A stretch of 64,000 nucleotides of DNA. Source: Psammoneis japonica. Its lineage: Eukaryota. Position numbers and translations under genes: made by a program. The stretch lies in NCBI GenBank assembly GCA_008632985.1, contig QPGO01000021.1, positions 124,001 through 188,000 on the forward strand. The letters are read 5' to 3'. The notes below the pieces were generated by a model. It was not told where the DNA came from. It did no database searches and saw nothing but the letters and a program-made list of their open reading frames with translations. This document shows positions 1 to 64,000 of the stretch, in pieces; positions within the stretch are counted from its first letter, which is position 1; each line of letters begins with the position of its first letter.

Positions 1-2329
1 AAGTGTCCATTCGAGAACACAAATGGTGAGTTCAGGCATGCAGCAAATCAGTCTTGTGATGCTCTGCACACTGGCAACAGGTGACAACGTCCAAGCTCTG
101 TTGCTCCAATGCCAACCTGTCAAACGCAGCCCAAAGATGCCAAGGATGAAGAGTCTGATGACACAAGCTGTCCTCAGGCACAGCAAAAAAGCACTGCAAT
201 TCATGTTGCCATGCCATTTTCATCACCTGTGTTTTTTGACACAAATCTGGCTCTGGTGTCTGGAAAAGGAGCCAGCCAACAGTGTTCTCTCTCCTGCATT
301 GCCAGCGACAAAAATTTGAGGTTGGGTGTTGTTGGCGACATTCAAAAGCTGCCCATTGCAACTTGCCACCTTGGAATGATGCCAAGACGAGTCGTCTGTT
401 GTCCTGCAGGACAATTGTTTGCCATCAGGTGTCTGGAGAGCAGAGTGTGGGATGGAGGGGCCATGGATGCGGGGGCAACTTTGGCAATTGCGCTCGATTC
501 CTTGACAACACTTCTTTTGAGGACATTCATTGGTGAGACTTTTTGCAATGGAATGAGGACGCATGATGACTTGACACTTCCATTGCCCTTGATCTAACTT
601 CAATCACCCTCACAGTGCAGGGTTGACTTGGGTCCTCATGAGTCAACAGTTTCCATGGCAAAGGCGAGCCTCACAGAATTGAGCACTTCCAAAATGCCAG
701 GCATGATGCGACCAGCTCCACAGGCTCCAGCCGTTTCTCTTGGTCAGCATGGCATGAAGACCAACCTGCAAACAGATGGATCCTGGTGTGCTCACATTCC
801 AATGACCAAGGCATTGTTGGCGGCACTGGGCCATGCGCCAAGGCAAACTTTTGGTGCATGGTGGTGTGCATTCTGTGTCAGCTTCACCAAGGAATGGCTC
901 TTGCATCTGTCAATTCCAAGACACAGATTTGCCAATTTGTGGATGACGGCACAGGCACTCCAAAAATGAAGATTGTGGGGATTGGTTGTCATGATGCACT
1001 TGACTGTTGAGTCACATGGTTCCTCCTTTGAAACTCCTTCCATCACAGCAACCAGATCATGCCTCAAGGACAGACTCCATCTTTGTCCAATTGTGAGGTG
1101 CTGGGCATCAATCAATGTCCTGCTGGCCCCAAGTCCTTGGTTGAGGGTGACAGAAGAAAGAACCCACTGCCTGAACATGGAGGCCAACAGTCTCAATTGG
1201 AAGTCAGACACTGTTTGGAGCCATGGATGGGAGCTTGGGTGCAATTCTTGGACCAGACAGATGGACAGCTGTCTTTTTTGCAGCTTTGGAAAGAGCCATG
1301 GAATGGATCACTCTTGCTGCTGGAGACTTTCATTGTTTTGAATTCCAAATGTTTTGAGCAGAAAAGCACATTTGTCCCAGCCATGGGTTGTTGATGGAGA
1401 TCTCATTGAATCTTTTTGGAATTTTGAAAAGGCTGCAATGGAGGCACTGGTTCAAGAAATGAATCAAAAGTGGGAAAGTGAGGAAAACTTTGCCCCTTCT
1501 GGCAATGCAAGAGGTGGCAGAGTTTTGATTGATCTGGGAAACACAATGTCTGATGGAGAGGATGAGAACACTCCAGCCAGTGGTGCCGCATGCTGACTGC
1601 AGATGACGTGTTGGTGATGGCAGACGACAAGACAATGCTCCTCTAGAGTGGGCACCGATGAGCAATGGCAGTCAAAGTCCAAGCATTTGCTGGTCAAAGC
1701 AGCAGTGATGCACCCTTCTGATTTGGCTGAGCTTTGGTGCAAAGCTTCCAATGATGTTCTTGTGCATCTCTTCCTTCTTTGCCCAGTGCTTTTGGTTTGA
1801 GTTGGCATCCAAACATTCCCTTTGTTCACACTTGGCTGCAACTGCTGGTGTGCGCCGTCACTGCATCAGAGGCATTGGCACTGCAATGACGTGTGGAATT
1901 GTGTGACAAAGTTTTTGTGACACATTTGCAATGTGTCACTGCAATGTTGGAAAGTCAGTTTGCAGCCAGAGGTCTGTCCATCAAATGTCATGTGCAATTT
2001 GTCAACAATTTAGTTGTGCCTTTTTCACTGCTTTCACTTGACTGAGATGTTCACCTGATTGCCATGTGCCAATGAAATGTTGCACTTTTATGGTGGCTTG
2101 TTCTGTTCACTGACTTTTGCAAACATCCCCTTTGCATGAGAAATGCCTTCCACCAATGTTGCAATCACATGTTACATTTGTGATGCAGCGACCCAATGAT
2201 TTGCTGTCAACTGCCATTTTGACCACATGCATTTGCTCGCTGCTGTCTTGAACAAAGCCAACGACACCTCTGCCTTCCAAGAGTCCCATGACTGTGGTCT
2301 TTTTCCGATGAGTGTTTCTCTTCTTCCTG

Positions 2330-4250
2330 CTCTTCCTCCTGCTCTTTTCCTTTGACAGCAGTCTCCTTGCATGGCCGTGGTGCTCATGAGGCAGTGGCAA
2401 ATCTCATTGCCCAATGCCAAAGCTGCTCATGGGAGGAAATTTGCAAGCACAACACAAGCTGGTTCTGTCCACGAGTTCAGTGGAAAGTTTCACAATGACA
2501 ACTGCACTTTCGGCAGGCTGTCACAATTGCATCTTTGGGATTCGCACAAGCAACCTGCCTCACTTTCTCAATGTTTCTCTTGATCCGGTTGTGTGCAGTG
2601 TCAATGTTGATCTCAACATTCAATGCAACACATGTCGCCATTGCGGCAAATTCAGGCCAATCCTCCAGCTCCTCCAGACGCAACAGGAGGGACAGCAGCC
2701 ATGGAATGCTGTGGCCTGTGTTGCTCTCTTCTCAATTGCAACCATTGCCATGGCCTTGTGTGGTGGTGACAAGTTGCAAGGAAGAGTGCCATTGGCATTT
2801 GGTCCATTCAAGGCTGAAATTTGGTGGGACATCTGTCCTTCCCCTTTCCAGCTCCAATCCATGCAAACAACACATGATGACTTGACGATGGTGGCTTCAG
2901 GACACAGAGACCCCATTTTCATCATTCTGTCAATGCAGCCATTGCATGCTTCTGTCAAGTTAATTTACATCAGTGGATTTCACTGTTGCTGCAGCAGCAT
3001 CATTGTTTTTTGGTTCAATTCAATGGTGTCATTCACTGCTGTGAAAATGACACGGCGAATCAAGGGACAATCAATAAGATCTGGTTTGCAACCCGGTGAC
3101 CCACCCATCATGTCTGCTGTGTTTCAATTGGTCCACAACATCAGCATTGCAGCAAAACATGAGTTTTTGACATCATGCACAGAAAACAGGGCTCACCTCA
3201 CATGTGATGCATGTGAAGGGAAGAAATTTTCAAGATTTTCCCTTCTCATGCAAGGCACGCGTGCTTCAAGTGCATGCCCACACATGGAGAGAACACAACA
3301 TGGTGCATGTGTTGCATTGCAACAACTCATTCATTGGCATCAGATCTTGTGGAACAATCCTGAGATTTTGCCTCAACGATTTCTGCGCAAGATCCAGAGC
3401 ATTTTGCCACCAACCAAAACCTCACCACCGTCAGCCTCGCAAAAGCAGAACAGATTGGTTCCACCCACATTGCACCCCACCAAAAAGGTGACTGTTGTCC
3501 CATGGTGGGGGCTGATGGCAGGGTGGGCAGACAATCCTTTGTCTTCTGGCAACCAAAAATGCCAAAATTCTCATGGTTTGGCCAAACTTCATTGAAAGTG
3601 TGGTGAAAATCACACCAAAGCACAATGTCAAGGTCGTTGCCTGGGCTTTCAACAAAGCAATTGGTTGGGTGGTGGTCAGCAAAAAAGATCTGGACATCTG
3701 AGATTTTCCGCTTGTGGTCCATGCCACTGTCGTGTGATGCATCCAAAGGCTTGCCATTTCATTCTTTGTGGGCATCTGACTTGGCATCACTGAAGTGACA
3801 AACAATTTGCTTTCCATCGTGAACACAAAAAACAGCCCACATGTCAAGGAACTGAGTGGCAGCTTGGTGCAATGGCTTGCAGCCAGCAAAACAATGACCA
3901 ACAGGAAACATGAGCTTGCACTTTGTCTTGAAAGAATCAAGAGACTGTTGGTTCTCATTGGCATTGGAGATGTCATCTTCTGCAGGAGCAAGTTCATCAA
4001 TCTCTTGTGCAAGATTGTCAGTTGCCCAGTTTTTCTTGAGAAGCTCTTTGCTCTGCTCCTCAAGAGGGCGTGCTTCAGAATGAGCACCATGGTTGTCCAT
4101 GAATGAAGGCATTGAGACCTTTTGAAGAGAGGGAGCAGGTGGGACAAGTTCTGGAGCTGGAGAACTTGTGCTGTTGTTGTTGTCAGCACCACTGTCATCT
4201 CCATTGTTGTCAGAAAGAATGCCGTTGCCATTGTTGCTTTCCAACAGCAG
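2330..4250 (-). mobile_element. Degenerate Mutator-like (MULE) DNA transposase relic
   Basis: Minus-strand fragments: FPVGHCFAGCKPLHQAATQFLDMWAV (N-terminal part), KRKISDVQIFFAD...VLWCDFHHTFNEVWP (IFAD and CDxxH-type MULE catalytic region) and a possible SWIM-finger remnant near 2380-2450. Many stops and frameshifts. Confidence 0.6.
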
Positions 4251-7200
4251 GTTTTCTTGGCCGCTTGTTGTGGTGTGGCCATTCTCAAGGACTTGTGTTG
4301 CTCTGCAAGGACAACAAGCAGCAAGTTGAGACCAAGTTTGAAACCATTGAGTTTTGACTGCAATCTTGGTCCTTCTGCAGTTTCGGTGTCATGTGACGGT
4401 TTGACACCATTTGTGACTTGTGCCAAGAAACCAAATTCCAATGAACAACGTGGTCTCAATTCTTTGAACAAGGTGACAAGAGTCACAAGTCCTCCAATGC
4501 AAGAGGCAAGACCACCTTCAAGAGCAAAGTTCCTTGATTGCCCAGTGCATGTGCACATCCTGAAGTGTTGACAAAAGTGATGAGCTCATGCAGCATGACT
4601 GGAGCTGCAATTTCTAAGGTGACTGGCATCACACATCATCTCAGTTGAAGCCAAATGTTTGGTGCCAAATTGAAAAGCACAAGAAATGCCGTGCAAGTGG
4701 TCACTCCACAACAAAGCTCACAGTTTCTCAAAAATCCATGGCTTTTAGAACTGCACCCTGGATCAACCTTTCCAACCTGTCTGAGAAGCTCATTGAGTGC
4801 TGCAGCTCTAAATGCCATCATGTCTGAGGTTCAAAAATTGCTCATGTCTCAGCACATGAATCATCTTTTCAGGGATTTCACTGTGTGCACAATTGCTGGA
4901 TGCCAACAGACCTCTGTGGGCAGAGTGTTGCAGCGTCAAACTCAGTTTAAATGATGAGGGAGTCCAAGTCTTGGGGTGGGAGCATCACAGTGGAGGAGAA
5001 CTTTTAATGTGACATGGGCCAACAACATTGCAGGTGGAGCAAGTGCACACAAAACTGATGCTCATGTTCAGTCAATGGCGGAAAATGAAAAAACACTGTG
5101 TCTCTCCTTGTTGCCATTGAAAAACATTCTCAACAAAATTGCTCACCTTGACATTGGTGTGTGTTGATGTCACAGCTTTGGCACAAGGTCAACTGTGCCA
5201 TCCAGCAGTTCACACATGTCGTGTGAGGAGGTCACATGCCACATTGCCCAGCAGTGCAGTGTGAATGACAGATGGAGGGCCAGGATGGAATGACACCATG
5301 TGGGCAGGGGTGGCTGGGCTGGTTGCAAAGGCACAGCAAGCATGCATGTTGCACAGTTTGGATGAATTGTGGTGAGGAAGCTGGCTGGCAAGGGATCCAG
5401 TGACCCCAAGAGGGAGAGGCTCTGAAAGCCCCATGTGTTGAGAAGGGGTGGATGCATGGTGTGCAACAATGAATCAAGGTGATGAGGTTTTGGTTTGCAC
5501 CACAATGGCTGATGGGAAGACACCACATGGTGGGGGCATTTCACACAGGAAAAGGCAGCATGTGCATGTGGGAGTGTTGAAAACAAACTTCAGAATTCCA
5601 AGGAGGTGCAAGTGGCATGAGCAATGAGCACAGGGCATTGCTGATCACCAAAAATGAGGAGACATGCAAAAGTCAACATCCAAAAGCACCAAAATGGAAA
5701 AAGGTGTGTGCCTGCATTGTTTGGAGAAGACATCATTGTGGGACTTGATTGGTCTCATGGTTGCCATGAAATTTCCTCTTGGCACTTGTGCACTGTGCCT
5801 TGGTGCATGGGTTGGCAGCAGCAGGAGCATGCAAGCCAAGAGCTGAGTCAAGAGGCATCATTGGGATGGCTGCATTGTTGCAGCCAGCCAAGTGTGAGCA
5901 GCTGGGAAGGTGGCGCAGGAATGAGGCACACATCAACATCAACAGGGCATTCAGGGAGCAAGTGAGAAAGAAGATCAGCAGGCTCATGATGGGCTGCTGA
6001 CAAATTGGAGCAAAGACCAGCAAGCAGCCAAATTGTTCCGAGAGGGCACAAAGTCCATCAAGCACAGCATTCAAGAGGGCTGTTTTGTGCCCCAGGAAAC
6101 AACAACAGAAGACATGATCTCCACAGGGGTCAGCAACTCTGTCACACACATGGGGTGTGGAGTGGGGCCCAGCTGCTCAGCAGAGATCAGGAGTTGAGCA
6201 TGCTTGCACTCAAGCATGAGGTGGAAGCAGATGAAACACATGCTGACGTGCAACAGAGTGCACCAGATTCAAATTCCAGCACTTTTGTTGTGCACCATTC
6301 TGCGTGTGACTGGCATTGAGGAGAACCCAGGAGAGTGTTGCTTGTCAACCCTTCAACCGTCACAGAGCAAATCTCTGTGGGTGAAGATTTGCTCCACTTG
6401 AAGATTTGTGATGTGTCGTGCACTTTTGGCTGCAATGACATCATGAATGCAGCACAAAAATGTTGCATCACGCACAATCTGCATGAGACACACCACATGC
6501 ACTCACTTGTGAGATTGCTCCAAGGGTGTGGTGTCATTGCTCCATTTGTGGCAGCAGCTCACAACAAAGCATGCAAAAAACCTGGTGTCAAAGAAAGTTG
6601 CTAAAAGGGCTCCCCCAGATTTTTGGTGAATGCACGTGAATGGGAGCTCTTCTTCTCTCAGAGTCATTGCACAGAAACTGTGTGCCGGCAACAGAGCACC
6701 AGAAACAGTTGTCATCAGTCTGTCTGCCCATCCATGCATGAATGTCAACTTCTTGGGAAATCAACATTGAAACATCATCTGATCAGGGGCACTGCTCTTC
6801 ACCATGTAAATCAAAATGCCCCTGATCACATGACACATTTCAATTGAGTTCCCACAAAGTTGGTGGCTCCAGTCACCCTCTCGCATGACATTGTGTGCAT
6901 TTCTGTGCGATTTGGTGTTTTTCCTTGTGCAAAATGTCAACTGTGACTCCAGCGACATTGCCAAAACAAAATTGCACAAATTGCTGTGCATGTTTGAAAG
7001 CACTCCATTTGCTGCATTTGTGATGCAAGCAAGATTGAAGGGTTGAAAAAAAGCAAAAAAAAGAGAGAAAACTTGGCAAAGACTTCATGTCATGGCTGAG
7101 GAACAATGACAAGCTCACAACCCGATCTTGTTGCTCAACTTTGTGCCAAAATAAGCAAAATGAACAGTGCAAAACTTCAAGTGCCTGTTTGACTTTAAAT

Positions 7201-7979
7201 CAACAGAATCCAAGTGAGCTGTGTGCTTCTTTGTGTGCCAGCTCCACTTCAACACAAAGACAGCCAAGTGCTTGGCAGCCAGATTTTGACAATTCCAAAA
7301 ATGGGTGCAAGCTCACCAATGCTTTTGGATTGCTTCAAATGTCATTTTCTGATGGCAGCAATGAAGCTGCAAATGACCAGCTGGCACTCAACATCCACTG
7401 TGCCTTGCTCAATGTAAAAAAAGCCAAGCACACATTGCCACAAGTCAGCCACAACAGCTGCGCCAAGCTGTTTGTCTCTCCATTGCCTTGCTTCCCATGA
7501 TGCAGTCACTGACAACTTCAGCAAAACAGGCAATGTTTTTTCTGATGCTGCTGTGTGTCTAGGTTGCAGCTGTTGCCAGGCCGTGACAACTTGCGACTGC
7601 TTTCAGCACCTTGGTGCCTTTCCGCAGGTTCCACCATGAATGCTGGTGCAGCACCTGCCTTTCATGTGAGTGTCACACCTGATGTCATTTGTCCTGACAC
7701 ACCTTCCACAAGAGGTGATGATGTTGCTCTGGCTCTTTGTGCCCCAGCCAAACACATCCAAAATGAAGTCGTGCAAAAAATGATGGCTTGTCCTCCCCTC
7801 CTTTTCCCCTTTTCCTTTTGTCCTGTCATGAGTGTGAAAAATTTGCAAAAGAACTCTCTTTCAAATTGCACCATCAACAAACATTTGTTGCTGAAGGTGT
7901 TCTTTCACATTTTTGGAATCTGAACAGAAATTTCAAGCAAATGACGACAATCATCTGTTGGTTTTTTGCTGAAATGAAA

Positions 7980-8212
7980 GCAATCAAAAATGATTGCCAA
8001 CAAAAAAAGTTTGATTGGCAATCAAATTTTTTGATGACTCATCAAAAGAAAGCACTGCAATCAAAAATGATCAGTCACAACTGAGTCACGAGTTCAAGTG
8101 TGGGTGTTCTGCAAAAAGCTCAAGATGCATTTGACGTTTTGATGCCAAACAAAATTGATTGCCAACCAGTGATTGCAGCAGCAATCAAAAAATTCTGATT
8201 GGCAATCAAAAC
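7980..8212. repeat. Cluster of short palindromic motifs (TTTGATTGGCAATCAAA, TTGATGACTCATCAA and GATTGCCAA variants)
   Basis: Repeated GATTG(G/C)CAA and CAATCAAAA units in both orientations in an A-rich tract. Confidence 0.6.
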
Positions 8213-9339
8213 TGCAACAGAAACATTGAAAACTCACGCGTGCAAAAAACAATGGTCACAATTGATTTGTCAAACAACCCAGTTTCCGTCAACTGCAACA
8301 AACAAAAACATGCGATGATTGAAATTTGTGGACAGCTCAACCTTGTGACATTTTTCAGGCAAACAACAACACGGTGCAATGGAAACAGATGGATTGACAA
8401 CCAACAACTGCAGCACATTCAGGCAAGTTGACAAGAAAAATGGTGCTCTAAAACTTCTCTGTGATTGGTTGTGTCCTGGTGGAATTTTTTGGCTTCACAC
8501 CATCAAGATGAAACAAAAGGAATTGGAAGAAAAAGGTGACATGGAGGGGTTTGCACATTTGCCAAGATTCCAAGGTGCTTTGAAAAAGCCCCAAAACTGG
8601 GAGGTGTGTGAAAACAAATCAAACCATGGCAAATCAATCACAGCCGCCATGGCAACTTGCGTCATTGTGCACAAAATGGATGCTCGTTTCTGGGTGCATG
8701 GAGGTCTGAATGGAAATTCTCCACAAGCGAGAGAGGACAAGACAAGGCAAAAATGATGAAATGACCAAAGAACCCTTCATCAACAGGTGTGAAGCCTCGT
8801 GGAGCAACACACTGGGCAAAGACTGCACCTTTGATGATCACTTTCATTTTGGTCTCCCCACCTTCATGCCACAAAGCAAGATGCCAGAGTGCATTCTTGC
8901 AGGAGTCACACAAAATGCACCCAACCTTTTGGTTCTTTTCATCTGGTGGCATGCTGGACCCACTGGCTGCCTCCTGAAGGAACAAATGTGGCTGATTGGA
9001 GGGTGTCAACATGGTGAAGCAGAAACAGAAACAGAAGAAACGCACTGTTGCACGCCACCTGCATGGGTGCAAGTTCCTGCCATGGATGAAGCAGCCCTTG
9101 TCCACTCATCATGGGCTGTGACACCATGGCAAAAGCAATTGCGGTGATGATGCAACCTGCACCTTGGCTGAAGAAGAATGGTCGATTGCACCTCATCATC
9201 ACTGCGACAAGGACGATGATGCCCAACAGCGATTTCCTCCATTTCCGGCACCACTGGCCTGACTGGAGATGACAGCTCTTCTGACCTCTCCACCATTTTG
9301 TGCATGCAATAATTTTACAATGCCCATGCCAATGCCCAC

Positions 9340-9690
9340 GAAACACAAAAGCAGGTGGAACTCATGCCAGGCGTCTTGAACCACTGCGTGCGGCCTGGGA
9401 CACATGCAAGGCCATTGAGCAGGACTTGTTTTTGCCCACAACTTGCATCACCTGTGAAGCGGCCCTCTTTTCCATTCAAGATGCCAAATGTGTGCTGTGC
9501 CCTTCTTGTCGCGTCGTCAGTCCAATAGTTATGAACGAGGACGGTGCGGTGGTGGTAGGGCCTAGTGAAGTCGAACAAAGAGGCGTTGGTTTGGGCTTAC
9601 ATTTCAACAATTATGTTCGTGGCAAGAAGACATCATGGGCAAGCGTACCCAGCAAGCCCGTCGTCGTCGTTAGTAGGCGGCGTGATACAC
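9340..9690 (+). pseudogene. Pseudogene of a small Cys-motif protein (CxxC...VLCPxCRVVSP...GVGLG), diatom-type hypothetical family
   Basis: Reads LFLPTTCITCEAALFSIQDAKCVLCPSCRVVSP...GVGLG. Frameshifts near 9375 and 9598 (an alternative frame continues TFQQLCSWQ). The 5' part lacks TA and the 3' part retains it. Confidence 0.55.
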
Positions 9691-10091
9691 AATAACACAA
9701 ACCACTATACAAGCAAGGGGCGGTTGTGGTGACGTTCTTTTTCTTCTTTTGTCTCTTTGCATTAGATTGTTGTTTTCTCTCGATCCTCATGCTGTTGGCT
9801 CCCACGATTCATCGTTCCATCATTATGAAAAATTAAAAGAGCAAACTGCAGAGAGAAGAAGAAAGAGCGAATAATATCTTGCTTTGTTTTTGCTCGTACA
9901 CATAGTAACTAATCAGGTTCTACCATACTCGATGAGTTGGAGCTGCAAACAAGGGCGGCGCCGGCGTTGAATGAAATGAACAACGCCTCCGTAGGTAGTA
10001 GATTAAACAAAGGGAGAAATTCTTTATTGTCGTACCATACCCAACATAACAAGTGCACCGCAACCCCCTGGAAAATTTCAATACGAACCCA

Positions 10092-11723
10092 CTAAACAAT
10101 TGCCATCGCGAATTGATCAAATGAGGCATCCATCAGTTTAGTCGCATCACTTTCAGCCATGACCACCTTCTTCCCATGCAAAACATTTCCGGTGAACTTC
10201 TGCTGTTTGTAATCCTTCATTAAATTTGGTGGGACGACAAACACTGCTGGATACGGTGATGTTGCGGAACGGACGGCCGAGAAATATTTGGCCGTTTGGT
10301 GGGCACCACCATTCCTGAGCGGGTGCTCTGTTGAGATTGTCATCTGCAGAGCGTAAACTTGACCATCAGTGTGAAAGTAGAAGGCATCAAACGTTGGGAA
10401 GTTGGTCGTCGTAGGCCAGAGCAATGTTGGTTGCCACCCGTTCCCGTCCGCGTTTCTCTTCCATACTTTATCCAATGGCACCGTGCTCTGGGACAATGTA
10501 TTGCATTCGACCACTTCTGGCTTGCCTAGGGGAGGAATGGAAATATTCGTGGTCTTGCCATCCTTCAAACTGATGTAAGAAAAGGTACCACCCGAGATAA
10601 ATCGCCGCACGGCGTATGCCTCAAATAATGCACCAGCGTAACCTTCGGCCCCCGAGAGAGGTTGGAGCGTCCTCCACGATGATCGCAGCTCTTCCGTTTC
10701 CAAGGTCACGAGCTTTTCTGCCACTTGCTTCTCGGCGAACCGGGACACCATCTCAAAGGAAGGGTAATCATCGTAGAGGAAGCGTCCACCCGCATCCCTT
10801 TTCGGATTCCACCTAACAAGCGAGTGAACGGCTATGCTCTCCTGACTCTTGTCCGTCATTTGTGTCGACAGCATGTTGACCAGCGATGTTGCGTTCACCA
10901 ATTCAACGGCCTCCAAGACCGTCTTTTTCGCCAAACCCTTGTTCAACATATAGCGCACAATCCCATCCATGAAAAAAGAATTCTCTTCCACGATAGTTTC
11001 GTCAACGTCCAGGATTCTTGCCAGCTGGCGTCCTTCGCTCTCGGACCACGGTGGCATATAGAGCACCACATTTCTCAAAATGGCCTGCCTGAGATTCCTC
11101 GTGTACACACTTGGAGAAGCGGCGACGATAATAATGCCGTTAAAATTCTCCAAGCTGAATGTCATGGAGCAGCCGTCCATAAAAATTGCCTCCAGCTTGG
11201 GCATGGCCTTTTGAAGACAATCCCAAATCTGGTCCAACCGTTGGTTTTCGGCAACAAGCTTTCCATCCAACCAAATTGATCCTGTGATTACGAGAGTATC
11301 CATCTTATCACTTCCCTGCTTAGCATTTTTTGTTGCGTGAAAGATGGCAGCGCTCTGCATTCCCTTTCTTCGGAGGACGGCCATGACGTAGGCCATGAAT
11401 GCTGACTTGCCTACACCTGAAGAACCACGTATTTCCACTAAGCGCGTTAGTGCCTCGCCGTCATCTACAATAGCTTTTACCTCGGAAATAACTCGATCTT
11501 TCAAGTCAAGGTAGCATTGTCGAACGTAGCCTTCCTCCTCCACGCCAAACGTGCCACCAGCCGTTTCGCTGAAAGGAAACGTCGGGTTATTGATGGCCTC
11601 CTGGAGAAACGAAATTGGCACGGCATGTTGCCTATGAAGCGGCAGGTGCAATTTACGCCTTTTGGCAGATTCATCTATCTGAGATAAAGTTTTTTGCAAC
11701 GGAGCAAAGATGTTGTCGCTCAT
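10092..11723 (-). CDS. Crinkler/RHS-like protein: P-loop NTPase plus C-terminal PD-(D/E)XK restriction-endonuclease-like domain
   Basis: Intronless 543 aa ORF. Walker A GSSGVGKS, LYMPPWSESE, GIVRY, GALFEAY and NFPTFDAF...ALQMTISTEH are typical of CRN/RHS NTPase+REase proteins. Confidence 0.75.
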   Translation of the reverse strand: MSDNIFAPLQKTLSQIDESAKRRKLHLPLHRQHAVPISFLQEAINNPTFPFSETAGGTFGVEEEGYVRQCYLDLKDRVISEVKAIVDDGEALTRLVEIRGSSGVGKSAFMAYVMAVLRRKGMQSAAIFHATKNAKQGSDKMDTLVITGSIWLDGKLVAENQRLDQIWDCLQKAMPKLEAIFMDGCSMTFSLENFNGIIIVAASPSVYTRNLRQAILRNVVLYMPPWSESEGRQLARILDVDETIVEENSFFMDGIVRYMLNKGLAKKTVLEAVELVNATSLVNMLSTQMTDKSQESIAVHSLVRWNPKRDAGGRFLYDDYPSFEMVSRFAEKQVAEKLVTLETEELRSSWRTLQPLSGAEGYAGALFEAYAVRRFISGGTFSYISLKDGKTTNISIPPLGKPEVVECNTLSQSTVPLDKVWKRNADGNGWQPTLLWPTTTNFPTFDAFYFHTDGQVYALQMTISTEHPLRNGGAHQTAKYFSAVRSATSPYPAVFVVPPNLMKDYKQQKFTGNVLHGKKVVMAESDATKLMDASFDQFAMAIV

Positions 11724-11885
11724 GATGCTGTCGTAACAACAAGTGTGAAAGGTGAAAGTGAAGATGACAACAGTGGCCGGTCTGGGTTTGTCTTCTGCTC
11801 TCTGGCTCTAGAGAGTGGAGCTGTGTAGTTGGTGTTGTTTGTTGGTTATGGTTTGGGGGCGAGACGCGAGACGGACTGCAGTGGA

Positions 11886-11930
11886 TTTTGCGGGGGGGGG
11901 GGGGAATCACTTAAGCCCCCCCCCACGAAA
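11886..11930. repeat. G-run/C-run inverted repeat around AATCACTTAAG; candidate transposon terminus
   Basis: TTTTGC-G13-AATCACTTAAG-C9-ACGAAA. A related motif GGGGGG..ATCACTTGAG-C9 lies at about 15639-15670. Confidence 0.55.
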
Positions 11931-11969
11931 TTCAACCTCATCATTTGTTTTCACCCTTTGACACATGGC

Positions 11970-12886
11970 CACCATTTGGGGCCTGGCCCCAAACGGTGCG
12001 CCACTCTGATTGGTCTAAATAAACAGCTGTCCTTGAATAATTTTTGGCGGGAACTTAACGGCTAAATTGGTCGGGGCCTGGCCCCAAATGCTGCAAAGGT
12101 TCAAGCAACGAACGTGCTCAAGGCATTGAAAGATTTCCATGGCTGTTTACGTCGATTGTTGCACTGGTGTGTTGAGCCATCACACGCGAAAACTCAGACG
12201 AGAAAACGAGATTTTTTGCCTCCGCAACAGCGTCCAAAGATGGCAACTCGACCGCCATTTCGGCGGCCGGAGAAAATGGTGGGAAAGCTGCAACCATCAT
12301 GCAGGAATCTCAGATTTCACAATCATTTGTTGGTGGAAACAAAAAATGAAAAGGAGTGGTTGAAAGCACCGCATGGCAACAACTGTGAAACTGCCACAAG
12401 CTCGATTCTTGTTTTTGCTTGTTGACACAAAGTCAAATCTTGCGGCACCAAAATAATCAACAATCAACATGAAAGTTGCAATTTAGATTAAATTGAGCAT
12501 GGTTGTTTTGATCGTGTTGTTTTCATTCATCTCAGACAACGACAAGGTGGTCGCCGTGTCGCGAACCTGACATTGTCAATTTTCCCCGATTTGCCGTGTC
12601 ATTCACTCGTCTGTGATTGACACACCGTTGACTCGGACAGAAAACAATTGTGTGGCTAAAGTGTCAACCAAGTGGACATGCACAAATGCGTGGAGTTTAT
12701 GCTGTGAAGACCATGTCAGAACAGATGCGCAAATGGGGTCTCGCATCCTGAAACCGCCGTTGTCAATTCATCGTGGTTCCCGTTTGCAGAGCAGGCATCG
12801 TGCATGTTCAAATCATGGTCATCAAGATTCCGTCAGACAAAATGTCTGACCATTAAATTCTTGTTTGGGGGCTGGCTCCAAACAAG
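11970..12886. repeat. Three copies of the palindrome GGGGCC(T)GGCCCC bracketing about 0.9 kb; possible small non-autonomous element
   Basis: CACCATTTGGGGCC-T-GGCCCCAAACGGTG (11970-11998), GGGGCCTGGCCCC (12073-12085) and CTTGTTTGGGGGCTGGCTCCAAACAAG (12860-12886). Confidence 0.55.
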
Positions 12887-13099
12887 CAATTTCATGTGTC
12901 AAAGGGTCAAGCACCTGTGACACCCCCCCCCCCCCCCCAACAAAAAATCCGCAGAAGTGACAGTCATCGTCGCGCGCCACATTTTTGCTTTTTCTGGAAT
13001 GCTCTTCACAACAATGACCCTCGTCATTGTTGCAACTGCACAATTCATGCTTCATTGACACCTTTCCTTTTCAACAAGGGTTTGTCAAGAGCCCCTTTG

Positions 13100-14560
13100 C
13101 ACTCTCATTGCCATGCCTGCACTTGAAACAATGGGGCTGAAAAGCCAGTCAAGTCCTTCGCCACTGAAGAAGTTGAAGCAAAATGCATCAAGGCTGATGC
13201 CCCAACCCTTGAACAAGCACACAAAAGAGGGCGAAGTGGGGCAACACAGAAAGCAAAAGGAAATTGATGAAGCCAACAAATTCAAATGGAGGTGCGATCA
13301 ATGCAAGAAAAGCAGGAAGATTCATGAAAAAGTCACAACTTGGGTTGACTTCAGAATGAAAACGTGCAAACAGTTTGTCTCAAAGGGCCGGGTTGCAAGA
13401 AGGGTCATGACGACATGTGCCACAAGAGTCCAAATGCTTCAAATTACAAGCCACCAGAGAGAGTTGCCACTCAGGTTCTGAAAGATGTAGAGCCAGATTT
13501 CCTTTTGGCACTGCCACAAGATTGCAGAAACACAATCTCAAAGCAAGAAGCCTTTTGGAAAGATCTTTTTCTCTTTGCCGGAGGGAAGTGCAGAAAGTGT
13601 GCAAGAAGTGTTTTTTGATGTGTCTGAGTCCTTGGCAGATTCCAATCCACCCAGCAACAACAGCGATTCAGTTGGGGATGCTCCCAGCAGCATTGAATCC
13701 AAGGATGCATTGAAGCCATTGCTGCATGAGAAAATGACTGTGTCAAATCTAAAAAAAGCGACACCTGCCATGACGTCAATGTGGAACACAAGGAAAAAAG
13801 AGCAACTTGCTCAAGACAACATAAAAGTGCTGCTTCCAATTTTGGCATTGCTGGAATTCATTCACACGCAATGCCCAAGAGTTCACACCAACTCCAATGG
13901 CACCAAGAAGCTTGGTGGAGAGGTGAACAACACATTTCTTGGTGCCATGACCACTTTCTGCATGGAAATGTTGCATTCATGGTGCCGTTGGCAGGTGGGA
14001 AAGAAAATGAAGTTCCCAACCCAATGCATGAATCCATTCAAGGCTCAACAACACACTTGACTCAGTGGGACTGAACATGCCAGACTTGCCATTGAAGTGT
14101 TTTTCATGCAGCGACGGATTTCTGGAGCACACGAGGGCAGAGTGTGGTGGCACCAGGTTTGCAAGCAGTGCAACACCCCTTTTCAGAATGAAAGGTCACA
14201 TGGGTTGGGAGCATGGCATTGCATGCAAGAGCTCCAATTGTGGAGAGCTTGTCAAGTCATGTGATGGCAGACTGCTGCGTCATTCTCTGCAAGACTGCGC
14301 ACGTCAAAGCTTCCCAGCAGATCCCTTGCATTGCTCAAAGCCATCCTTCTTCTTGCTTCACAAAGAGGTGTCCTTTCTGCCAGAGGAGGCTGCTCTGACA
14401 GAATCAAGTGCACAGTGGGTGTCACAAACTCTCTTCCAAAGTCAAAACCATCGTCACAAAGAACTGGAGCTGTCACACCATGGCTCTGACAAGAGTTGCA
14501 AGGACAAACCTTTTCTCCAGACTTTCCATCAATTGAAGAGTGGTGAGGGCTCCTGTGCTG
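13100..14560 (+). mobile_element. Truncated Dada-like DDE transposase relic, copy 1 (N-terminal half)
   Basis: Co-linear protein similarity to copy 2: TWVDF, EKMT..LKKA.PA, LPIL.LLEFI, LP..C..CS.G.LEH.R and EEAALTESS.QW..FQSQNH...ELELS. Confidence 0.5.
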
Positions 14561-14914
14561 CCACCCACTGTTGCTCCAGCCACAAAGAGAAGAAAGGTCA
14601 AAGAAGAAGGATGCTGCTGTGATGCAAGAAAAAATCATGTCGAAAATGGTCGTCAGGGGCAGGTTGCTCATGCCTTGTGGTGCAACCAAGGAAAGCAAGG
14701 TGTTCTTGGCATCTTTTTGTGTTGGTGCACATCACATTGCCATTTCCCAGCGCAGATGCTTGAGTTCAGGATTGGGGTCCAACATGGTGGCAACAAACAG
14801 TTTGCACTTGTGTGGTTGCACCAGTCCACTGCACCAACCATGGCCGCACCAACATTGTCCCTGTTGCAGCCCTGCAGCAGAAACAAAGGGGTGGAAACAA
14901 CAGAGTTGAGAGCA

Positions 14915-15230
14915 CAACAACAAAGAAACAGACCTGTGACACTCGACACATTCCCATCACCTCATGTCAATGCTTTTGGTGTGCCCTTGTGGTGCTTGTG
15001 GTTGAGTGCATCAAGCAATGCCATCCGCCAAAAACAAAACAAAACACTGTCCAATTGAAGGAACAGAAACAACGGAAATTTAGAAGATGCCAACAAAGAA
15101 ACAACCCCGCCACACTTGGCACATTCATGTTGCCTCACGTCAATGATTTTTGTGCGTCCTCACAGTCCTTGTGGTTCATTGTCAGCAGCAATCTTGTCAG
15201 CAGCAGAAAACAAACCTCAAAACACACCCT
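14915..15230. repeat. Two diverged direct repeats of about 175 bp
   Basis: CAACAAAGAAACA...CACATTC...CCTCAYGTCAATG...CTTGTGGTT...AGCAAT at about 14918 and about 15091. Confidence 0.55.
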
Positions 15231-15709
15231 CCATTTTTAAACACAATGGAGACAAAAGAAACTTAGGAGACACAAACAAACAAATGCAGCCATCATGCTG
15301 AGCACAGTCTTTGTGCCTTGCATCAATGCTGCCAACCCTTGCATTGTCCCAATGATGGTCGATTCATGAACGGAGCCAACAGTGGCCATTGTGCTGCGAC
15401 AGTTTGAGGGTGGCAAGTGCACGTGGGGATGTTTCCCACTGCAGTGTCTTTTCCATCTGTCTGTTTGGCAAGGGGTCTTAAATGTTGCTGACTCACAAAT
15501 GGGGGCAGGAAGAAAAAAATGTTCTCAAATGTTGCACCATCACAATTGGGGATTGCTGAGTCACAACTCGCTGAAGACATGATGCAATTGGCTGAAAATG
15601 CAGTGCACAAGAATGGGACAACAAGTGACAGCATTCACGGGGGGCGCTGTCATCACTTGAGCCCCCCCCCATGCCAAACAGAGCTCATTCAGGGACCTGC
15701 GACATCCCC

Positions 15710-15740
<31 letters not shown>

Positions 15741-15949
15741 ACCACACACAGTGGGACAATTCTGCAGAAAAGACATTTGTTGGCATGCGCCATTTTCATG
15801 TTGATTTTCCGCTGCATCCACAATGAGAACGACCCTCATTGCATGTCTTGAGGTGCGCACTTCAGTTGAATGAAGCCTCTCCCTTTGTGCTGCCTTTCAA
15901 CACAGAAGCAATGCCTTTTGGTGCGCTTCTTTTCTTGTCATCATGCCCA

Positions 15950-18900
15950 CTTTCACATGTGAAAAAATGGGGCCCAAAAGCCAATCGAGGCGTTCCCGGC
16001 AGAAGAAGCTCAAGCAGCAGGACTCAGCCACAAGGAACCCATGCTAACAACAAGCAAGAGCCAAACAAAAAGCAAAAGAGGAAGCATGAAGGAAGGAGCA
16101 CAAGTTCAATCACAACTGCAATTTGTTCAGGAGCAATGGCAAGTTTCACAAAAAAATCACCAGTTGGGTGGACTTTGGCACCAAGGTTTGCAAACGATGT
16201 GTCAAAGGCAAATCACACAAGCACAGCCATGACAAGACATGTCACAAGAACCCAAATGCAGACAATTGTGTTTGTCTGGATGACATGCTGATTTCAGCAT
16301 TTAAGAAAGAAGCACCCGAGTTTGTGTTGTCGTTGCCCCATGAGTGCAAAAACAATTTGATGCAAAGAAGGATTTTGTTTCCCGACTGCCCATTCCTCCC
16401 TGAAGACAACATTGAAGAGGAGGTTGAAGAAGACTTCTGTGATGCACTCTCCAGAGAATGTCACCGTTGCACACAATGCACCAAGCAGCAAGGCACCAAA
16501 GAGTGAAGTTGAGCCATTTCTGTGCAAGAAGATGACTGCCAGCCTCCTGAAGAAGGCAATGCCAGCAGTGATGGCAACTTGGAGTTCATCTGAGAAAGCT
16601 CAATTGGCTCATGACAGTGTCAAAGTGCCTCTGCCAATTTTGGTGTTGCTTGAATTTATTGACATGCAGTGCCATTGACTTTGCAATGACTGTGATGGCA
16701 GCAAGAAGCTGGGTGGTGGCAATGAACACATCAAATTGCACCAAGACCACTTTCCACATTGCGGTGTGGCATTTGCTGTTCCATTTGCAGGAAGGCAAGC
16801 CAACAAAACACCTGATCCCATGTGTGAATCCATTTAAGGCACTGCAATGTGTCTCACATGGTGGGAGCTCAATCTCCCCAACACACCTCTGACATGCACT
16901 GCCTGCAGCTCTGGGACTCTTGAACATGAAAGGGTTGAGTGTGCTGGTGGAGAGCAAGGTTTGCAAGCAGTGCAAACCTGGCATTCAGAATGGTTGGTTG
17001 CACCAATTGGGAACACAGCACAACCTGCAAGTGCTCTTGTTGCAAGGCTCTTTTCAGGTCAAGTGGTGGGAATGTGATGAAAATGCCCTTCCAGACTGTG
17101 TTCATGCCACGTTCCCGGTGGACTCCAAGTGTTGCTCAAAATCATTGTTCTTCCTGCTCCATGACAAGGTGTCTTCTTGGTTGGAAGAGGCTGCATTGAC
17201 AGAATCAAGCATGCAATGGTTCTTTTGTTTGCTTTTCAACAGCCAAAACCACTGGCACGAAGAACTGGAGCTGTCATGCTGCAGCTCCAACAAGACCAAT
17301 GAGGATGCAGCATTTCTGGACTTGCCTTCTTTGCAAGAATGGCGTGGACAGTTTCCTCCTTCCGGAGCTCAGCTGCTTGACTTGGCTCTTGAAGCCAACC
17401 AGTCAGATCTGACAGCTTGTGGTGTGAGTGATGTGATCATCACAAATGAAAGATTCAATCATGTGGTTGTGAGACTTCAGCCACAGTTGATCACACACAC
17501 TCTGTTGTTGCAAATTGTCCATCATCTTTGGGTGCCAAAGCATGCGCAACACAGTTGACCTGCATTGGATTTACAACCTTTGCGGGTGTTGTTGATTCCA
17601 CTGCCATGACTGGTTGTTCCCATGTGATTGAGCAGATGGCTCATTGCAAGAACTTTGCACCCAAGTGCGTGCACACCAACACATGTGGCCCATGCTTGAC
17701 CCTTTCTGCCAAATTGTCTTTGGTGCCACAATTGTTGGACAACTTGGCTTGTTTCACGCAATGCAGTGTGTTACAAAATCCATGCATTGCAACCACAAGG
17801 ACTTCAGCTCAGCTCTCTCCAACAGTTCTTGAGTTGCTTGTGTGCATTCAATCAAGAGGATGAATCCGGTGTCATCATGGTGCTGTGAGATGGAACAATG
17901 AACGGAAAGATCCATGACCCAGAAGAAACATCTGATTTGAAACAAAGCAAGAGGTGGACACAGCATTGCGGATCTCTCATGCGCAAAGTTCCCATTCTGA
18001 CAGCACTGTCTCAGATTTGCCTGAGAGAATGGTGGTGCAAGTTCAAGGTTGCAAACACCAAAGGTGAGCCACCAGGACAAGGCAAGTTGGACAATGGAAA
18101 GATGCCATTCTTGGCAGGGGCAAGACAAGCATTGAATGCATTGGTTGAGAATGTCCAGTGCTCACCCGAGATTGTTGGAGACTGCCACTGAGAGATCAAG
18201 CCATCAGCAAAGTCAAAACACAAGCTTTCTTGGTGGACTGCCAAAAAAGGAGAGTCCTCACTTGAAAAGCATCACCAGCATCTCCTGGCATGCTTTGCAA
18301 ATGTGGGAATGCAGTGGGAGCTTGTAGACAGTCTCAACCTGTGAGGGACTGCATGGTGCAATTTGAAGCTGCAGCACAAACTCTTTGGAGCGGAGACAGC
18401 CGAGGAAATGCCAAGCCATTTTCAAAACAAGCCAATGTTCCTGCCCCATCTCAAGCTCCATGAAATCAACCACAGGGCATCAAAGCATGGCTCAAAATTC
18501 CCATGGCACCAAAATCTTTGAGAGTGCCCTGAGGATGACAGGGGAAGAATTTTTTTCTGAGCACTTGCTGTCTCAGTGACAGTGGCACTCTCAGTGTCCC
18601 AAGCACCCAACCAACAGTTGGCGTCAGTGCTCCAAATGCACCCCAAGCCGCTGCCACATGTCCAAAGGCAGCAACACTCCAGTGCTGTTGGTGATGAAGG
18701 CAGCAATGGTGAAGAGCATGAGTCATCATTCTGCGATTTTGATGAGTCGCTTTTGTTTGGAATTGACACCAAAAACTTGCTGCAGCACAGTGCCAATCAA
18801 GAACAGCCACAACACGGCAGTGTCTGTCACTTCCAATGGCATCAACAGCCAAATGCAATTGCACCTCCACCACCTCCTCCTGTCCTTCTGGTTCTGATGT

Positions 18901-19560
18901 GACCATCACCATGGACACAACCAAGTGTTGGTTCATTTGTCAGCCCGCCACCCTTTTGCTTCCCCACTAACCTCCAAGCAGCATGTCCGGCATCAGCAAT
19001 TCCCACTCCAGAGCCAGCTGCACCTGTGTCAAAGAAGAGAAGAAGAGCTGAAGAACAATTTTGCTGTGAGAGCCGGAAGAGTTGTGTGCAAAACGGTCTC
19101 TGTGGCCACGTCGTGCATGCGTTTCCATGCACAAAAACCACCACGGGATTCTTTCAGAGAGAACACATGTGTTGCAGTCAATGTTTGTCAGCAATCCTGC
19201 GGCAGCAATCCCCACTCCACAGCCAGCAGCATCTGCATCAAAGAAAAGAACAATTTTAGTGTGAGGGCCAGAAGCATCATGTGAAAAACAGCTCACATGG
19301 TCACATCATGCGTGCTCATGCCTGCGGGTTCCTTCTAAAGAGAAGTTCCTTCCAGAGCTGACAAATTGCAGTCAACCAAAATTCAATGTGTCCACAGCCA
19401 GCATCATCTGCCAGAAGCATCTGCATCAAAGAAGAGAACAACTTTGGTGCAAGGGATGGAAGCATCATGTGCACAATGGCGCACATGGTTGTGTCATGCA
19501 TGCTTGCACCTTCAGGTTCTTTGAGAGCCAATGTGTTGCAGTCAACCAACATTCAATTCA
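15950..19560 (+). mobile_element. Near full-length degenerate Dada-like (DUF6729-type) DDE transposase relic, copy 2
   Basis: Fragments in order: EWRGQFPPSG, VDHT (first D), GAKACAT, CVHTNTC (YTD-like second D region), LGLFHAMQ (DxxH-equivalent) and KGES..LEKHH...FANVGM..LVDSLNL*GTAWCNLK (catalytic E region), then C-terminal repeats. Superfamily assignment is from remembered motifs only. Confidence 0.55.
19020..19545 (+). repeat. Three diverged repeats of about 190-210 bp at the transposase 3' end (possible Cys/His finger units)
   Basis: GCATCTGCATCAAAGAARAGAACAA(T/C)TTT at about 19228 and 19416, with a related unit at about 19020. Confidence 0.6.
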
Positions 19561-21199
19561 TTGAAAGAGGAGCAAAGTCCTGCTGGTGCCAACTGGCCAC
19601 TGATCTGTGTCTTTTCATGGCTTGTTGTTTGCCATGATCTTGTTGTCAGCAGAAAAAACAAAACAAAGAACACAAACCTTCTGCACTGGCAGAAAACAGA
19701 AAAGAACACAATGAATTTTGGCAGTTGTCAAATGACAAATGCCACCATCAAACTTGAGACATTTGCATCACCTTTGTGAATTCTCTTGCCCATTGCATCA
19801 CGCCAGCACCAGTCGACCAACAAATGATCTTGTCGGTGGCAGAGAAAAAACAGCAACCATCAGCACTGGTGGAAAATGGAAAAGAACGCAACAACTGTGA
19901 GGAGTCATCAAACAAAAATGCTGCCACAAAACTCAAGGAATTTGTCTCACCTTGCACAAATGCTCTCACCCATCTTGTCATCCCAGCGTGATGGCATGAA
20001 TGAAACCAAGTGGCGCCATGGTGTGTGACACCATGGTGACTTGTGGTGTGTGTGTGTGTGTGTTGATGCAGGTTTCCCGCCACTTCAAATTTCTGTTTTG
20101 TCAGTCTGCCAAGTGACAATGAGTCACAAATGCCAAACCAGGCCTGTGGGAAGCATTGGCCACTTGTCTTTCTTTGTGGGTGTGGGTGTGTGCCGTTGCA
20201 CACAGCATTGCCTGCAGAGTGTGCACGCAACGCAGGGCCCCACCGCCGGGGCTGGCATTGTGGCCACAGGGTGGCATGGCCACCACACCGGTGACACGGA
20301 TGACCACGATGTTTTGTGGTTCGTGCCTTTTTGGGGCTGCAGCGAGGTGCACGGACACTCTTTTTTGTCCAATTTGCCGCTGAAACAGTGCATTGCACAA
20401 ACTTTCTTGTTGTTTGACATGTTTTTTCCAACACAACCATTTTGTGCGCAACTTGCAACAAATTGTGTCTGCCAAGAGCTGGATGCATTTTTTAACATGC
20501 TGCACCGGCAATGCCAATTTTACCGCAGTTTTGAGCTCTTCCGAAAAACCACACCATGCACTCGTCGCAGGGAATTTGTCGATTGTTTAGGAAGTCCCCA
20601 CAAACCCCAATGTCCTCAATGATCATTCTCAGAATGCAAATGATTTGTGTGTGCCAAACAAACCACGCTCTTCCGAATTCTGAGGGACACACTTTCAATT
20701 GCCGACATCCCGACTGACCCACGACCAACCCACTGACACACTGACTGACTGACTGACTGACACAAAAAAGTCTGCAATCACCAACCACCAAGTGGTCAAT
20801 GAAAGGATGTTGATGTTGTCAAGTGACACTGCATCACAGTTGGCTTTCGCTGACTCATGATGCAGTCAAAAAACAATTTGATTGGCTAAAAATGCATTGC
20901 ATGGGAGCTGAAGAACGACTCACTTCCCTCATCTCACCAGGTGGTTCACAAGACCTTTAGAGTCCATTCAAGCAGAAAGTGCAGACTGCAAGAAACAATG
21001 GCCAAAAGCTGTTGCTGTGGCAAAAACCGCGCTGGACCAAGCGGGTTGACCAGATCAACTGCAGCTGCACCCAACTGCCCCACAACTTGCTCCCTGCGGG
21101 TTTGTGAACGTGCACTTGTCTTGACGCTCTGTGCCCATCCATGGTTGTTGATTGCTGGGACAAGCAGGCGTGACCAAGCTCTTTGCAGGTGGCAACAAA

Positions 21200-22575
21200 A
21201 GTCGTGTGATTTTTAGGATTGAATGATTCAATGACAAGTGCGTTTGGGCAGCGGGTGAGAATGGCACACCCAACATGCCCGAGTTGCTGATCAAGGTGTT
21301 TGAATCCTTTTCTGGAACCGTGATTCATTCATTGGATGCCAGTGATCTAAAAAAGCACGTGCAGGGAAAACACATTTTGGCCATTGGTGGTTCCTGCTCT
21401 GCGGAAGATTTGGCGCCAATGGCGCCAACCAAGCTCGGCGTCAAGAGGGTTTCTGTGAGCTTCCGGGATTTCACCGAATGGGATGAAACCCTCATTTGGC
21501 CTGTGGACAAGGTGCAGTTGCACCCTGAAACCATTGCTGCTCACTCTACATGCGATGGAAGTGTGCATCTTTTCCCAGAAGTGTGCATCTTTTCCCATCA
21601 AATCTTGACTTTTTTTGCACCGGATACAAGGGGAACTACCACGCTGATGGCCCGCGCCCCCCCGCCCCCGGATCGATCGCGAACTACTCCATGTTGGATG
21701 AATCATCACTTCAACCACCATCCAAGACATCCAAGGAGGAGATGGATCAAGTGTACTTTTGTCCCTCTGACTGGAAAATGAAACACAATGTTCTGTCTGA
21801 CGATTTTGGAGATGCAGTGCCTTCAAATGAAATTTGGACTGAATGCCGGCACATGACACAGCATTTCAAACCCGGAATTTATAATGTCGGGCTCATGACA
21901 AATCCGTCCATGTTGTTTCTTTTCAATCAAGGCGCTGAGGCACCGTTGTTTGGTGTTGATGCATCCGTGTGTCAAGCTGTAGGGCACATTGTCGGGACCA
22001 AAGAAGTGCCGTCGATGAATGAAATGCCAGCATTTCTTGCGAATAATGGACGTTCCATTTTTCCGACGCTACTTGGATAAGAACTACGCAAGAGCTTATT
22101 TCAGATTGGGAGACGACCACTGGGTGAATCGGGACGAAGAGGACGACGTAGAGGCCGATCGCAACTGGGACCTTTTTGTGCATGGGATGTATCGATTTCA
22201 TTGACGATGTTGATTTGTTCACTCAACGGGGGAAACTACCCTCTTGACTTGGGATCATACGACAAAGACTTCCTGTCGGAGCGTGGAGAAAAATATTACG
22301 GTGAGTTTAACCATCGTTTTCGCCTGACAGTGAAAACAACATTAGGGCCCAAACGCTTTCTGCATTGCATATTAGCAATGATCATGGCTGACTTTGAAAA
22401 CGAGAACGAAGAGGAAGCCGAGTTGCGAACCTTTCGTAAGTTGCTCGCGTCGCAAGACGATGCGTCGCTTTTGTCATGTGTGACTCATCAAGCTTCTTTT
22501 TTTCAGGCGACCTCAAGGCTCACCAAGCAGAGCAATTTGCGTCTCTATTCACTGGTACGAAAGCAGTTCCTCTAA
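21200..22575 (+). pseudogene. Flavin-containing monooxygenase (FMO) pseudogene, partly hypermutated
   Basis: DKCVWAAGENG.PNMP, FSGTVIHS, GKHILAIGGSCSAEDLA (GGSYSAED NADPH-binding motif with Y->C), FCTGY and NPSMLF...PLFGVD. Split over several frames. Confidence 0.75.
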
Positions 22576-22610
22576 AGAAGAGGTGGCTGGACATTGACGA
22601 AGCGGTTGGT

Positions 22611-22776
22611 GAGGAACTATGGTGATGAACGTTGCGCAGATCGTAATTATTAGTCATCATCATGCGACGAAGGTTATGTGTAAAAAACCGACTAGAGCTG
22701 ATGAGAAACTATGGTGACGAACGTTTTGCAGATTGGGATTATAAGTCATCATCATGCGATAAAGGTTCACGTGTTA
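22611..22776. repeat. Tandem duplication with a period of about 90 bp
   Basis: TGAGRAACTATGGTGAYGAACGTT...AGTCATCATCATGCGA..AAGGTT occurs twice. Confidence 0.7.
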
Positions 22777-22927
22777 ATAGCCGTCTCGGATGTTGTGATC
22801 CGTGGAATGAGTGACATGAACTTTTCTTGGGAGTGTTCTATTGAAAGGGCGTCTCCTAGCCAGTAGCGCGTCGGGTTAGCGATTTATTGGATCAGCTCGC
22901 ACTCGCATTCACCTCAACATATATTAG

Positions 22928-24737
22928 TCAGTATCGCCCGTGCCGCATGGATATTCGCACACGTTGATCATAAGGTAAGATAGTTCTCGTGTGCGCCATG
23001 CCCTTGGTCAAGAGTTGATCCGTGCCGTGCAATCGCCATCGTCGCTGCCTCTTGAGCCGTTGCTGTCTGCCTCTTTTCCAACAACGCCAAAAACAAAGAA
23101 TCAAAATGATTGGAAGCAAGGAAACCCATGGCGGAGGAGGCATCACCATGAATGAAATGTCTGGCTGAAAGGCGACAACTTCTTGGCGGTACTTTAATGA
23201 TGTAGCGTCGTCAGGCCTTATTGCAAAAAAAAGGTGTCAAAAAGATGTCAGTACATTCGCCAAATGCCGTAGAAAGTAGCACGCAGCCGCCGAGATGCTC
23301 TCACCAATACTGAACCCGAAGATACTTGTAAACCTGATCCTCCACCCACGTTCCATTTTTTTCTAGCCAACACGTTGGACACGCCTCTTGTTGTGGCCAT
23401 TGCAAGGAGCCTAGACGCAAATTTACTCCATTGTGTGTTTCCCAAAGCCACAGCGGCAACTGTTGCCACGACGACGTGGCGTTTGTCAAGAATAATCGAT
23501 TGCAACGATTGTAACGACAGGCATCATAGTCGGACAAAAAGTGTTGTCGACAGTCAATACATGGGAAAAATGTAGCAACATAGTCCCGTATAGTGTCTGC
23601 TGCGTCTGTCATTTCTGATGGAACGAAAATTCAAAGGAGAAGAGATGGTCGGTGAGAGACAGAATAGCAATCAATACCGAGAGCAGAAACCCACGTACGT
23701 ATTGTATGCAATGAATCAAGAGCGTGTTTATTCCATTCCCCAACACCAATTGTAACAATATGAAACAGCTGCCACAAACCACAAGTAAACCCCATATCTT
23801 TTCTCGTACAATCCGCGCTCCACTCATTCACAGGCGGAGGGTGTTGTTCCAAAAGTTCCAAAAGCATTGTCTCGTCATCCATAATCTCGTCCACGTTATC
23901 GTCCATGGCGGAGACCAAGTGATGTAAATCATGTTGATAGGGAATGGTTTCCGCCAACAATTCTATCCACCGTGCCAACACGTCTCGACGTGTCGCATTG
24001 GTCATGGTGCCGTTGGACTCCATGAGAAACACGTGGTTTCGCAACGAATAATCCAGAGACAACCATGCATCTGCATAGACGTGTTGTTTGTTTTGTAAAT
24101 GTGTTTTCGTTTCCTGTATGGATGGTAGTTTGGTATTATGCTTGTACAGAACATCTTCGCTATCATCATCTTCAAAGTCACTGCTGCTTTCGCTATACTC
24201 TTCTTCGTCAATTACAGTATTCCCCTCATTATGCGTCAGTCCCAACGTCTTGAGAAAGACAAACAAATGACTCGATGCAGTCACAACCGTCCCATTCACC
24301 GAACCATCCTTGAAAACCTTGACAGTGGGATAGGCCCATATTTCTTGATCCCTGCATATGGATCGATGAACGGTACACGACACGGCATAGCATTGCACAT
24401 TATTTTCATCAACGTTTTGAATGGCTCGTGCCAACTTTACAAATTTTGGTTGATAGGCTCGACAATGACCACACCACGGAGCGTAAAAGACGACAATCCG
24501 ATTAGTGCCAGTGTTTGTCGAATACAAAAAATCAGGAACCTCTGTTTCGTTGGTGGAGTTTGTTTCGAGGTATTCAATCACGGGTGCGTTTTCTTCTTTG
24601 TTATCATAGAGATAAGAACGGCTTCCCGTGATCATAAAGGAAGACGTTGTAAGAACAAGCTGAAACAATAAAAGACACAAGAGAATTGACAAGTTGTTGC
24701 TGCTGAAAGCGAGCGACGGTGCTCTCATCATGGTCAT
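22928..24737 (-). CDS. QSOX: Quiescin-type sulfhydryl oxidase (thioredoxin + Erv/ALR domain), 3 exons, C-terminal TM segment
   Basis: Signal/anchor region, WCGHC thioredoxin motif, GFTCGLWQLFH, FFPCIDCRQHF, LWLWETHNGVN and WPQQEACPTCW. GT-AG introns at 23698-23615 and 23304-23217 join the frames. Confidence 0.9.
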
Positions 24738-24984
24738 TGTCAAAATGTTTTATTGTGGCTTTTTTTGTTTGTTTTGCACGCATCATCCCAATGTCGTGGT
24801 GTTCGCATGAATAACGCCTGTGACGTGTAAGCGAACTCCCTCATGCATGCGCACTGCTTCGCGCGTCCGGCTCCTTTTCTTCGTCAGCGCAAAAATCCAC
24901 GCCATGGCGTTCGTTCGTCTTTATTCTCGTCATTCACTCTATCTACGCTGTAACGACAACACAAAACACAACAACTACTACAGC

Positions 24985-25185
24985 ATGAATCCAAGGACAA
25001 GCCTATTGCCACGGGGTGGCCCAGCAATTGTCATGGGTGTCACCACACTGTCAGCGATTGGAGCAATTTATTACAGCCACTATGCCCAAGTACGAGATAA
25101 GAATGTGATGCGTGAGGGTGTGCAACGGGATATTGAGCGATTAAAGTGGAAACGAAAACAAAAACAAGAGGCGGAAAAATCATAA
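24985..25185 (+). CDS. PET117: PET117-like cytochrome c oxidase assembly factor (66 aa)
   Basis: Short TM helix followed by IYYSHYAQVRDKNVMREGVQRDIERL, matching the PET117 pattern H..Q...R..M..GV.RD.ER. Confidence 0.75.
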   Translation: MNPRTSLLPRGGPAIVMGVTTLSAIGAIYYSHYAQVRDKNVMREGVQRDIERLKWKRKQKQEAEKS

Positions 25186-25379
25186 CAGAATGACTGAGAA
25201 TGTTGGTTAAATGATAGAGACAGGATGGACGTGTCCATGGGATGTCGAATAGTTAGAAGTGATACGGTAACACGATGATGAGAGTGGGAGGACAGTTTTT
25301 TTTTCAAGGACAGAATTGAGACTGCTCAGAGAACTAAAGATGAATTCAAGAAAACATACAAAAATCTTTCTATAAACTT

Positions 25380-28300
25380 CTAAACATCGGCATCGGCATT
25401 GCTGCCTTCGGCATCTGTTTCCTCATCACTTTCGCTTTCTTGCTCGGATTGTCTCGCGTCTTCCTCTTCTCGACGCACCAGACTAATAAAGACTTGCTCC
25501 AACGAACACTGCGAAATGGAATAATTGTCCACATGCATTTCTGGATTCTGTTTCAACTCTTGCAACCGTCCAAAGGTAGTGCCAAGTCCCAGAGACGATA
25601 AACTATCGACATCAAACCGCAGCATTGTCCCGTGCCGTTCCGACAAGCGACTGCCGGGCAAGGCATTATTGAGAATCTCGTCAACCACCGCATCCACAGT
25701 ATCGTTTGATGTTCCACGCTCACAATGGACATCAATGGTATAACCATCCAAATAGGTGGTTTTCAAATGCTGTACACTTCCCAAACACAACAAACGACCG
25801 TGCACCATGATTCCGACACGTGTACAGAGTGCCTCGGCTTCCTCCATGGAGTGTGTCGTCAAAATGACGGAACGGTCTTGGGACACTTCCTCAATCAAAC
25901 TCCACATGTGCCTACGTGCTGCTGGATCCATTCCTGAGGATGACTCGTCGATAAAGAGGACACGGGGATTTCCAATCAGGGCAATGCCTAGACTCAGCTT
26001 GCGCTTGTTACCGCCAGAATAACTTTCTGACGTTTTGTCGGCGTGGGGTGTTAGCGTCAAGCGATCCATAAGTTCTTCCACGATAGCATGCTGGAACAAT
26101 AGAAACAAGAGACGACATGTCAGAAGAAAGATAGAAACAAGAGACGACATGTCAGAAGAGAAAGCACACGATAACACAGTTAGGGTTACGCGCTCCTCCT
26201 CGGCGATAACGTACCAAGTGTTCCTCGGGAATACCTCGCAAACGTCCAAACATGGTGAGAGTTTCGCGTCCAGTCATTAAATCCAAAAGCGGGTCAACCT
26301 GGGGACAAAAGCCAATATTCTTTCGTGCTTCTGACACTCCACCTGGGACAGACCCTGTCACATCATGGCCAGCTACATAGGCTTCTCCGCCAGTCGCAGT
26401 AGTATCACCAGTAAGAATAGCCATTGTTGTTGTCTTTCCAGCTCCGTTCACTCCCAAGAGTCCGTACGTTTCGCCTTCATGAATTGCGGTTGTTAGACCA
26501 CGAATCGCCCTCTTTGGCAACTTGGACCTGTCCTTGTCTTCGTCTTGCTGCGGTGGTGCTTGATTGCGGCGAAAGCATCGGCAGCACAAAACGTACGCCA
26601 GCGCTCGACGAATGGAAGCAAAGCAACTACCAAACATGCCGACCGAAGGAGGGTAGACCTTCCACAAGTTCGCCAACAATACAGAAGCGCTGTCTCGCAG
26701 TTCTTCCTTCTTCTCCAGAACATAATCTCGCTCCTGTGCAACGTCTCGGTCTAGGTGAGATTCGTCTGCATCGTCACCTACCAAGCCATCATCCAGCAGC
26801 AGTGAGCCGTCGGCCGACTTTTGAACGCCGTTCCACTTTAGTAACATGGCTTCGTAGGAGCCTCTCAATGTGCGAAGCATTCGGCCTAAGAATCCACCAG
26901 AGCCTCCGTCGGCGGAGTATTCCAAAAGAACCAACCAAATGGAGTAGGGGATGCTCAGTAAAAAGCAAAGCGCAATGCTCTTGCCGGCAACATCCCAATC
27001 AAATGGATGTGACTCTTCACCGAGAATTTCGCTACAGAACAGACGACAGAGATTCTTTAGATTGTGGCTTTTTAAACGGAAGAAACGACGACACCTGCAA
27101 CTTACCGTTCGAAAAAGGAAGCCGACAAGCGGATAAACCCTTCACCGACATTAAAAGCAGGCCAACAGCGAAAGAGGGGAAGCAGGCCAGCAGCAATATT
27201 TTTTGTGTTTTCGATTTGGTCCATAATGAAGTATGCATTGACAGCAACAAAACCAGTAATGAAGAAAATTCCCATGACCCCGATTTGGGCTGTAGAATGG
27301 TTATCAGACAGCCTGGAAAGGAGGTATGAGAAAGGCAGAGCACTCATACCGTATCCGAAAGTGAGCGCCATTGTTGCGAAGAACGACTCGACGTTTCCAA
27401 CAAACACCTGCGCAGACTGCTGTCCGTAGATAAGGAATATTACCATAATGGCAATCGTCAGAATCCCAAACAGGGTGAGATCCCAGAGGTATCTGAGTCG
27501 CGAGACATACCGTAACAAAACGTCGTGAGAAAAGAACGTGGAAAACATTGTCTTGACCAAACACGACAATGATGACTTACGTTGCGCACCAATAGGCCGA
27601 CATATTTACACCGCTGACAAGCTGCAGATGTTTTGACTTGCATACCCGCTCCTTGACGGGGAACACGACGAAAGCTCCGAGAATGTAGCAAAATGGAATC
27701 AAAATGAAGAGACTGGCCAGGACACTCAGAATAGTTCTGATTTCGAGAGACTGCTGCGTTGTCAGCGGCAGGGGATGATTCACGGACGTCAAACGAGCAT
27801 TGGCATTTCCTGAGCACCTTCTGTACAGGTACTCCATGTACGCTTGATTGAAAGAAGGCATCGCGTGTGGAGACGTTGCGTTGTGAATGATACTCGCATC
27901 GGTATTCACCGGTATTAACACTTCTGATGTTCCTTCTGGCAGTATCAATGCCAAAAAATCCGAGACTTGCTCTGGGGTCAAAGTTAGATTTCCTGTTGAC
28001 AGCACATTCGAATTTGTTGCGACAGAAAAGGTAACCGTTGTAGTCATCGTAGCAAGGTCAAGTGAGATGGTAGATACGGATAGCAGCAGAAACCCGTCGA
28101 GCTGTTCAGCGTCTCCTCCAAGAAGAGTGCTGAGCGCTCCAAGAGTGTCGCCAACTGATATCGTTGCATTTTCATTTTGTGCTAGCGCCTGAGATATGTG
28201 AGCCAAAACAGGTTAGAGAAAAATCATTTCAGCATCTGAGATCACAACAAAGAACTCACCGCTTCAAACTGCGAGTCAGCGAAAATTATTGGGGCTGCCA

Positions 28301-31300
28301 GAAATGTGCTGGGAATTGCTTCGCTGGCGTTGCGGATGAAGACATCAACTAGCAATGTGGAGTTGACACCCTCAACACCAAGCAGCTCCAGTGTGTCGAC
28401 AATGACGCTTTCGTAGGCTGTCGCAACCGCATCCCGGCTAAAAAAGTCCCCTGGAGTGGCAAGTCTGGCCAATAGAGTGATGGATTCAAGAGCGCTTACA
28501 TCGCTCAAATTCTGCAGAGCCTCCACAAGGGTTGATACACTGGAGATTCCTATGGTACCGTTGGAGTATGATTCAGATGCAACTTCAAAGAAAGAGATGG
28601 CGTCATCTGTGTTGTTGAATAATCTTGTGAGATTCGCAACGGCGTCGATCCAATCTGTCGCTGCTTCGGTTTCATTTTGATTTGTTGTGGCCAGGAGATT
28701 AGAGAGCGCTGTGCTGGTAATGTTCTCAAGATCGGACTTAAGTATCGTGTAGAGACAAGATGAAGATTAGTCAACACTGTGAAGGTCTTCATGTGCAAAC
28801 GGACGCCACGTCGTACTTACAACATTCGCCCCAGTCTCAATCGTCAAGTTGGTCGATGAAAACAAAATTGATGAGAAGTCAGCAACTGATCCATTGAATT
28901 CAACTGGAATGCTACCCTGCTCGTTGCCCAGCAAGCCCAGGACATCTATGACTTCATTGCTACCAAAAGGCTCATTCTGCAAGTTTTTCACGTCAGCACG
29001 TAATTTTTCCCTGTTGATCAAGACTGCCAAATTAATGGTGTCACGAAAGACGAAAGCTCCATAGCGAGCGTCATGAGAATGATCGTTGATCGTCTCCAAA
29101 AGGAACTCTGAAACTTCAAGAGACGTCGTCTTATCGCTAAGAAGCTCAAAGTCGGCGTGATCATATTTCGGTCCAAGCTTCGATCTCATTAAATCAAAGG
29201 ATTGAGTGACAGGATCAAAAGAATTGGAAGATGATGCACCGCCAGCCACCAACACGTCAGTTCGAGCGCTTGATCCACCTGGTGACTCGTCGTACAAGTT
29301 CATGTTCAATTCGATGGCAGGTCCGGCCAACTGCAAATCAATGGTGAGCACCAGCAACACTAGAGCAATCAATATCACAGGAATCACAACCAGAAAGAAA
29401 AATCCCTTGATGTCTCTCTTTTGAACCGTAAAACGTTTGTAGTAGAGGAGTTGCACCTGCCGAAGTGGGCCCATGTGTTGCAATTCCATCTCGGACACAT
29501 CTGGAGTAGGACTGAAATCGGACCGCTGTCGATTGCCCTTCAATAATCTGATTTTGTCTAGCATTCTCTTTTTAGGCTCAGTGGCTCTGCGGTCTTTTTG
29601 ACGTAGTGGCGGAATCCATCTTTGAGGGCCCTTGCGTTGTTCCTGCGGGGTTTCTTCACGGGGAGGACCGACGTCAGAGGACAGCTGCTCAGTACTCGAT
29701 GAAGCGATCACGTCTCTTCGAGAACCGTCTACGGGAGGACCACCCAATTCGTCGCTTTGCTCTTCAGCAAGTTGCAGAAAGACTTCTTCCAGCGTCGTGT
29801 TAGTGATTCCGTAAGCGCCAATCCCAAGGGATTCTCGGTTTCCTTCCAGTTCATCAAACACTGTTGGGAACATATCCTCGGTACCTTGAGGAAACCGATA
29901 CGTCAGCTCTCGCGCAGAGCTTCGAACCAACACAGTGTCCGGTATGAGACTCCTGAGAAAGGCGAGAATTCGATCAGCTGCGTTTGAATCCACGGTCATC
30001 GAACCATTATTGTCAGGATCGTTCGCTGCCACCCCGAGCTCCAAACTCTCTGCGTTATCTACCGTTCCTTGTTGGGAGGCTCGACTGAGGACTACGGTGA
30101 GGTTGTAGCCTAGTCCAAATCGGTTCTTAAGGAAGAGGCTGCTGCCGCAGCACTGGAGGCGTCCTTCTTTCATGACAGCTATACGATCAGAGAGAAGCTC
30201 GGCTTCATCCATGAAATGTGTAGTCAACAGCGTCACACGGCCCTCTCGTTTCTTCCGAAGCAGCTCCCAACATGTGCGTCGACTTGCAACGTCCATTCCA
30301 GAAGTCTTAAAGCGTAACAACAGATAAGAACGACAAAAACAAGTGAGCACTTGAGATGGGCGATATGTGACGTTTGCGACAAATAAGGCAAGGGTCACTC
30401 ACGGGCTCGTCCAGAATCAAGAACTTTGGATCGCCACAAAGAGCAATGGCTAATGAAAGCTTCCTCTTGTTTCCACCAGACAAGGCAGATGAAGTCGTAT
30501 TAAAGTACTCTCCAAGGCCAATCTCGGAAGCGCGTTCCCTGATGCCATCTCTGGTAGACCTGACACCCTTGATACGTTCAAACAGAGCCATGTGTTCCGT
30601 GACGGTTAAATTATCAAACAGCACATTGTGCTGAGGACATATCCCCATTGACAGTCGAGCTTCGTACAAGTCGTCCACAATGGAATTACCGTAAATTGTG
30701 CAGTCACCTGAGGTGGGCGGATACAAGCCAGTTAAAACGGAGATCGTGGTCGTTTTTCCAGCTCCTGATTTTGAAAGAACAGCGCCATGACATCGTTAGC
30801 GTCGAGCATTACATAGCGAACAGAGGCCAAATTGCAGAGCACGTACCATTATGACCCAGCAAGCAAGTGATTTGCGACTCGTACATTTTAAGATTCAGTT
30901 TGTCTACAGCCGGCGGTATATCAGCATCCTTCTTGTAGCGTTTGACCAAGTCACTTATTTCCACACGAGACACCAATGATGCATCGCGCACACGCTCATA
31001 ATCAGACGAACTAGTGAAGACGAGAAAAGGGAGGGTGAGAACCGGAATGATACAAACATACAACTATGGCGCAAGTAAGCAAAAAGGAAATAACACACCT
31101 TCCTTCTTCGCTAGAAAAGCTCAAGTCAGCACTGGACCCATCGTCAGTGTTGGCTCCACGCTTCTTGGATCTTTCTTCGTGATTGTGACAGAAACAGCCG
31201 AAAATACTAAGCCAGTATTTCGGAGTGACAATGAAATACCACTTGCGAGCCACTCCATACTGGCGCGGGATGACAAGCTCAAGGTACCAGCCTAAGACCA

Positions 31301-33401
31301 TGTATAGGATTGTGTCAATAAACAAGAATCCGAGTGCGGTATTGAAACTGTAGTCACCCTCGCTGGCGTTGTAGGATTGAATTCCTTGCTCTGCGTATTC
31401 ATAGTCCGCAACGATGTCGGCGCCAAAGGCAAAGGCGGTGCACGGGAGCAACGACGCAATCATCTTGCCGGTGGAGGCTTCATACCGATTCGATCCAAAA
31501 AAGATGTAGCGCGGCAAGAGGGTTGCAAAAAGCGCTACGGGACCAATCACCGCAGCTAGCTTGGCACGCGAGAAAAAGGCCGCAATGAAAAATGAAAATC
31601 CCATTGTAGCGGATGAAAAAAGTCCAATAAACCAAAACAGGTAGAACGCCGATGAGTACTTGAGGACGCCTGCGCTCAGCGTATACGTTACCAAGACTGT
31701 AATGATGAGGAAAATAACAAATGAAGTAATGATCCAAGACAACCAGTGCGCCCAGGCGCGTACGCCCAAGATAAAGAGAGTCTCTTTCATTCGCGTTTCC
31801 TTTTCTTCCACCATTAATTTCACGAGCCTTGACATTGGATACATGAAGGCCTGTGCCACAGACGCATATGAAAGAACACAACGAGACAAGTCAATATTGA
31901 AAGCACCATCATCGGAGATACATCATAAGTACAAAACACAAACTAAACGCACCATGGCAATCGTCAAACCGAGAAGGAATCCAACGGCTTGATAAAAAAT
32001 GTTGTCCGTGTATGCCGCGGTGGGCATGGGCATACTCCAAAGCTCAGAACCATCCTGTTGGGCCGCAGAACACACCTGATCACTTTGATCCACATCAAGC
32101 CTTGAAAACGAAAACGCGTTAAGTGTCCGTTGCATCGTGATGTATCCACTAAGAAAATAACGTTGATAGAGCTTGTTGAGCCCCACGCTCGCATAGTCAA
32201 TGATTTGATTTGTATTGGGAATCGTTGTGTAATTCATTCGAATCTTGTATCGAAAGTCTTCTTCGGTTTCTGCAGCGCTGAAGTCGAGTAACGCCCATGT
32301 TCGTTCTTCGAGATTGTCATTTATAAACTTGAGCGCGTCCTTCTCTCGTTCGTGAACACGGACTTTGACTTGGTTGGTGTCCATAACGATGGGGTAAGTG
32401 TTATTCAGGAAGCTCCAAAACTCATTCGCAACGTCATTGTTGGGTGTCAAATGCAAGGTACCCAGTGTAAGCAAGTTGCCCCATTCACGTCCATACGAGG
32501 AATCTGCCAAAATATCGGGCAAATCGTCCGCATCAATGAGAGACGCGATCGACGACGACAACAAAACATACTGATCAAAGGTCGGGGTGGGCAGGGGCGA
32601 TTTTAGGATGCCGTTCAGTATACCGCGAGCATCATCCAGCAACCGAAACACATTGGTTGAGCTGGAAGAAACAGTGCCATTTTCGTCTTGAAGACGACGA
32701 AGCACATTCGAGTATTCCTCGTTCGTCATGGCTGGATCGTCAAAATGTCCCTGTCCTATCAAGTCTGAATCCAGGTCCCAAGGCTGTTGCCTCTTCTCCG
32801 TAAGATTCAAATAGTTCATCTTGATTGCATTCAGTAACTTATCATTCTCCGGTGTCTGTTGAACAAGTCTTCTCGTCAAGCCCGTAGCTAGACTCGCAGA
32901 TCCGGTAAGCAAGGAAAACCAAGGTCCAGGAACGTCGAGAACAAAACTGGTATACAGCTTTGCATCTTGGTACTTAGTTTCGGAAAGCGTATAGGCTGCG
33001 AGCAAAATCAGCATCATCAAGACAGGACTAAAAAGTTCAAAGAACGTGGGAACTGGCGTACGAATTTTGGTAATCATGTTTTTCCGTATGAGAGCCATGG
33101 TTTGGAGCCATCCCAAACACCACGAGCTAGACGTGGAGGCCTCAGCAGCGTCCTCTTCTGCAGAAGCACTTTCAGAATCATCATGCTTTTCTCCTTGTGC
33201 GGTAGACGCAGAGTCTATCACAGCTATGGGCTCTGGTGACATTTTCTCTTCCGAAAACTCCTCAACATCAGCACTCGACGTTTCTTCTTCTTCTCCTATC
33301 GAGGACTCCTCTTCGTCACGACTACTCTGGCGCGAGGCAATGTGCATCGCGGAATCGCGTTCTGGGGGTGATTCTAAAGAGAGATTGTCCGCGGCTTCCA
33401 T
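25380..33401 (-). CDS. ABCA: Full-size ABC transporter subfamily A, multi-exon
   Basis: Two NBDs (LLGHNG/AGKTT, LSGGNKRKLS, LDEP, LTTHFMDEAE; LLGVNGAGKTT, YSGGNKRKLS, LTTHSMEEAEALC), two TMDs (VEEKETRMKE; VKERVCKSKHLQLVSGV) and a C-terminal SLEQVF. GT-AG introns. Confidence 0.93.
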
Positions 33402-33499
33402 CTTCCTCTCTGGCTTTTTATTCAAAACTCTGCACGGGCCTTTTTGAAACCGAGATCAACAATCTTGTTTGTGTCCATGTGTAGGCAAGACTTGACCTT

Positions 33500-35950
33500 A
33501 CTTTGACAAGAGCTTCCGGGAACCGGGAACAGCGTCACCAGAATGGCGCTGACGGTGCAAGGGTTCACTCACGGTTCTCTCGCGCTGTGCTGGCCGCGTT
33601 GTTGTTCGCTCGTGTTAGTTGTTCGTCTGTGTTCGCATTCAACACGATTCAACTCGTGACTGAAGCTGCGACGGACGACCGCCTTACGACCCCTTGGATT
33701 TTTGCATGATTTCACTCAATTGTGAAACTGTCTCATTACAATTGGAACACAACCAATCTTTCATTTCATTAATGACACCACCACTACGATGAGGCACACC
33801 ACTCTTTCAAACAGCATGTTGGCATCCTGCATCAGCCTGGAAGAGAGTCCTCCTCAAAACAAGAAGCAGTTTTGGCGCAGCTGTGCCGACGAGGCGCTTG
33901 TTTGCCACGCGTGTGTCATTGGGTTGACAAGCAGTTGTGCGGTTGACAGGCCAATAATGTTCATGGATTTGTGCACTGTTTGGCCATGCTGCTTGGGGCC
34001 ATCCATCCCACCGATGCTCTTGGCTGGGGGGTCAGCTCATCCTCCCCTGTGTGCGCTGTGCTGCACCAGTTTCTTGCTTGCAGAGGTTGAGCTGGGCTGC
34101 AACAAGCATGCAAGCCAAGGAGCTCATGCCAAAAAAAACAGACACATGCTGCATTGGATTTGCATGACACAATTGTCAAAGCAAGTTGAGCCACATCCAC
34201 AGGAGCTGCTTTGCCCCTGGCCCGCACCACAAGACAACAACGTTCAAAACACATTTTTGGCATGGTGCATCTACAGCCACATCATGTGCAATTGGCAGCC
34301 CAGTGACTGTGGACATGGCAGGGACACAGTCCCCACCACCAGCATTTCTGGAACACACACTTTGCACTTAATTAAATTTGTTTTGGTTGGCCAATTTGCA
34401 GATGGGCACCAACTCATTTTCACAAAATGGTGTGCTTTGTGGCAGCACAGCTTTTTTGAAATTTGCATCACTTTCAAATGACAAGGTCCCCCCAACAACA
34501 AAAACTTGCCAAGAGGTCATGCCTGCTGCTTTGTGGTGACCACTGCCAAAAAGTGCATGATGGGGCATGCCAACAGTCAGAAGTGCTGGCTGTCTGTTTT
34601 GCACAAAGTTGCAGCCAGTTTGCTCCTCTCTGTGAGAAGAAGGGCAACATTCTTTTTTGGCAAATGTCAGCAGTTTTTCTGTTGTGGAATCTGTGCCAAA
34701 TCCAGTTGTTTGATTGGTGCTCAAAGATTGGCAGCATGTCTCAAGGGTGGAGGGTGATGCAAAAATTGAGCAAGGTCATCCCTCGGGTCATGTGTCAAAA
34801 GCTTTTTGATGGTTGCCCCCTGTGTTCTTCCATTCATCAACAGAGAACTCCACCAGACTTGCAGCTGGGTGCAGGTGCAAAAGAGAAAAAGATTGTTTGC
34901 TTGCAACATGGAAAGCCTGTCAAACAGCAGTTGATGCCAGAAAAGTGTTTTCATGTGGCGGTGCTCTTGCAGTTGATGACATCGCAAATGCAAGGCTGTG
35001 CTTTGTGCCCACTCTGTGCATCATGCTTGGGACAGACACATGACAAGCCATGGCACACTTCTTGTTTTTTGCACACAAAAACTTGAGATGCTTGGGAGCT
35101 GGAAAATTTGTGTCAATTTATGAAGGCCAACAAACAACAAAACAATGCCAGAGTGATCATGGCACAGTTGAAAAGTGCGCTGAAAGTGCTGGCCTGGGGC
35201 AAGAATGTGAAAAAGCAAGTGTGATGGCAAGATTGTGAGAGAGCTGCCATCCCTGTGGTGAGCAAAAAAGCAGTGACTCAACAAAGGAAAGCCACATGCA
35301 ACTGGCAAAAACAAGTGGCAAATGGACAAATGGCTTTTTGCCAGTCATTTTGCTTCTGATGCACTGGGCTCCTGCGAGCTCTGGTTTTAAGATGCCCAGC
35401 CTTTGTTCGGGTCTGGCTGACAGCCATGATGGTGTGGAGTGAACACTTCACAAGTGCTTGGAGGCATCAGAGAAAATTGTGTGTGCCAGCATAAGTGTTT
35501 TGTGAAAGAAAAACACTGGCTGTGGTGGTGTGCCAGCACACAAACAAACGACATCTCGCCATTTGCTGCACAAGAATGTCTCGTGGAAAGAAGAACAAAG
35601 AGGGAGTTCCACTGAAAAGCACAGATTTGGTCTGTGAGAAGCATGACAGCTGTGAACAGAAAAATGACATCACCTGAAACTGGGAGCAATGCCACCCAAT
35701 CTTCAGAAAAACAAAGCCTGGCCTTGGCAAAACCTGGAAAAGAGATCTGAGAGCTGCGGGAGCCCCAAAAACACAGGCGGGAGACAGCGGGGCATGACAC
35801 TGGCAGCTCCCATTGCAACTCTGCCCCATCCACAAGAAAGTCAGTTATTTTGTTGCTCTTTTCTGACTGTTTGCCGTTGTCTCTGCCCATTTTTACGGTG
35901 CGCGCCATCCACCAGCAGAAAGTCACTTTCAGTCGGTGTCACCATGCGTG
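33500..35950. other. TpA-depleted hypermutated domain C (unidentified decayed element) between ABCA and the subtilisin
   Basis: TA is very rare. CpG is retained at the edges and lost in the core. No credible protein recognised. Confidence 0.8.
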
Positions 35951-36197
35951 TGGCTTTTTTTACGTTGAGAGGAAATGACGGTCATTGTTAAATTACAGCA
36001 TTTCACGTAGAAACGTCATTTTGTTCGTGGTTGGACATTCCGAGACATTTCGGGACATCCCCCTCACAAATATCTTGGGAGGCGCGTAAAAACGACTATT
36101 CTCAACATGATGCGATGAACGGCGCTGAACAGGAGAACACCAAGAAAATAGGCGCTTGCTGACCGACTACCACAGTCCAGCACTTGAATTCACAGTC

Positions 36198-39087
36198 ATG
36201 CGGCTCCATTCTTTTCCATGGTTGATAGCGGTTGCAATGTCTCTTGGCCGTAGTCCTCTTGCGAATGCCGGTTTTCCTAGCAACATGAGTAAAAAAGACA
36301 GGGCAACAATGGCAGGCATTATTAGCGGAAGAATCACAATACCTGCAGGTTTGCCGTTCTTCGTGAGATACAAAAACAAAAGAGGAAAGAGACTTGCAAA
36401 GCGCTGGGCGAAGAACGGAAGAATTGAAAAGAACTACCCAAACAAAAGTCTTCTAGTATTGCGTCCGTCGAACCGCACCGCTCTAAAGGTTCTGACGAAG
36501 AGTCGTTTTGTAGAATATGTTGAGCCAGTCCACCGTGTACGCGCTTTGCCTCAAAGTGAGCCCATAAGCACTCTTGAGCGAAGAGAACTGTCCCGCACCT
36601 CGAAAGAAACTGTGGGCTATGGCATCGACATGGTACAAGCCTCTCAGCTATGGAATACTCCAAATGCTACAGAGGTTACCATCTGTATAATTGACAGTGG
36701 ATACGCCCTTGGACATCCCGACTTACCAAATATTGATTCAGGTGTTACAGGAAGCTCCACTCGAACTGGATATTGGGGACAAGATGTTTATGGCCATGGC
36801 TCTCATTGCTCGGGAATAATCGGCGCAATTGGAAGAAATAATCAAGGTGTTGCTGGTGTCATGGGAGACACAAACCCATTCAAGCTTCACATTGGGAAGT
36901 GTTTAGATGCCAGTGGGGAAGGAACTGAGTCGGACTTGCTTGATGCATTTGAAAGCTGTATAGAAGCCGGAGCCAACGTCATAAGCATGAGTCTTGGCGG
37001 AGAAGACTACAGTGAATCAGTTAAAAAGGCATGCGAAGGCGCCTATGATGACGGTATTCTCATACTTTCTGCAGCTGGTAATCTTGGAGATTCTACGTAT
37101 GCGTATCCTGCGAGCTATCCAGAAGTGATGTCCGTAGCAGCCGTCGATAGGGAAATGAGAATCGCTGGATTCTCCCAATACAATGATCAAGTGGAGATTG
37201 CTGGGCCGGGGGTAGATATTGTTTCTACAGTCACAAAAAAAACGGGCGACAGTTTGGATACGCAAGCTGGAGTGGCACTTCCATGGCAACACCCTACGTT
37301 GCTGGAGTAGCCGCGTTGGTTTGGGGGTACTTTCCCGAGTGTTCGAATAATCAGATTCGCAATGTGCTCATTCGAACCGCTAAAGGCATCGGGTGCAGCC
37401 ATGAGATGGGCTTCGGCGTCGTCCAAGCAAAGGATGCTTATGATATTTTGAAGAAAGAGGGGTGCATTGCCGGTGACAAATCTCCAACACCTTTGTCAGA
37501 AGGAGCGATCGGAGGCTGTTTACAGGATTCAAAATATACTGCACCGCCCACATTATCTCCAACTCCATTCGGCTGCTCTAAAAAACTCTTTGTTCTCAAA
37601 CTGACCACGGACGAATGGGCTGAAGAAACTTCATGGGATATTAAAAACTCTGACAATGCGATAGTGGGATCCGGTAGCGCTTATCGCAAGTTAAAGACAT
37701 ATGTGGAGCGGCTATGTTTGCCACCAGACGTGTACACTTTTACAATCAGGGATTCCGAAACAGATGGGATGTGCTGTCAATACGGCAACGGAAGCTACTC
37801 TGTGTACTTTGGTGGCGATCTGATTAAGAATGGCGGTAGTTTTGAAGCTGAAGATGTAGTCACGCTTGGTATGAATGTCAAACTACGCACGGTCCAGCCT
37901 GCGCAACCAACGGGACAAACCGAGGAGAGCATTGGCGTGTGTCGTGATGATAAAGACTGGGTATTTATCAACCCAAAAGGAGGAAGAAAAAAGTGCAAGT
38001 ACTTGAAGGTCAATCCGGCTACGCGTTGTCAACTTCTGGGTACCGATAAGTTCGGCAACAGCACAAAAGGATTTGTGTCTTGCGCAGCTACTTGTGGACG
38101 CTGTCCACCGACTGCTTCTCCATCACCTCAGCAAACAACTCTTTCAACCGCATCGCTAAGCCCTTTGATCACGCAGTCACCAACACTATCACCAACTCAT
38201 CAACTTACATCATACCCAACCGAGGCTCTTGCAAAAGTACAAAGTGACGCATTCAATAAATCGCCGACGCTACCCCCAATAACGCCACCCCCCATCGCAA
38301 ATCATCCAACCTCCACGCCGCCAACCAGAGAGCCGTCTTCATCCCCAACCGCACGTCCGACAACATCTCCAACACTGAGATCGACACTGACTCCGACTTT
38401 GAATCCGAAAACAGCATTGCCGACGAAAAGGTACACACCTGGACCCACGCAGACGCCAAACAATCCAAAATCAGGTGCTCACGCGCACGCTTCCGCTCAA
38501 AGTGATGGCGGAGGAGGAGAGTCCCGAGCATATGCGTCCGCTCAAAGTGGCGGAGATGGACAATCTCAGGCAAGTGCTTATTCTTCGGCTCATAGTAGCG
38601 ACGGCCAATCCCACGCAAGTGCTTATTCGTCCGCTCAAAGTGGCGGCGGGAGAGCAAGCGCTCATGCGTCGGCTCAAAGTGGCGGCGGTCAATCCCGTGC
38701 AAGTGCTTTCTCGTCGGCTCAAAGTGGCGCGGCGACAGCGGAAGCGGGTGCTGCTCAGAGGACAACAAGACATGCAAAACGGATGACACCTTTTGCAACT
38801 CAAGCAAGAGCACATGCGAAGTCGCCTGCCGAAACACATGGATTGCAAATGCTGACACCCCGGCAAGTGCCCCTCCTGCAAGTGCAAATTGCATTGGAAC
38901 CTGGAAGTAAGTACTCACCACGCTGTGTATCATTATGCTTCTATTTACTCTTGTTGTAGTTGCTCACACGCCACCTGTTTGTGTTGCACGCTTTGACGCT
39001 GCTAGGTCCTGCACAAATGATGTGAATGGATGCTGCCCCGGTCTTCGTTGCGTCGGCAGTCGGTACCGTCGACGGTGCTCACCCTAG
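36198..39087 (+). CDS. Secreted subtilisin-like serine protease (S8) with Pro/Thr linker, Ala/Ser/Gly repeats and Cys-rich C-terminal modules; two apparent 1-bp frameshifts
   Basis: Signal peptide. Catalytic motifs IIDSG, HGSHCSG, AAGN and WSGTSMATP. Frameshifts at the A8 run 37235-37242 and at about 38729. Intron 38907-39005. The last exon reads SCTNDVNGCCPGLRCVGSRYRRRCSP*. Confidence 0.85.
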
Positions 39088-39249
39088 AGATAAGCGTCAC
39101 TGTTTCTTGTAAACACACGGGTACTACGCGTTTAGCCAGGAAGAGAAGGAGTGACATGCCACTCCCCGTTCGGATCGTTCTTGATACGAAGAGACAATTA
39201 AAGCTCCATCTAGTCTTCCTTCTATAGCAAAGCAACCCAGTTGTTGACT

Positions 39250-39541
39250 CTAGATCTAGACTTGACAAGACACACTGGTAGAGGACCAACTTGTAAATTT
39301 CCGTAGTTTTTTTGTGTTCCAAAAGCAATAGTCGCATCTGCATTGCACCTTACTTACATGCCGGTGGCTACTCTCTAGCTACTGTCGATCTAGGTTGATC
39401 TAGATCTAGGCTTAACAAGACACACGGGTAGAGGATCAGGTTGTAATTTCCACAGTTTATGTTCCAAAAGCAACAGTCGCCTGTGAATTGCACCTTACGT
39501 GCATGCCGGTGGCTACTTCTGCTATCTAGCTACTGTCGATC
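39250..39541. repeat. Two diverged tandem copies of about 145 bp
   Basis: TCTAGATCTAG..ACAAGACACA...TTCCAAAAGCAA...TTGCACCTTAC...CATGCCGGTGGCTAC...CTAGCTACTGTCGATCT occurs twice. Confidence 0.8.
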
Positions 39542-39581
39542 TTTGCTAGAGCTCCTCTCTGGCTTCTGTCCGTCTCAACAG

Positions 39582-39601
39582 AGTGTGTGTGTGTGTGTGT
39601 G

Positions 39602-39632
<31 letters not shown>

Positions 39633-39637
39633 TGAGA
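39582..39637. repeat. Compound (GT)n(GA)n microsatellite
   Basis: Seen directly in the sequence. Confidence 0.9.
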
Positions 39638-39784
39638 GTTGATGTAGCCCTCTCCAAGGCATCAGGCAGCTTCTGTTTAGCATTTGTCAAGAAGGATGGC
39701 CTCGTTGCCTCTGTCGTGCTTGCTGAACTGCACTCTATGGCATGTGCAGAAAGACAAATCTAAGGGTTGCAGATGCGCCGTTGT

Positions 39785-40360
39785 TTCGCGTTTTTTTCTC
39801 AGGACCAACTCTGCTACGCGATCCCTCTTTTACTAGAGTACAACACTTCGTCAACGATTGGCCTCGGCGTGAGAGGACCAACTTATAGAACTAAGGCTGC
39901 GATTGTTTAGTAGTATCTGACACCTTATATAGCTGCCGCATCACACCCCAGTTTTTCTGGCCTCTTAACTTCAGTCGCTAGCTGCAGCGCGTTTCACTTT
40001 TTCTAGGACCAACTCTTTTACGCAATCCCTTTGACAACATTCCGTCAACGATTGGCCTCGTCGTGAGAGGACCAACTCAGAAGTAAGGTTGCGATTGTTC
40101 AGTAGTGTCTGACACCTTACATAGCTACCGCATCACACCCGTCTGGCCTGTAACTTCTGTCTCAAGCTGCAGTGCGTTTCACAACATTTTCTAGGACAAA
40201 CTCTGCAGTCCCTTTTCCAACTCCAACGTCTGGCATCGGCGGAAGAAGATCAACTTCACAGAAATCACAAGGCTGCGACTGTTCATTACCGGTAGCAATG
40301 TCTGACACCTTACATAGCTGCCGCATCACACTGGCATCTTCACTTCTGTCTCTAGCTACA
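39785..40360. repeat. Three diverged tandem copies of about 190-200 bp
   Basis: AGGACCAACTC...CGTCAACGATTGGCCTCG..GTGAGAGGACCAACT...TCTGACACCTTAYATAGCTRCCGCATCACAC is repeated. Confidence 0.8.
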
Positions 40361-40490
40361 GTGCCTATAAATATGATGCCTTGCATGTTTACAATGATTT
40401 CTGAAACTTTTGCTTGTTAAACCCTCTTACTACTGCTGGCCAAAGCCAACACTACGACACTCTTGACACGTAAACGGTAGAAACAGGGCC

Positions 40491-41317
40491 TTACTCTTTC
40501 TCTTCGGTTTCTTCTGGTCCAGCTCCATCGGCATCTCCCGATTGGTCCGACGTCCAGAGCGTGAGATTGTCCCTCAAAAGCTGCATAATGAGCGTTGAGT
40601 CCTTGTATGACTCTTCGTTGAGTGTATCAAGCTCGGCAATAGCATCGTCAAATGCCTGCTTGGCAATGTGACAAGCTTGATCAGGAGAATTGAGGATCTC
40701 GTAATAAAACACGCTGAAATTGAGCGCAAGTCCCAACCTAATCGGCTGTTATTGGAGAGGGAAAGCAAGAATGGTTGAGCATAACATTTAACAATCATGC
40801 AAGCGAGTACATCAAGCTTAATAGTACTTGCGTGGGTAGGAGGAAGATCGGACGATGCAATGCCTGACGCTGCCTGGTAAGCATCCAACGCGGCACTGGC
40901 CGACGCCTTGCGGGAGTCTCCCACCTGAAACTCGGACAGATAACGGTGGTAATCGCCCTTCATCTTGTAGTAAAACACCTTGGCTTCTTCCGAAGTGGAA
41001 TTGGGAATCAACGATTCTTCGATAATCCCGAGAATATCGTTACAGATATCCACAAGCTCCGTCTCGATCTTGGCCTTGTAGTCCTTGATGATGGTCAACT
41101 TGTCGGCATCGCCCTTTTGCTCGATCGAGGTCACGACGCGCCACGACGCGCGGCGAGAGCCAATCACATTCTTGTAGGCAACGCTCAGCAAGTTGCGCTC
41201 CTCGACGGTGAGTTCTTGGGGCTGACGAGCCACCTCCTTCATGTCCGTCACCATTTCGTCAAAGCGTTCCGCCTGTTCGGCGAGCTTGGCCTTGTACACA
41301 AGAGAGTCGCGGTCCAT
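40491..41317 (-). CDS. 14-3-3: 14-3-3 protein, 2 exons (GC-AG intron 40831-40746)
   Basis: [57 protein letters not shown] and [19 protein letters not shown]. Confidence 0.97.
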
Positions 41318-41899
41318 GGTTAGTTAGTTTTAGAGAGTAAGTCCGATTGGGATCAATGCAAATGACCGATGTGTGTTGTGATGATGAGCGACGACAGCAA
41401 CAACCTGCTGTCGGTCCATTCTGGTTGTTTCTACGGGGAATTGGTACTATTTCTACGTGGGGCGGATGTGAAGCGAAAGATCGCGCAAGAGCCAAGCCAA
41501 AAAGCTGGTATGTTTCTTCCGTAGCATTCTACGTGAAGGCAGGCATTGAACGGTTCGTGACACACAGAATTCTCAACGAGGAATTTGTACCAAGTCCCAC
41601 GTAGGGTTGGATCGAGCACACGACCTGCTTTCCACGACCAGGCAGACGCGATCGAACAGTCGGGAACAAGGAGTTCATAAATATATTAAGGAATCAATAT
41701 AACATTTTAGTCTGTCATTTTTCAACGGACACAACAAGTCTTGGTCGAACTTATATATTTATTAGATAGTGAATAAAATTAACTAAAATTTGTATATAGC
41801 CTTTATTAAATTTATCTAAGATTAACTAATTCATTTCCCGCCACTTTTGGAACTAATTCAAATTGATCAGACATGGATAATAACGAGGATTGATTATCT

Positions 41900-44800
41900 C
41901 GTTGCAATTGCATTCTGTGTGGCTTTCGCTTCTGCCCGTCCCGCTGTTCGGTTCATGTCTGCGTCCATCCAGTTCAGGTCTTCCACTGTTCCGCGGTGTG
42001 CGTTCGCCTGTTGAAGTCCCGAAGCTGCCACAATCTGTGGACTCTTCTGTTCTGTCTCATTCACTCCTGCACATTGCTCATGTCCACTCCTGGTTGCTTG
42101 TTTGTTCTGTGTCCTCTTTTTTGCCATGCCAGTGCTGCGACTGTGCTGCCTTGGGGGCTCCTGCATTCTGTGTGGCTTTTGCTTCGTGGAAGCTCTGCCT
42201 GTCCCTGCTGTGCGGCTGTCTGCATCCAGCCAGCTCAACTCCCATTGTTGTGTGCTCCTGCAAATTGCTCATGTCCACACCTGGTTGTGTGTTTTGTGTC
42301 CTCTTTTTTGCCATGCCAGCACTGCCGCTGTGCTTGGCTGCTGGCACTGCGCTCTCGTTCTCTGGGGCTGCTCTTCCAGCAACCTCTCACAGCCCAGTCT
42401 GGCTCGTCAACATTGCAGTCAACCAGTTTTCATGTTTTCCACTCTTCACATTTTTCACTCCTGCACGCAGACAAAGCATTGTCAAAAGGGTGATCATCAT
42501 CAGCAGAGTCATCATCACGAGCGCCATGCTGCAATGCCCTTCCCAATGGGGGGTCATTTTTCCAGCTGCACAGCAGCCACGTTTTTGCTCTGCCATGTGG
42601 GGCTTGTGTGCTGGCTGTGCATCATTGTCGCAGCTGTTGTCATTGTCATTTTGTCAGGGTGGGTCCACTAAAACTGCCAGATGATGCAAAAAGCAAAAAA
42701 TTGTGAACAAAATTTTGCTGCAATGACCCGACTGAACAAACAAAAATTTTGGAGCAAACGGACTTGAACAATGTCAAATGGGGCATGATCACAATTAAAA
42801 GCTGCAGGCTGAAATTGTTGTGCTTGTTGGAAAACAGCTTCAGCATGGGGAAAAAGGAGGTGACAAATGATGAAACAAAAAAGGCGCATCTGTCAGCCTG
42901 TCTGTCCTGTGATGGACAGATTGTGCGTGGATGACAACCAGACCATTTGGGCAGACAAGCAGATCTCTCTGAGATCTGCCTCTCACTTCTTTCTGCCAGC
43001 ACTCGTGTTGTCACAGTCCCAGTGCTCAGGGAGTCTATCTGTCACACCACTGTCCTCATTGACCTTCAGTGTTTTGTCAGGTTGTGGCCTTGCACTGTGC
43101 CGCTGAACTCTGCACCATGCGCTTTCTGCTTTTTGATTCATTTGTTTTGTGAGCCGATTGAGCAAGCCTCATCTTTGTTCCTGAAACAACTTTTTTCTTG
43201 CTTTCCTGGAAATTTTCACGTTTGTAGAAACATGCCAGATTTCCACGTGTGCATGACCAAAAATGTTTTCACCAAGTAAAACCATGGCGCCTCCCTGCCT
43301 TGCAAAGGCCGCTCCCACATCCATTGCCAAGATCTGTTGTGAATTCCAAGCACATGCAACAACAACACATCTCCACGCATGCTTGAACAAGATCTGCACG
43401 GATTCCACATTCAATCTGGACCCGTTCTTTGAAGATCCAGAGCATGCTCAACCCAAGAAGAATGTTGCGGACTTGCTTTGTGACTGCTTTGTCTCAATCA
43501 AGTGTTTTCACATCATCCCTGTCCTTTGGATTGATCTGCACTGTCTTCTGGATGACCAGACCATTTAGATGTGGATGAGCAGATCATCTGCCTCTCACTT
43601 CTTTCTGCTGGCACTCGTGTTGTCACAGCCCCAGTGCCAAGGGAGTCTGTCATGCTGCTGCCATGTCCTCATTGACCTTTGGTGTTCTGTCAGCATTGCA
43701 TGAACAGAGCAGGGTGGATTGGCATGTGGGGCGTCTGTGCAGAGCACACGTGGGAGGGAAGACCACTGGAAAAAATTGGGTCAATGTGTCTGTTGCGTGT
43801 GGAAGAAGACAAATTAAATCAACAGAGCATTGATTGAATTTGAGCTGGTGGCACAAGCCATGCAGGTGATGCTGGAGTTATGAGAGGTGGTGTGAGAACA
43901 ATGAGGGTCAGTCAAATTTAATTGGGGGGGGGGCACCCCTCATTTGATGAACAGAAACCTTGCGGATTGGTGCGCAACCCTCATCAAACCTGCCTCTGAT
44001 GGTGGCCATCACAAGAAGGTCATTTTGTCAGCTGCACAGCCACATTTTCACTCTGCCACATGCAGTGCTTTTGCCAGCTGTGGTGCACCGCTGTTGTTGC
44101 CATTGCCAAAGTTGTTTTGTCAGGGTCCAGTGTGACATGTGGCTGTGTGCTGCCATTGCTGTCATTTGCACACTGTCTGTGTCATTGTTGCTTCTTCCAC
44201 TGCCTGCTGCATCACTGCCAATCTTCAAACACCACCAGCCCCTTGTTGTCAGAGTTTTGCAGTGCTCAATTTGACACACCTGATCAATGACTTCTTTTTC
44301 AGCATGGGCAGTGAAGTGATTCCCAGGTGTTGGATTTGCAGCTGACTCTGCACCAGGCAGCTGAGCTGCTTGGAAAGCAACACCCACCACTTTGCACATG
44401 TGTTTCCAGCCTGACAGAAGAAAGAGGATGGCCTGGGCTCCAACAGTCTGTGGCTTCATGCTGGTGTTCTGTGTCCCTTGTGGGGGGTCTGCACCCATGG
44501 GCTGATCTCAAGTTGACAGGAGTGGCTGGGGGGTGGTGCAGCCAATTTTCATGCATGGGAGACAACACTGGAGCAAGGGGTGTGCTTCTCAAAGACCCCT
44601 CTCTTTGCTGTGAAGCAACTGTCAGTCACAAAGCTGCAATTTCAACTCTCTGCTGGGAACGCCACAGCACTGTCAATGCCATTCATCATGTCAGTCATGT
44701 CCACTCACGTTCTTTTGTTCCATCATCTGTTTTGGGCTCTCCTGCTCAATCTGGGTCAATGGGCAGGCTCTGTGACTCAGTGCATGCTGTGATTGGGGGG

Positions 44801-45450
44801 AACGTCCAGCCCCTCTGGTTCTTGGCTGACCATGACCCCAATGGAAAATGGGGTTTTTCGACACATTTAAAAAGGAATTGGTCCCACAGCTTTTTTCACT
44901 CTCCTCCTTGCACCAATCAACGACACCGTCCTGAACATGGTGGGGTTTGGTTTCAAACAAACAGGGTCGGAACAAGGAGATAAATCGCGTTTCATGCAAA
45001 TGATGACGTTTTTAAAAATGTGAGGTCAACATTTCAATTTAGAGTTGTGCGAAGAAAAGCAGAGCGCACTTTTAGAAGTCAATGCATTCCAAAACTGTCC
45101 TTTTCAATTTCCTTCAGCATGAAGTGTGCATGGCTTCTATCATGGTGTTGTCTTCTGTTTCTCACGAAACATGTTCAGGTGTCATTGGTTGGTTTCATGC
45201 CGTGCCTTGCATGGTTCGTAATTGTCCTTGGCGAGTGCATGCAAAGAGAGCAATTCCGGCAAGCGCGCATCTGTCACTTGCGTTTCCTTTTGCTTTTCTG
45301 AGTTCAACCGTCGTAATTGATCCTTTTCGTCTTGCAATTCTTTTGCGGCTTGATCAAACTTTGCCTTTGCCTTCATCATTTCGTCATGAGCCACGTCGGT
45401 GGCACGCTGCAACTTTTCAATCTTGTCTTGCATCCTTCAAAATGATGCAA
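41900..45450. other. TpA-depleted hypermutated domain D with internal repeats
   Basis: TA is nearly absent. Tandem units at 41909-42340 and direct repeats at about 42930-43080 and 43551-43692. Confidence 0.85.
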
Positions 45451-45465
45451 TTTGGCTGGCAGGCC
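45140..45465 (-). pseudogene. Small coiled-coil protein pseudogene at the edge of domain D
   Basis: PASQIASF*RMQDKIEKLQ...DARLPELL...NYEPCKARHETNQ*HLNMFREKQK. The two in-frame TGA codons are compatible with CGA->TGA, and C/H residues stand where Y is plausible. Confidence 0.5.
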
Positions 45466-46083
45466 TAAATGCGTTTTAGATGGGGACAAGGTGACAAGTG
45501 GCGTGGACGAGGAGGTTGCATGTGCGGTTCACTGAATCTAAAGGAGCGCCAAGTCTCAGCAACTGCAACACCGTCACACAATGGAATCTCTACTCTACTC
45601 TAGTCTACTGCGGCACTGCGTGGCAGCACGAGCACCGCAGGGTCGCGGATTCAGTCGCGAATTGAGCTGTTGTCAGTTGTCAAGGCTCCTACTACGGTAT
45701 CTGCGGGCTGAAATCTGGACACGGGTCAAAATCAACGATGGACAACGCACTCAACACACAACGCAACGCGGCGAAACCATGATGTGATCCTCTCGCCTTT
45801 TGTGCATGCACCGTCTAACAGTGTTCATCAGTGAAGATCCGACAGTACATCCAAAACTTGGGAGATGTTGCAGATGATGCGAGAAAAGATAGCCCCTCAA
45901 TAAAACCTGCAGGCAAGGTAACGATAGCAGTAGAGAAACGACTTGAAGACTAAACAGATAACTAATTTTGTTTGATATATGCACTCCAAATAGAAACCAC
46001 TGGAATGAATCGATAATCCTACGACTTCAATCACTATCGGCTTCGGAAGCGCAACATATGTATCCTAAGGCGAAAGACGGGGC

Positions 46084-47244
46084 TCAGTAGTAGGGACAAA
46101 GATTCTTCTTGCACGGGCCACCCTTGAATGTGCCTCCCTTCTTCCAGCACTTAGACTCGGGGAAAATCCTGCACTTGCCATTCTTCAAGCAACAGGCACC
46201 AGCAAGAGGACAGGTGTTCCTCGTGCAAACGGTATTAAATCCGGCGAAGTCTCCCTTCTTGAAGGCACAGAACTTGGGTTTGGTGACAATACAAGAATTA
46301 TCCTTCAAACAGCATGCGCCATAGGCGGCGGGGCAGGTCTTCGGGGTACATTTAGTGCCTTCTCCCTCAAACCAGCCTCCAAGCCTGAGGCACTTGTTCC
46401 TCTTGAGAACCTTGCAAAGACCTTTGCTAGCAAAGCAGCACGCACCGGTAGCACCCGGCGTTGTAGTAGCGACAGGAGGTGGGGTCGGAGGAGAGACAGT
46501 TGGGGGGCACTTGGTACCTAGTCCCTTGAATTTTCCCCTGAGCTCTACGTTTGTGCAGACTCCTTCTCGTACCTCGACACAAAATGGAGCGCCATTCTTC
46601 ACAATGAAGCATGCGCCAGTGTTGAGCGTAGGAGCTGGAGTAGGAGCAAGCTGACAGATGTCTTCGGTGGAGCACTTGGTACCTAATCCAATGAACCTTC
46701 CGTTGAGAACTGAGTTGGTGCAGACTCCGCGTACAACCTCGACGCATTTTTCATGGCCCTTCTTAACAATACAGCAGGCGCCAGTGTTGAGCGTAGGAGC
46801 TGGAGTAGGAGCAAGCTGGCAGATGTCTTCGGTAGAGCACTTGGTTCCCAATCCAATGAACCTTCCGTTGAGAACTGAGTTGGTACAGGCTCCGCGTACA
46901 ACCTCGACGCATTTTTCATGGCCGTTCTTAACAATACAGCAGGCGCCAGTGTTGAGCGTAGGAGCTGGAGTAGGAGCAAGCTGGCAGATGTCTTCGGTAG
47001 AGCACTTGGTACCCAATCCAACGAACCTTCCGTTGAGAACTGAGTTGGTACAGACTCCGCTTACAACTTCGACGCATTTTTCATGGCCATTCTTCACAAT
47101 ACAGCACGCGCCTGTGTTGAGCGTAGGAGCTGGAGTAGGTACCTCGTGTCCAATCAGCTCCCTTCCGCTGTCATCCAAGCCGTCAACGGCCGCAACGGAT
47201 ACAACGTACAGAGTACTCAAAATCGATGCGAATGCAAACTTCAT
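46084..47244 (-). CDS. Secreted cysteine-rich protein with 55-aa tandem 'GACC' modules
   Basis: Signal peptide MKFAFASILSTLYVVSVAA. A 165-bp repeat is anchored at 46621, 46786, 46951 and 47116, followed by three shorter GACC units. Confidence 0.85.
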   Translation of the reverse strand: MKFAFASILSTLYVVSVAAVDGLDDSGRELIGHEVPTPAPTLNTGACCIVKNGHEKCVEVVSGVCTNSVLNGRFVGLGTKCSTEDICQLAPTPAPTLNTGACCIVKNGHEKCVEVVRGACTNSVLNGRFIGLGTKCSTEDICQLAPTPAPTLNTGACCIVKKGHEKCVEVVRGVCTNSVLNGRFIGLGTKCSTEDICQLAPTPAPTLNTGACFIVKNGAPFCVEVREGVCTNVELRGKFKGLGTKCPPTVSPPTPPPVATTTPGATGACCFASKGLCKVLKRNKCLRLGGWFEGEGTKCTPKTCPAAYGACCLKDNSCIVTKPKFCAFKKGDFAGFNTVCTRNTCPLAGACCLKNGKCRIFPESKCWKKGGTFKGGPCKKNLCPYY

Positions 47245-48226
47245 CTTAGCGAATTCGTTGTTGTCACTGTGTTGGGGATCGAGAATCGATTTTGTGAGAA
47301 CAAAAAAGTGATAAGTGATCTGCGTCGATTGATGGTAGAGACGGCGCTACGTACGTACAGTCGTACGGCAACATGGCTGGTATAAAATATGTCTTCAGAT
47401 AATTGTTTTTGTCTACCGAAGGTTGTGTAGATTGGACTTTTCATCTAGATCATAAATGTTACAGGCATTAATTGTATAATTATAAAGACTCTTTATGACG
47501 TAATTGTAACCAACAAGGTATGTCCCGACATTTTTCGCGTCTTTTGATTGGCTGACAAAAGAGTCAGATCAAGAATCATTCAGATTTATCAACATATTCA
47601 TGACAATAGATTGGATATTTTGTCTGAAAATGAAGAAGACAAAAGCCTTCGAGGTCGACTTTCTCTTGATGGAGGGCACACAAAAGGAGACCTGCATGGA
47701 CAGCAATAACAACTGCAGTCATTACAAAGTGTTCTTACATAAATGCTTTCTGAAAGCAACATTTATTGGGCTATACCGCACCATATTGTTGTACTTCATT
47801 ATATAATATCACCGAGCGATCTTGTCCATGTGCCACGATGGCACGATCGAACACCAAGATGCCACGATAAACTTTCCCTGAAAGAGACACCGAACCAACG
47901 CTTTTCTCTTGCACCGTCCGCTTTTTTGTCCCGTTTTAGGATATCTCTACGGTCCAGTGATGGTATTGTAGAGTGAACGCAGTCGTGGCTGTTCTACTAC
48001 ATCATGGTTCGGACTGACAACGTACTGTACCCCATGCTCGAGTCATTTGACATCAGCAGTTTCTCTTCTACGGTTTGTATAACTCTATGTTGTATCAAAA
48101 TCACTGGATTTGTCTCTACTAAACGAGCCCACCTTTCACATACTAAATAGTCTCGCTCTACTGTAGAGCGAAAGTTGTTTACTTCTTCAAAGTCACCTTC
48201 TTCTTTCTTCTTCTATCTACTTTATT

Positions 48227-50437
48227 TTATGCAACTGCGGCACACTCCGGGTGGCACTTGGCAAGCGCGTACATCTCAAAGCTGTTGATAACAAGGACGT
48301 CATCGTTATCACCAAGACGTCGGTGCATGCGCAACGCTTCGCTCATGCATTCCATAAACCTGGCCACATTGTTCGTCTGCAGATAAAAGTTACCTAGCAC
48401 TGCCCAACTTTCGGCGAGGCTGTGATCAGCCTCTGTTTTGCATCGTTTACAATTCAGTTCGTGCGCTTCTTCGAACAATGATAGGGCCTTGTCCCACTCT
48501 CCTCGTTGTCTATATACTGATCCAAGATGCGCAATGGTAGAGATAACTTCCTCGTCATCGTCGCCCAACGATGAGCGCTGAAGGCGCAGGGCTTCATTGT
48601 AGCAACGAATAGCGTTGTCGTCTTCGCCTAAAACAATGTGTACAGTCCCCATGTTATACCACACAAGAGCATTATCGAGGTGATCTTTACCGAGTAGCTG
48701 AATTCGAAGTCGCAGCGCTTCTTGAAATGTATCAAGTGCAGCCGCGAAGGCCCGTTGCTTGTACAAGACAGTCCCTATCGCCTTGAGAGTCGTCGTCACA
48801 TCAAAATGTTCGTCACCGTAATGATGACGGCGTATTCGTAACACTTCTTGATATGTGTCAAAGGCAACATCCAGATCGTTCATGTTTGAGTAAATTAACG
48901 CCATTTGGTTCAGAGTTGCAGCCACTTCGAGATCATCCTTGCCAAATACTTCAAGCTGGGCGTCGAGCAGCTGCTTGTACGTCTTGAGCGCCTTGTCGTT
49001 GTTATTCTGCAGTTTGTAAATCTGAGCAATGCTGGCAATCGTCACCATTGTGTTACGATTGTAGGTGGGAAAGATTTCCGTTTCAATCTCGACTCCTTGC
49101 TGGTAATTTTCCAGGGCCTTGTCAAAGTCGCCCATGGAGCAAGCCAGGTTCCCAATCTTATGGAGAATGGACGAGACCTCAACATGTTTCTTCCCATACG
49201 CATGCTTTGTGCACTCCAACGCTTGCTCAAAGCCCTGCATAGCCTTTTCATGGTCGCCGTTCTCTTGATGGATCTCCGAAAGGAACCGAAGTACAATAGC
49301 AATGTCTCGGTGCTTCTCTCCTAGCTGAGGCTGCGCAATCTCTAAGAAGCGTTCGTACAAATCCATGGAGCGATCAAGCTCGCCCATTCGATGGTAAGTC
49401 TGTCCCATATTGTACACAGTGACAGCGACATCAATGTGATTACGGCCAAGCACCGTCTCGCGAATAGCAAGCACTTCCTTGTAACTCTTGAGGGCAGTCT
49501 CATATTCTCGTCGGGAGTAGTGCACCCTCCCCATATTGTTCATCACCGTTGCTACTTGTTTGTTATTGCGGAATCCTTCTGCTTTACGCAACGTGTCAAG
49601 ACTCCAAGAGAACAACTCGAGCACTTCTTTTGGATCCACAATCGAAGTATGAAACATGAGGACACCAATGCAGTTGCGTGTCTTGGCCACAATATCATCC
49701 GACATGCCGAGTGAAAGAGCTCCATCCATGCCGAGCTGATAAGATTCCATTGCTTGATTGTATCTTCCAAGACGATAATGGCAGTGTCCGATATTGTGAA
49801 GAAGCATCACGTCGTTGAGATTGCCAGAGGCAAGTCCGGCGAGAGCATCACGCGAGCGTTCAAAATATTCTCGAGCTTGATCGTACTCTTGCTTTTGAAC
49901 ATGGGTCTGACCTAGATTGTACATGAGCGTCGCGTCAATCAGTTTGCGCTGGCTGCAAGCATAGCTTAGATGAACAGGTTCTGAAAACACGTGCATCCCC
50001 TCGTCATATTCTTCCCGTTGATAGACGTACGAATCACGCGGCTCACAATCAGATGATGCCGCCGAAGATGCGTCGGAAGAATCATCCAAAGAAGATGTTA
50101 CGGCAGTTTCAGTGGAAACATGGCAATGGTGACGTTGTCGACGACGAAACAATCTCTTTGCCGAAAACACGCGGGATCGTTCGTTCTTGATGTTTTTTGG
50201 TTTGTTGGACGATGTATCACGTCGCTCTTGCTCGCCTCTACCGTCACGCGACTTGAGCAATGCTTGAGAGAAGAACAAATTAGCCTGATGAGTTTGGCCC
50301 TGCTTCAATAGAGTCGAGCCATTATTGTTCAAGAATGCAACACTCGGTTGGTCATCAGAATGTCTGCACTCAGCAGCAGTATTCTTTAGGCGGCGTCGGC
50401 GATTTGGAAGAGACGTTATGAAATGTTTCGTTGGCAT
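48227..50437 (-). CDS. TPR-repeat protein (kinesin light chain/nephrocystin-3-like repeats)
   Basis: Intronless 736 aa ORF with serial 42-aa TPRs (H.DVA.T.YNMG) and C-terminus HPECAAVA. Confidence 0.9.
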   Translation of the reverse strand: MPTKHFITSLPNRRRRLKNTAAECRHSDDQPSVAFLNNNGSTLLKQGQTHQANLFFSQALLKSRDGRGEQERRDTSSNKPKNIKNERSRVFSAKRLFRRRQRHHCHVSTETAVTSSLDDSSDASSAASSDCEPRDSYVYQREEYDEGMHVFSEPVHLSYACSQRKLIDATLMYNLGQTHVQKQEYDQAREYFERSRDALAGLASGNLNDVMLLHNIGHCHYRLGRYNQAMESYQLGMDGALSLGMSDDIVAKTRNCIGVLMFHTSIVDPKEVLELFSWSLDTLRKAEGFRNNKQVATVMNNMGRVHYSRREYETALKSYKEVLAIRETVLGRNHIDVAVTVYNMGQTYHRMGELDRSMDLYERFLEIAQPQLGEKHRDIAIVLRFLSEIHQENGDHEKAMQGFEQALECTKHAYGKKHVEVSSILHKIGNLACSMGDFDKALENYQQGVEIETEIFPTYNRNTMVTIASIAQIYKLQNNNDKALKTYKQLLDAQLEVFGKDDLEVAATLNQMALIYSNMNDLDVAFDTYQEVLRIRRHHYGDEHFDVTTTLKAIGTVLYKQRAFAAALDTFQEALRLRIQLLGKDHLDNALVWYNMGTVHIVLGEDDNAIRCYNEALRLQRSSLGDDDEEVISTIAHLGSVYRQRGEWDKALSLFEEAHELNCKRCKTEADHSLAESWAVLGNFYLQTNNVARFMECMSEALRMHRRLGDNDDVLVINSFEMYALAKCHPECAAVA

Positions 50438-51260
50438 TATTCTCTCTTTTTGCTTGGTGGGTCGCGACTTTTTGTGTGCTACAAAGACAAACTATTCTTC
50501 GACTTGATTCGACAGCGTGTATACTCATTCAATGAGAGGACGGGTCGGAGAGTAACACAACCTTGCGTCGGTCCCGCTTTCACGTGTGATTAATCTGGAT
50601 TGATGTTCTCCAATGAATGCGATGTTTTTGCTGTCTGTGCTGTTGCGTTCAATCGATGGACTGCGACACGCGACACATCATACAACAGGCCACGCACGCG
50701 CCACCAAAAACCATGACTGCATACTGAAGAGACGTAGATTTTACGTGAGATGTATTATTTTTAAACGTGGATGGTCGTGGAGATTTAAACATCGAATAAA
50801 TAATAGAAACGTGAAATGACCGCTCAAAAGTCACAACATGTTTCGAGATAGATACACTAAATAATACGATACTCTACATCTTTTCTACTTGAATCTACGT
50901 TCTCGAGTGAGATCAAAAAGTCTGCATGGACATTAATAATGAAATAAAGTTCTTAGGACTGATTTTCTGTCTGACTATAATTATCGTCCTTGTATCCTAT
51001 CCACAAGATGAAGTACCGGACTGTTACGTGGATTAGTCGTGAAAAGTTTATCCGAAATCGACGGACTTTCTTCTATGTCTGAAATGTGTCACACAAATGT
51101 CTCCTTTTCTCCGGTCATGTTTTTCGAAATCTGAAATCTTGCCTGCGACCCCGACCGCCCGATCGAGTCCGATTGTTATTATTTGTGCTGCGTGCTTGCT
51201 TCGTTACTACGTAGGGTGGCGTGATTTGTGTTCACTTTTTTGTAGTCGCAGTTGTTCACT

Positions 51261-53384
51261 ATGTCAGATTCAAGCATTCACCACGTGTCTATTGGAACTG
51301 ATTATGCTGAAATTGGGAAATTGGCCGACAGCGCCAGGTGCCAAGCAATTGCGCGTTTCAACAACAAGGGTTGTGGATGTTTCATCCAAGGCCGACACGA
51401 AGATGCCATCTTGACATTGTCTCAGGCGCTCTCGTTGTTCAATCCTGCATCAGAAGACGTTCTATATTCTGACACTTGCAATGACGGCAGAATCCCGATT
51501 TCTCGGAATTTGCAGCAGCATCAACTGCAAGAAGAGCAGGACGCTTGTTCATCAACCACCTCTCGCGCAAGACATGGTGCTCACTTTGAGGAAGGCATGC
51601 ACGCATTCACTGATCTAGCTCATATCAATGCCAATGACAGTAGTCGTTTTGATGAGACCGCTTACAAAGCCATCGTAATGTACAATCTCGGTCAAATTCA
51701 TATTCACAAGAATGAATTCAGGGTCGCCCTCCCCTGTTTTGAAAGAGCACTTAGTGTTGCTGAGGATACCACGGCACTGCAACGGAGACCCTTAGTAAAC
51801 AACATCTCCTTATACCACAATATTGGATACTGCTACTTTCGACTCGGGAGGTATCGTGAAGCTCGGGAATGCTATCATGCTTCTATGACGAGCGCCAACA
51901 GCGAGCTCGAAGTTCCTGGGGTCATGTTGGCTCACACCTTGAACTGCATGGCCGTCATCAACTTCTACTGTTCAAGAACAACCTTTACGGATAGTATCCG
52001 TATGTTATCTTCGTCCCTTGCGATCCTTCGTCGAGCATTGGGATCCAACAACACCGCTGTTGCTACGGTGCTCTTCAACATGGGACGCCTTCACTTTGTG
52101 CACGCAAAGCATGACACAGCATTAAATCTATTCAAGGTGACGATGAAGATTCGTATGCAGTTTCTGGGGAAAGAAAATCGTGACGTGTTAATCATAATTT
52201 ACAACATTGGGCAAATTTACCATCAGCAGGGGAGGTTGAAGGATGCGATGGAGTACTACGAGAGCTTTCTTCAAATCGCCCGAGAACACTTTGGGGGTGC
52301 TTATCGAGGGGTGGCGAATGTTTTGATGCTTATGGCAAGAATCTACCGGGAACAAGGAAATCTTGGTAAGGCTCTGAATGTCCTCGAGGAGTCTCTGTCA
52401 TGCGCAAGACAGAAAATGGGTGAAGCAGACCCTGACTTCGCCGCTATTCTCAACGAAATCGGCACGGTGGAATACCTGAACAAAAACCTTGGAAAGGCGC
52501 TAATGTATTATCAACAAGCTCTTGATACAGAGCTTCGATCTCTGCCTGCAAACCATGACAATGTTTTAGTGACGCTTGGAAACATTGCGTACGTTTACCG
52601 TGAAGAGCGAAAACCGAAGGAAGCCATGGAAGTACAAAGAAAGCTTTTCGAAACCAAGCTCAAGAAATATGGTCGGGATAGCTTAGAATTAGCCTGCACA
52701 TTGATGATGATAGCTGATATTTGTATGGACGTGAAGAACTTCAGCCAGGCATTCGAAATGTGTCGAGAAGCACTGCGAATTCGACGGCTTCACTTTGGTA
52801 CAAAAAGCATGGCGGTCGTGTCGAGCCTCAGGTGCTTGGCTCTGATATTTTTCCACCAAGGCTTGCACAACGAGGCGATTGAAGCCCTTGAGGATGCATT
52901 GCGGATAAGTATCGACTTGCTGGGACACGAGCATCTCGATGTGTGTGTGCTGTGGTATCACATTGGCATCGTGTACCGAGAGATGGGAATGGATAGCTGG
53001 GCAATAAAATGCTACAATGAAACTCTGAGAATACAACGCATAACAACGGAAAGCAAAAAAGATGATGTGGCAGCAACACTCTATAGTTTGGGAGCAGCAC
53101 ACCACAGATGCGGTGAATACCGTCAGGCGATTCGTGTCTTGGAATCTGCGATAAGCAACACCAGAGAGGTTCACGGCTCAAAGAGAGTTGACATTGCAAA
53201 AAACCTGCAAGCGATTGGCAACATGCATTTGCGGCTGGGACGAACTTCAAAGTTTATGGATTGTATGTCTGAATCTTTACGAATCTATCAAACTATTGGA
53301 GAAACGGATGACATAGATGTCTCCGGTGCGTATGTAATGTGTTGGTTGGCAAAGTGCTATCCGGAATGCGCAGGATCTGCATAG
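51261..53384 (+). CDS. TPR-repeat protein, paralogue of the divergent neighbour
   Basis: Intronless ORF of about 707 aa. Shares NN.G, EEGMH.F, MYNLGQ, HNIG.C..RLGRY, FM.CMSE.LR and PECA motifs with 48227-50437. Confidence 0.9.
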   Translation: MSDSSIHHVSIGTDYAEIGKLADSARCQAIARFNNKGCGCFIQGRHEDAILTLSQALSLFNPASEDVLYSDTCNDGRIPISRNLQQHQLQEEQDACSSTTSRARHGAHFEEGMHAFTDLAHINANDSSRFDETAYKAIVMYNLGQIHIHKNEFRVALPCFERALSVAEDTTALQRRPLVNNISLYHNIGYCYFRLGRYREARECYHASMTSANSELEVPGVMLAHTLNCMAVINFYCSRTTFTDSIRMLSSSLAILRRALGSNNTAVATVLFNMGRLHFVHAKHDTALNLFKVTMKIRMQFLGKENRDVLIIIYNIGQIYHQQGRLKDAMEYYESFLQIAREHFGGAYRGVANVLMLMARIYREQGNLGKALNVLEESLSCARQKMGEADPDFAAILNEIGTVEYLNKNLGKALMYYQQALDTELRSLPANHDNVLVTLGNIAYVYREERKPKEAMEVQRKLFETKLKKYGRDSLELACTLMMIADICMDVKNFSQAFEMCREALRIRRLHFGTKSMAVVSSLRCLALIFFHQGLHNEAIEALEDALRISIDLLGHEHLDVCVLWYHIGIVYREMGMDSWAIKCYNETLRIQRITTESKKDDVAATLYSLGAAHHRCGEYRQAIRVLESAISNTREVHGSKRVDIAKNLQAIGNMHLRLGRTSKFMDCMSESLRIYQTIGETDDIDVSGAYVMCWLAKCYPECAGSA

Positions 53385-56300
53385 AGCTACACAGGTAGAG
53401 TAATGCTATAGGAGGCAGTTTACAAAGTTGCGATAAAGTACAGGGAACTCCAGGAGCATTGAAAATGTTTTGGAGGATGCTGTGGGCTCAAAGGGACAAG
53501 AGCACAAAGCCGGTGGCGTCTGTCGACAATGCTTCCTTGATTGTTTGACAAATGCAAAGCCCAAATGTGCTGGATCAGCACAGGCAAGTCCACAAGTTCT
53601 GAAATTAGAGTGTTGCCACTCTATGAGGTGTTGGAAAGCCTTTTGCAAGCTTTGGCTGTCATGGAGAAACCACGAAAGCTCTGGAAGCTGTGGACTGCTG
53701 GTGTGGGGATGAGATCTGATGGCAATTGTGCACTGCCATGCCTCTGCAGATCTGAGAGCAAGTGAGATGGGGCCCTCTCCCCTCACTGCAGGCCAGAGCT
53801 GAAAATGAGAACAAGTCAGTTGTCTTTTCAACAAGAGCAAGCGGTGCCTTCCTGTGTGACTCCATTCCTGCAAAAGGATGAGCAGGAGTGGAAGCACAAG
53901 AGCATGAGCATCATCAGAGTCTGTGACTCACCTTGAGGGCACAACTTTGCAATCTGCGGTTTGCACTGAGGGTTTTCCCAGCTGGGCTGAAATGGCAGGA
54001 ATGATTGGGTGATGAAAGCTGTCCAACAAATGCTGCAATGACAAATCAATGGGGAGTTTGGGAACAAATTTTTGCTCCTTGCCATTTACAGGCACAACCA
54101 AGGGTTGGCACAATTGCCAGAAACTGTGGTGTCACACACTGCAGTCAACAACAGCTGCAGTTGCAGGCACTGACCAAACAATTTCAGTTGCAAATGGGGG
54201 CCAATTTGCAAAATGGACTTTGCAGCAGTTCTGTGACTGCCTCCCTCCCACACACTCCACACTTGTCTTTGCCACTCTCTGTTGCAACTCAAGAGTGCTG
54301 TGCTTTTGTTTCATCACCTCATTTGTTTTCCATTTTGCAGTTGTCCAGCAATTGCTCACACAGATTCTCTTGAGCAATGCACCATGACTCCTCTGCTTTC
54401 ACTTGATTTGTTGTTTTTGGCGAACGCTGTTTTTTCCATGTCATTTTTTCTTGCTGACTTTCCCCCATTTTGGCACACAGTTTTGCATGCAAAACTTGTC
54501 AAAAACAACAATGAAACAAAGACAGCAAAAACAACACACTGTTGCTGTGCAAGATCTGTCTCCCTGGAGTTGACTGGGGCAGACAGGAGCCCACATTGCT
54601 TTCAAGGCACACTGAGACATTCTCTGGCACAGCTCCACCCAATGTCACATTGCTGTTGGCCCTGGTTTGATGACTTGACTGTGCTTTTGTTTCTGACAAC
54701 ACAAGAAGCACAGTTGACATGGCTTGTGGTGTGCAGTGGGCATGTGGGTGGGGAATGACAGGGGGCCATCAATGAGCCAATTAGAAATCCCTTTCATCAG
54801 GCAAAGCTTGATTTGTCAAGAGTGGTCATCCTTGGCTCAAGAAATTTCTCAAGATCTGCATCCACATGGGATTTCTTGTCCTTTGCAGCCGCACTTGTTG
54901 CAAGTTACTCTCTTTTCCTGCTGCAGAGCTCAGACTGAGGTTTTGGCTTGACAGATCTCCACATTGCTTGGTTTGCAATCCCACCAACAAATTCTGCTGT
55001 GCAACAGCTCTCAACTCTGCTGGAGCCTTTCTCTTTTCAATTCAATGACTGTTTTGAAGGAGGAAGTGCACGCAGCTTGCAAGCCCCCACCCCATGGTGG
55101 AAAAAAAGAAGATGCCACATCTGGGCTCAAAGCCTGCAACTCAACACCACAAAGCTGACAACAGTTGCCTTGTGACTCCCAAATGATGAGGCAGGGGCAA
55201 AGGCTTCCTGGCTGGTGAAAGCAGCAGCAGAAACATGAGAAAGCCCAGGAAAATGCCAATGAGTTGTGGAAAGAGCTTGAGAGTCAGACATGGCAGCTGA
55301 CTTGAGTTCAAAAACAGTGACACCAGATGAGTTGGCCAAGTTTTGCATCATGAGGCATGGTGCAAGAGCATTGTGAGTGCAGTTTGTTGCAGCACAACTT
55401 CCAATGTCCTTTTTGAAAAAGCAACACAAGTTGACTCCACATGATGACAAAGACTGTCAGATGGCATTGGCATTGTTGAAAGGATTGGAAACAGTTCAAT
55501 GGAAAGTCTCTCCAATTCTCATGGTGGGCACACATGACAGTGTTTTGAGGGATGGTGCACACATGTGGCAATGAATCCCACCAGGTTGCAACAGTTGCAA
55601 CATGCAACACCATGCAACAGGGCACGACAATTTTTTTTTTTTTTGAAAAGGTCCAAGAGCCTGACCAACTGATCTGCAAGCAACCTTTCTTGCTGCTCAC
55701 ACTGCATGTCCACAACAGCTGGCAGAGAAGGAACAAGAGATGATGAAAAAATGGGTGGCTGAATCACACAGAAGCTTGCACTTTCTGCACCTGACTCTGT
55801 TGTTGAGAACTTGAGTTTGCTGGCCAGAAGCACCACCATCAAATGCACAAATCTCTTGAAGAGCTTTTCTCTCAAAGTGTGTGAGAAAACCTTGACTGCA
55901 CATGGGTTGTTTCAAAATGTCCAACAGGGAAGTGAAGACCAAATGATTGCATCCAACTGGGAAGCACAGGCCACATGTGCCAATCTTGCAAACAGCAAGG
56001 TGCAGCTGTCAAGTCAAATGATCCACATCCATCATTTGAGATGGAGGCATTGTGAAGATGCCATTGTCAGATGCACAACCAGCACTTCACTCAAAAACAT
56101 TGCACCCAGGGAGTTGAACCATGCAGGTTGGGAAAAGACTGTTGCAATTGCTGGTGGGAATGGAGCATTGTAAAATCTGCTGGAGTGGCAGGAACTGGTC
56201 TGATGGTGCAAATGCAATGATGTCTTCAGTGGTCAGAGCAATGTTGCAAGCTCGCAAGCTTGCACCCTCTCCTTGGGTGTTGAACATGGTGCAGAAAGAG

Positions 56301-57099
56301 TCTGGATTGCTTGTGCTCCATCAGACCAAGGAAAGAGTGCTGCAGCTCACTTTGCAATCCACAGAAAGCACAACTTGGCTCTGGAATGATCTCTCATGAT
56401 GATTGCCACAACCACGCAGAATTTCCCAGGGACTTTGCCAATGACTGTGCTTGAATTGTGCAGCATTGGAGCAGTGCATGTCAACAGCACTCTGTGAAGT
56501 GCCAGCAGTGTCTGAAAACAAAGAGGGGGGGGGGTGCCAAATTGAGTGCCACAGCAGTCAATGTGGTGAGGAAGAGTGTTTGCATTGCTGCTCACACAGC
56601 AACTGTGGGCTGCAGGCCAATGAAGATGCCAAAAGCTCGCAAACATGAGATTCTCAAAATGGATGCTTTCAGGGGGGAAGCTCATCCAGTTCTCATCATT
56701 GACAAGTTTCACTGCAACACTGATGAAAACGCTGTTTTTGCACAAACTTTGATTGGGCATGTTGGCCACAGAAGTGGTTGACTTCCTTGTGACACATCAC
56801 AAAAACTGGGCAACACAATTGGTTCTACATGGACAACAAGGGATGCACTGGACACAGATGTTTTGAAAAAGCCCCATGATGGAATGGCTTGCAACGGAAA
56901 GTGGAGGAGTTGTGTGGCTGAGTTTGCTCAGCCTTTGTGTGAGAAATGCAACATCAAGCTAGAAGATGTCACCCTGAACAATTCACAATTTGCCCCTGCT
57001 GGTGAGGTGCAGGAAATCACAATGGATTCACTTTTGAAGCAGCACCACAGCTGTCTTGAGATGGATGGCCATCCAGAAAAGGGTCCAAACTGGCATGCA

Positions 57100-60000
57100 T
57101 TGTTGTGAAAATTGCTGTGTTGAAACCAGTGTCCTTTTCCTGATTCCAAGTGGGCTTGAGGTCATTTTCAATGGAGTGCAGCCAGGAATCTTCTTAACAG
57201 AATGATCCAAGTGGCACGCAGTGTTCAAATTTTCTTTTCAACAAACTCACAAGAAGCACCCCTGGCAGGACCATCAGCAACAAATCACTCAGTGGTGCAA
57301 CAACTGGAGCTGGCACTCCATTTAAAATTGTGTGCAACTCAGCAGCAGATGGAGCATCCAAACCATGATTTTGTAAGACACATTAAATGCAGCTGTGGCA
57401 ATTGATGGCAACCAAGTCACTGTTCTTGTCAACATCCGCTCCACCAAATTCAGTGCACACCCAAGACCCTTGAATGAAGGTGAGTCCTCATTCTTCATCT
57501 GTGGTGACTTGCCAACATGATTGCAAGTTGCGACAGCAGTGTCCTCCAACAGGCAGGAAACCAAAGAAAAACCATTGACTTGTCACAGCATCAGAACCCT
57601 GCAACCCTTGTGAGCATCAGAGCAAGAACACTTGTCACTGTTGGTGCTGCTGGCAGTGCAAAAGAGAAGCTTGTCATCAGCCAAAATGGAGTTGACAAGT
57701 TTCTTCCATGGAATGTCAGCCTCAGGATGCTGGCCTTGGAGTGCATGTCTCAATGGCGACACACAACAGCACAGGATTTTCTTGCCAAAAAACAGCTTTC
57801 AACTTGTGATGTGCAGAGATCACCAGCGGCAACAAAGAAGAGGCAAGACAGACATGCTGATGAGTGTCACAAGCACTGCAATGCCATGACAGAAACAACA
57901 TGGCTTGCTGGCACCAAGTGCACAGAACAAGTTTTGGATTAATTTGTGAACACAAGATGAGCACACAGAGGTCAACTTGTGGACAAGGCTGGCAAAGCAG
58001 CCTGAGAACCAAACGACTCTACATTGTCCAAGACCAGTGTTCTCTGTCAGGTTTCACTGAACAACCCTGATGTGGGGTCTCTTGGCTGTTGCGCCAGGAG
58101 GGCCGCATGACTGGCAGGGACCACAAATGCCACAAGCACATGAAGCTGATAAAACTCACAGTGTTTGCCTTGTTCCCACTCTGGCCATGTGACCAGTTTC
58201 TGAAGCTTTGGATGAGCAAGATGATCAACAATTGCTCCTTCCTTCTCCTTGGCAATTGCCACAGAAGAGCTGATTGCATTGTGGTTGTGTGCACAAAAGT
58301 TGTTTGCAGGAACAGCTGGCTCCAAAAAACATCCTTGGGATGGATGAGACAGCAGCAGCCCAGCAAACATCCTTGAGAGGAATGAGCACTGAAGGGACAT
58401 GAGCATCTCTGCCACTGCATCTGGTTGAAACAACTCACTTTCTTCAGGTGCACTTGAGTTGCCAGGAGTCCAGCCAGGTGCTGCACCCTGGCAAAAAGCA
58501 ATCTGAAAAGTTGGCTTCTTGTCACAGAAGACTGACAAAGCTGATCTTCTGCATCAGGCAGTGAAAACATCTCTTGTTTTGCAATGGACACCATTGCAGG
58601 CACTCGCCATCTTGTTTTGCACAGCCTTGAGGGATGAAAGCAAGTGAGAAGCTGTGCTGCCTTTCTTGATCCACAATGCATGGATGCAATCCTGAGGCAC
58701 ACACTGCAAAAATCTAAGGCCACCACAGGTCAAATCCTTGGGGGCACACTTCATTGCACAAATGACTGTGTGCTGTGTGCAGTGTCCAGTGTGCACAAAT
58801 GGGCTGACAGAGCAGACATGAAAGCTGGTGGGCTGTCTCAGACATCTCAACAAAGTTGCAAATGTGCAACACATTCCACAAAGGAAACACATCCACAGAC
58901 ACTTCTTCATTCATGCCTTCATCAAAATGAATGTGTTTGGTTGTCTTAATTTGTTTGGTCGCAGGATCACATCAAAGAAGATTCTTCATGGCAACAGGCA
59001 AAAATCCAAGGAATGTGCACCCTCCCAAGTTCCAAGAGCCAGTCTTGAGCATTGCAGATTTGCAGGATGTCTTGTTGGTGTGCAAACCCTCACTTGGCAA
59101 CCAAATGTCTGCAGAGCACTGAAATCTTTTGCCTTTTCAGTGGCAATGGCAGCTGTGGCAGAGTCTTGGTCCTTCATTGGAGTGGCATCCTCAATCTGCA
59201 GGCAGTGAGAGAGAAGGCATGTGGTCAGAATCAAATTGTAAAAATGGCTTTAATCAACATTGCTCCAACTGCATTTTCCACCATGAGAAGTGAGCACTCC
59301 ACAGGCCCTCCACATCTGCATGGGTGCACTGGCACCAGAGGAACAGATGCAACCCTGGAAGTCTTTGCTGAAGAGCTCATGATGGCAATTTGGTGAATGT
59401 CTGTCCAAAAATTGGCAAAGCCACTTCAAAGGGCTGGCCTTGTTGCAGACACAAGCAACACCATGAAGCACAAGCAAGTGGCAATCACAAACTGCAATCT
59501 AACATGCTTTGCCATTGAAGCCAACACACAGTCAGAGAGGTGTGGCTCTCATCCTTGGCAGTCTGTCCAGCAAAAGCAAAATGAACAGCAAGACCATGGC
59601 AGGCCTGAGCAGGCATTTGAGCAGAGTGGGGTCCTGCTGGAGTCTCGGACCTGTTTGGCTTGAATGTCAGGCAAACATCACAAGAGCTGGACTTTCATGG
59701 CCAAACTTGAGAACTCCCTTGACGTGCTTGTGTGCATGACACAAACAGGGGCAACCAAGCCATTGACTCCAAAGGAAATGTTCAGCTTCAACTTTTAGAG
59801 AACCCACAGGTGTTTCATCAAGAGCATTGTCAAGAGAGAAACAAGCACCAGAGACTTGAAGGGGCAGTGGAAACAAATCAACATCAAGACAGGTGAGCAC
59901 AGTTTGGTCTCATTGAACATGGATGCAGAGTGCTGCTTCTTGTTGATGTGCTTTTCCTTGATGTCACCATCATGTTGCCATGAACATGTCAAACATGTCA

Positions 60001-60480
60001 AGATGGTCAGCAGCAAAGTCAAAGGGCAGAGGCATCAAAGCATCTGGTGTGGAAACTTTGCCATGGCAAAGAATGCCATGGTCAACCACACAGGTGAGTC
60101 ACCAGTGGTGGGGTGCCACTGTGAGCTGTGTGGGACTTCTGAATGACTTCTGAGTGCACATCTTCAGGTTGAATTCCAGATGCCCACACATGAAGCCTCA
60201 CTCATCAATCAAGGCAGTTTCAAGAGTGTGGCATGATGGAAGGTGCAAAGTTGCCACAGGCACACACAAGCAGCCAACACCATGTTGGATGGTGTCCAAG
60301 CTTTCCACAGCCACTGGCATCTTGACAGGACAAGGATTGTCTGGTCCAAAGGGAGTGCAGTCTTGTGAACAAGATTTGGGTGGTCCATGCAAGATGCCTG
60401 TGCTTTTGCATCAATCTGAGCACAATGAAGAAATTGTTGCATGGCAAAGGATGTGGTTGACAGGCACAACTGGAGTGTCC
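57100..60480 (-). mobile_element. Degenerate Ty1/copia (CoDi-like) LTR retrotransposon pol relic; gag probably upstream to about 62.5 kb
   Basis: Copia domain order on the minus strand: protease AQIDAKAQASC (~60420), pre-integrase LWSQWLGCP..HAHKHVKGV, integrase KASPLKWL, LQTFGCQV..TFLGFLP..CDP..HFDEGMN, and RT KLVTWPEWEQG, VCSSCV, HALQGQHPE and L*QVNG (RQVDD equivalent, 57571-57585). Confidence 0.85.
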
Positions 60481-61238
60481 AAAGTGTCAAATGCAGAGCA
60501 TGGGTCAGGTGCAGAATGAGTTGGTGAGATGTGGACCATGCCACAGATTCTGGGGAGTGCCACTCTGTCCATGTGTTCAAAATCAGCAAGTGCACCATTG
60601 AATGGCAGATCTTGCTTGTCTGCTGCCTGTGGCATCTTGTGTTCAGCATCTTCCCTCTGCTGATTCACACTCACAGGGTCATCATAAGCCACCAGGGTCT
60701 TGATGCCCAGGGCTTCCACTTGGGAACAATGCCAGCAAGCAAAGTGACAAGAAAGAGGCTGATCAGCAGAAGGTGACAAGTCTGCAAGACCCTCTTTCAC
60801 AGTTGCCCCAGATGTCAGTCTATTTGACACGGGAGAAAAGTTGGCAGCCTTGTGTTGACTGTGTTGAAGAAGCTGGCTGAAACAAATGGGGTGGGAGTGA
60901 GACAGCAGCTGCTGGCATTGTTGAGAATGGGACAATCTGCAAAACAGTGGTCACCTTGAGATGATGAACACAGAGGTTCTTCTGAGCTCTGTGAATTGTT
61001 TGTGATTCACATTCTTGAGGAATGCCATCAGCAGCAATTTTGCTCACAGGACTTTCAACAGCACCTTTTGCATGCTCAACAGAAGGAGATGCTTCTTCAA
61101 CTTCAGGAGGGCTTGGCAATGCTGTCAGTGGACAGGGATTCCATGATGCCACAAAGTGGTGCCAACAAAGGAGGTTTCTGCCTTTGACAACAAGCCAGAG
61201 GGCCAAGACTGTGCTGTGGATGCTCAGGAGCAGCAGTC

Positions 61239-61276
<38 letters not shown>

Positions 61277-61277
61277 C
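61239..61277. repeat. (GA)n microsatellite
   Basis: Seen directly in the sequence. Confidence 0.9.
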
Positions 61278-63153
61278 AAGGATGCCGCTGATTTCTTGAG
61301 GGGCATGGGGTGAGAGTGGTCTCAGCAAATTTTTGTGGAGGTGAGCTGATGTTGACTGTGCTTGTCCTCACATGCATCTGCTGCTTCATGATGAAGGCAT
61401 TGGGCACACTTTGCACTGCTGATGACAAAGATGTCAAGCTCACCAGGATCATCTGGAAAAGAAGAATTGCCCTTGCAATGCCACCTGCGTGCAGCTGCAT
61501 GAAATCCATGTGAGAGGGTGTGGCAGCCCAGAATTGTGAGATGATCATTTTGACATCACAGAGGGCTTCATCCAAATGGGGAGGATGTCAAATGGTGTTG
61601 TCTTGAGGGCAGAGCACACCCACCCCTGCAGTGCTGATGAACAACATCAGGGTGCTCAGAGAGTTGCTTGGGAAGATTCCAACCTTCTGAGTGTGCTGAA
61701 AAATGTTCAGCTTCATCTGAGCAAAAGGGGCACACATGCAAAGAAGGGCAAACCATCATCTGGATCATTGCCACACATGAACCCCCAACATCCTCCAGCA
61801 TCTTTTGTGAAACACCAAGTGGGGTGCACACATGTGTCACATGACACAATGTGCTGTCACAAGTCAAACAATCTTGCAGAAAGGCTTTGGCACCTCACTC
61901 AGCACAATCAACAAAGAGGGAGCCATCACTGAATGTGAGATGCTCAGGCCCATCTTGGCAATGCAAGTTGCCAGAGTTGTGGGGGACAAGAGTTGTGGGA
62001 GACAAGAGAGTTTCTCAAAACTGCCTTTCCATTTTCCTTGCACTCATGTCAGGCCAAAACATTTGCTGCAGTCCTTTGGGATTGAACACACACAGCATGG
62101 CAGATGACACTGATGACAAAGTGGAGGCCTTGGAGGGTTGAGCACTGTTCTTTCAATGCCTTGGTCATCATGCATTTAAACTCTTCATCAGAGTCTGGCA
62201 GATGAGCAATTGAAGCCTTGGCAGAGTCCTCAGGATTGTGAGACCTGTGGAAGTGTCTCACAGCAGCAAAGCACATGGAGAGGAAAGATGGCTGTCTGTG
62301 GGAAAGGGGCATCAGAAATGACATCTTGTTTGTCACAACATTGAAAAACAGGGCAAAAATGGAGACAGAAGGTCTGAACATGCATTGTCATGGCAACCTG
62401 ATCCTGTGGCACAACTTGCATCACAGCATTGCAAAGATTGGCATGGTTCAAACAAATCAAAGAGTTTTGAGGGGAACTCTCACATTCAGGAGCTTCATCC
62501 ATGATTGGTCCAACCTGCACAAGGTCATCAGCAAGCATTGCTCAAGGGACAAGGAGATCCTGCTGAATGACCTCATGATGGATGCATGCAACAGCTTCAC
62601 TCTTGAGATCTGGGGGCACAAATTCATTGACAAAGATCTTGGGAGCAGGCACCTCATCCAGACATGGGACATTCAGGTGACAGTGGGCATTGGGCAAGTG
62701 ACCATGCTGGTTGAATTAACCAGAGTCAACTTGATCTTGGTCGACCTGGTTGCGTGGGAAAAAAATCAATTTCCTGCGCAGAGCTCTGACATGCATCATA
62801 GAGTGCGATGGTCGTGCTGATCACAAATCAAGTGAGAAAAACAGCTGTGACATTGACGACGATTCATCAGAGAATCGCAGCCAACACACTCAAAAGACAT
62901 CGAAATGTGCTTGTCAAGAGGAAAGGTGACAGCACACTGCTGCTCATGACCCAACGAACTGCTGGCATCGGGACGATCTAACAACCTCAATTGGGACAAT
63001 GGTGCTCGTGCACTGGATCTGAGAGAAAGCAAGACAGAGAGATCATCGGATCTCTCCAACCCATCTACGCTGGTGTGTCTGTCAAGAGAGAGTGCACTCT
63101 CCAAGTCGGATGTCTGCCAGGATGAGATGGACATGGACAGGATTTCCCAAGGT

Positions 63154-64000
63154 TCACTCTTGGAGCACTTCTTGTGACTGCTTCAACCTTTTCTCAGGAG
63201 GCAAGAAAGGACTCTCGTCTTGGGCTGTAGTTGGAAGCGTCGAAGTTTCTGAAACTGATGATGACCAATTGATGGGATTCTGTCGGAGCAGCTCGTACGT
63301 AACACGAAGGATGTCCCGCTCCTCCACACGGGATGCGCCATTGCAGTCCTCCGTGACAAATTCATCTTCCAAAATTTCATCACCGTGTCTCTCGAAGACT
63401 GAATCGATGCACGTCAAGCAAAACTTGCGGTTCTCCCTGCACACATCAGGAGCCTTGGAAATCGCATCCACCAAGTTCATCATGTGGCTTCTCGTGTCCA
63501 CGCATCCAAACAATTTGCCACGGCCGGCTCGGTTGAGAAGGAGAGCCAACTCAATGTCGGGAACGAAGGTGCCAGTGCAGCAGTCTTGGCTTCCAAATGA
63601 CGCGTGGGAGCCATCATGTTCCAAGTGAACGTCACTGCAGAAATCTTGCATTTCAAGATGAAGTGGTGAAAAGTTCGACTTGACTGTAGAGTCGGATTTG
63701 AGCACAGCGCGAAAGGCGTTCTTTCCCTCAAATGCATTTCTGTTGCCACGAAGATCAAGAGTCTCCAAATTGTCGTTCCTCTTGAGTGATTCTGCAAGCT
63801 GACGGCAGGCTGTCTCACCCAAGCGATTGTGTGAAAGGTCAAGGACCTTGAGGGGAGAGTTTAGCTTCAATGCCTTCGTAACGGGCTTCATGGCGGCACC
63901 TTCTTCATCACAGAGCTTGAGACCGGGCAAGCGAAGCTCGACCAAAGTGCTGTTGACAGACAACATGGTGTCCAACGAATGAAGGAATCTGGCTTTCTGC
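63154..64000 (-). pseudogene. RI-like leucine-rich-repeat protein, 3' part; frame open but TpA-stripped
   Basis: LKLNSPLKVLDLSHNRLG, LKRNDNLETLDLRGN, LLLNRAGRGKL and YELLRQNP. Only one Tyr in 273 aa, with many C/H. The frame is open to the window edge. Confidence 0.7.

Follow-up and report, generated by a model that had tools for sequence, protein, structure and literature searches.

Regional loss of TpA from inserted and repeated DNA in the diatom Psammoneis japonica suggests TpA-directed A:T>G:C hypermutation

The window analysed here, a 64-kb stretch of Psammoneis japonica DNA, contains five domains from which the dinucleotide TpA has nearly vanished. We read these domains, with a probability of roughly 65%, as old, silenced, inserted or repeated DNA together with adjoining host DNA, on which a TpA-directed mutator and CpG decay have both acted. 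Segmentation with a two-state hidden Markov model, using TA counts as input, assigned 34.2 of the 64 kb (53%) to the TA-poor state (Table 1), with borders only 0.1-0.4 kb from those drawn in an earlier, sequence-only reading of the same DNA; the near-absence of TA that it saw at the start of the window is also borne out (1 TA in the first 1000 nt). Pooled TA-poor DNA has observed/expected ratios (o/e) of 0.05 for TA, 0.22 for CG, 1.83 for TG and 1.80 for CA, compared with 0.58, 0.98, 1.19 and 1.22 in the pooled normal DNA of the window, at a G+C content of 0.478 and 0.474, respectively. The cores hold 6-22 TA where the window's normal rate predicts 67-375 (Poisson P 1e-21 to 1e-130). The change can be abrupt: at the start of domain 4, dense TA stops at position 41895 and none follows up to 42300. 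The signature was absent from a control of 248 kb of environmental diatom-like contigs (0/387 1-kb windows). CpG, which the sequence-only reading had treated as unaffected, proved to be depleted together with TpA in the cores (o/e 0.05-0.23). Three fringes extend 0.8-1.4 kb past these CpG-poor cores and are poor in TA (o/e 0.09-0.11) at a CG o/e of 0.54-0.85. As TpA is lost there without loss of CpG, CpG decay is not the whole explanation.

Table 1 Features of the 64-kb window (o/e, observed/expected; residues follow homologue numbering).
Feature	Position	Strand	Remarks
TA-poor domain 1	1-9400		TA o/e 0.03, CG o/e 0.20; holds 5' part of FMO-like relic
TA-poor domain 2	12201-21600		Core 13001-20000: TA o/e 0.04, CG o/e 0.23; within insert splitting FMO-like gene
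Fringes of domain 2	12201-13000 and 20201-21600		TA-poor, CpG still present
TA-poor domain 3	33801-35800		2-kb block; divergent ABCA-transporter and subtilase genes on either side
TA-poor domain 4	42001-45000		High-copy segment and internal repeats
TA-poor domain 5	53601-64000		Core 53801-62600: TA o/e 0.04, CG o/e 0.05; most decayed block
Fringe of domain 5	62801-64000		TA-poor, CpG kept; continues past window end
FMO-like relic, N-terminal part	8406-8958	+	Residues ~25-220
FMO-like relic, middle part	21227-21600	+	Residues ~200-350; TA-only fringe; GGSCS motif
FMO-like relic, C-terminal part	21601-22619	+	Normal composition; internal control
Inserted DNA	8959-21226		~12.2 kb between two collinear halves of FMO-like gene; inferred from collinear homologue coordinates
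Normal-composition island in insert	9401-12200	-	Not mutated
1.6-kb direct repeat pair	12948-14550 and 15761-17349	+	64 CA/TG discordant steps
Dispersed repeat copy in core	2849-3111		Inverted partner 12539-12795 in fringe
Perfect tandem duplication (20 nt x2)	21558-21597	+	Where TA starts to return

TA-free sequence of domains 3 and 4 is reproduced by word-based contigs from DNA run X1, which may share its sample with the assembly. A single contig (word depth ~62) covers 32249-36758, including all of domain 3 and both of its borders, and is 99.8% identical to the assembly over these 4.5 kb (7 substitutions and 3 indels); two more contigs cover most of domain 4. Because the first contig rebuilds the complete domain, its TA-free DNA is not an assembly artefact. 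All 7 substitutions fall in the 2-kb TA-poor part of that contig (p=0.003) and are mostly of CpG type, and among the 12 differences from the assembly listed in domains 3 and 4, 7 are at CpG and one (position 42670) is a TpA/TpG difference. A technical origin of the domains, by systematic miscalls at modified bases or by consensus error, is already largely refuted and we find it barely credible. Heavily modified DNA can give transition-type miscalls in some long-read basecallers, and the 7 differences at CpG, like the 3 indels, could be assembly errors, a reading to which the possible shared origin of X1 and the assembly lends some room. However, the reproduction of a whole TA-free domain at a depth of about 60, the unchanged G+C and the sharp borders all speak against it, as do three patterns of an evolutionary kind described below: CA/TG discordance between repeat copies, loss of tyrosine in only part of a gene, and 15% transversion divergence between the copies of one repeat.

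What was lost as TpA and CpG has reappeared as TpG and CpA. Relative to normal DNA, TA is down by 3.8% and CG by 4.3% of all dinucleotides in the TA-poor DNA and TG+CA is up by 7.3%, so that TG+CA accounts for over 90% of the TA+CG that disappeared. A simulation that allowed transitions only converted 92% of the TA and 78% of the CG steps in DNA of normal composition from the window; the correlation with TA-poor DNA rose from 0.79 to 0.98 for 3-mers and from 0.76 to 0.97 for 4-mers. Repeats give a further record of the change. Six repeat pairs together give 407 aligned YR steps. Of these, 112 (27.5%) set CA against TG, a difference at both bases, and 14% differ at a single base; in the other step classes, two-base differences make up 7-12% and one-base differences 32-42%. 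This excess of two-base differences indicates that mutation followed duplication. The copies of the 1.6-kb repeat match over 692 nt by four-letter BLAST and over 1632 nt in a purine/pyrimidine alphabet. Although 413 transitions and 248 transversions separate them, TA o/e has stayed at 0.04, which argues for a long-lasting process. In the dispersed repeat, CG in the fringe copy stands opposite TG or CA in the core copy at 16 steps. Domain 4 includes a high-copy segment (42601-43800) with a word depth of 678-2347 versus ~60.

These observations support A:T>G:C change at TpA, made in place within confined regions and equally likely on either strand, as the probable source of the TA deficit; the sequence-only reading had proposed the same change, which the paralogue discordance, mass balance and k-mer simulation, together with Tyr>Cys replacements in a gene relic, uphold. 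As far as sequence can tell, the composition of the domains is the product of mutation and not native. It is highly improbable that they came from a donor (a virus or another genome) that avoids TA and CG, or that both dinucleotides were selected against. UpA and CpG are under-represented in many viruses, and the blocks lack recognisable genes. But the flank of a host FMO-like gene shows the same loss, the copies of one repeat have resolved identical steps differently, and TA o/e values of 0.03-0.05 with none of ~360 expected RTAY steps are far past known avoidance. Since the blocks are non-coding decay products, selection would also have no obvious target.

The share of TA that remained varied with sequence context. 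Survival was 0.40 for TTAA, 0.21 for CTAA, 0.088 for GTAA, 0.064 for CTAG, 0.051 for ATAA, 0.033 for CTAC and 0.015 for ATAG, a series that may partly mirror the origin of new TA and not its destruction alone. ATAT, GTAC and ATAC, with 75, 90 and 155 occurrences in normal DNA, have no survivors in TA-poor DNA. Survival fits additive per-strand rates, in which the relative loss of TpA is set by the next base (TAT 2.5 > TAC 2.0 > TAG 1.4 > TAA 0.46). CpG was lost faster at TCG than at CCG or GCG. The order of TG and CA is random (runs tests in the five cores, z -1.58 to +0.43; block chi-square 0.96, where a binomial gives 1), and the runs tests thus found no strand-coordinated edits of the ADAR or APOBEC type in any of the five cores. 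This randomness, together with the damage to a non-mobile host gene flank, points to chromosomal duplex DNA as the target.

The signature is strand-symmetric, and A>G and T>C are therefore indistinguishable in these data, which leaves room for a change that begins at thymine. A TET/JBP-type dioxygenase in silent chromatin would oxidise T at R-T-A to 5-hydroxymethyl- or 5-formyl-uracil, which mispairs with G and yields T>C; the context series is equally readable for T as ATA > GTA > CTA > TTA. Thymine-modifying enzymes exist in protists, and 5-hydroxymethyluracil prefers TpA in dinoflagellates (a point for which we found no supporting paper). Nevertheless, the window has no sign of such an enzyme or base and the X1 run read the sites as plain bases, and we consider this route unlikely. 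We give equally little credence to error-prone patch repair, in which frequent T:G mismatches from 5mC deamination in methylated cores would call in mismatch or long-patch repair that uses a Pol-eta-like polymerase, making TA loss a by-product of methylation. At WA steps such a polymerase wrongly places G opposite T, an error known from the second phase of antibody somatic hypermutation. TA and CpG losses coincide in the cores, the TA-only fringes of 0.8-1.4 kb would fit excision tracts leaving methylated DNA, 7 of the 12 listed differences between assembly and X1 lie at CpG, and four of the eight tyrosines lost from the gene relic changed by A>T or A>C, as expected of Pol eta. Against this, ApA, the other half of WA, is not depleted (AA/TT o/e 1.23 in TA-poor DNA versus 1.14 and 1.13 in normal DNA), and the recovery of over 90% of lost TA+CG as TG+CA and the fit of a transitions-only model (r=0.98) also speak against mutagenesis of the WA-motif kind, with a slight doubt left by the Phe and Ser replacements in the relic.

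The relic in question is an FMO-like gene whose parts lie in DNA of different composition (Table 1). None of eight consensus tyrosines is kept in its TA-poor parts, compared with five of six in the normal C-terminal part (Fisher p=0.003). The N-terminal part has kept 0/5 consensus Tyr (three are Cys) and 0/4 consensus Arg (two are Gln, codon CAA); the middle part has kept 0/3 Tyr, with 47 of 59 conserved columns unchanged. In the C-terminal part, 84 of 108 conserved columns are unchanged, and there is one in-frame stop along with frame changes. The tandem duplication at the edge of domain 2 accounts for a +2 frame change in the relic. The change of GGSYS to GGSCS that had been noted earlier holds: at 21386-21400, 74 of 130 homologues have the consensus Tyr and the relic reads TGC. 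The wider claim that conserved Tyr became Cys or His stands in part: four of the eight lost Tyr are Cys (TAY>TGY), three are Phe, one is Ser and none is His. The four Phe and Ser residues are transversions, possibly older lineage variation, and a misfit to a pure transition mutator. Changes explained by a single TA or CG reversion were not significantly more frequent in the TA-poor parts (15/47) than in the normal part (5/24, p=0.41).

Three of the domains had been thought to hold recognisable dead transposons, including a copia element (YSSC to CSSC) and a MULE (DYYH to DFHH). Pfam gave these assignments no support: 258 of the 275 TA-poor ORFs of at least 70 aa returned no transposon or FMO family, and the only match to reach a curated cut-off was a borderline LRR_1 at the window edge. 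The six frames of domain 3 gave no Pfam match, and all that 14 ORFs searched at E<=5 returned were two matches at chance level (E 0.47 and 0.77). Neither those ORFs nor the read-through frames of the TA-poor domains thus yielded a Pfam domain of viral or transposon type; a foreign or repeat origin of the DNA is suggested by structure, namely the 12-kb gene-splitting insert, the dispersed and tandem repeats and the high-copy segment.

The sequence-only reading was right that neither RIP nor CpG decay alone accounts for the pattern. RIP in ascomycete fungi changes C:G to T:A mostly at CpA, creating TpA and lowering G+C. Like the diatom process as we read it, RIP disables repeated or foreign DNA region by region, by transitions only in the fungi and apparently so in the diatom, and sequence similarity is lost while a dinucleotide signature stays behind, but the diatom domains lose TpA without a change in G+C; with TpA at 0.05 and CpA at 1.80, fungal RIP was ruled out. 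ADAR (on dsRNA) and APOBEC3 (on cDNA) edit retroelement intermediates before integration, leaving strand-coordinated clusters, and a 5' U is preferred by ADAR and tRNA A34 deaminases. As the diatom process would if a deaminase is at work, they turn a nucleic-acid deaminase on selfish elements and hypermutate them; here, however, TG/CA order is random and the damage reaches the flank of a non-mobile host gene, and editing of retro-copies was rejected for want of strand runs. Decay of 5mC accounts for the half of the signature in which CpG becomes TpG or CpA, for the faster loss at TCG and for the CpG-type differences from X1, but it is unable to remove TpA. We rejected it as sole cause, as it fits only the CG o/e of 0.22, and the TpA loss is larger and stands alone in three fringes. 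Diatom LTR elements are CpG-methylated (PMC2806351).

To our knowledge, before 2026 no cellular process was known to remove TpA from DNA, and the sole report of it concerns one chlorarachniophyte. The statement that no mechanism had been described is therefore superseded: a preprint (Mettrop et al, 2026; bioRxiv 10.64898/2026.01.13.699255) describes how Bigelowiella natans hypermutates the integrated DNA of NCLDV and virophages, specifically at TpA. In mutation accumulation, integrated viral DNA mutated ~1000-fold faster, in some lines only, and 230 of 231 changes were A>G or T>C, every one at TpA and in integrated viral DNA, a predominance of transitions that tells against the polymerase-based repair considered above. 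The proposed agent is an ADAT2-like adenine deaminase, and the authors' preference for adenine deamination weighs against oxidation of thymine. Both cases show TpA>TpG/CpA on both strands, in discrete blocks beside normal genes; the blocks, which in the diatom are putatively non-host or silent DNA, are TpA-depleted, CpA- and TpG-enriched and mostly without annotation for their genes. They differ in host (Rhizaria versus Stramenopiles) and extent (Rho 0.45 in the B. natans NCLDV region versus a near-saturated TA o/e of 0.03-0.05), and the rate was measured de novo in viral DNA in B. natans whereas the diatom process is deduced from sequence. The diatom window further shows CpG co-depletion in cores (CpG has 0 mentions in the preprint), a ranking of TpA loss by the next base, fringes poor in TA only, and extension of the loss into a host gene. 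From the shared signature, we infer that the two processes may be akin. Our literature search found no report of such TpA hypermutation in diatoms.

Under our preferred reading, two mutation processes would push the DNA of the domains, with up to ~1 kb of adjoining host sequence, towards TpG and CpA. First, a TpA-directed A:T>G:C mutator of the B. natans kind would strike the A of 5'-T-A-N-3', on each strand independently and on DNA in place; acting over a long time, it would erase again the TpA regenerated by ordinary C>T change. Second, ordinary methylated-CpG decay would act in the cores. In the simplest chemistry, a deaminase of the TadA/ADAT type, or another, would be brought to silent chromatin and convert adenine in DNA to hypoxanthine, which is read as G. 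The outcome would be DNA without TAA or TAG stops, Tyr codons or TATA-like elements, permanently disabling foreign DNA. A more far-reaching proposal, which we offer tentatively and think somewhat improbable, is that an ancient defence by DNA-adenine editing, guided by chromatin, is common to Stramenopiles and Rhizaria, in which a putative T-A-Y-specific duplex-DNA deaminase is continuously recruited to silenced insertions, independently of CpG methylation and more widely, and drives foreign DNA TA-free. If so, nature would have produced an adenine base editor for double-stranded DNA, and any natural DNA adenine deaminase would be relevant to genome editing. That a diatom carries the same signature at saturation would imply that the process is widespread in SAR lineages and, judging by 53% of this window, that it would shape a large share of some diatom genomes. 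Erasure of TpA would explain why repeat and gene annotation fails in such regions. The pattern also constrains a candidate enzyme, which would have the next-base hierarchy, no strand processivity, in-place action on duplex DNA, a reach of ~1 kb past the methylated core and a long duration of activity.

The insert in the FMO-like gene comprises the end of domain 1, the island of normal composition and domain 2. The island carries an intact 571-aa ORF (10092-11807, minus strand), whose apparent resemblance to Crinkler/RHS-type hypothetical proteins we treat as a lead only.

The composition of the window, assessed in 1-kb windows, fell into two sharply distinct states, and a two-state HMM on TA counts delimited five TA-poor blocks (LOW domains, see table) that together make up 34.2 of the 64 kb. 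Pooled LOW DNA had observed/expected (o/e) ratios of 0.05 for TA, 0.22 for CG, 1.83 for TG and 1.80 for CA at a G+C of 0.478, compared to 0.58, 0.98, 1.19 and 1.22 at a G+C of 0.474 in the rest of the window (normal DNA). The cores, which have lost both TA and CpG, contained 6-22 TA against 67-375 expected from the window's normal rate (Poisson P 1e-21 to 1e-130), with a CpG o/e of 0.05-0.23. The five TA-poor domains of the sequence-only reading were confirmed and are more pronounced than stated, with HMM borders a few hundred bases from those given there, but the accompanying loss of CpG in the cores had been underplayed. Some borders were abrupt: 34 TA occur in 41500-41895 and then none until 42300, and dense TA ends at 53439, beyond which we found TA only at 53606, 53622 and 54087. 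Three fringes had a TA o/e of 0.09-0.11 yet retained most of their CpG (o/e 0.54-0.85). On one strand, LOW DNA (34.2 kb) held 60 TAA, 23 TAG and 879 TGA, versus 255, 258 and 498 in normal DNA (26 kb). As TAA and TAG are scarce there, LOW DNA contains 275 of the 410 stop-free ORFs of at least 70 aa in the window, a surplus that is a trap for gene callers.

Coordinates of LOW domains, fringes, the normal island, the FMO-like relic and the repeats
Feature	Position	Strand	Basis or remark
LOW domain 1	1-9400		two-state HMM
LOW domain 2	12201-21600		two-state HMM
LOW domain 3	33801-35800		two-state HMM
LOW domain 4	42001-45000		two-state HMM
LOW domain 5	53601-64000		two-state HMM
TA-only fringe	12201-13000
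TA-only fringe	20201-21600
TA-only fringe	62801-64000
Normal island	9401-12200
Intact 571-aa ORF in normal island	10092-11807	-	no Pfam family
FMO-like relic, homologue residues ~25-220	8406-8958	+	tblastn
FMO-like relic, homologue residues 200-350	21227-21568	+	tblastn
FMO-like relic, homologue residues 345-713	21589-22619	+	tblastn
1.6-kb direct repeat	12948-14550 vs 15761-17349		purine/pyrimidine alphabet
Dispersed inverted repeat	2849-3111 vs 12795-12539		purine/pyrimidine alphabet

Relative to normal DNA, LOW DNA had lost 3.8% (TA) and 4.3% (CG) of dinucleotides and gained 7.3% as TG+CA. Simulated conversion of 92% of TA and 78% of CG to TG/CA in the window's normal DNA raised the correlation with LOW DNA from 0.79 to 0.98 for 3-mers and from 0.76 to 0.97 for 4-mers. 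CpG decay as the whole explanation was rejected, as it accounts for only half of this signature, and RIP runs in the direction opposite to the TpA loss seen here. Few repeats inside the LOW domains were recovered by ordinary BLAST, and for the repeat search we used a purine/pyrimidine alphabet, in which transitions are invisible. This yielded the direct and inverted repeats in the table and several tandem arrays, all scoring well over the shuffled control. Across six repeat pairs, CA-versus-TG double differences were seen at 27.5% of aligned pyrimidine-purine steps (112 of 407) and single-base differences at only 14%, whereas the three other step classes showed 7-12% double and 32-42% single changes; four-letter alignments gave a matching picture. 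Such discordance is what is predicted if each copy independently resolved an ancestral TA or CG. At 16 steps of the dispersed repeat the core copy reads TG/CA and the fringe copy still has CG. These sequence comparisons indicate that the process is mutation, with the direction TA and CG to TG/CA.

The polarity of change, with an internal control, is given by the relic of a host gene. The ORF at 21227-21778 had 132 homologues in an exhaustive HMMER search (best E 1.9e-18), and four of the top hits tested were FMO-like (PF00743). As the three tblastn segments are collinear and all on the plus strand, they belong to a single gene relic, interrupted by some 12.2 kb. Consensus Tyr was kept at 0/8 positions in the two TA-poor parts of the relic (four Cys as TGY, three Phe, one Ser) and at 5/6 in the part lying in normal DNA (Fisher p=0.003). 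Consensus Arg was kept at 0/4 positions in the core part (two Gln as CAA), 1/2 in the fringe part (one His as CAC) and 3/4 in the normal part. The share of conserved columns left unchanged was as high in the fringe part (47/59) as in the normal part (84/108), which argues that TA was lost from the fringe much faster than anything else. A weaker test, changes explicable by one reversion, gave 15/47 in the TA-poor parts and 5/24 in the normal part and was not significant (p=0.41). Mass balance, simulation, repeat discordance and the loss of Tyr from a host gene together support the earlier proposal of a regional, TpA-directed mutational process. At the relic's +2 frame change lies a perfect 20-nt x2 tandem duplication (21558-21597, TRF score 80), where TA starts reappearing; as it contains neither TA nor CG, the signature cannot date it.

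TA survival relative to normal DNA varied with context, from 0.40 at TTAA through CTAA (0.21), GTAA (0.088), CTAG (0.064), ATAA (0.051), CTAC (0.033) and ATAG (0.015) to zero at ATAT, GTAC and ATAC, which have no survivors in LOW DNA against 75, 90 and 155 occurrences in normal DNA. A model with independent hits on the two strands fits all ten values, with rates for the A in T-A-N of 2.5 (TAT), 2.0 (TAC), 1.4 (TAG) and 0.46 (TAA), or, read on the opposite strand, T in ATA > GTA > CTA > TTA. CpG loss was quickest at TCG and slowest at CCG/GCG. A Pol-eta-like repair route, in which TA loss would be tied to methylation, agrees with the Phe and Ser changes at consensus Tyr and with the TA-only fringes; however, ApA shows no depletion and a transitions-only model fits. 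Thymine oxidation gives a signature identical to that of adenine deamination, the two being inseparable by sequence alone. None of the five cores departed from a random order of TG and CA (runs z -1.58 to +0.43; block chi-square 0.96), and neither test found strand-coordinated clusters such as RNA/cDNA editing would leave; ADAR/APOBEC-type editing of retro-copies fails on this strand test. Since the flank of a non-mobile host gene is affected, the target of the mutational process is chromosomal DNA in situ. The copies of the 1.6-kb repeat are 413 transitions and 248 transversions apart, so the LOW blocks are old, which explains the absence of surviving protein domains. With CpA and TpG so abundant, ordinary C>T change at these steps must presumably have steadily remade TpA, and a TA o/e of 0.04 would require its ongoing removal.

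The sequence itself was compared with a DNA sequencing run from a public study (X1). A single 4513-nt X1 contig (word depth ~62) matched 32249-36758, spanning domain 3 in full together with normal DNA on either side and differing from the assembly by 7 substitutions and 3 indels, and two further contigs matched 40729-42703 and 43587-45443. As X1 is possibly the assembly's own sample, this rules out a consensus or polishing artefact, though library-level problems are only partly covered; the evolutionary patterns (repeat discordance and host-gene Tyr loss) cannot be technical in origin. All seven substitutions in the 4.5-kb contig sit in its 2-kb LOW part (p=0.003). Among the 12 assembly-versus-X1 differences listed in domains 3 and 4, seven are CpG versus TpG/CpA and one, at 42670, is TpA versus TpG. 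These differences are perhaps allelic, or else the assembly miscalls methylated CpG; in both cases they point to methylated cores.

The sequence-only reading had called the process undescribed, with no known mechanism. This is outdated, as a 2026 preprint on Bigelowiella natans already describes this kind of process (10.64898/2026.01.13.699255). There, 231 of 302 nuclear mutations in mutation-accumulation lines fell within two integrated viral regions (~6e-7 mutations per site per generation), 230 of the 231 were A>G or T>C, all of those at TpA, and the genome holds 124 clusters of windows poor in TpA and rich in CpA+TpG; an ADAT2-like deaminase was put forward as the candidate (10.64898/2026.01.13.699255). 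The preprint makes no mention of CpG, trinucleotide context or diatoms (10.64898/2026.01.13.699255). Our literature searches turned up no diatom report of TpA-directed hypermutation. The window is best classed as a second case of the B. natans type, independent of the first, much further advanced and from another major lineage; its added features constrain the mechanism. TA-free windows were absent (0/387) from 248 kb of 80 metagenome loci round diatom-like 14-3-3 genes, none from the same species; as these environmental contigs are gene-rich, this control shows only that the signature is not general to diatom DNA.

The 12.2 kb separating the halves of the FMO-like gene must be inserted DNA; it takes in the end of LOW domain 1, a normal-composition island of 2.8 kb and LOW domain 2. 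The island's ORF is near Crinkler/RHS-type hypothetical proteins (Atlas score 0.98, a lead only), and we found no convincing terminal repeats or target duplications flanking 9.4-12.2 kb; the island may be a later arrival (a younger mobile gene) or an active gene protected by expression. Two divergent genes flank domain 3, which occupies the entire gap, while domains 4 and 5 start within ~0.1-0.6 kb of gene ends. Within domain 4, 42601-43800 is multi-copy sequence from a high-copy repeat family, with an X1 word depth of 678-2347 (~60 elsewhere) and many joints and loose ends.

Pfam was run on 24 long ORFs and, among the 275 stop-free LOW ORFs (at least 70 aa), on 150 + 108; the 17 domain-3 ORFs were left out of this set, and domain 3 was searched in six frames with X at stops. 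Additional runs covered 20201-22002 in three frames (E<=1) and 14 ORFs (E<=5). No transposon or viral domain was found in LOW DNA, a weak blank because Pfam also missed the FMO-like relic proven by exhaustive HMMER. The lone match at the curated cut-off was a borderline LRR_1 (21.1 vs 20.6 bits) in the ORF at 63157-63999, with DUF6163, zf-C4, LRR_4, LRR_6, Anti-TRAP and RAP1 falling under it. Word-index protein searches gave no match for 3434-4585 (minus strand) or 21227-21778 (plus strand, longer lengths). The domains had been described as transposon-rich, which holds for structure only: the proposed MULE (DFHH, 3600-3611) and copia (CSSC, 17146-17157) identities are unsupported, as both motifs are present as letters with no family match. 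The LRR-like ORF (281 aa, minus strand), which lies in the last fringe and continues past the window end, may be another host gene that the TA mutator is invading.

Normal DNA carries ordinary genes, for thioredoxin, subtilase, 14-3-3, two TPR proteins and an ABCA transporter with introns of 82-102 nt. For the 14-3-3 protein, the named best hits were diatoms, except for one record labelled Alexandrium, a dinoflagellate. A second run, X2, labelled 'DNA?', has the behaviour of an RNA library: within the ABCA gene (30305-31952) it skips stretches of 97, 82, 88 and 102 nt that have CT..AC ends, and it is piled on the 14-3-3 gene at a depth >2000. X2 gave no cover over 33601-36000 and 42001-48000, which is no proof of silence. 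TA-rich normal DNA between the subtilase and 14-3-3 genes (39243-40364) holds two tandem or near-tandem repeat sets, with a 145-nt unit at 39243-39524 and a ~200-nt spacing at 39793-40364. A 165-nt tandem array (3.3 copies, 94% matches; 46323-47139, with weaker copies back to 46323) also lies in normal DNA, within a 420-aa ORF (46084-47346, minus strand) for a repeat-containing protein of no Pfam family.

Follow-up and report, generated by a model that had tools for sequence, protein, structure and literature searches.

Context-dependent loss of TpA steps in gene-poor blocks of a Psammoneis japonica contig

Which TA steps survive in DNA that has lost nearly all of them, and what do their neighbours say about the cause of the loss? 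The question arises in a 64,000-nt window, the whole stretch of DNA analysed here, from Psammoneis japonica (NCBI GenBank assembly GCA_008632985.1, contig QPGO01000021.1, 124,001-188,000, forward strand; positions below follow the numbering of the window). A scan of the window marks five gene-poor blocks, 34 kb together, that are almost stripped of TA (Table 1). The initial annotation had drawn the depleted range as 1-21600; blocks A and B within it are depleted, but they do not form one domain, as a genic island interrupts them. The borders are sharper than 250-800 bases, and the intervening genic DNA has a TA observed/expected ratio (o/e) of 0.57. Block A has its final TA at 9316, and genic TAs begin at 9526; 41501-42000 holds 34 TAs, ending at 41895, and none follows until 42669 in block D, whose left border is thus very sharp; block E begins between the TAs at 53439 and 53606.

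Table 1. Features of the window, with their TA content
Feature	Position	Strand	TA content and remarks
Block A	1-9500		TA- and CG-depleted; 22 TAs: 13 YTAR, 4 YTAY, 5 RTAR, 0 RTAY
Genic island flanked by blocks A and B	9501-12500		TA-normal; 101 TAs, 21 of them RTAY; internal control
ORF in genic island	10092-11723	-	543 aa
Block B	12501-21500		TA-depleted; 28 TAs: 19 YTAR, 6 YTAY, 3 RTAR, 0 RTAY
Block C	34001-36000		11 TAs, 0 RTAY
Block D	42001-45000		11 TAs, 0 RTAY
Block E	53501-64000		34 TAs, including the sole RTAY of all five blocks
Border windows, intermediate TA density	12001-12500, 21501-22000, 33501-34000, 35501-36000, 45001-45500		5-9 TAs per 500 bases

What kind of DNA has been affected? 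A Pfam scan of 161 block ORFs, with three border ORFs alongside, turned up no viral or transposon family in any block, so that direction of the process to repeats is only a possibility here. The stop-to-stop ORFs of block A reached the cut-off of no Pfam family, and the surviving TAs are dispersed through DNA without recognisable genes. Block A looks mostly single-copy, with a word depth of about 60 in the public run X1. Across most of 12007-20000, largely block B, the summed word depth in the same run is raised to 97-1299, which suggests multi-copy DNA. The search for usable internal duplicates in the window, and for paralogues of intact genes inside the blocks, gave none. The ORF of the genic island has no Pfam match; its look-alikes according to a language model are named Crinkler/RHS-like.

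The composition of the blocks points to two losses. In their 34,000 bases TA occurs 106 times (o/e 0.05) and CG 428 times (o/e 0.22), with CA at 3926 (o/e 1.80) and TG at 3770 (o/e 1.83), compared with 0.57 for TA, 0.98 for CG and about 1.2 for CA/TG in the 30,000 bases of genic DNA. Trinucleotides containing TA or CG are down to 0.28 or less of their genic frequency, and every other trinucleotide stands at 0.78-1.78. The two losses coincide in the block cores, and TA loss extends 0.5-1.5 kb past CG loss at four edges. In block B, for example, CG loss is limited to 13001-20000, and the edges 12501-13000 and 20001-21500 keep 13-25 CGs per 500 bases, where most genic windows have about 21-37. 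At the edge of block E (62501-64000) CG climbs from 12 to 25 per 500 bases.

Is the loss of TA blind to its neighbours? The 106 block TAs comprise 58 YTAR, 25 YTAY, 22 RTAR and a single RTAY, a GTAC with its T at 63296 in the edge of block E just described. Blocks A and B alone, with 50 TAs, give 32, 10, 8 and 0. The expected number of RTAY in all blocks is 20.7 from flank frequencies, 25.4 from the flanks of CA/TG steps and 29.5 from genic NTAN shares, so that the probability of one or none is 2.7e-9 to 4e-14; for 0 of 50 in blocks A and B it is 1.3e-5 to 8e-8. The initial annotation, which reported RTAY gone and YTAR persisting, with no ATAT, GTAC, ATAC or GTAT, thus read blocks A and B correctly: all four words are at zero there. 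Its examples CTAA at 594, CTAG at 1643, TTAG at 4745, CTAA at 4808, CTAG at 7559 and TTAA at 15237 are as described, and only the CTAA given at 4613 is really at 4614. It had also named a count of the 16 NTAN tetramers as the check, with uniform depletion as the outcome that would refute it, and predicted the depletion rank RTAY > RTAR = YTAY > YTAR. The o/e ratios from base composition follow that rank (0.002, 0.036, 0.046 and 0.100), and uniform depletion is rejected on four baselines (p 1.6e-10 to 7e-25). Genic TAs are biased the opposite way (332 RTAY and 198 YTAR among 1193), so the flank pattern of the blocks is not a genome-wide habit. The estimated survival is 0.003 for RTAY, a value from a small sample of 106 TAs that hangs on one site, 0.06-0.07 for the mixed classes RTAR and YTAY, and 0.19-0.27 for YTAR. 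The ancestral NTAN shares behind these estimates are proxies, because the window comes without ancestral sequence, and mutation polarity is likewise not directly observed.

The flank rule goes beyond purine and pyrimidine. Survival by the base 5' of the T falls in the order T > C > G > A, and loss by the base 3' of the A in the order T > C > G > A; the ratios of block to genic frequency are 0.02 for TAT/ATA, 0.04 for TAC/GTA, 0.08 for TAG/CTA and 0.19 for TAA/TTA. A half-site model with four letters (survival weights T 2.1-3.3, C 1.2-1.4, G 0.63-0.83, A 0.33-0.48) beats a model with R and Y only (p 4e-4 to 8e-7), the chief contrast being T versus A; C at -1 is near background (0.23 of survivors versus 0.22). 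T stands at -1 in 54% of survivors against a background of 27%, and at -2 in 56% against 26%. Both excesses recur in the two halves of the window, with 0.56 in A+B and 0.53 in C+D+E at -1, and 0.62 and 0.50 at -2. The likelihood gain is 91.9 at -1, 80.5 at -2, 31.8 at -3 and 16.3 at -4. Among half-sites TT is seen 64 times where 16.4 are expected, GG once for 13.3 and AG twice for 13.9, and T before and/or A after the TA is found in 89 of the 106 survivors against 47% expected. At the extremes, RR-TA-YY is lost fastest and TT-TA-AA slowest.

Could the pattern belong to the DNA or to its assembly rather than to the loss of TA? The 427 surviving block CGs serve as a control in the same DNA, and they show no flank bias (chi2 15.9, df 15, p 0.39), while on the same baseline TA gives chi2 105.5 (p 1e-15). 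A context-dependent loss of TA beside unbiased CGs points to a sequence-reading agent, not to drift. To that extent the annotation's case against drift is borne out; that one sequence-reading enzyme is the cause is something we infer. Contigs built independently from run X1, at a word depth of about 60 and with another assembler, carry the same TA-free DNA, the run being probably from the same sample as the assembly. Four letters differ between X1 and 1-1926 of the window. Over 1-9400 the listed single-copy differences number 17, with CG<->TG/CA accounting for 11, TA<->CA for 2 and a double change CA<->TG for 1.

The reading that we consider the probable one is that the blocks owe their composition to CpG decay together with a TpA-specific A:T->G:C hypermutation whose rate is set by the flanks. 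The blocks would be old gene-poor DNA struck by two transition processes, each ending in TG/CA. One would be ordinary CpG decay, here blind to context. The other would be hypermutation such as has been directly measured in Bigelowiella natans, attacking all NTAN at a rate governed by at least three bases on either side of the TA. It would act fastest with purines before and pyrimidines after (RR-TA-YY), so as to wipe out ATAT, ATAC, GTAT and GTAC, and slowest with T (or TT, TC) before and/or A (or AA, GA) after, as in TTTAAA-like sites. The present TAs would mainly be the slow tail of this decay, and therefore YTAR, above all TTAA, would predominate. A single sequence-reading enzyme may be the cause, and the blocks may have been marked for it as repeat or heterochromatin. 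A DNA adenine deaminase would be the simplest chemistry, and a modification of thymine on the other strand may be the alternative; A->G and T->C on the opposite strand are indistinguishable in these data. We put forward more tentatively, as a possibility rather less likely than not, that this natural mutator is directed to domains and reads about 8 bp (roughly RR-TA-YY fastest, TY-TA-RA slowest), with both flanks bearing on the same event. If both flanks do so, one would expect a reader of double-stranded DNA, be it an enzyme or a dimer, and not a single-strand deaminase.

Are the residual TAs slow-to-vanish survivors, or were they newly made? They might have arisen by C->T at CpA in T-rich context (TCA->TTA, with an APOBEC-like TC preference) after an erasure blind to context, in which case the flank rule would be that of a cytosine mutator. 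We regard this as unlikely, although it is the most probable of the alternatives. A one-sided model, in which each residual TA has its context from a single flank, as is to be expected of new TAs, predicts about 0% RTAY, 50% mixed and 50% YTAR, near the observed 1/47/58, and with one flank position it fits slightly better than the two-sided model (+2.7 log-likelihood, favoured in 68% of bootstraps). Two flank positions put the two-sided model ahead by 5.0, and 93% of bootstraps then favour it. TC/GA is about 12% lower and TT/AA higher in the blocks than in genic DNA, and the lowest trinucleotides without TA or CG contain TC (ATC 0.78, GAA/TTC 0.86 of genic); this deficit may just mirror the coding composition of the genic baseline. 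The polymorphic site 2173, TTA in the window and TCA in X1, is compatible with either direction. The border windows retain about a third of their TAs and 14-29 CGs each, and only 2 of their 36 TAs in 2.5 kb are RTAY (P 0.0009 if the genic share of 27.8% is expected, 0.004 if 24% is). By our estimate, these TAs could have been made anew only if about 6% of CA/TG steps had mutated where CG is little decayed. Half-erased windows that are already short of RTAY favour context-dependent destruction over newly made TAs.

Another source of the flank rule, which we hold to be improbable, is the error context of a repair polymerase. T:G mismatches, arising often in methylated DNA by deamination of 5-methylcytosine, would recruit a polymerase-eta-like enzyme for error-prone patch repair, with A->G at WA. 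The coincidence of TA and CG loss in block cores agrees with this, and the reach of TA loss beyond CG loss at four edges is patch-like. The typical error of polymerase eta, known from antibody somatic hypermutation, is A->G at WA motifs; TA and AA are both hit, and transversions occur too. In the blocks AA, the other half of WA, is undepleted (o/e 1.23, with AAA at 1.22 of genic), which is not the record of WA mutagenesis, and no trinucleotide without TA or CG is under 0.78 of genic. The 230 changes reported from B. natans, all at TpA, are far purer than such an error spectrum.

The initial annotation had proposed a stricter rule, A->G restricted to 5'-TAY-3' and acting on the two strands independently, by which RTAY is hit twice, the mixed tetramers once and YTAR never. 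We think it very improbable in this form. It does predict the rank order, and its product is in excess in block cores, where R-CA-R:R-TG-R reaches 1.40, compared with 1.23 in genic DNA (p 0.016; about 509:133 if lost CGs split evenly). At block edges, where CG decay is no confounder, the products are symmetric at 34:40. YTAR, supposed to be a target on neither strand, has itself been erased, with o/e 0.10 and a loss of about 73-90%, only about 3.5-4.5x slower than RTAY in -ln(survival). Strictly independent strands, by the multiplicative half-site fit, predict 4-6 RTAY, 38-41 mixed and 61-63 YTAR against the observed 1/47/58, a slightly bad fit (p 0.004-0.036), and the two flanks of the survivors are negatively associated (Fisher p 0.012). 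The context dependence behind the TAY preference stands; the R/Y classes are too coarse for it, and -2 and -3 also matter and are as informative as the tetramer. That no specific process acted is scarcely credible, whether the pattern is then put down to drift in composition, to selection acting on the TAs that remain, or to an artefact of assembly or base calling on modified DNA. Nothing positive speaks in its favour, and the sharp borders, the context-neutral CGs, the TA-free X1 contigs and the scatter of survivors over DNA without recognisable genes all speak against it.

What would follow from flank-dependent TpA hypermutation? The flank fingerprint would be the first biochemical clue to the enzyme, and the rank TAT > TAC > TAG > TAA gives a basis for comparing lineages, for example with B. 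natans. It may recur in distant algae; if so, it would be a handle for finding the enzyme and would help to recognise, across eukaryotes, a genome defence that resembles RIP but has the opposite chemistry. As the process is not all-or-none in any context, the composition of residual TAs is usable as a clock of block processing. Divergence-based ages of transposons and duplicates in such genomes would be badly inflated at TA sites, and base-editing research would have an interest in a TA-specific A:T->G:C activity that acts naturally on chromosomal DNA.

How does the locus compare with known systems? RIP in Neurospora and other fungi is also a dinucleotide-specific transition hypermutation of defined domains with a neighbour-base preference, and it too spares adjoining genes. 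RIP turns CpA into TpA and enriches TpA. The direction and chemistry here are opposite, with TpA at 0.05 and CpA/TpG at 1.8 instead of TpA gain and CpA/TpG loss. In ADAR-edited copies of retroelements, A->G is limited to the transcribed strand and comes in strand-coherent clusters, and the preference for the 5' neighbour is loose. In the blocks CA and TG are balanced (3926 versus 3770), neighbouring CA/TG steps are of the same type in 50.1%, the CA share of 300-base segments shows no overdispersion (p 0.11), and the confinement to TA is almost absolute. The CG loss, together with some of the TG/CA gain, is explained by CpG decay of methylated repeats, in line with the 11 of 17 listed differences to X1 in block A, but such decay is unable to remove TA, and the TAs left have a flank bias that the surviving CGs lack. 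Deamination of adenine by ADAT2/3 and TadA-type enzymes likewise yields A->G, and their natural tRNA target, A34, follows a conserved U33, a U-A step. Amphioxus ADAT2/3 is the sole natural DNA adenine deaminase found in our literature search; BjADAT2/3 edits DNA, and its BjADAT2 is described as preferring GAA and hairpin loops, unlike the TA target here (PMC10354150).

The closest system is that of B. natans, where integrated DNA of giant viruses and virophages undergoes TpA hypermutation (Mettrop et al., 2026 preprint, bioRxiv 10.64898/2026.01.13.699255). Mutation-accumulation lines gave 231 mutations in two viral insertions, with all 230 A->G/T->C changes at TpA, and an ADAT2 homologue is put forward as candidate. 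TpA->TpG/CpA hypermutation is thus already known; the words 'context' and 'flanking' are absent from the main text of that preprint (10.64898/2026.01.13.699255), so no flank rule is stated there. The organism is another one, and erasure at our locus is close to saturation (TA o/e 0.05, where the B. natans NCLDV region has Rho 0.45) and coupled to CpG decay. Foreign origin, evident there, has no counterpart in a viral or transposon domain detectable in our blocks; the depth across 12007-20000 hints at repeats, and block A looks single-copy. In both organisms only TpA is affected, with TpG and CpA as products on either strand, which in our case is seen at the level of the footprint (TA 0.05, CA/TG 1.8). 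Both also show local domains beside normal genes, here five blocks with sharp borders, and the same long-term outcome of scarce TpA and abundant CpA+TpG.

The window is eukaryotic DNA, and its genic part encodes an ABCA-type transporter, TPR_12/TPR_10 proteins, a subtilase and a thioredoxin-domain protein. Across the five gene-poor blocks A to E, 34,000 bases in total, TA occurs 106 times (observed/expected, o/e, 0.05) and CG 428 times (o/e 0.22), while CA and TG stand at 1.80 and 1.83. The corresponding values in 30,000 bases of genic DNA are 0.57 for TA, 0.98 for CG and about 1.2 for CA/TG, and G+C is equal in both, about 0.47-0.48. Only trinucleotides with TA or CG are depleted in the blocks, and the block/genic ratios of the others all lie within 0.78-1.78. 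This indicates that both self-complementary YR steps were turned into TG/CA by transitions.

Blocks, the TA-normal island and other features of the window
Feature	Positions	Strand	Remarks
Block A	1-9500
TA-normal island between blocks A and B	9501-12500		101 TAs, RTAY = 21
Block B	12501-21500
Block C	34001-36000
Block D	42001-45000
Block E	53501-64000
ORF, 543 aa	10092-11723	-	in the island between two erased blocks; no Pfam family; hypothetical proteins of eukaryotes and Crinkler/RHS-like clusters resemble it by language model (0.98-0.99)
ORF, 543 aa	28767-30398		considered as a paralogue of the ORF at 10092-11723; unrelated on comparison
Subtilase (Peptidase_S8)	36156-38959	+	domain split between overlapping ORFs 36156-37310 and 37283-38959, which points to an intron or frameshift
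Tandem direct repeat	46504-47139		copies offset by 165 bases and 90% identical over 471 bases; lies within ORF 46084-47244 (-), itself lacking any Pfam family
Divergent gene pair	48227-50437; 51252-53384	-; +	many TPR_12/TPR_10 repeats

The borders of the blocks are abrupt, as seen from the TA pairs that flank them (9316 and 9526, 41895 and 42669, 53439 and 53606). The step from 41895 to the next TA, in block D, is the sharpest in the window; in the region 41300-42700 a TA-dense stretch (34 TAs in 41501-42000) adjoins the block. The plus-strand gene of the divergent pair stops about 50 bases short of 53439, the final TA before block E. Four edges (12501-13000, 20001-21500, 33501-34000 and 62501-64000) retain CG, with 1-6 TAs and 12-29 CGs per 500 bases, and there TA erasure extends 0.5-1.5 kb past CG depletion. 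Either the TA process is quicker than CpG decay, or it spread outside the methylated core.

Which TAs persist in the blocks? When TAs are classed by their flanking purine (R) or pyrimidine (Y), the 50 of blocks A and B comprise 32 YTAR, 10 YTAY, 8 RTAR and no RTAY. The initial annotation had claimed such a loss of RTAY and persistence of YTAR for 1-21600, a range made of block A, the island and block B, and six of the seven tetramers it cited are placed exactly, the seventh being off by one. Over all blocks the counts are 58 YTAR, 25 YTAY, 22 RTAR and a single RTAY, a GTAC with its T at 63296, within an edge zone. Expected contexts were taken from four baselines: block flank frequencies, the neighbours of CA/TG steps, those of YR steps as a whole, and the NTAN shares of genic DNA. 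Over these baselines 20.7-29.5 RTAY and 17.6-33.0 YTAR are expected in the blocks. The probability of at most one RTAY among 106 is 2.7e-9 to 4e-14, that of none among the 50 of A and B is 1.3e-5 to 8e-8, and the YTAR surplus has P 4e-7 to 5e-19. The bias in genic DNA is opposite to that in the blocks (RTAY 332 and YTAR 198 of 1193). The flank bias of the surviving TAs is thus genuine and far outside chance. Relative to base composition, o/e is 0.002 for RTAY, 0.036 for RTAR, 0.046 for YTAY and 0.100 for YTAR, the order of depletion that had been predicted.

The bias is specific to TA and is found in both halves of the window. On one shared baseline, 427 surviving block CGs are context-neutral (chi2 15.9, df 15, p 0.39), and chi2 for the 106 TAs is 105.5 (p 1e-15). 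In half-sites, i.e. the bases 5' of T on either strand, survivors carry T at -1 with frequencies of 0.56 (A+B) and 0.53 (C+D+E), and T at -2 with frequencies of 0.62 and 0.50.

Is YTAR then a non-target, as the initial annotation proposed? Taking the YR steps within each flank class as the pool, and an ancestral TA share similar to that of genic DNA, we estimate survival at 0.003 for RTAY (95% 0.0001-0.017), 0.06-0.07 for the mixed classes (RTAR and YTAY) and 0.19-0.27 for YTAR; -ln(survival) is about 5.8, about 2.7 and about 1.3-1.65, respectively. Therefore YTAR is also a target, lost about 3.5-4.5 times more slowly than RTAY, and every context is eroded. The division into R and Y is itself a coarse description, as a four-letter half-site model fits better (p 4e-4 to 8e-7). 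The survival weights of the base 5' of T are 2.1-3.3 for T, 1.2-1.4 for C, 0.63-0.83 for G and 0.33-0.48 for A, and block/genic trinucleotide ratios are 0.02 for TAT/ATA, 0.04 for TAC/GTA, 0.08 for TAG/CTA and 0.19 for TAA/TTA. A T preceding or an A following TA is found in 89 of 106 survivors vs 47% expected. The signal extends past the tetramer, the fit gain (LR) being 91.9 at -1, 80.5 at -2, 31.8 at -3 and 16.3 at -4. Of the survivor half-sites, 56% have T at -2 (background 26%) and 72% have A or T at -3. The dinucleotides TT (64 observed vs 16.4 expected) and TC (33 vs 12.0) are over-represented, and GG (1 vs 13.3), AG (2 vs 13.9) and GA (3 vs 13.5) under-represented. Roughly, the fastest-lost target is RR-TA-YY and the slowest TY-TA-RA.

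The proposed process, A->G at 5'-TAY-3' acting independently on each strand, does not describe these counts well: its multiplicative R/Y maximum-likelihood fit is off (p 0.004-0.036), with 4.1-5.6 RTAY, 38-41 mixed and 61-63 YTAR predicted and 1, 47 and 58 observed. The two flanks of the survivors are negatively associated (Fisher p 0.012). Heterogeneity in block age was considered as the cause of the misfit and is ruled out because, by the Cauchy-Schwarz inequality, it would lower the mixed class beneath the geometric mean, not raise it. Rates may instead multiply across both flanks, i.e. a single recognition event may read both sides. By our arithmetic multiplied rates give sqrt(5.8 x 1.65) = 3.1 for the mixed class, and the observed value is 2.7, with an interval of 2.4-3.0. 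Another possible explanation, which likewise fits the class counts, is that residual TAs are of one-sided origin. Neither model leads throughout: the one-sided one is ahead by 2.7 log-likelihood when a single flank position is used (68% of bootstraps agree), and the two-sided one by 5.0 when two are used (93%). The products were also compared, since the independent-strand TAY model expects R-TA-R to become R-CA-R. The R-CA-R:R-TG-R ratio of the block cores is 1.40 vs 1.23 in genic DNA (p 0.016), a weak excess confounded by CG decay, and the product ratio is about 509:133 if lost CGs are assumed to split evenly. At the edges, which have undergone little CG decay, the product estimate of 34:40 lacks the predicted excess.

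What could leave a domain-restricted, TpA-specific transition footprint with a flank-dependent rate, as observed here? At saturation there is no strand bias (CA 3926 vs TG 3770); strand-coherent runs of CA or TG in the blocks were not found, neighbouring CA/TG steps being of the same type in 50.1%. We infer a sequence-reading enzyme working on marked chromatin. The context-dependent depletion and its predicted order speak for the enzyme reading of the initial annotation, while its spared YTAR and independent strands did not stand; its observation is confirmed and its interpretation supported in part. As to the chemistry, adenine deamination, with A->I read as G, would be the simplest option, and T->C via a modified thymine on the opposite strand fits the data equally well. 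As far as is known, the tRNA target A34 of ADAT/TadA is invariably preceded by U33, and this order would rationalise the need for T-A. The authors of a preprint on Bigelowiella natans proposed adenine deamination, with an ADAT2 homologue as candidate enzyme (10.64898/2026.01.13.699255). BjADAT2/3, the one characterised natural enzyme met in the literature, favours GAA and hairpin loops on DNA (PMC10354150).

Are the TAs of today really survivors? A serious alternative is that erasure was context-blind, with present TAs newly made by C->T at CpA in a T-rich context (TCA->TTA). We consider this improbable in view of five 500-base border windows of intermediate TA density (starting at 12001, 21501, 33501, 35501 and 45001). 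Each has 5-9 TAs and 14-29 CGs, too many TAs for a new origin without visible CpG decay, and RTAY is only 2 of their 36 TAs (P is 0.0009 relative to the genic share and 0.004 relative to 24%); YTAR is 13 of 36. The RTAY share climbs stepwise with TA density (1%, 6%, 24%, 28%, 29%), which indicates that RTAY was lost selectively at an early stage, when most TAs present must still have been ancestral, the polarity of mutation being read indirectly. Self-blastn of the window gave 14 pairs; the six involving block DNA are short (84-692 bases) with both members mutated, and a tblastn search of the blocks for copies of intact genes, with 59 genic ORFs as queries, had no hits.

Two further processes are unlikely: WA errors of a polymerase-eta-like kind, as AA is undepleted in the blocks, and an RNA-level ADAR route, in view of the equal hits on both strands and the near-absolute restriction to TA. 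A Pfam scan of 164 stop-to-stop ORFs (161 block, 3 border) detected no transposon or viral domains, which leaves repeat-directed targeting a hypothesis for the window. The five weak hits listed, including MIF4G, JAMP, Nbas_N and LRR_1, are held to be chance; for LRR_1 no single stretch passed by itself.

An assembly or base-calling artefact is unlikely because contigs from a public sequencing run (X1; different assembler, word depth about 60) show the TA-free sequence as well, and because of the nature of the differences. X1 is probably from the same sample as the window assembly, so the check is independent of the assembly, not of the DNA. Three public runs, from one sample, were found; contigs of a second (X2) span only about 9.9-11.8 kb, and the third (X3) contributed no coverage. 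Only 4 letters differ from X1 over 1-1926, and by our own sum transitions account for 135 of 170 places of difference between window and run contigs. Among the 17 differences listed for the single-copy block A, 11 are CG<->TG/CA, two are TA<->CA (2173 in TTAC, 3440 in GTAA), two are other T/C changes, and one, at 5046/5047, is a double change between CA and TG. Double differences, CA in the window and TG in X1 contigs, occur at 5046-5047, 12669-12670 and 14054-14055; such a pattern would result if one ancestral TA or CG were converted independently in each of two alleles or copies. Summed X1 word depth is 97-1299 at 12007-15341 and 16009-20000, compared with about 60 in other parts. Block B may therefore have several genomic copies and block A appears single-copy, summed contig depth not being equal to copy number.

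How does this process compare with known systems? A full-text literature search gave no account of TpA erasure in diatoms, nor of a flank rule; passages of PMC4504042 and PMC9258296 proved to have no bearing on it. Fungal RIP has the opposite direction. In mutation-accumulation lines of B. natans, according to the main text of the preprint, TpA hypermutation was measured in two viral insertions. Of the 231 mutations there, 230 were A->G/T->C, every one of them at TpA, and genome-wide there are clusters poor in TpA and rich in CpA+TpG (10.64898/2026.01.13.699255). The words 'context' and 'flanking' are absent from that main text, and its supplements might hold a flank analysis. The novelty here is the flank fingerprint, absent from the main text of the one paper describing this recently reported hypermutation, and the process seen in the window otherwise agrees with the TpA hypermutation of B. 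natans.

Follow-up and report, generated by a model that had tools for sequence, protein, structure and literature searches.

Loss of TpA with retention of CpG in the 3' part of a leucine-rich repeat gene beside a decayed block of Psammoneis japonica DNA

The LRR gene and its surroundings

The right-hand end of the window, by which we mean the whole 64-kb stretch of Psammoneis japonica DNA that was analysed, holds the 3' part of a leucine-rich repeat (LRR) gene on the reverse strand (63154..63999). This ORF comprises 281 codons followed by a TGA stop (63154-63156), and it is still open where the window ends. Residues 1-110 of the open frame (63670..63999, reverse strand) are ribonuclease-inhibitor-like leucine-rich repeats, as recognized by phmmer and Pfam, and the other 171 residues (63157..63669, reverse strand) make up a C-terminal tail with little Tyr, much Cys and His, and no detectable relatives. 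Downstream of the stop lies a non-coding flank that is TA-poor and mostly retains CG (62740..63153, bounded by a changepoint); codon usage gave no coding signal in this flank. The LRR zone adjoins an old decayed block (53525..62742, delimited by changepoints) from which both TA and CG have been erased, with observed/expected ratios in the 1-kb windows between 54001 and 62000 of 0.00-0.07 for TA and 0.02-0.09 for CG.

Relatives of the LRR frame were sought among 1.84 billion representative proteins, and the matches fall on the repeat part only. The phmmer search returned 9645 proteins at E<=1e-3, including 71 at E<=1e-30, in multi-stretch alignments. Among the best 150 of the 9645 matches, the best stretches lie within about residues 3-123 and the top identity to the LRR part is 42%; coverage reaches a depth of at least 50 across residues 8-111. 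Pfam LRR_1 scored 21.1 bits (cut-off 20.6), and the repeats are in tandem, whereas LRR_6 (17.3 versus 23.4) and LRR_4 stayed below their cut-offs. The tail has no relatives among longer proteins or among proteins of similar length, its nearest Atlas leads being only diatom hypothetical proteins (0.75-0.86), and a metagenome scan found no relatives of the LRR gene. Host-like codon usage is retained across all 281 codons: the frame is the best of the six, with scores of 0.09 in the LRR part and 0.05 in the tail, and the latter exceeds the 99th percentile of decayed DNA (0.038).

A preliminary description of this DNA had stressed that the LRR gene keeps an open frame and has nearly no Tyr. The whole frame does contain a single Tyr, and 63310-63999 contains none, but the scarcity carries a signal only in the tail (1 Tyr versus 5.6 expected); the LRR part, with 1.05 Tyr expected, is uninformative because LRR homologues carry only 1.03% Tyr. 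Cys and His together number 14 in the tail (8 Cys and 6 His) versus 8.8 expected, and at codon positions 1-2 of the tail we counted 1 TA, 9 TG, and 13 CA, versus 5.8, 6.7, and 9.7 expected. Over the whole frame, Cys plus His are not significantly raised (18 versus 14.4, P 0.2). The frame is open for 281 codons as described; however, changes of TA to TG or CA never make a stop out of a sense codon (0 such events in any codon context), so its openness is a weak argument for either recency or selection.

Dinucleotide composition of the blocks and the LRR zone

Decayed blocks (30,904 bp) and gene blocks (27,504 bp) are equal in base composition. Their observed/expected ratios for TA, CG, CA, and TG are 0.04, 0.17, 1.83, and 1.86 in the decayed blocks versus 0.60, 0.99, 1.20, and 1.18 in the gene blocks. 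In the decayed blocks, about 2,610 missing TA and CG are offset by about 2,520 surplus CA and TG, an excess to which CpG decay contributes besides the loss of TA; CpG is depleted there both overall (0.17) and in the 54-62 kb region (0.02-0.09). In the 1-kb windows that are TA-poor (33 in all), the CG ratio ranges from 0 to 0.93, with the TA ratio ranging only from 0 to 0.12, and 47 of 638 windows are TA-poor with normal CG versus 2 that are CG-poor with normal TA. No trace of the former identity of the blocks, transposon or other, emerged from Pfam: none of the 99 ORFs of at least 110 residues in the decayed and margin DNA of the window has a domain above cut-off, nor did six ORFs that were also tried separately and mostly overlap the 99. 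The only repeats found inside the window are weak, old ones.

The 691 bp from 63310 to 64000 had been described as having about 3 TA and dozens of CG, and this is what we found: 3 TA (observed/expected 0.07) and 36 CG (0.80). The gene-block TA ratio of 0.60 would give 24.9 TA (Poisson P 4.5e-8), and the decayed-block CG ratio of 0.17 would give 7.6 CG (P 8.9e-14). When windows of the same length were drawn from the two kinds of block, none of 498 in gene blocks had 8 or fewer TA (minimum 12) and none of 525 in decayed blocks had more than 16 CG. The adjoining segment, 62740-63309, has 6 TA versus 22.0 expected, and 23 CG versus 5.8 expected for decayed DNA. The CG changepoint lies at 62742 (interval 62700-62753), without any recovery of TA there; this sharp CG step fits a junction of differing histories as well as it fits a chromatin boundary. 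TA stays flat from this point towards the end of the window, with 6 in the first 570 bp and 3 in the last 691 bp. Since TA does not recover towards 64000, the LRR gene may lie in the interior of a bigger affected domain and not on an edge where the effect fades. Over 62740-64000, there are about 33 surplus CA and TG versus 57 missing TA and CG.

Within the LRR frame, every codon phase is short of TA (1/1/4 versus 9.7/8.7/13.3 expected; Fisher P for TA versus TG+CA 0.0037/0.0039/0.0025), as is the non-coding flank, and CG is at gene level (12/11/20 by phase; Fisher P for CG versus TG+CA 1/0.28/0.46). Codon bias is thereby ruled out. The CG phase pattern is like that of control genes (4.16/5.52/7.55 per 100 codons), and the frame total of 43 compares with about 48 expected. 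The shifts of TG and CA by phase are within the scatter among genes. A test for selection that compared synonymous with non-synonymous routes of TA loss was discarded, its shifts also being no larger than the scatter among genes.

Contigs of run X1, which may be the assembled sample itself, differ from the window at 10 bases in 20 kb (44001-64000), at a word depth of about 62; one of the differences is at a TA and four are of CpG type. The LRR zone is covered by a single X1 contig with two differences, each of them CpG-type. Over 44001-64000 these contigs, which drop rare variants, showed neither a TA-bearing allele nor a second haplotype nor any ongoing TA change. Depth is raised in the bin 62677-63343 (sum 208, versus about 62 in other bins), and at 62809, within this bin, a contig stops with a loose end; thus, something in this bin recurs in the genome. 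Scanning the window for Rfam families and tRNAs gave 0 matches, so RNA genes are not the cause of the peak.

TA-poor margins at other block boundaries

At all nine block boundaries the TA-poor state extends further geneward than the CG-poor state, by 60-1431 bp (1120 bp or more for the LRR gene), and the changepoint intervals of TA and CG are separate at six of the nine. Together with the 47 versus 2 windows, this bears out the earlier proposal that TpA erosion reaches beyond, or runs ahead of, CpG loss. The companion claim, that TA loss is no by-product of CpG deamination, also stands, because TA to TG or CA is an A:T to G:C change.

The widest margin (20194..21625; 1431 bp) has its TA changepoint at 21625 (21502-21880) and its CG changepoint at 20194 (20152-20231). 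It contains 8 TA versus 55.0 expected, and its CG content is intermediate, with 48 CG versus 14.8 at the decayed level or 86.2 at the gene level. A non-coding margin of 912 bp with normal CG lies upstream of the gene at 10092..11807 (margin 12064..12976; TA changepoint 12064, interval 12064-12187; CG changepoint 12976, interval 12974-13058). Within this margin, 12549-12788 has a distant relative in a decayed block, at 2862-3101, and at mismatched sites with CG in one and TG or CA in the other, the margin has the CG at 9 and the block at 2. CG is partly retained in a TA-poor margin of 343 bp (9183..9526; TA changepoint 9526, interval 9475-9526; CG changepoint 9183, interval 9022-9339), which has 2 TA versus 11.8 expected and 13 CG. 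Two shorter margins were also delimited by changepoints. One, upstream of an ABCA-type transporter gene, is TA-poor and CG-normal (33786..33941; TA 33786, interval 33786-33837; CG 33941, interval 33911-34063). The other, with offset changepoints, is upstream of a 14-3-3 gene (41896..42021; TA 41896, interval 41896-41947; CG 42021, interval 42006-42063).

Four stretches had been singled out beforehand as sharing the TA-poor, CG-rich state of the LRR gene. Our counts agree for 12100-12850 (6 TA versus 33.4 expected; 38 CG), 33500-33900 (5 versus 14.4; 26 CG), and 45150-45430 (2 versus 10.2; 16 CG), but not for 41900-42020, which is too short and too A-poor for its count alone to be significant (0 TA versus 2.1, P 0.13). 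CG is incompletely kept in the margins, since eight zones summed have 210 CG versus 274.6 at the gene ratio (ca. 76%).

The contexts of surviving TAs rank alike in margins and old blocks, with the margins at a lower dose. Relative to gene DNA, survival in RTAY, RTAR, YTAY, and YTAR contexts stands at 0, 4.1, 5.8, and 23.4% for the old blocks, compared with 3.5, 17.8, 15.2, and 50.9% for the margins; a two-strand multiplicative model would give 13% in the margins for the mixed classes. This ranking holds for the margins as a group; the LRR zone, with just 9 TAs, has too few to be ranked alone.

Origin of the TA and CG layers

TpA hypermutation is the subject of a single relevant work in the literature that we searched, a preprint on Bigelowiella natans, and the matches listed include no study of TpA erasure in a diatom. 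According to the accessible part of that preprint, 230 of the 231 changes that arose in hypermutable regions of mutation-accumulation lines are A>G or T>C, the GC-biased changes are all at TpA, and the integrated DNA that is hypermutated comes from giant viruses and virophages (Mettrop et al., bioRxiv 10.64898/2026.01.13.699255). The same part does not mention CpG. The resemblance to the present case lies in the change of TpA to TpG or CpA, its restriction to domains, the long-term outcome of low TpA with raised CpA and TpG, and the absence of a C-to-T layer; an A-deaminase is proposed there. As in B. natans, CpG loss is absent from the LRR frame. The LRR zone, at a CG ratio of 0.75-0.80, is not CpG-depleted, and its TA ratio of 0.07-0.11 is low enough for the B. 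natans type; CA (1.37-1.41) and TG (1.33-1.43) remain under the 1.52 that marks it, whereas the decayed blocks beside it (TA 0.04, CA 1.83, TG 1.86) exceed this value with CpG decay contributing.

The two systems also differ. B. natans belongs to another supergroup than diatoms, and erasure here is near saturation, with a ratio of 0.04 versus 0.45 in the B. natans viral region, as given in the portion of the preprint at hand. Integrated viral DNA is targeted there, whereas the targets here are gene-free blocks, their flanks, and part of a host-type gene with host-like codon usage and diatom Atlas leads. A lagging layer of CpG decay is superimposed in the diatom. Finally, mutations were seen directly in B. 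natans, whereas here they are deduced from the composition of one sequence.

In the diatom Cyclotella cryptica, the accessible text of a methylation study (PMC5124317) places methylation mainly at CpG, on repeat blocks as long as 30 kb, between which lie gene-rich regions that are unmethylated. The kilobase-scale alternation of repeats and genes is similar here, and CpG decay of that kind would explain the CG-poor layer of the blocks. It leaves the TA loss unexplained, and the CG-poor layer is wholly or partly missing from the LRR zone and the margins.

RIP in Neurospora changes C to T at CpA, yielding TpA, and thus raises TpA and creates stop codons; it is premeiotic and depends on duplication and RID. 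Our case shares with it dinucleotide-specific transitions in silent or repeat compartments, and adjacent genes can be damaged in both. In Leptosphaeria maculans, RIP reportedly leaks into neighbouring single-copy genes. However, the direction is opposite: where RIP drives TpA up and CpA and TpG down, TpA here is 0.04-0.11 with CpA and TpG raised, and TA to TG or CA cannot create stops.

Our best reading is a TpA-to-TpG/CpA mutator of the B. natans kind that is much faster, or wider in reach, than the decay of methylated CpG. Probably, 62740-64000 was struck by the same TpA mutator as the adjoining 9-kb silent block, with CpG decay absent or pending. The affected stretch would take in the final 843 bases of coding sequence in a host LRR gene, plus some 410 bases on its downstream side. 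Which way the bases of the LRR gene changed is inferred from composition; the chemistry, the role of methylation, and a lag that may be temporal or spatial are likewise proposed. The mutator would most likely deaminate adenine at 5'-TA, favouring TA followed by a pyrimidine, and may clear its best sites about 10 times faster than methylated CpG decays. CpG-to-TpG/CpA decay would be the mark of long-methylated diatom repeat DNA, and the TA and CG layers could be two read-outs of one silencing domain that proceed at very different speeds. Given such a gap in speed, a sequence that is in the domain recently, part-time, or marginally should lose TA first and CG later or never. The preliminary description had regarded the LRR gene as a recently hit copy, and neither a paralogue nor an orthologue turned up in the protein collections searched; a recent or low-dose hit agrees with the kept codon-usage signal and with TA survival above that of the old blocks. 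Candidate enzymes are the A-to-I deaminases ADAT2/3 and ADAR, which prefer U or T before the edited A, according to the accessible part of 10.64898/2026.01.13.699255. A-to-G changes on either strand yield TG or CA; with a putative action on chromosomal DNA, these enzymes are a candidate class. That part of the preprint did not mention the preference found here for a pyrimidine following the A.

If this reading is correct, the silent DNA of this alga carries two mutational clocks with very different speeds, with TA loss marking any past silencing and CG loss marking its duration and methylation. Silencing events could then be ordered from sequence only, genes newly engulfed by silent chromatin could be detected, and divergence-based ages of repeats and gene copies would be far too old in such genomes. 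A TpA mutator reported once before, in an unrelated alga and on viral inserts only, would reach a host-type gene and rewrite a host protein without truncating it, which bears on defence targeting and its cost to the host.

LRR genes are often multi-copy, which counts for a homology-triggered process in which a multi-copy LRR family is recognized as repeats, as in RIP, independently of the adjacent block, with CG intact as the copy is young. The TA loss is unfaded over 1.26 kb, as such a process would have it, and the depth of 208 versus about 62 at 62677-63343, with the loose end at 62809, points to recurring sequence. Nevertheless, we consider this account unlikely: no LRR paralogue was found within the 64-kb window or in the protein collections searched, a short AG-rich stretch could give the extra depth, the remaining margins are non-coding flanks, and the hypermutated giant-virus region of B. 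natans is single-copy, according to the accessible text of 10.64898/2026.01.13.699255.

It is quite improbable that a single deaminase acts efficiently on A at TpA and poorly on C at CpG, so that CG loss is the slow tail of one reaction. The CG-poor state is strictly nested within the TA-poor state, as this would predict, and the available part of 10.64898/2026.01.13.699255 refers to ADAT2-type enzymes as reported editors of A as well as C in DNA. However, CpG methylation of diatom repeat blocks, as described in the accessible text of PMC5124317, already accounts for CpG decay, and just 1 of the 231 changes reported in that part of the preprint for B. natans hypermutable regions is not A>G or T>C.

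We give very little credence to an explanation free of mutation, in which codon choice, amino-acid composition, or foreign origin made the LRR gene TA-poor. LRR domains are naturally Tyr-poor (1.03%) and the Cys plus His content of the whole frame is unremarkable (18 versus 14.4, P 0.2), but TA is equally low in the three codon phases and the non-coding flank, none of the 498 gene windows comes near the TA count of the LRR zone, codon usage is host-like, and the margins as a group rank surviving TA contexts like the blocks (the 9 TAs of the LRR zone being too few). A sequencing or assembly artefact, in which TA sites that carry a DNA modification in silent chromatin come out as CA or TG in the reads, is scarcely credible: a symmetric modification read differently on each strand could in principle yield a roughly even mix of CA and TG, but the independently built X1 contigs, which may share their source data with the assembly, reproduce the stretch with 10 differences in 20 kb.

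An extension of the preferred reading, that the TA mutator leaks from silent blocks into adjacent host receptor-type genes as a diversifier, is a long shot; it would be a non-truncating one, as this mutator can never create a stop codon. Such leakage would be the mirror image of that of RIP, so that repeat-adjacent LRR genes would evolve faster rather than simply being killed, and the TA footprint would map a repressive chromatin state broader than DNA methylation. The changes would be Tyr to Cys or His, Ile to Met or Thr, and Leu to Ser or Pro, with about 7.7 residues altered per 100 codons once TA is fully erased.

Two layers of dinucleotide loss

Gene blocks, carrying a thioredoxin-domain gene, an ABCA-type transporter, a subtilase, a 14-3-3 gene, two TPR genes and an LRR gene, alternate with gene-free blocks in this eukaryotic window. 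The two kinds of block have near-identical base composition. In the 27,504 bp of gene blocks, the observed/expected ratios are 0.60 for TA, 0.99 for CG, 1.20 for CA and 1.18 for TG, as against 0.04 (82 sites), 0.17 (304 sites), 1.83 and 1.86 in the 30,904 bp of gene-free blocks. Calculated from composition, the gene-free blocks lack about 1,190 TA and about 1,420 CG sites and hold about 2,520 extra CA and TG; the dinucleotide books balance for conversion of both TA and CG to TG/CA.

A third state lies between these two. The preliminary description had singled out 63310-64000 as TA-poor yet CG-rich, and the counts (3 TA, 36 CG) confirm it, with Poisson probabilities of 4.5e-8 for TA this low and of 8.9e-14 for CG this high, were the DNA decayed. 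Fewer than 12 TA were found in none of 498 windows of 691 bp in gene blocks, and more than 16 CG in none of 525 such windows in decayed blocks, those in which TA and CG are both erased. Thus, few TA and many CG together are a distinct state. The same state had been claimed for four other margins at the edges of decayed blocks; 12100-12850, 33500-33900 and 45150-45430 belong to it, but 41900-42020 is too short and A-poor to count (0 TA versus 2.1 expected). Further zones were found at 62740-63309, 20194-21625 and 9183-9526. The margins are mostly non-coding, and their CG, summed across eight zones, is partly reduced, to ca. 76% of the gene level. One margin segment, 12549-12788, has a distant relative inside a decayed block; where CG in one copy faces TG or CA in the other, the margin copy keeps CG at nine sites and the block copy at two, which hints at CG retention in the margin, and only hints because core identity is just 57%.

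At each of the nine block boundaries, one maximum-likelihood step point was fitted to TA and another to CG. Without exception, the TA-poor state reaches further gene-ward than the CG-poor state. The offsets are 343, 912, 1431, 155, 89, 125, 60 and 85 bp, and for the LRR gene 1120 bp or more, a lower bound because TA is still low where the window stops. The TA and CG support intervals are separate at six of the nine. In a state map of 638 windows of 300 bp, 47 are TA-poor and CG-normal versus 2 that are CG-poor and TA-normal; in 33 windows of 1 kb that are TA-poor, CG ratios vary between 0 and 0.93 and TA ratios between 0 and 0.12 (Spearman 0.34, P 0.05). The proposal that TA loss is separable from, and ahead of, CG loss is therefore upheld by the boundaries and the state map alike: TA erasure and CG decay stand as distinct layers, with TA erasure always leading.

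Several features of the layout were also recorded. One decayed block holds two old direct copies, 13124-14548 and 15960-17347 (61% identity over 1.4 kb), and internal repeats of smaller size are present at 18979-19557 and 42064-42387. The ABCA-type transporter (25380-33455, minus strand) comprises at least five separate open frames, with introns or frame breaks between them. The large, intron-free TPR genes (Pfam TPR_12/TPR_10) stand head to head at 48227-50491 (minus) and 51246-53384 (plus) and are distant inverted paralogues, with 56% identity over 1.76 kb. At 53384-53525 the decayed state starts within ca. 60-140 bp of a TPR stop codon, so that the 3' untranslated region of that gene would fall in erased DNA. 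A 420-residue ORF without a Pfam family (46084-47346, minus strand; 9.5% Cys) contains tandem units of ca. 160 bp, 70-87% alike, across 46450-47139.

The LRR gene in the TA-only state

The minus-strand LRR frame (63154..63999) runs for 281 codons without a stop. Using 13 ORFs of the window (6,056 codons) as codon-phase controls, we found TA counts of 1, 1 and 4 by phase versus 9.7, 8.7 and 13.3 expected (Fisher test against TG+CA, P ca. 0.003 in each phase). The CG counts of 12, 11 and 20 are control-like in quantity and phase pattern (P 1, 0.28 and 0.46). The non-coding flank beyond the stop codon shares the TA-poor, CG-normal state. Codon bias was rejected as the cause, since TA is low in all three phases and in this flank while CG is normal. 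A codon-usage score that leaves out TA-containing codons is highest in the ORF's own frame, at 0.09 for the LRR part (residues 1-110) and 0.05 for the 171-residue C-terminal tail, compared with 0.065-0.084 in control ORFs and a 99th percentile of 0.038 in decayed DNA. Thus, the frame is host-type coding sequence, and missing TA is its only clear abnormality. The protein-atlas clusters nearest to the tail are all diatom proteins (scores 0.75-0.86, to be taken as leads only).

The persistence of the open frame and the near absence of Tyr had both been put forward as signals. The first is correct as an observation but weak as an argument: enumeration of all two-codon contexts showed that TA to TG/CA never turns sense into stop and can only remove a stop or change TAA to TGA, so an open frame is expected whatever the age or function of the gene. 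CG to TG/CA can create a stop from CGA only. Full TA erasure would bring ca. 7.7 residue changes per 100 codons in an average gene of the window, with 68% of outcomes non-synonymous. As for Tyr, the LRR part is naturally poor in it (0 in residues 8-111 versus 1.05 expected; 1.03% in 93,925 aligned residues of 150 homologues), and the tail alone is informative, with 1 Tyr versus 5.6 expected and 14 Cys+His versus 8.8. At codon positions 1-2, the tail has 1 TA, 9 TG and 13 CA versus 5.8, 6.7 and 9.7 expected. These counts are compatible with Tyr to Cys/His replacement, yet they lie inside gene-to-gene scatter.

Target context, dose and known systems

TA contexts were counted in the decayed blocks at 1-9000, 13200-20000, 34100-35700, 42300-44700 and 53800-62600. 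Survival in these old blocks and in the margins, respectively, is 0% (no survivors; 324 sites in gene DNA) and 3.5% for RTAY, 4.1% and 17.8% for RTAR, 5.8% and 15.2% for YTAY, and 23.4% and 50.9% for YTAR. TTAA is the best survivor (21 sites in decayed versus 48 in gene DNA), whereas ATAT, GTAC, ATAC, GTAT and ATAG, with 398 sites in gene DNA, have none left. This fits a mutator preferring, on each strand, the A in 5'-TA-pyrimidine; when the two extreme classes are combined in a multiplicative model of both strands, our own arithmetic gives an expected survival of 13% for the mixed classes in margins. Because the ranking is shared and survival is higher, the process that struck the margins was the same one, at a smaller accumulated dose. 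Margin losses in natural-log units are ca. 3.35 for the best TA sites and ca. 0.3 for CG, a roughly ten-fold rate difference.

The lag of CG behind TA may be one of time, through recent inclusion in a silent domain, or of space, with a mutator domain that reaches beyond a presumably methylated core. Beside the LRR gene, CG steps sharply at 62742, after 1.2 kb with zero CG, and TA shows no gradient across the following 1.26 kb, which suggests that the gene lies inside a larger hit domain rather than on a fading edge. In the 20.2-21.6 kb margin, by contrast, TA creeps up and CG is intermediate. In a diatom methylome study, methylation lies chiefly at CpG, on repeat blocks as long as 30 kb, and the gene-rich regions with which these blocks alternate are unmethylated (PMC5124317). 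A histone-guided mutator domain exceeding DNA methylation would be a reasonable idea, because repressive histone marks in Phaeodactylum are described on several hundred genes as well as on transposons (PMC4504042).

A TpA mutator is known from a single description, a 2026 preprint on Bigelowiella natans (10.64898/2026.01.13.699255). It reports two integrated viral regions in which 230 of 231 changes are A>G or T>C and the GC-biased changes all fall on TpA, at ca. 1000 times the background mutation rate and in some lines only; the larger of the two is silent and present as a single copy, and an ADAT2-like A-deaminase is proposed. The preprint makes no mention of CpG, whereas here a CG-decay layer accompanies TA erasure in the blocks. 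Among classical systems, RIP has the most similar logic but works in the opposite direction, and its defining TpA gain was tested for in the window and not found. Among the matches listed in the full-text literature, no paper dealt with TpA erasure in diatoms, and the B. natans preprint alone was relevant to TpA, hypermutation and Bigelowiella. The window adds consistent nesting of the two layers, a TA-context ranking shared at lower dose, a host-type gene in the TA-only state, and a TA mutator unable to truncate proteins.

Comparison with paralogues and run X1

Searches of protein collections and metagenomes found no unmutated paralogue or orthologue of the LRR gene, which the preliminary description had proposed to be a recently hit copy. 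Contigs from X1, the one public sequencing run found to contain this DNA, which may be the assembled sample itself, match the window across 20 kb (44001-64000) apart from 10 base changes. One is TA versus CA (57384), four are CG versus TG/CA (44180, 59962, 62899 and 63337), and the remainder are unrelated to TA or CG; the LRR zone contains two of the changes, 62899 and 63337, both of the CpG type. Summed contig depth is 208 at 62677-63343 versus ca. 62 elsewhere, with one loose contig end at 62809 and two contigs meeting at 62823-62847, so a short segment somewhere within it occurs more than once in the genome. The X1 contigs also break at an (AG)19 microsatellite within a decayed block (61239-61276).
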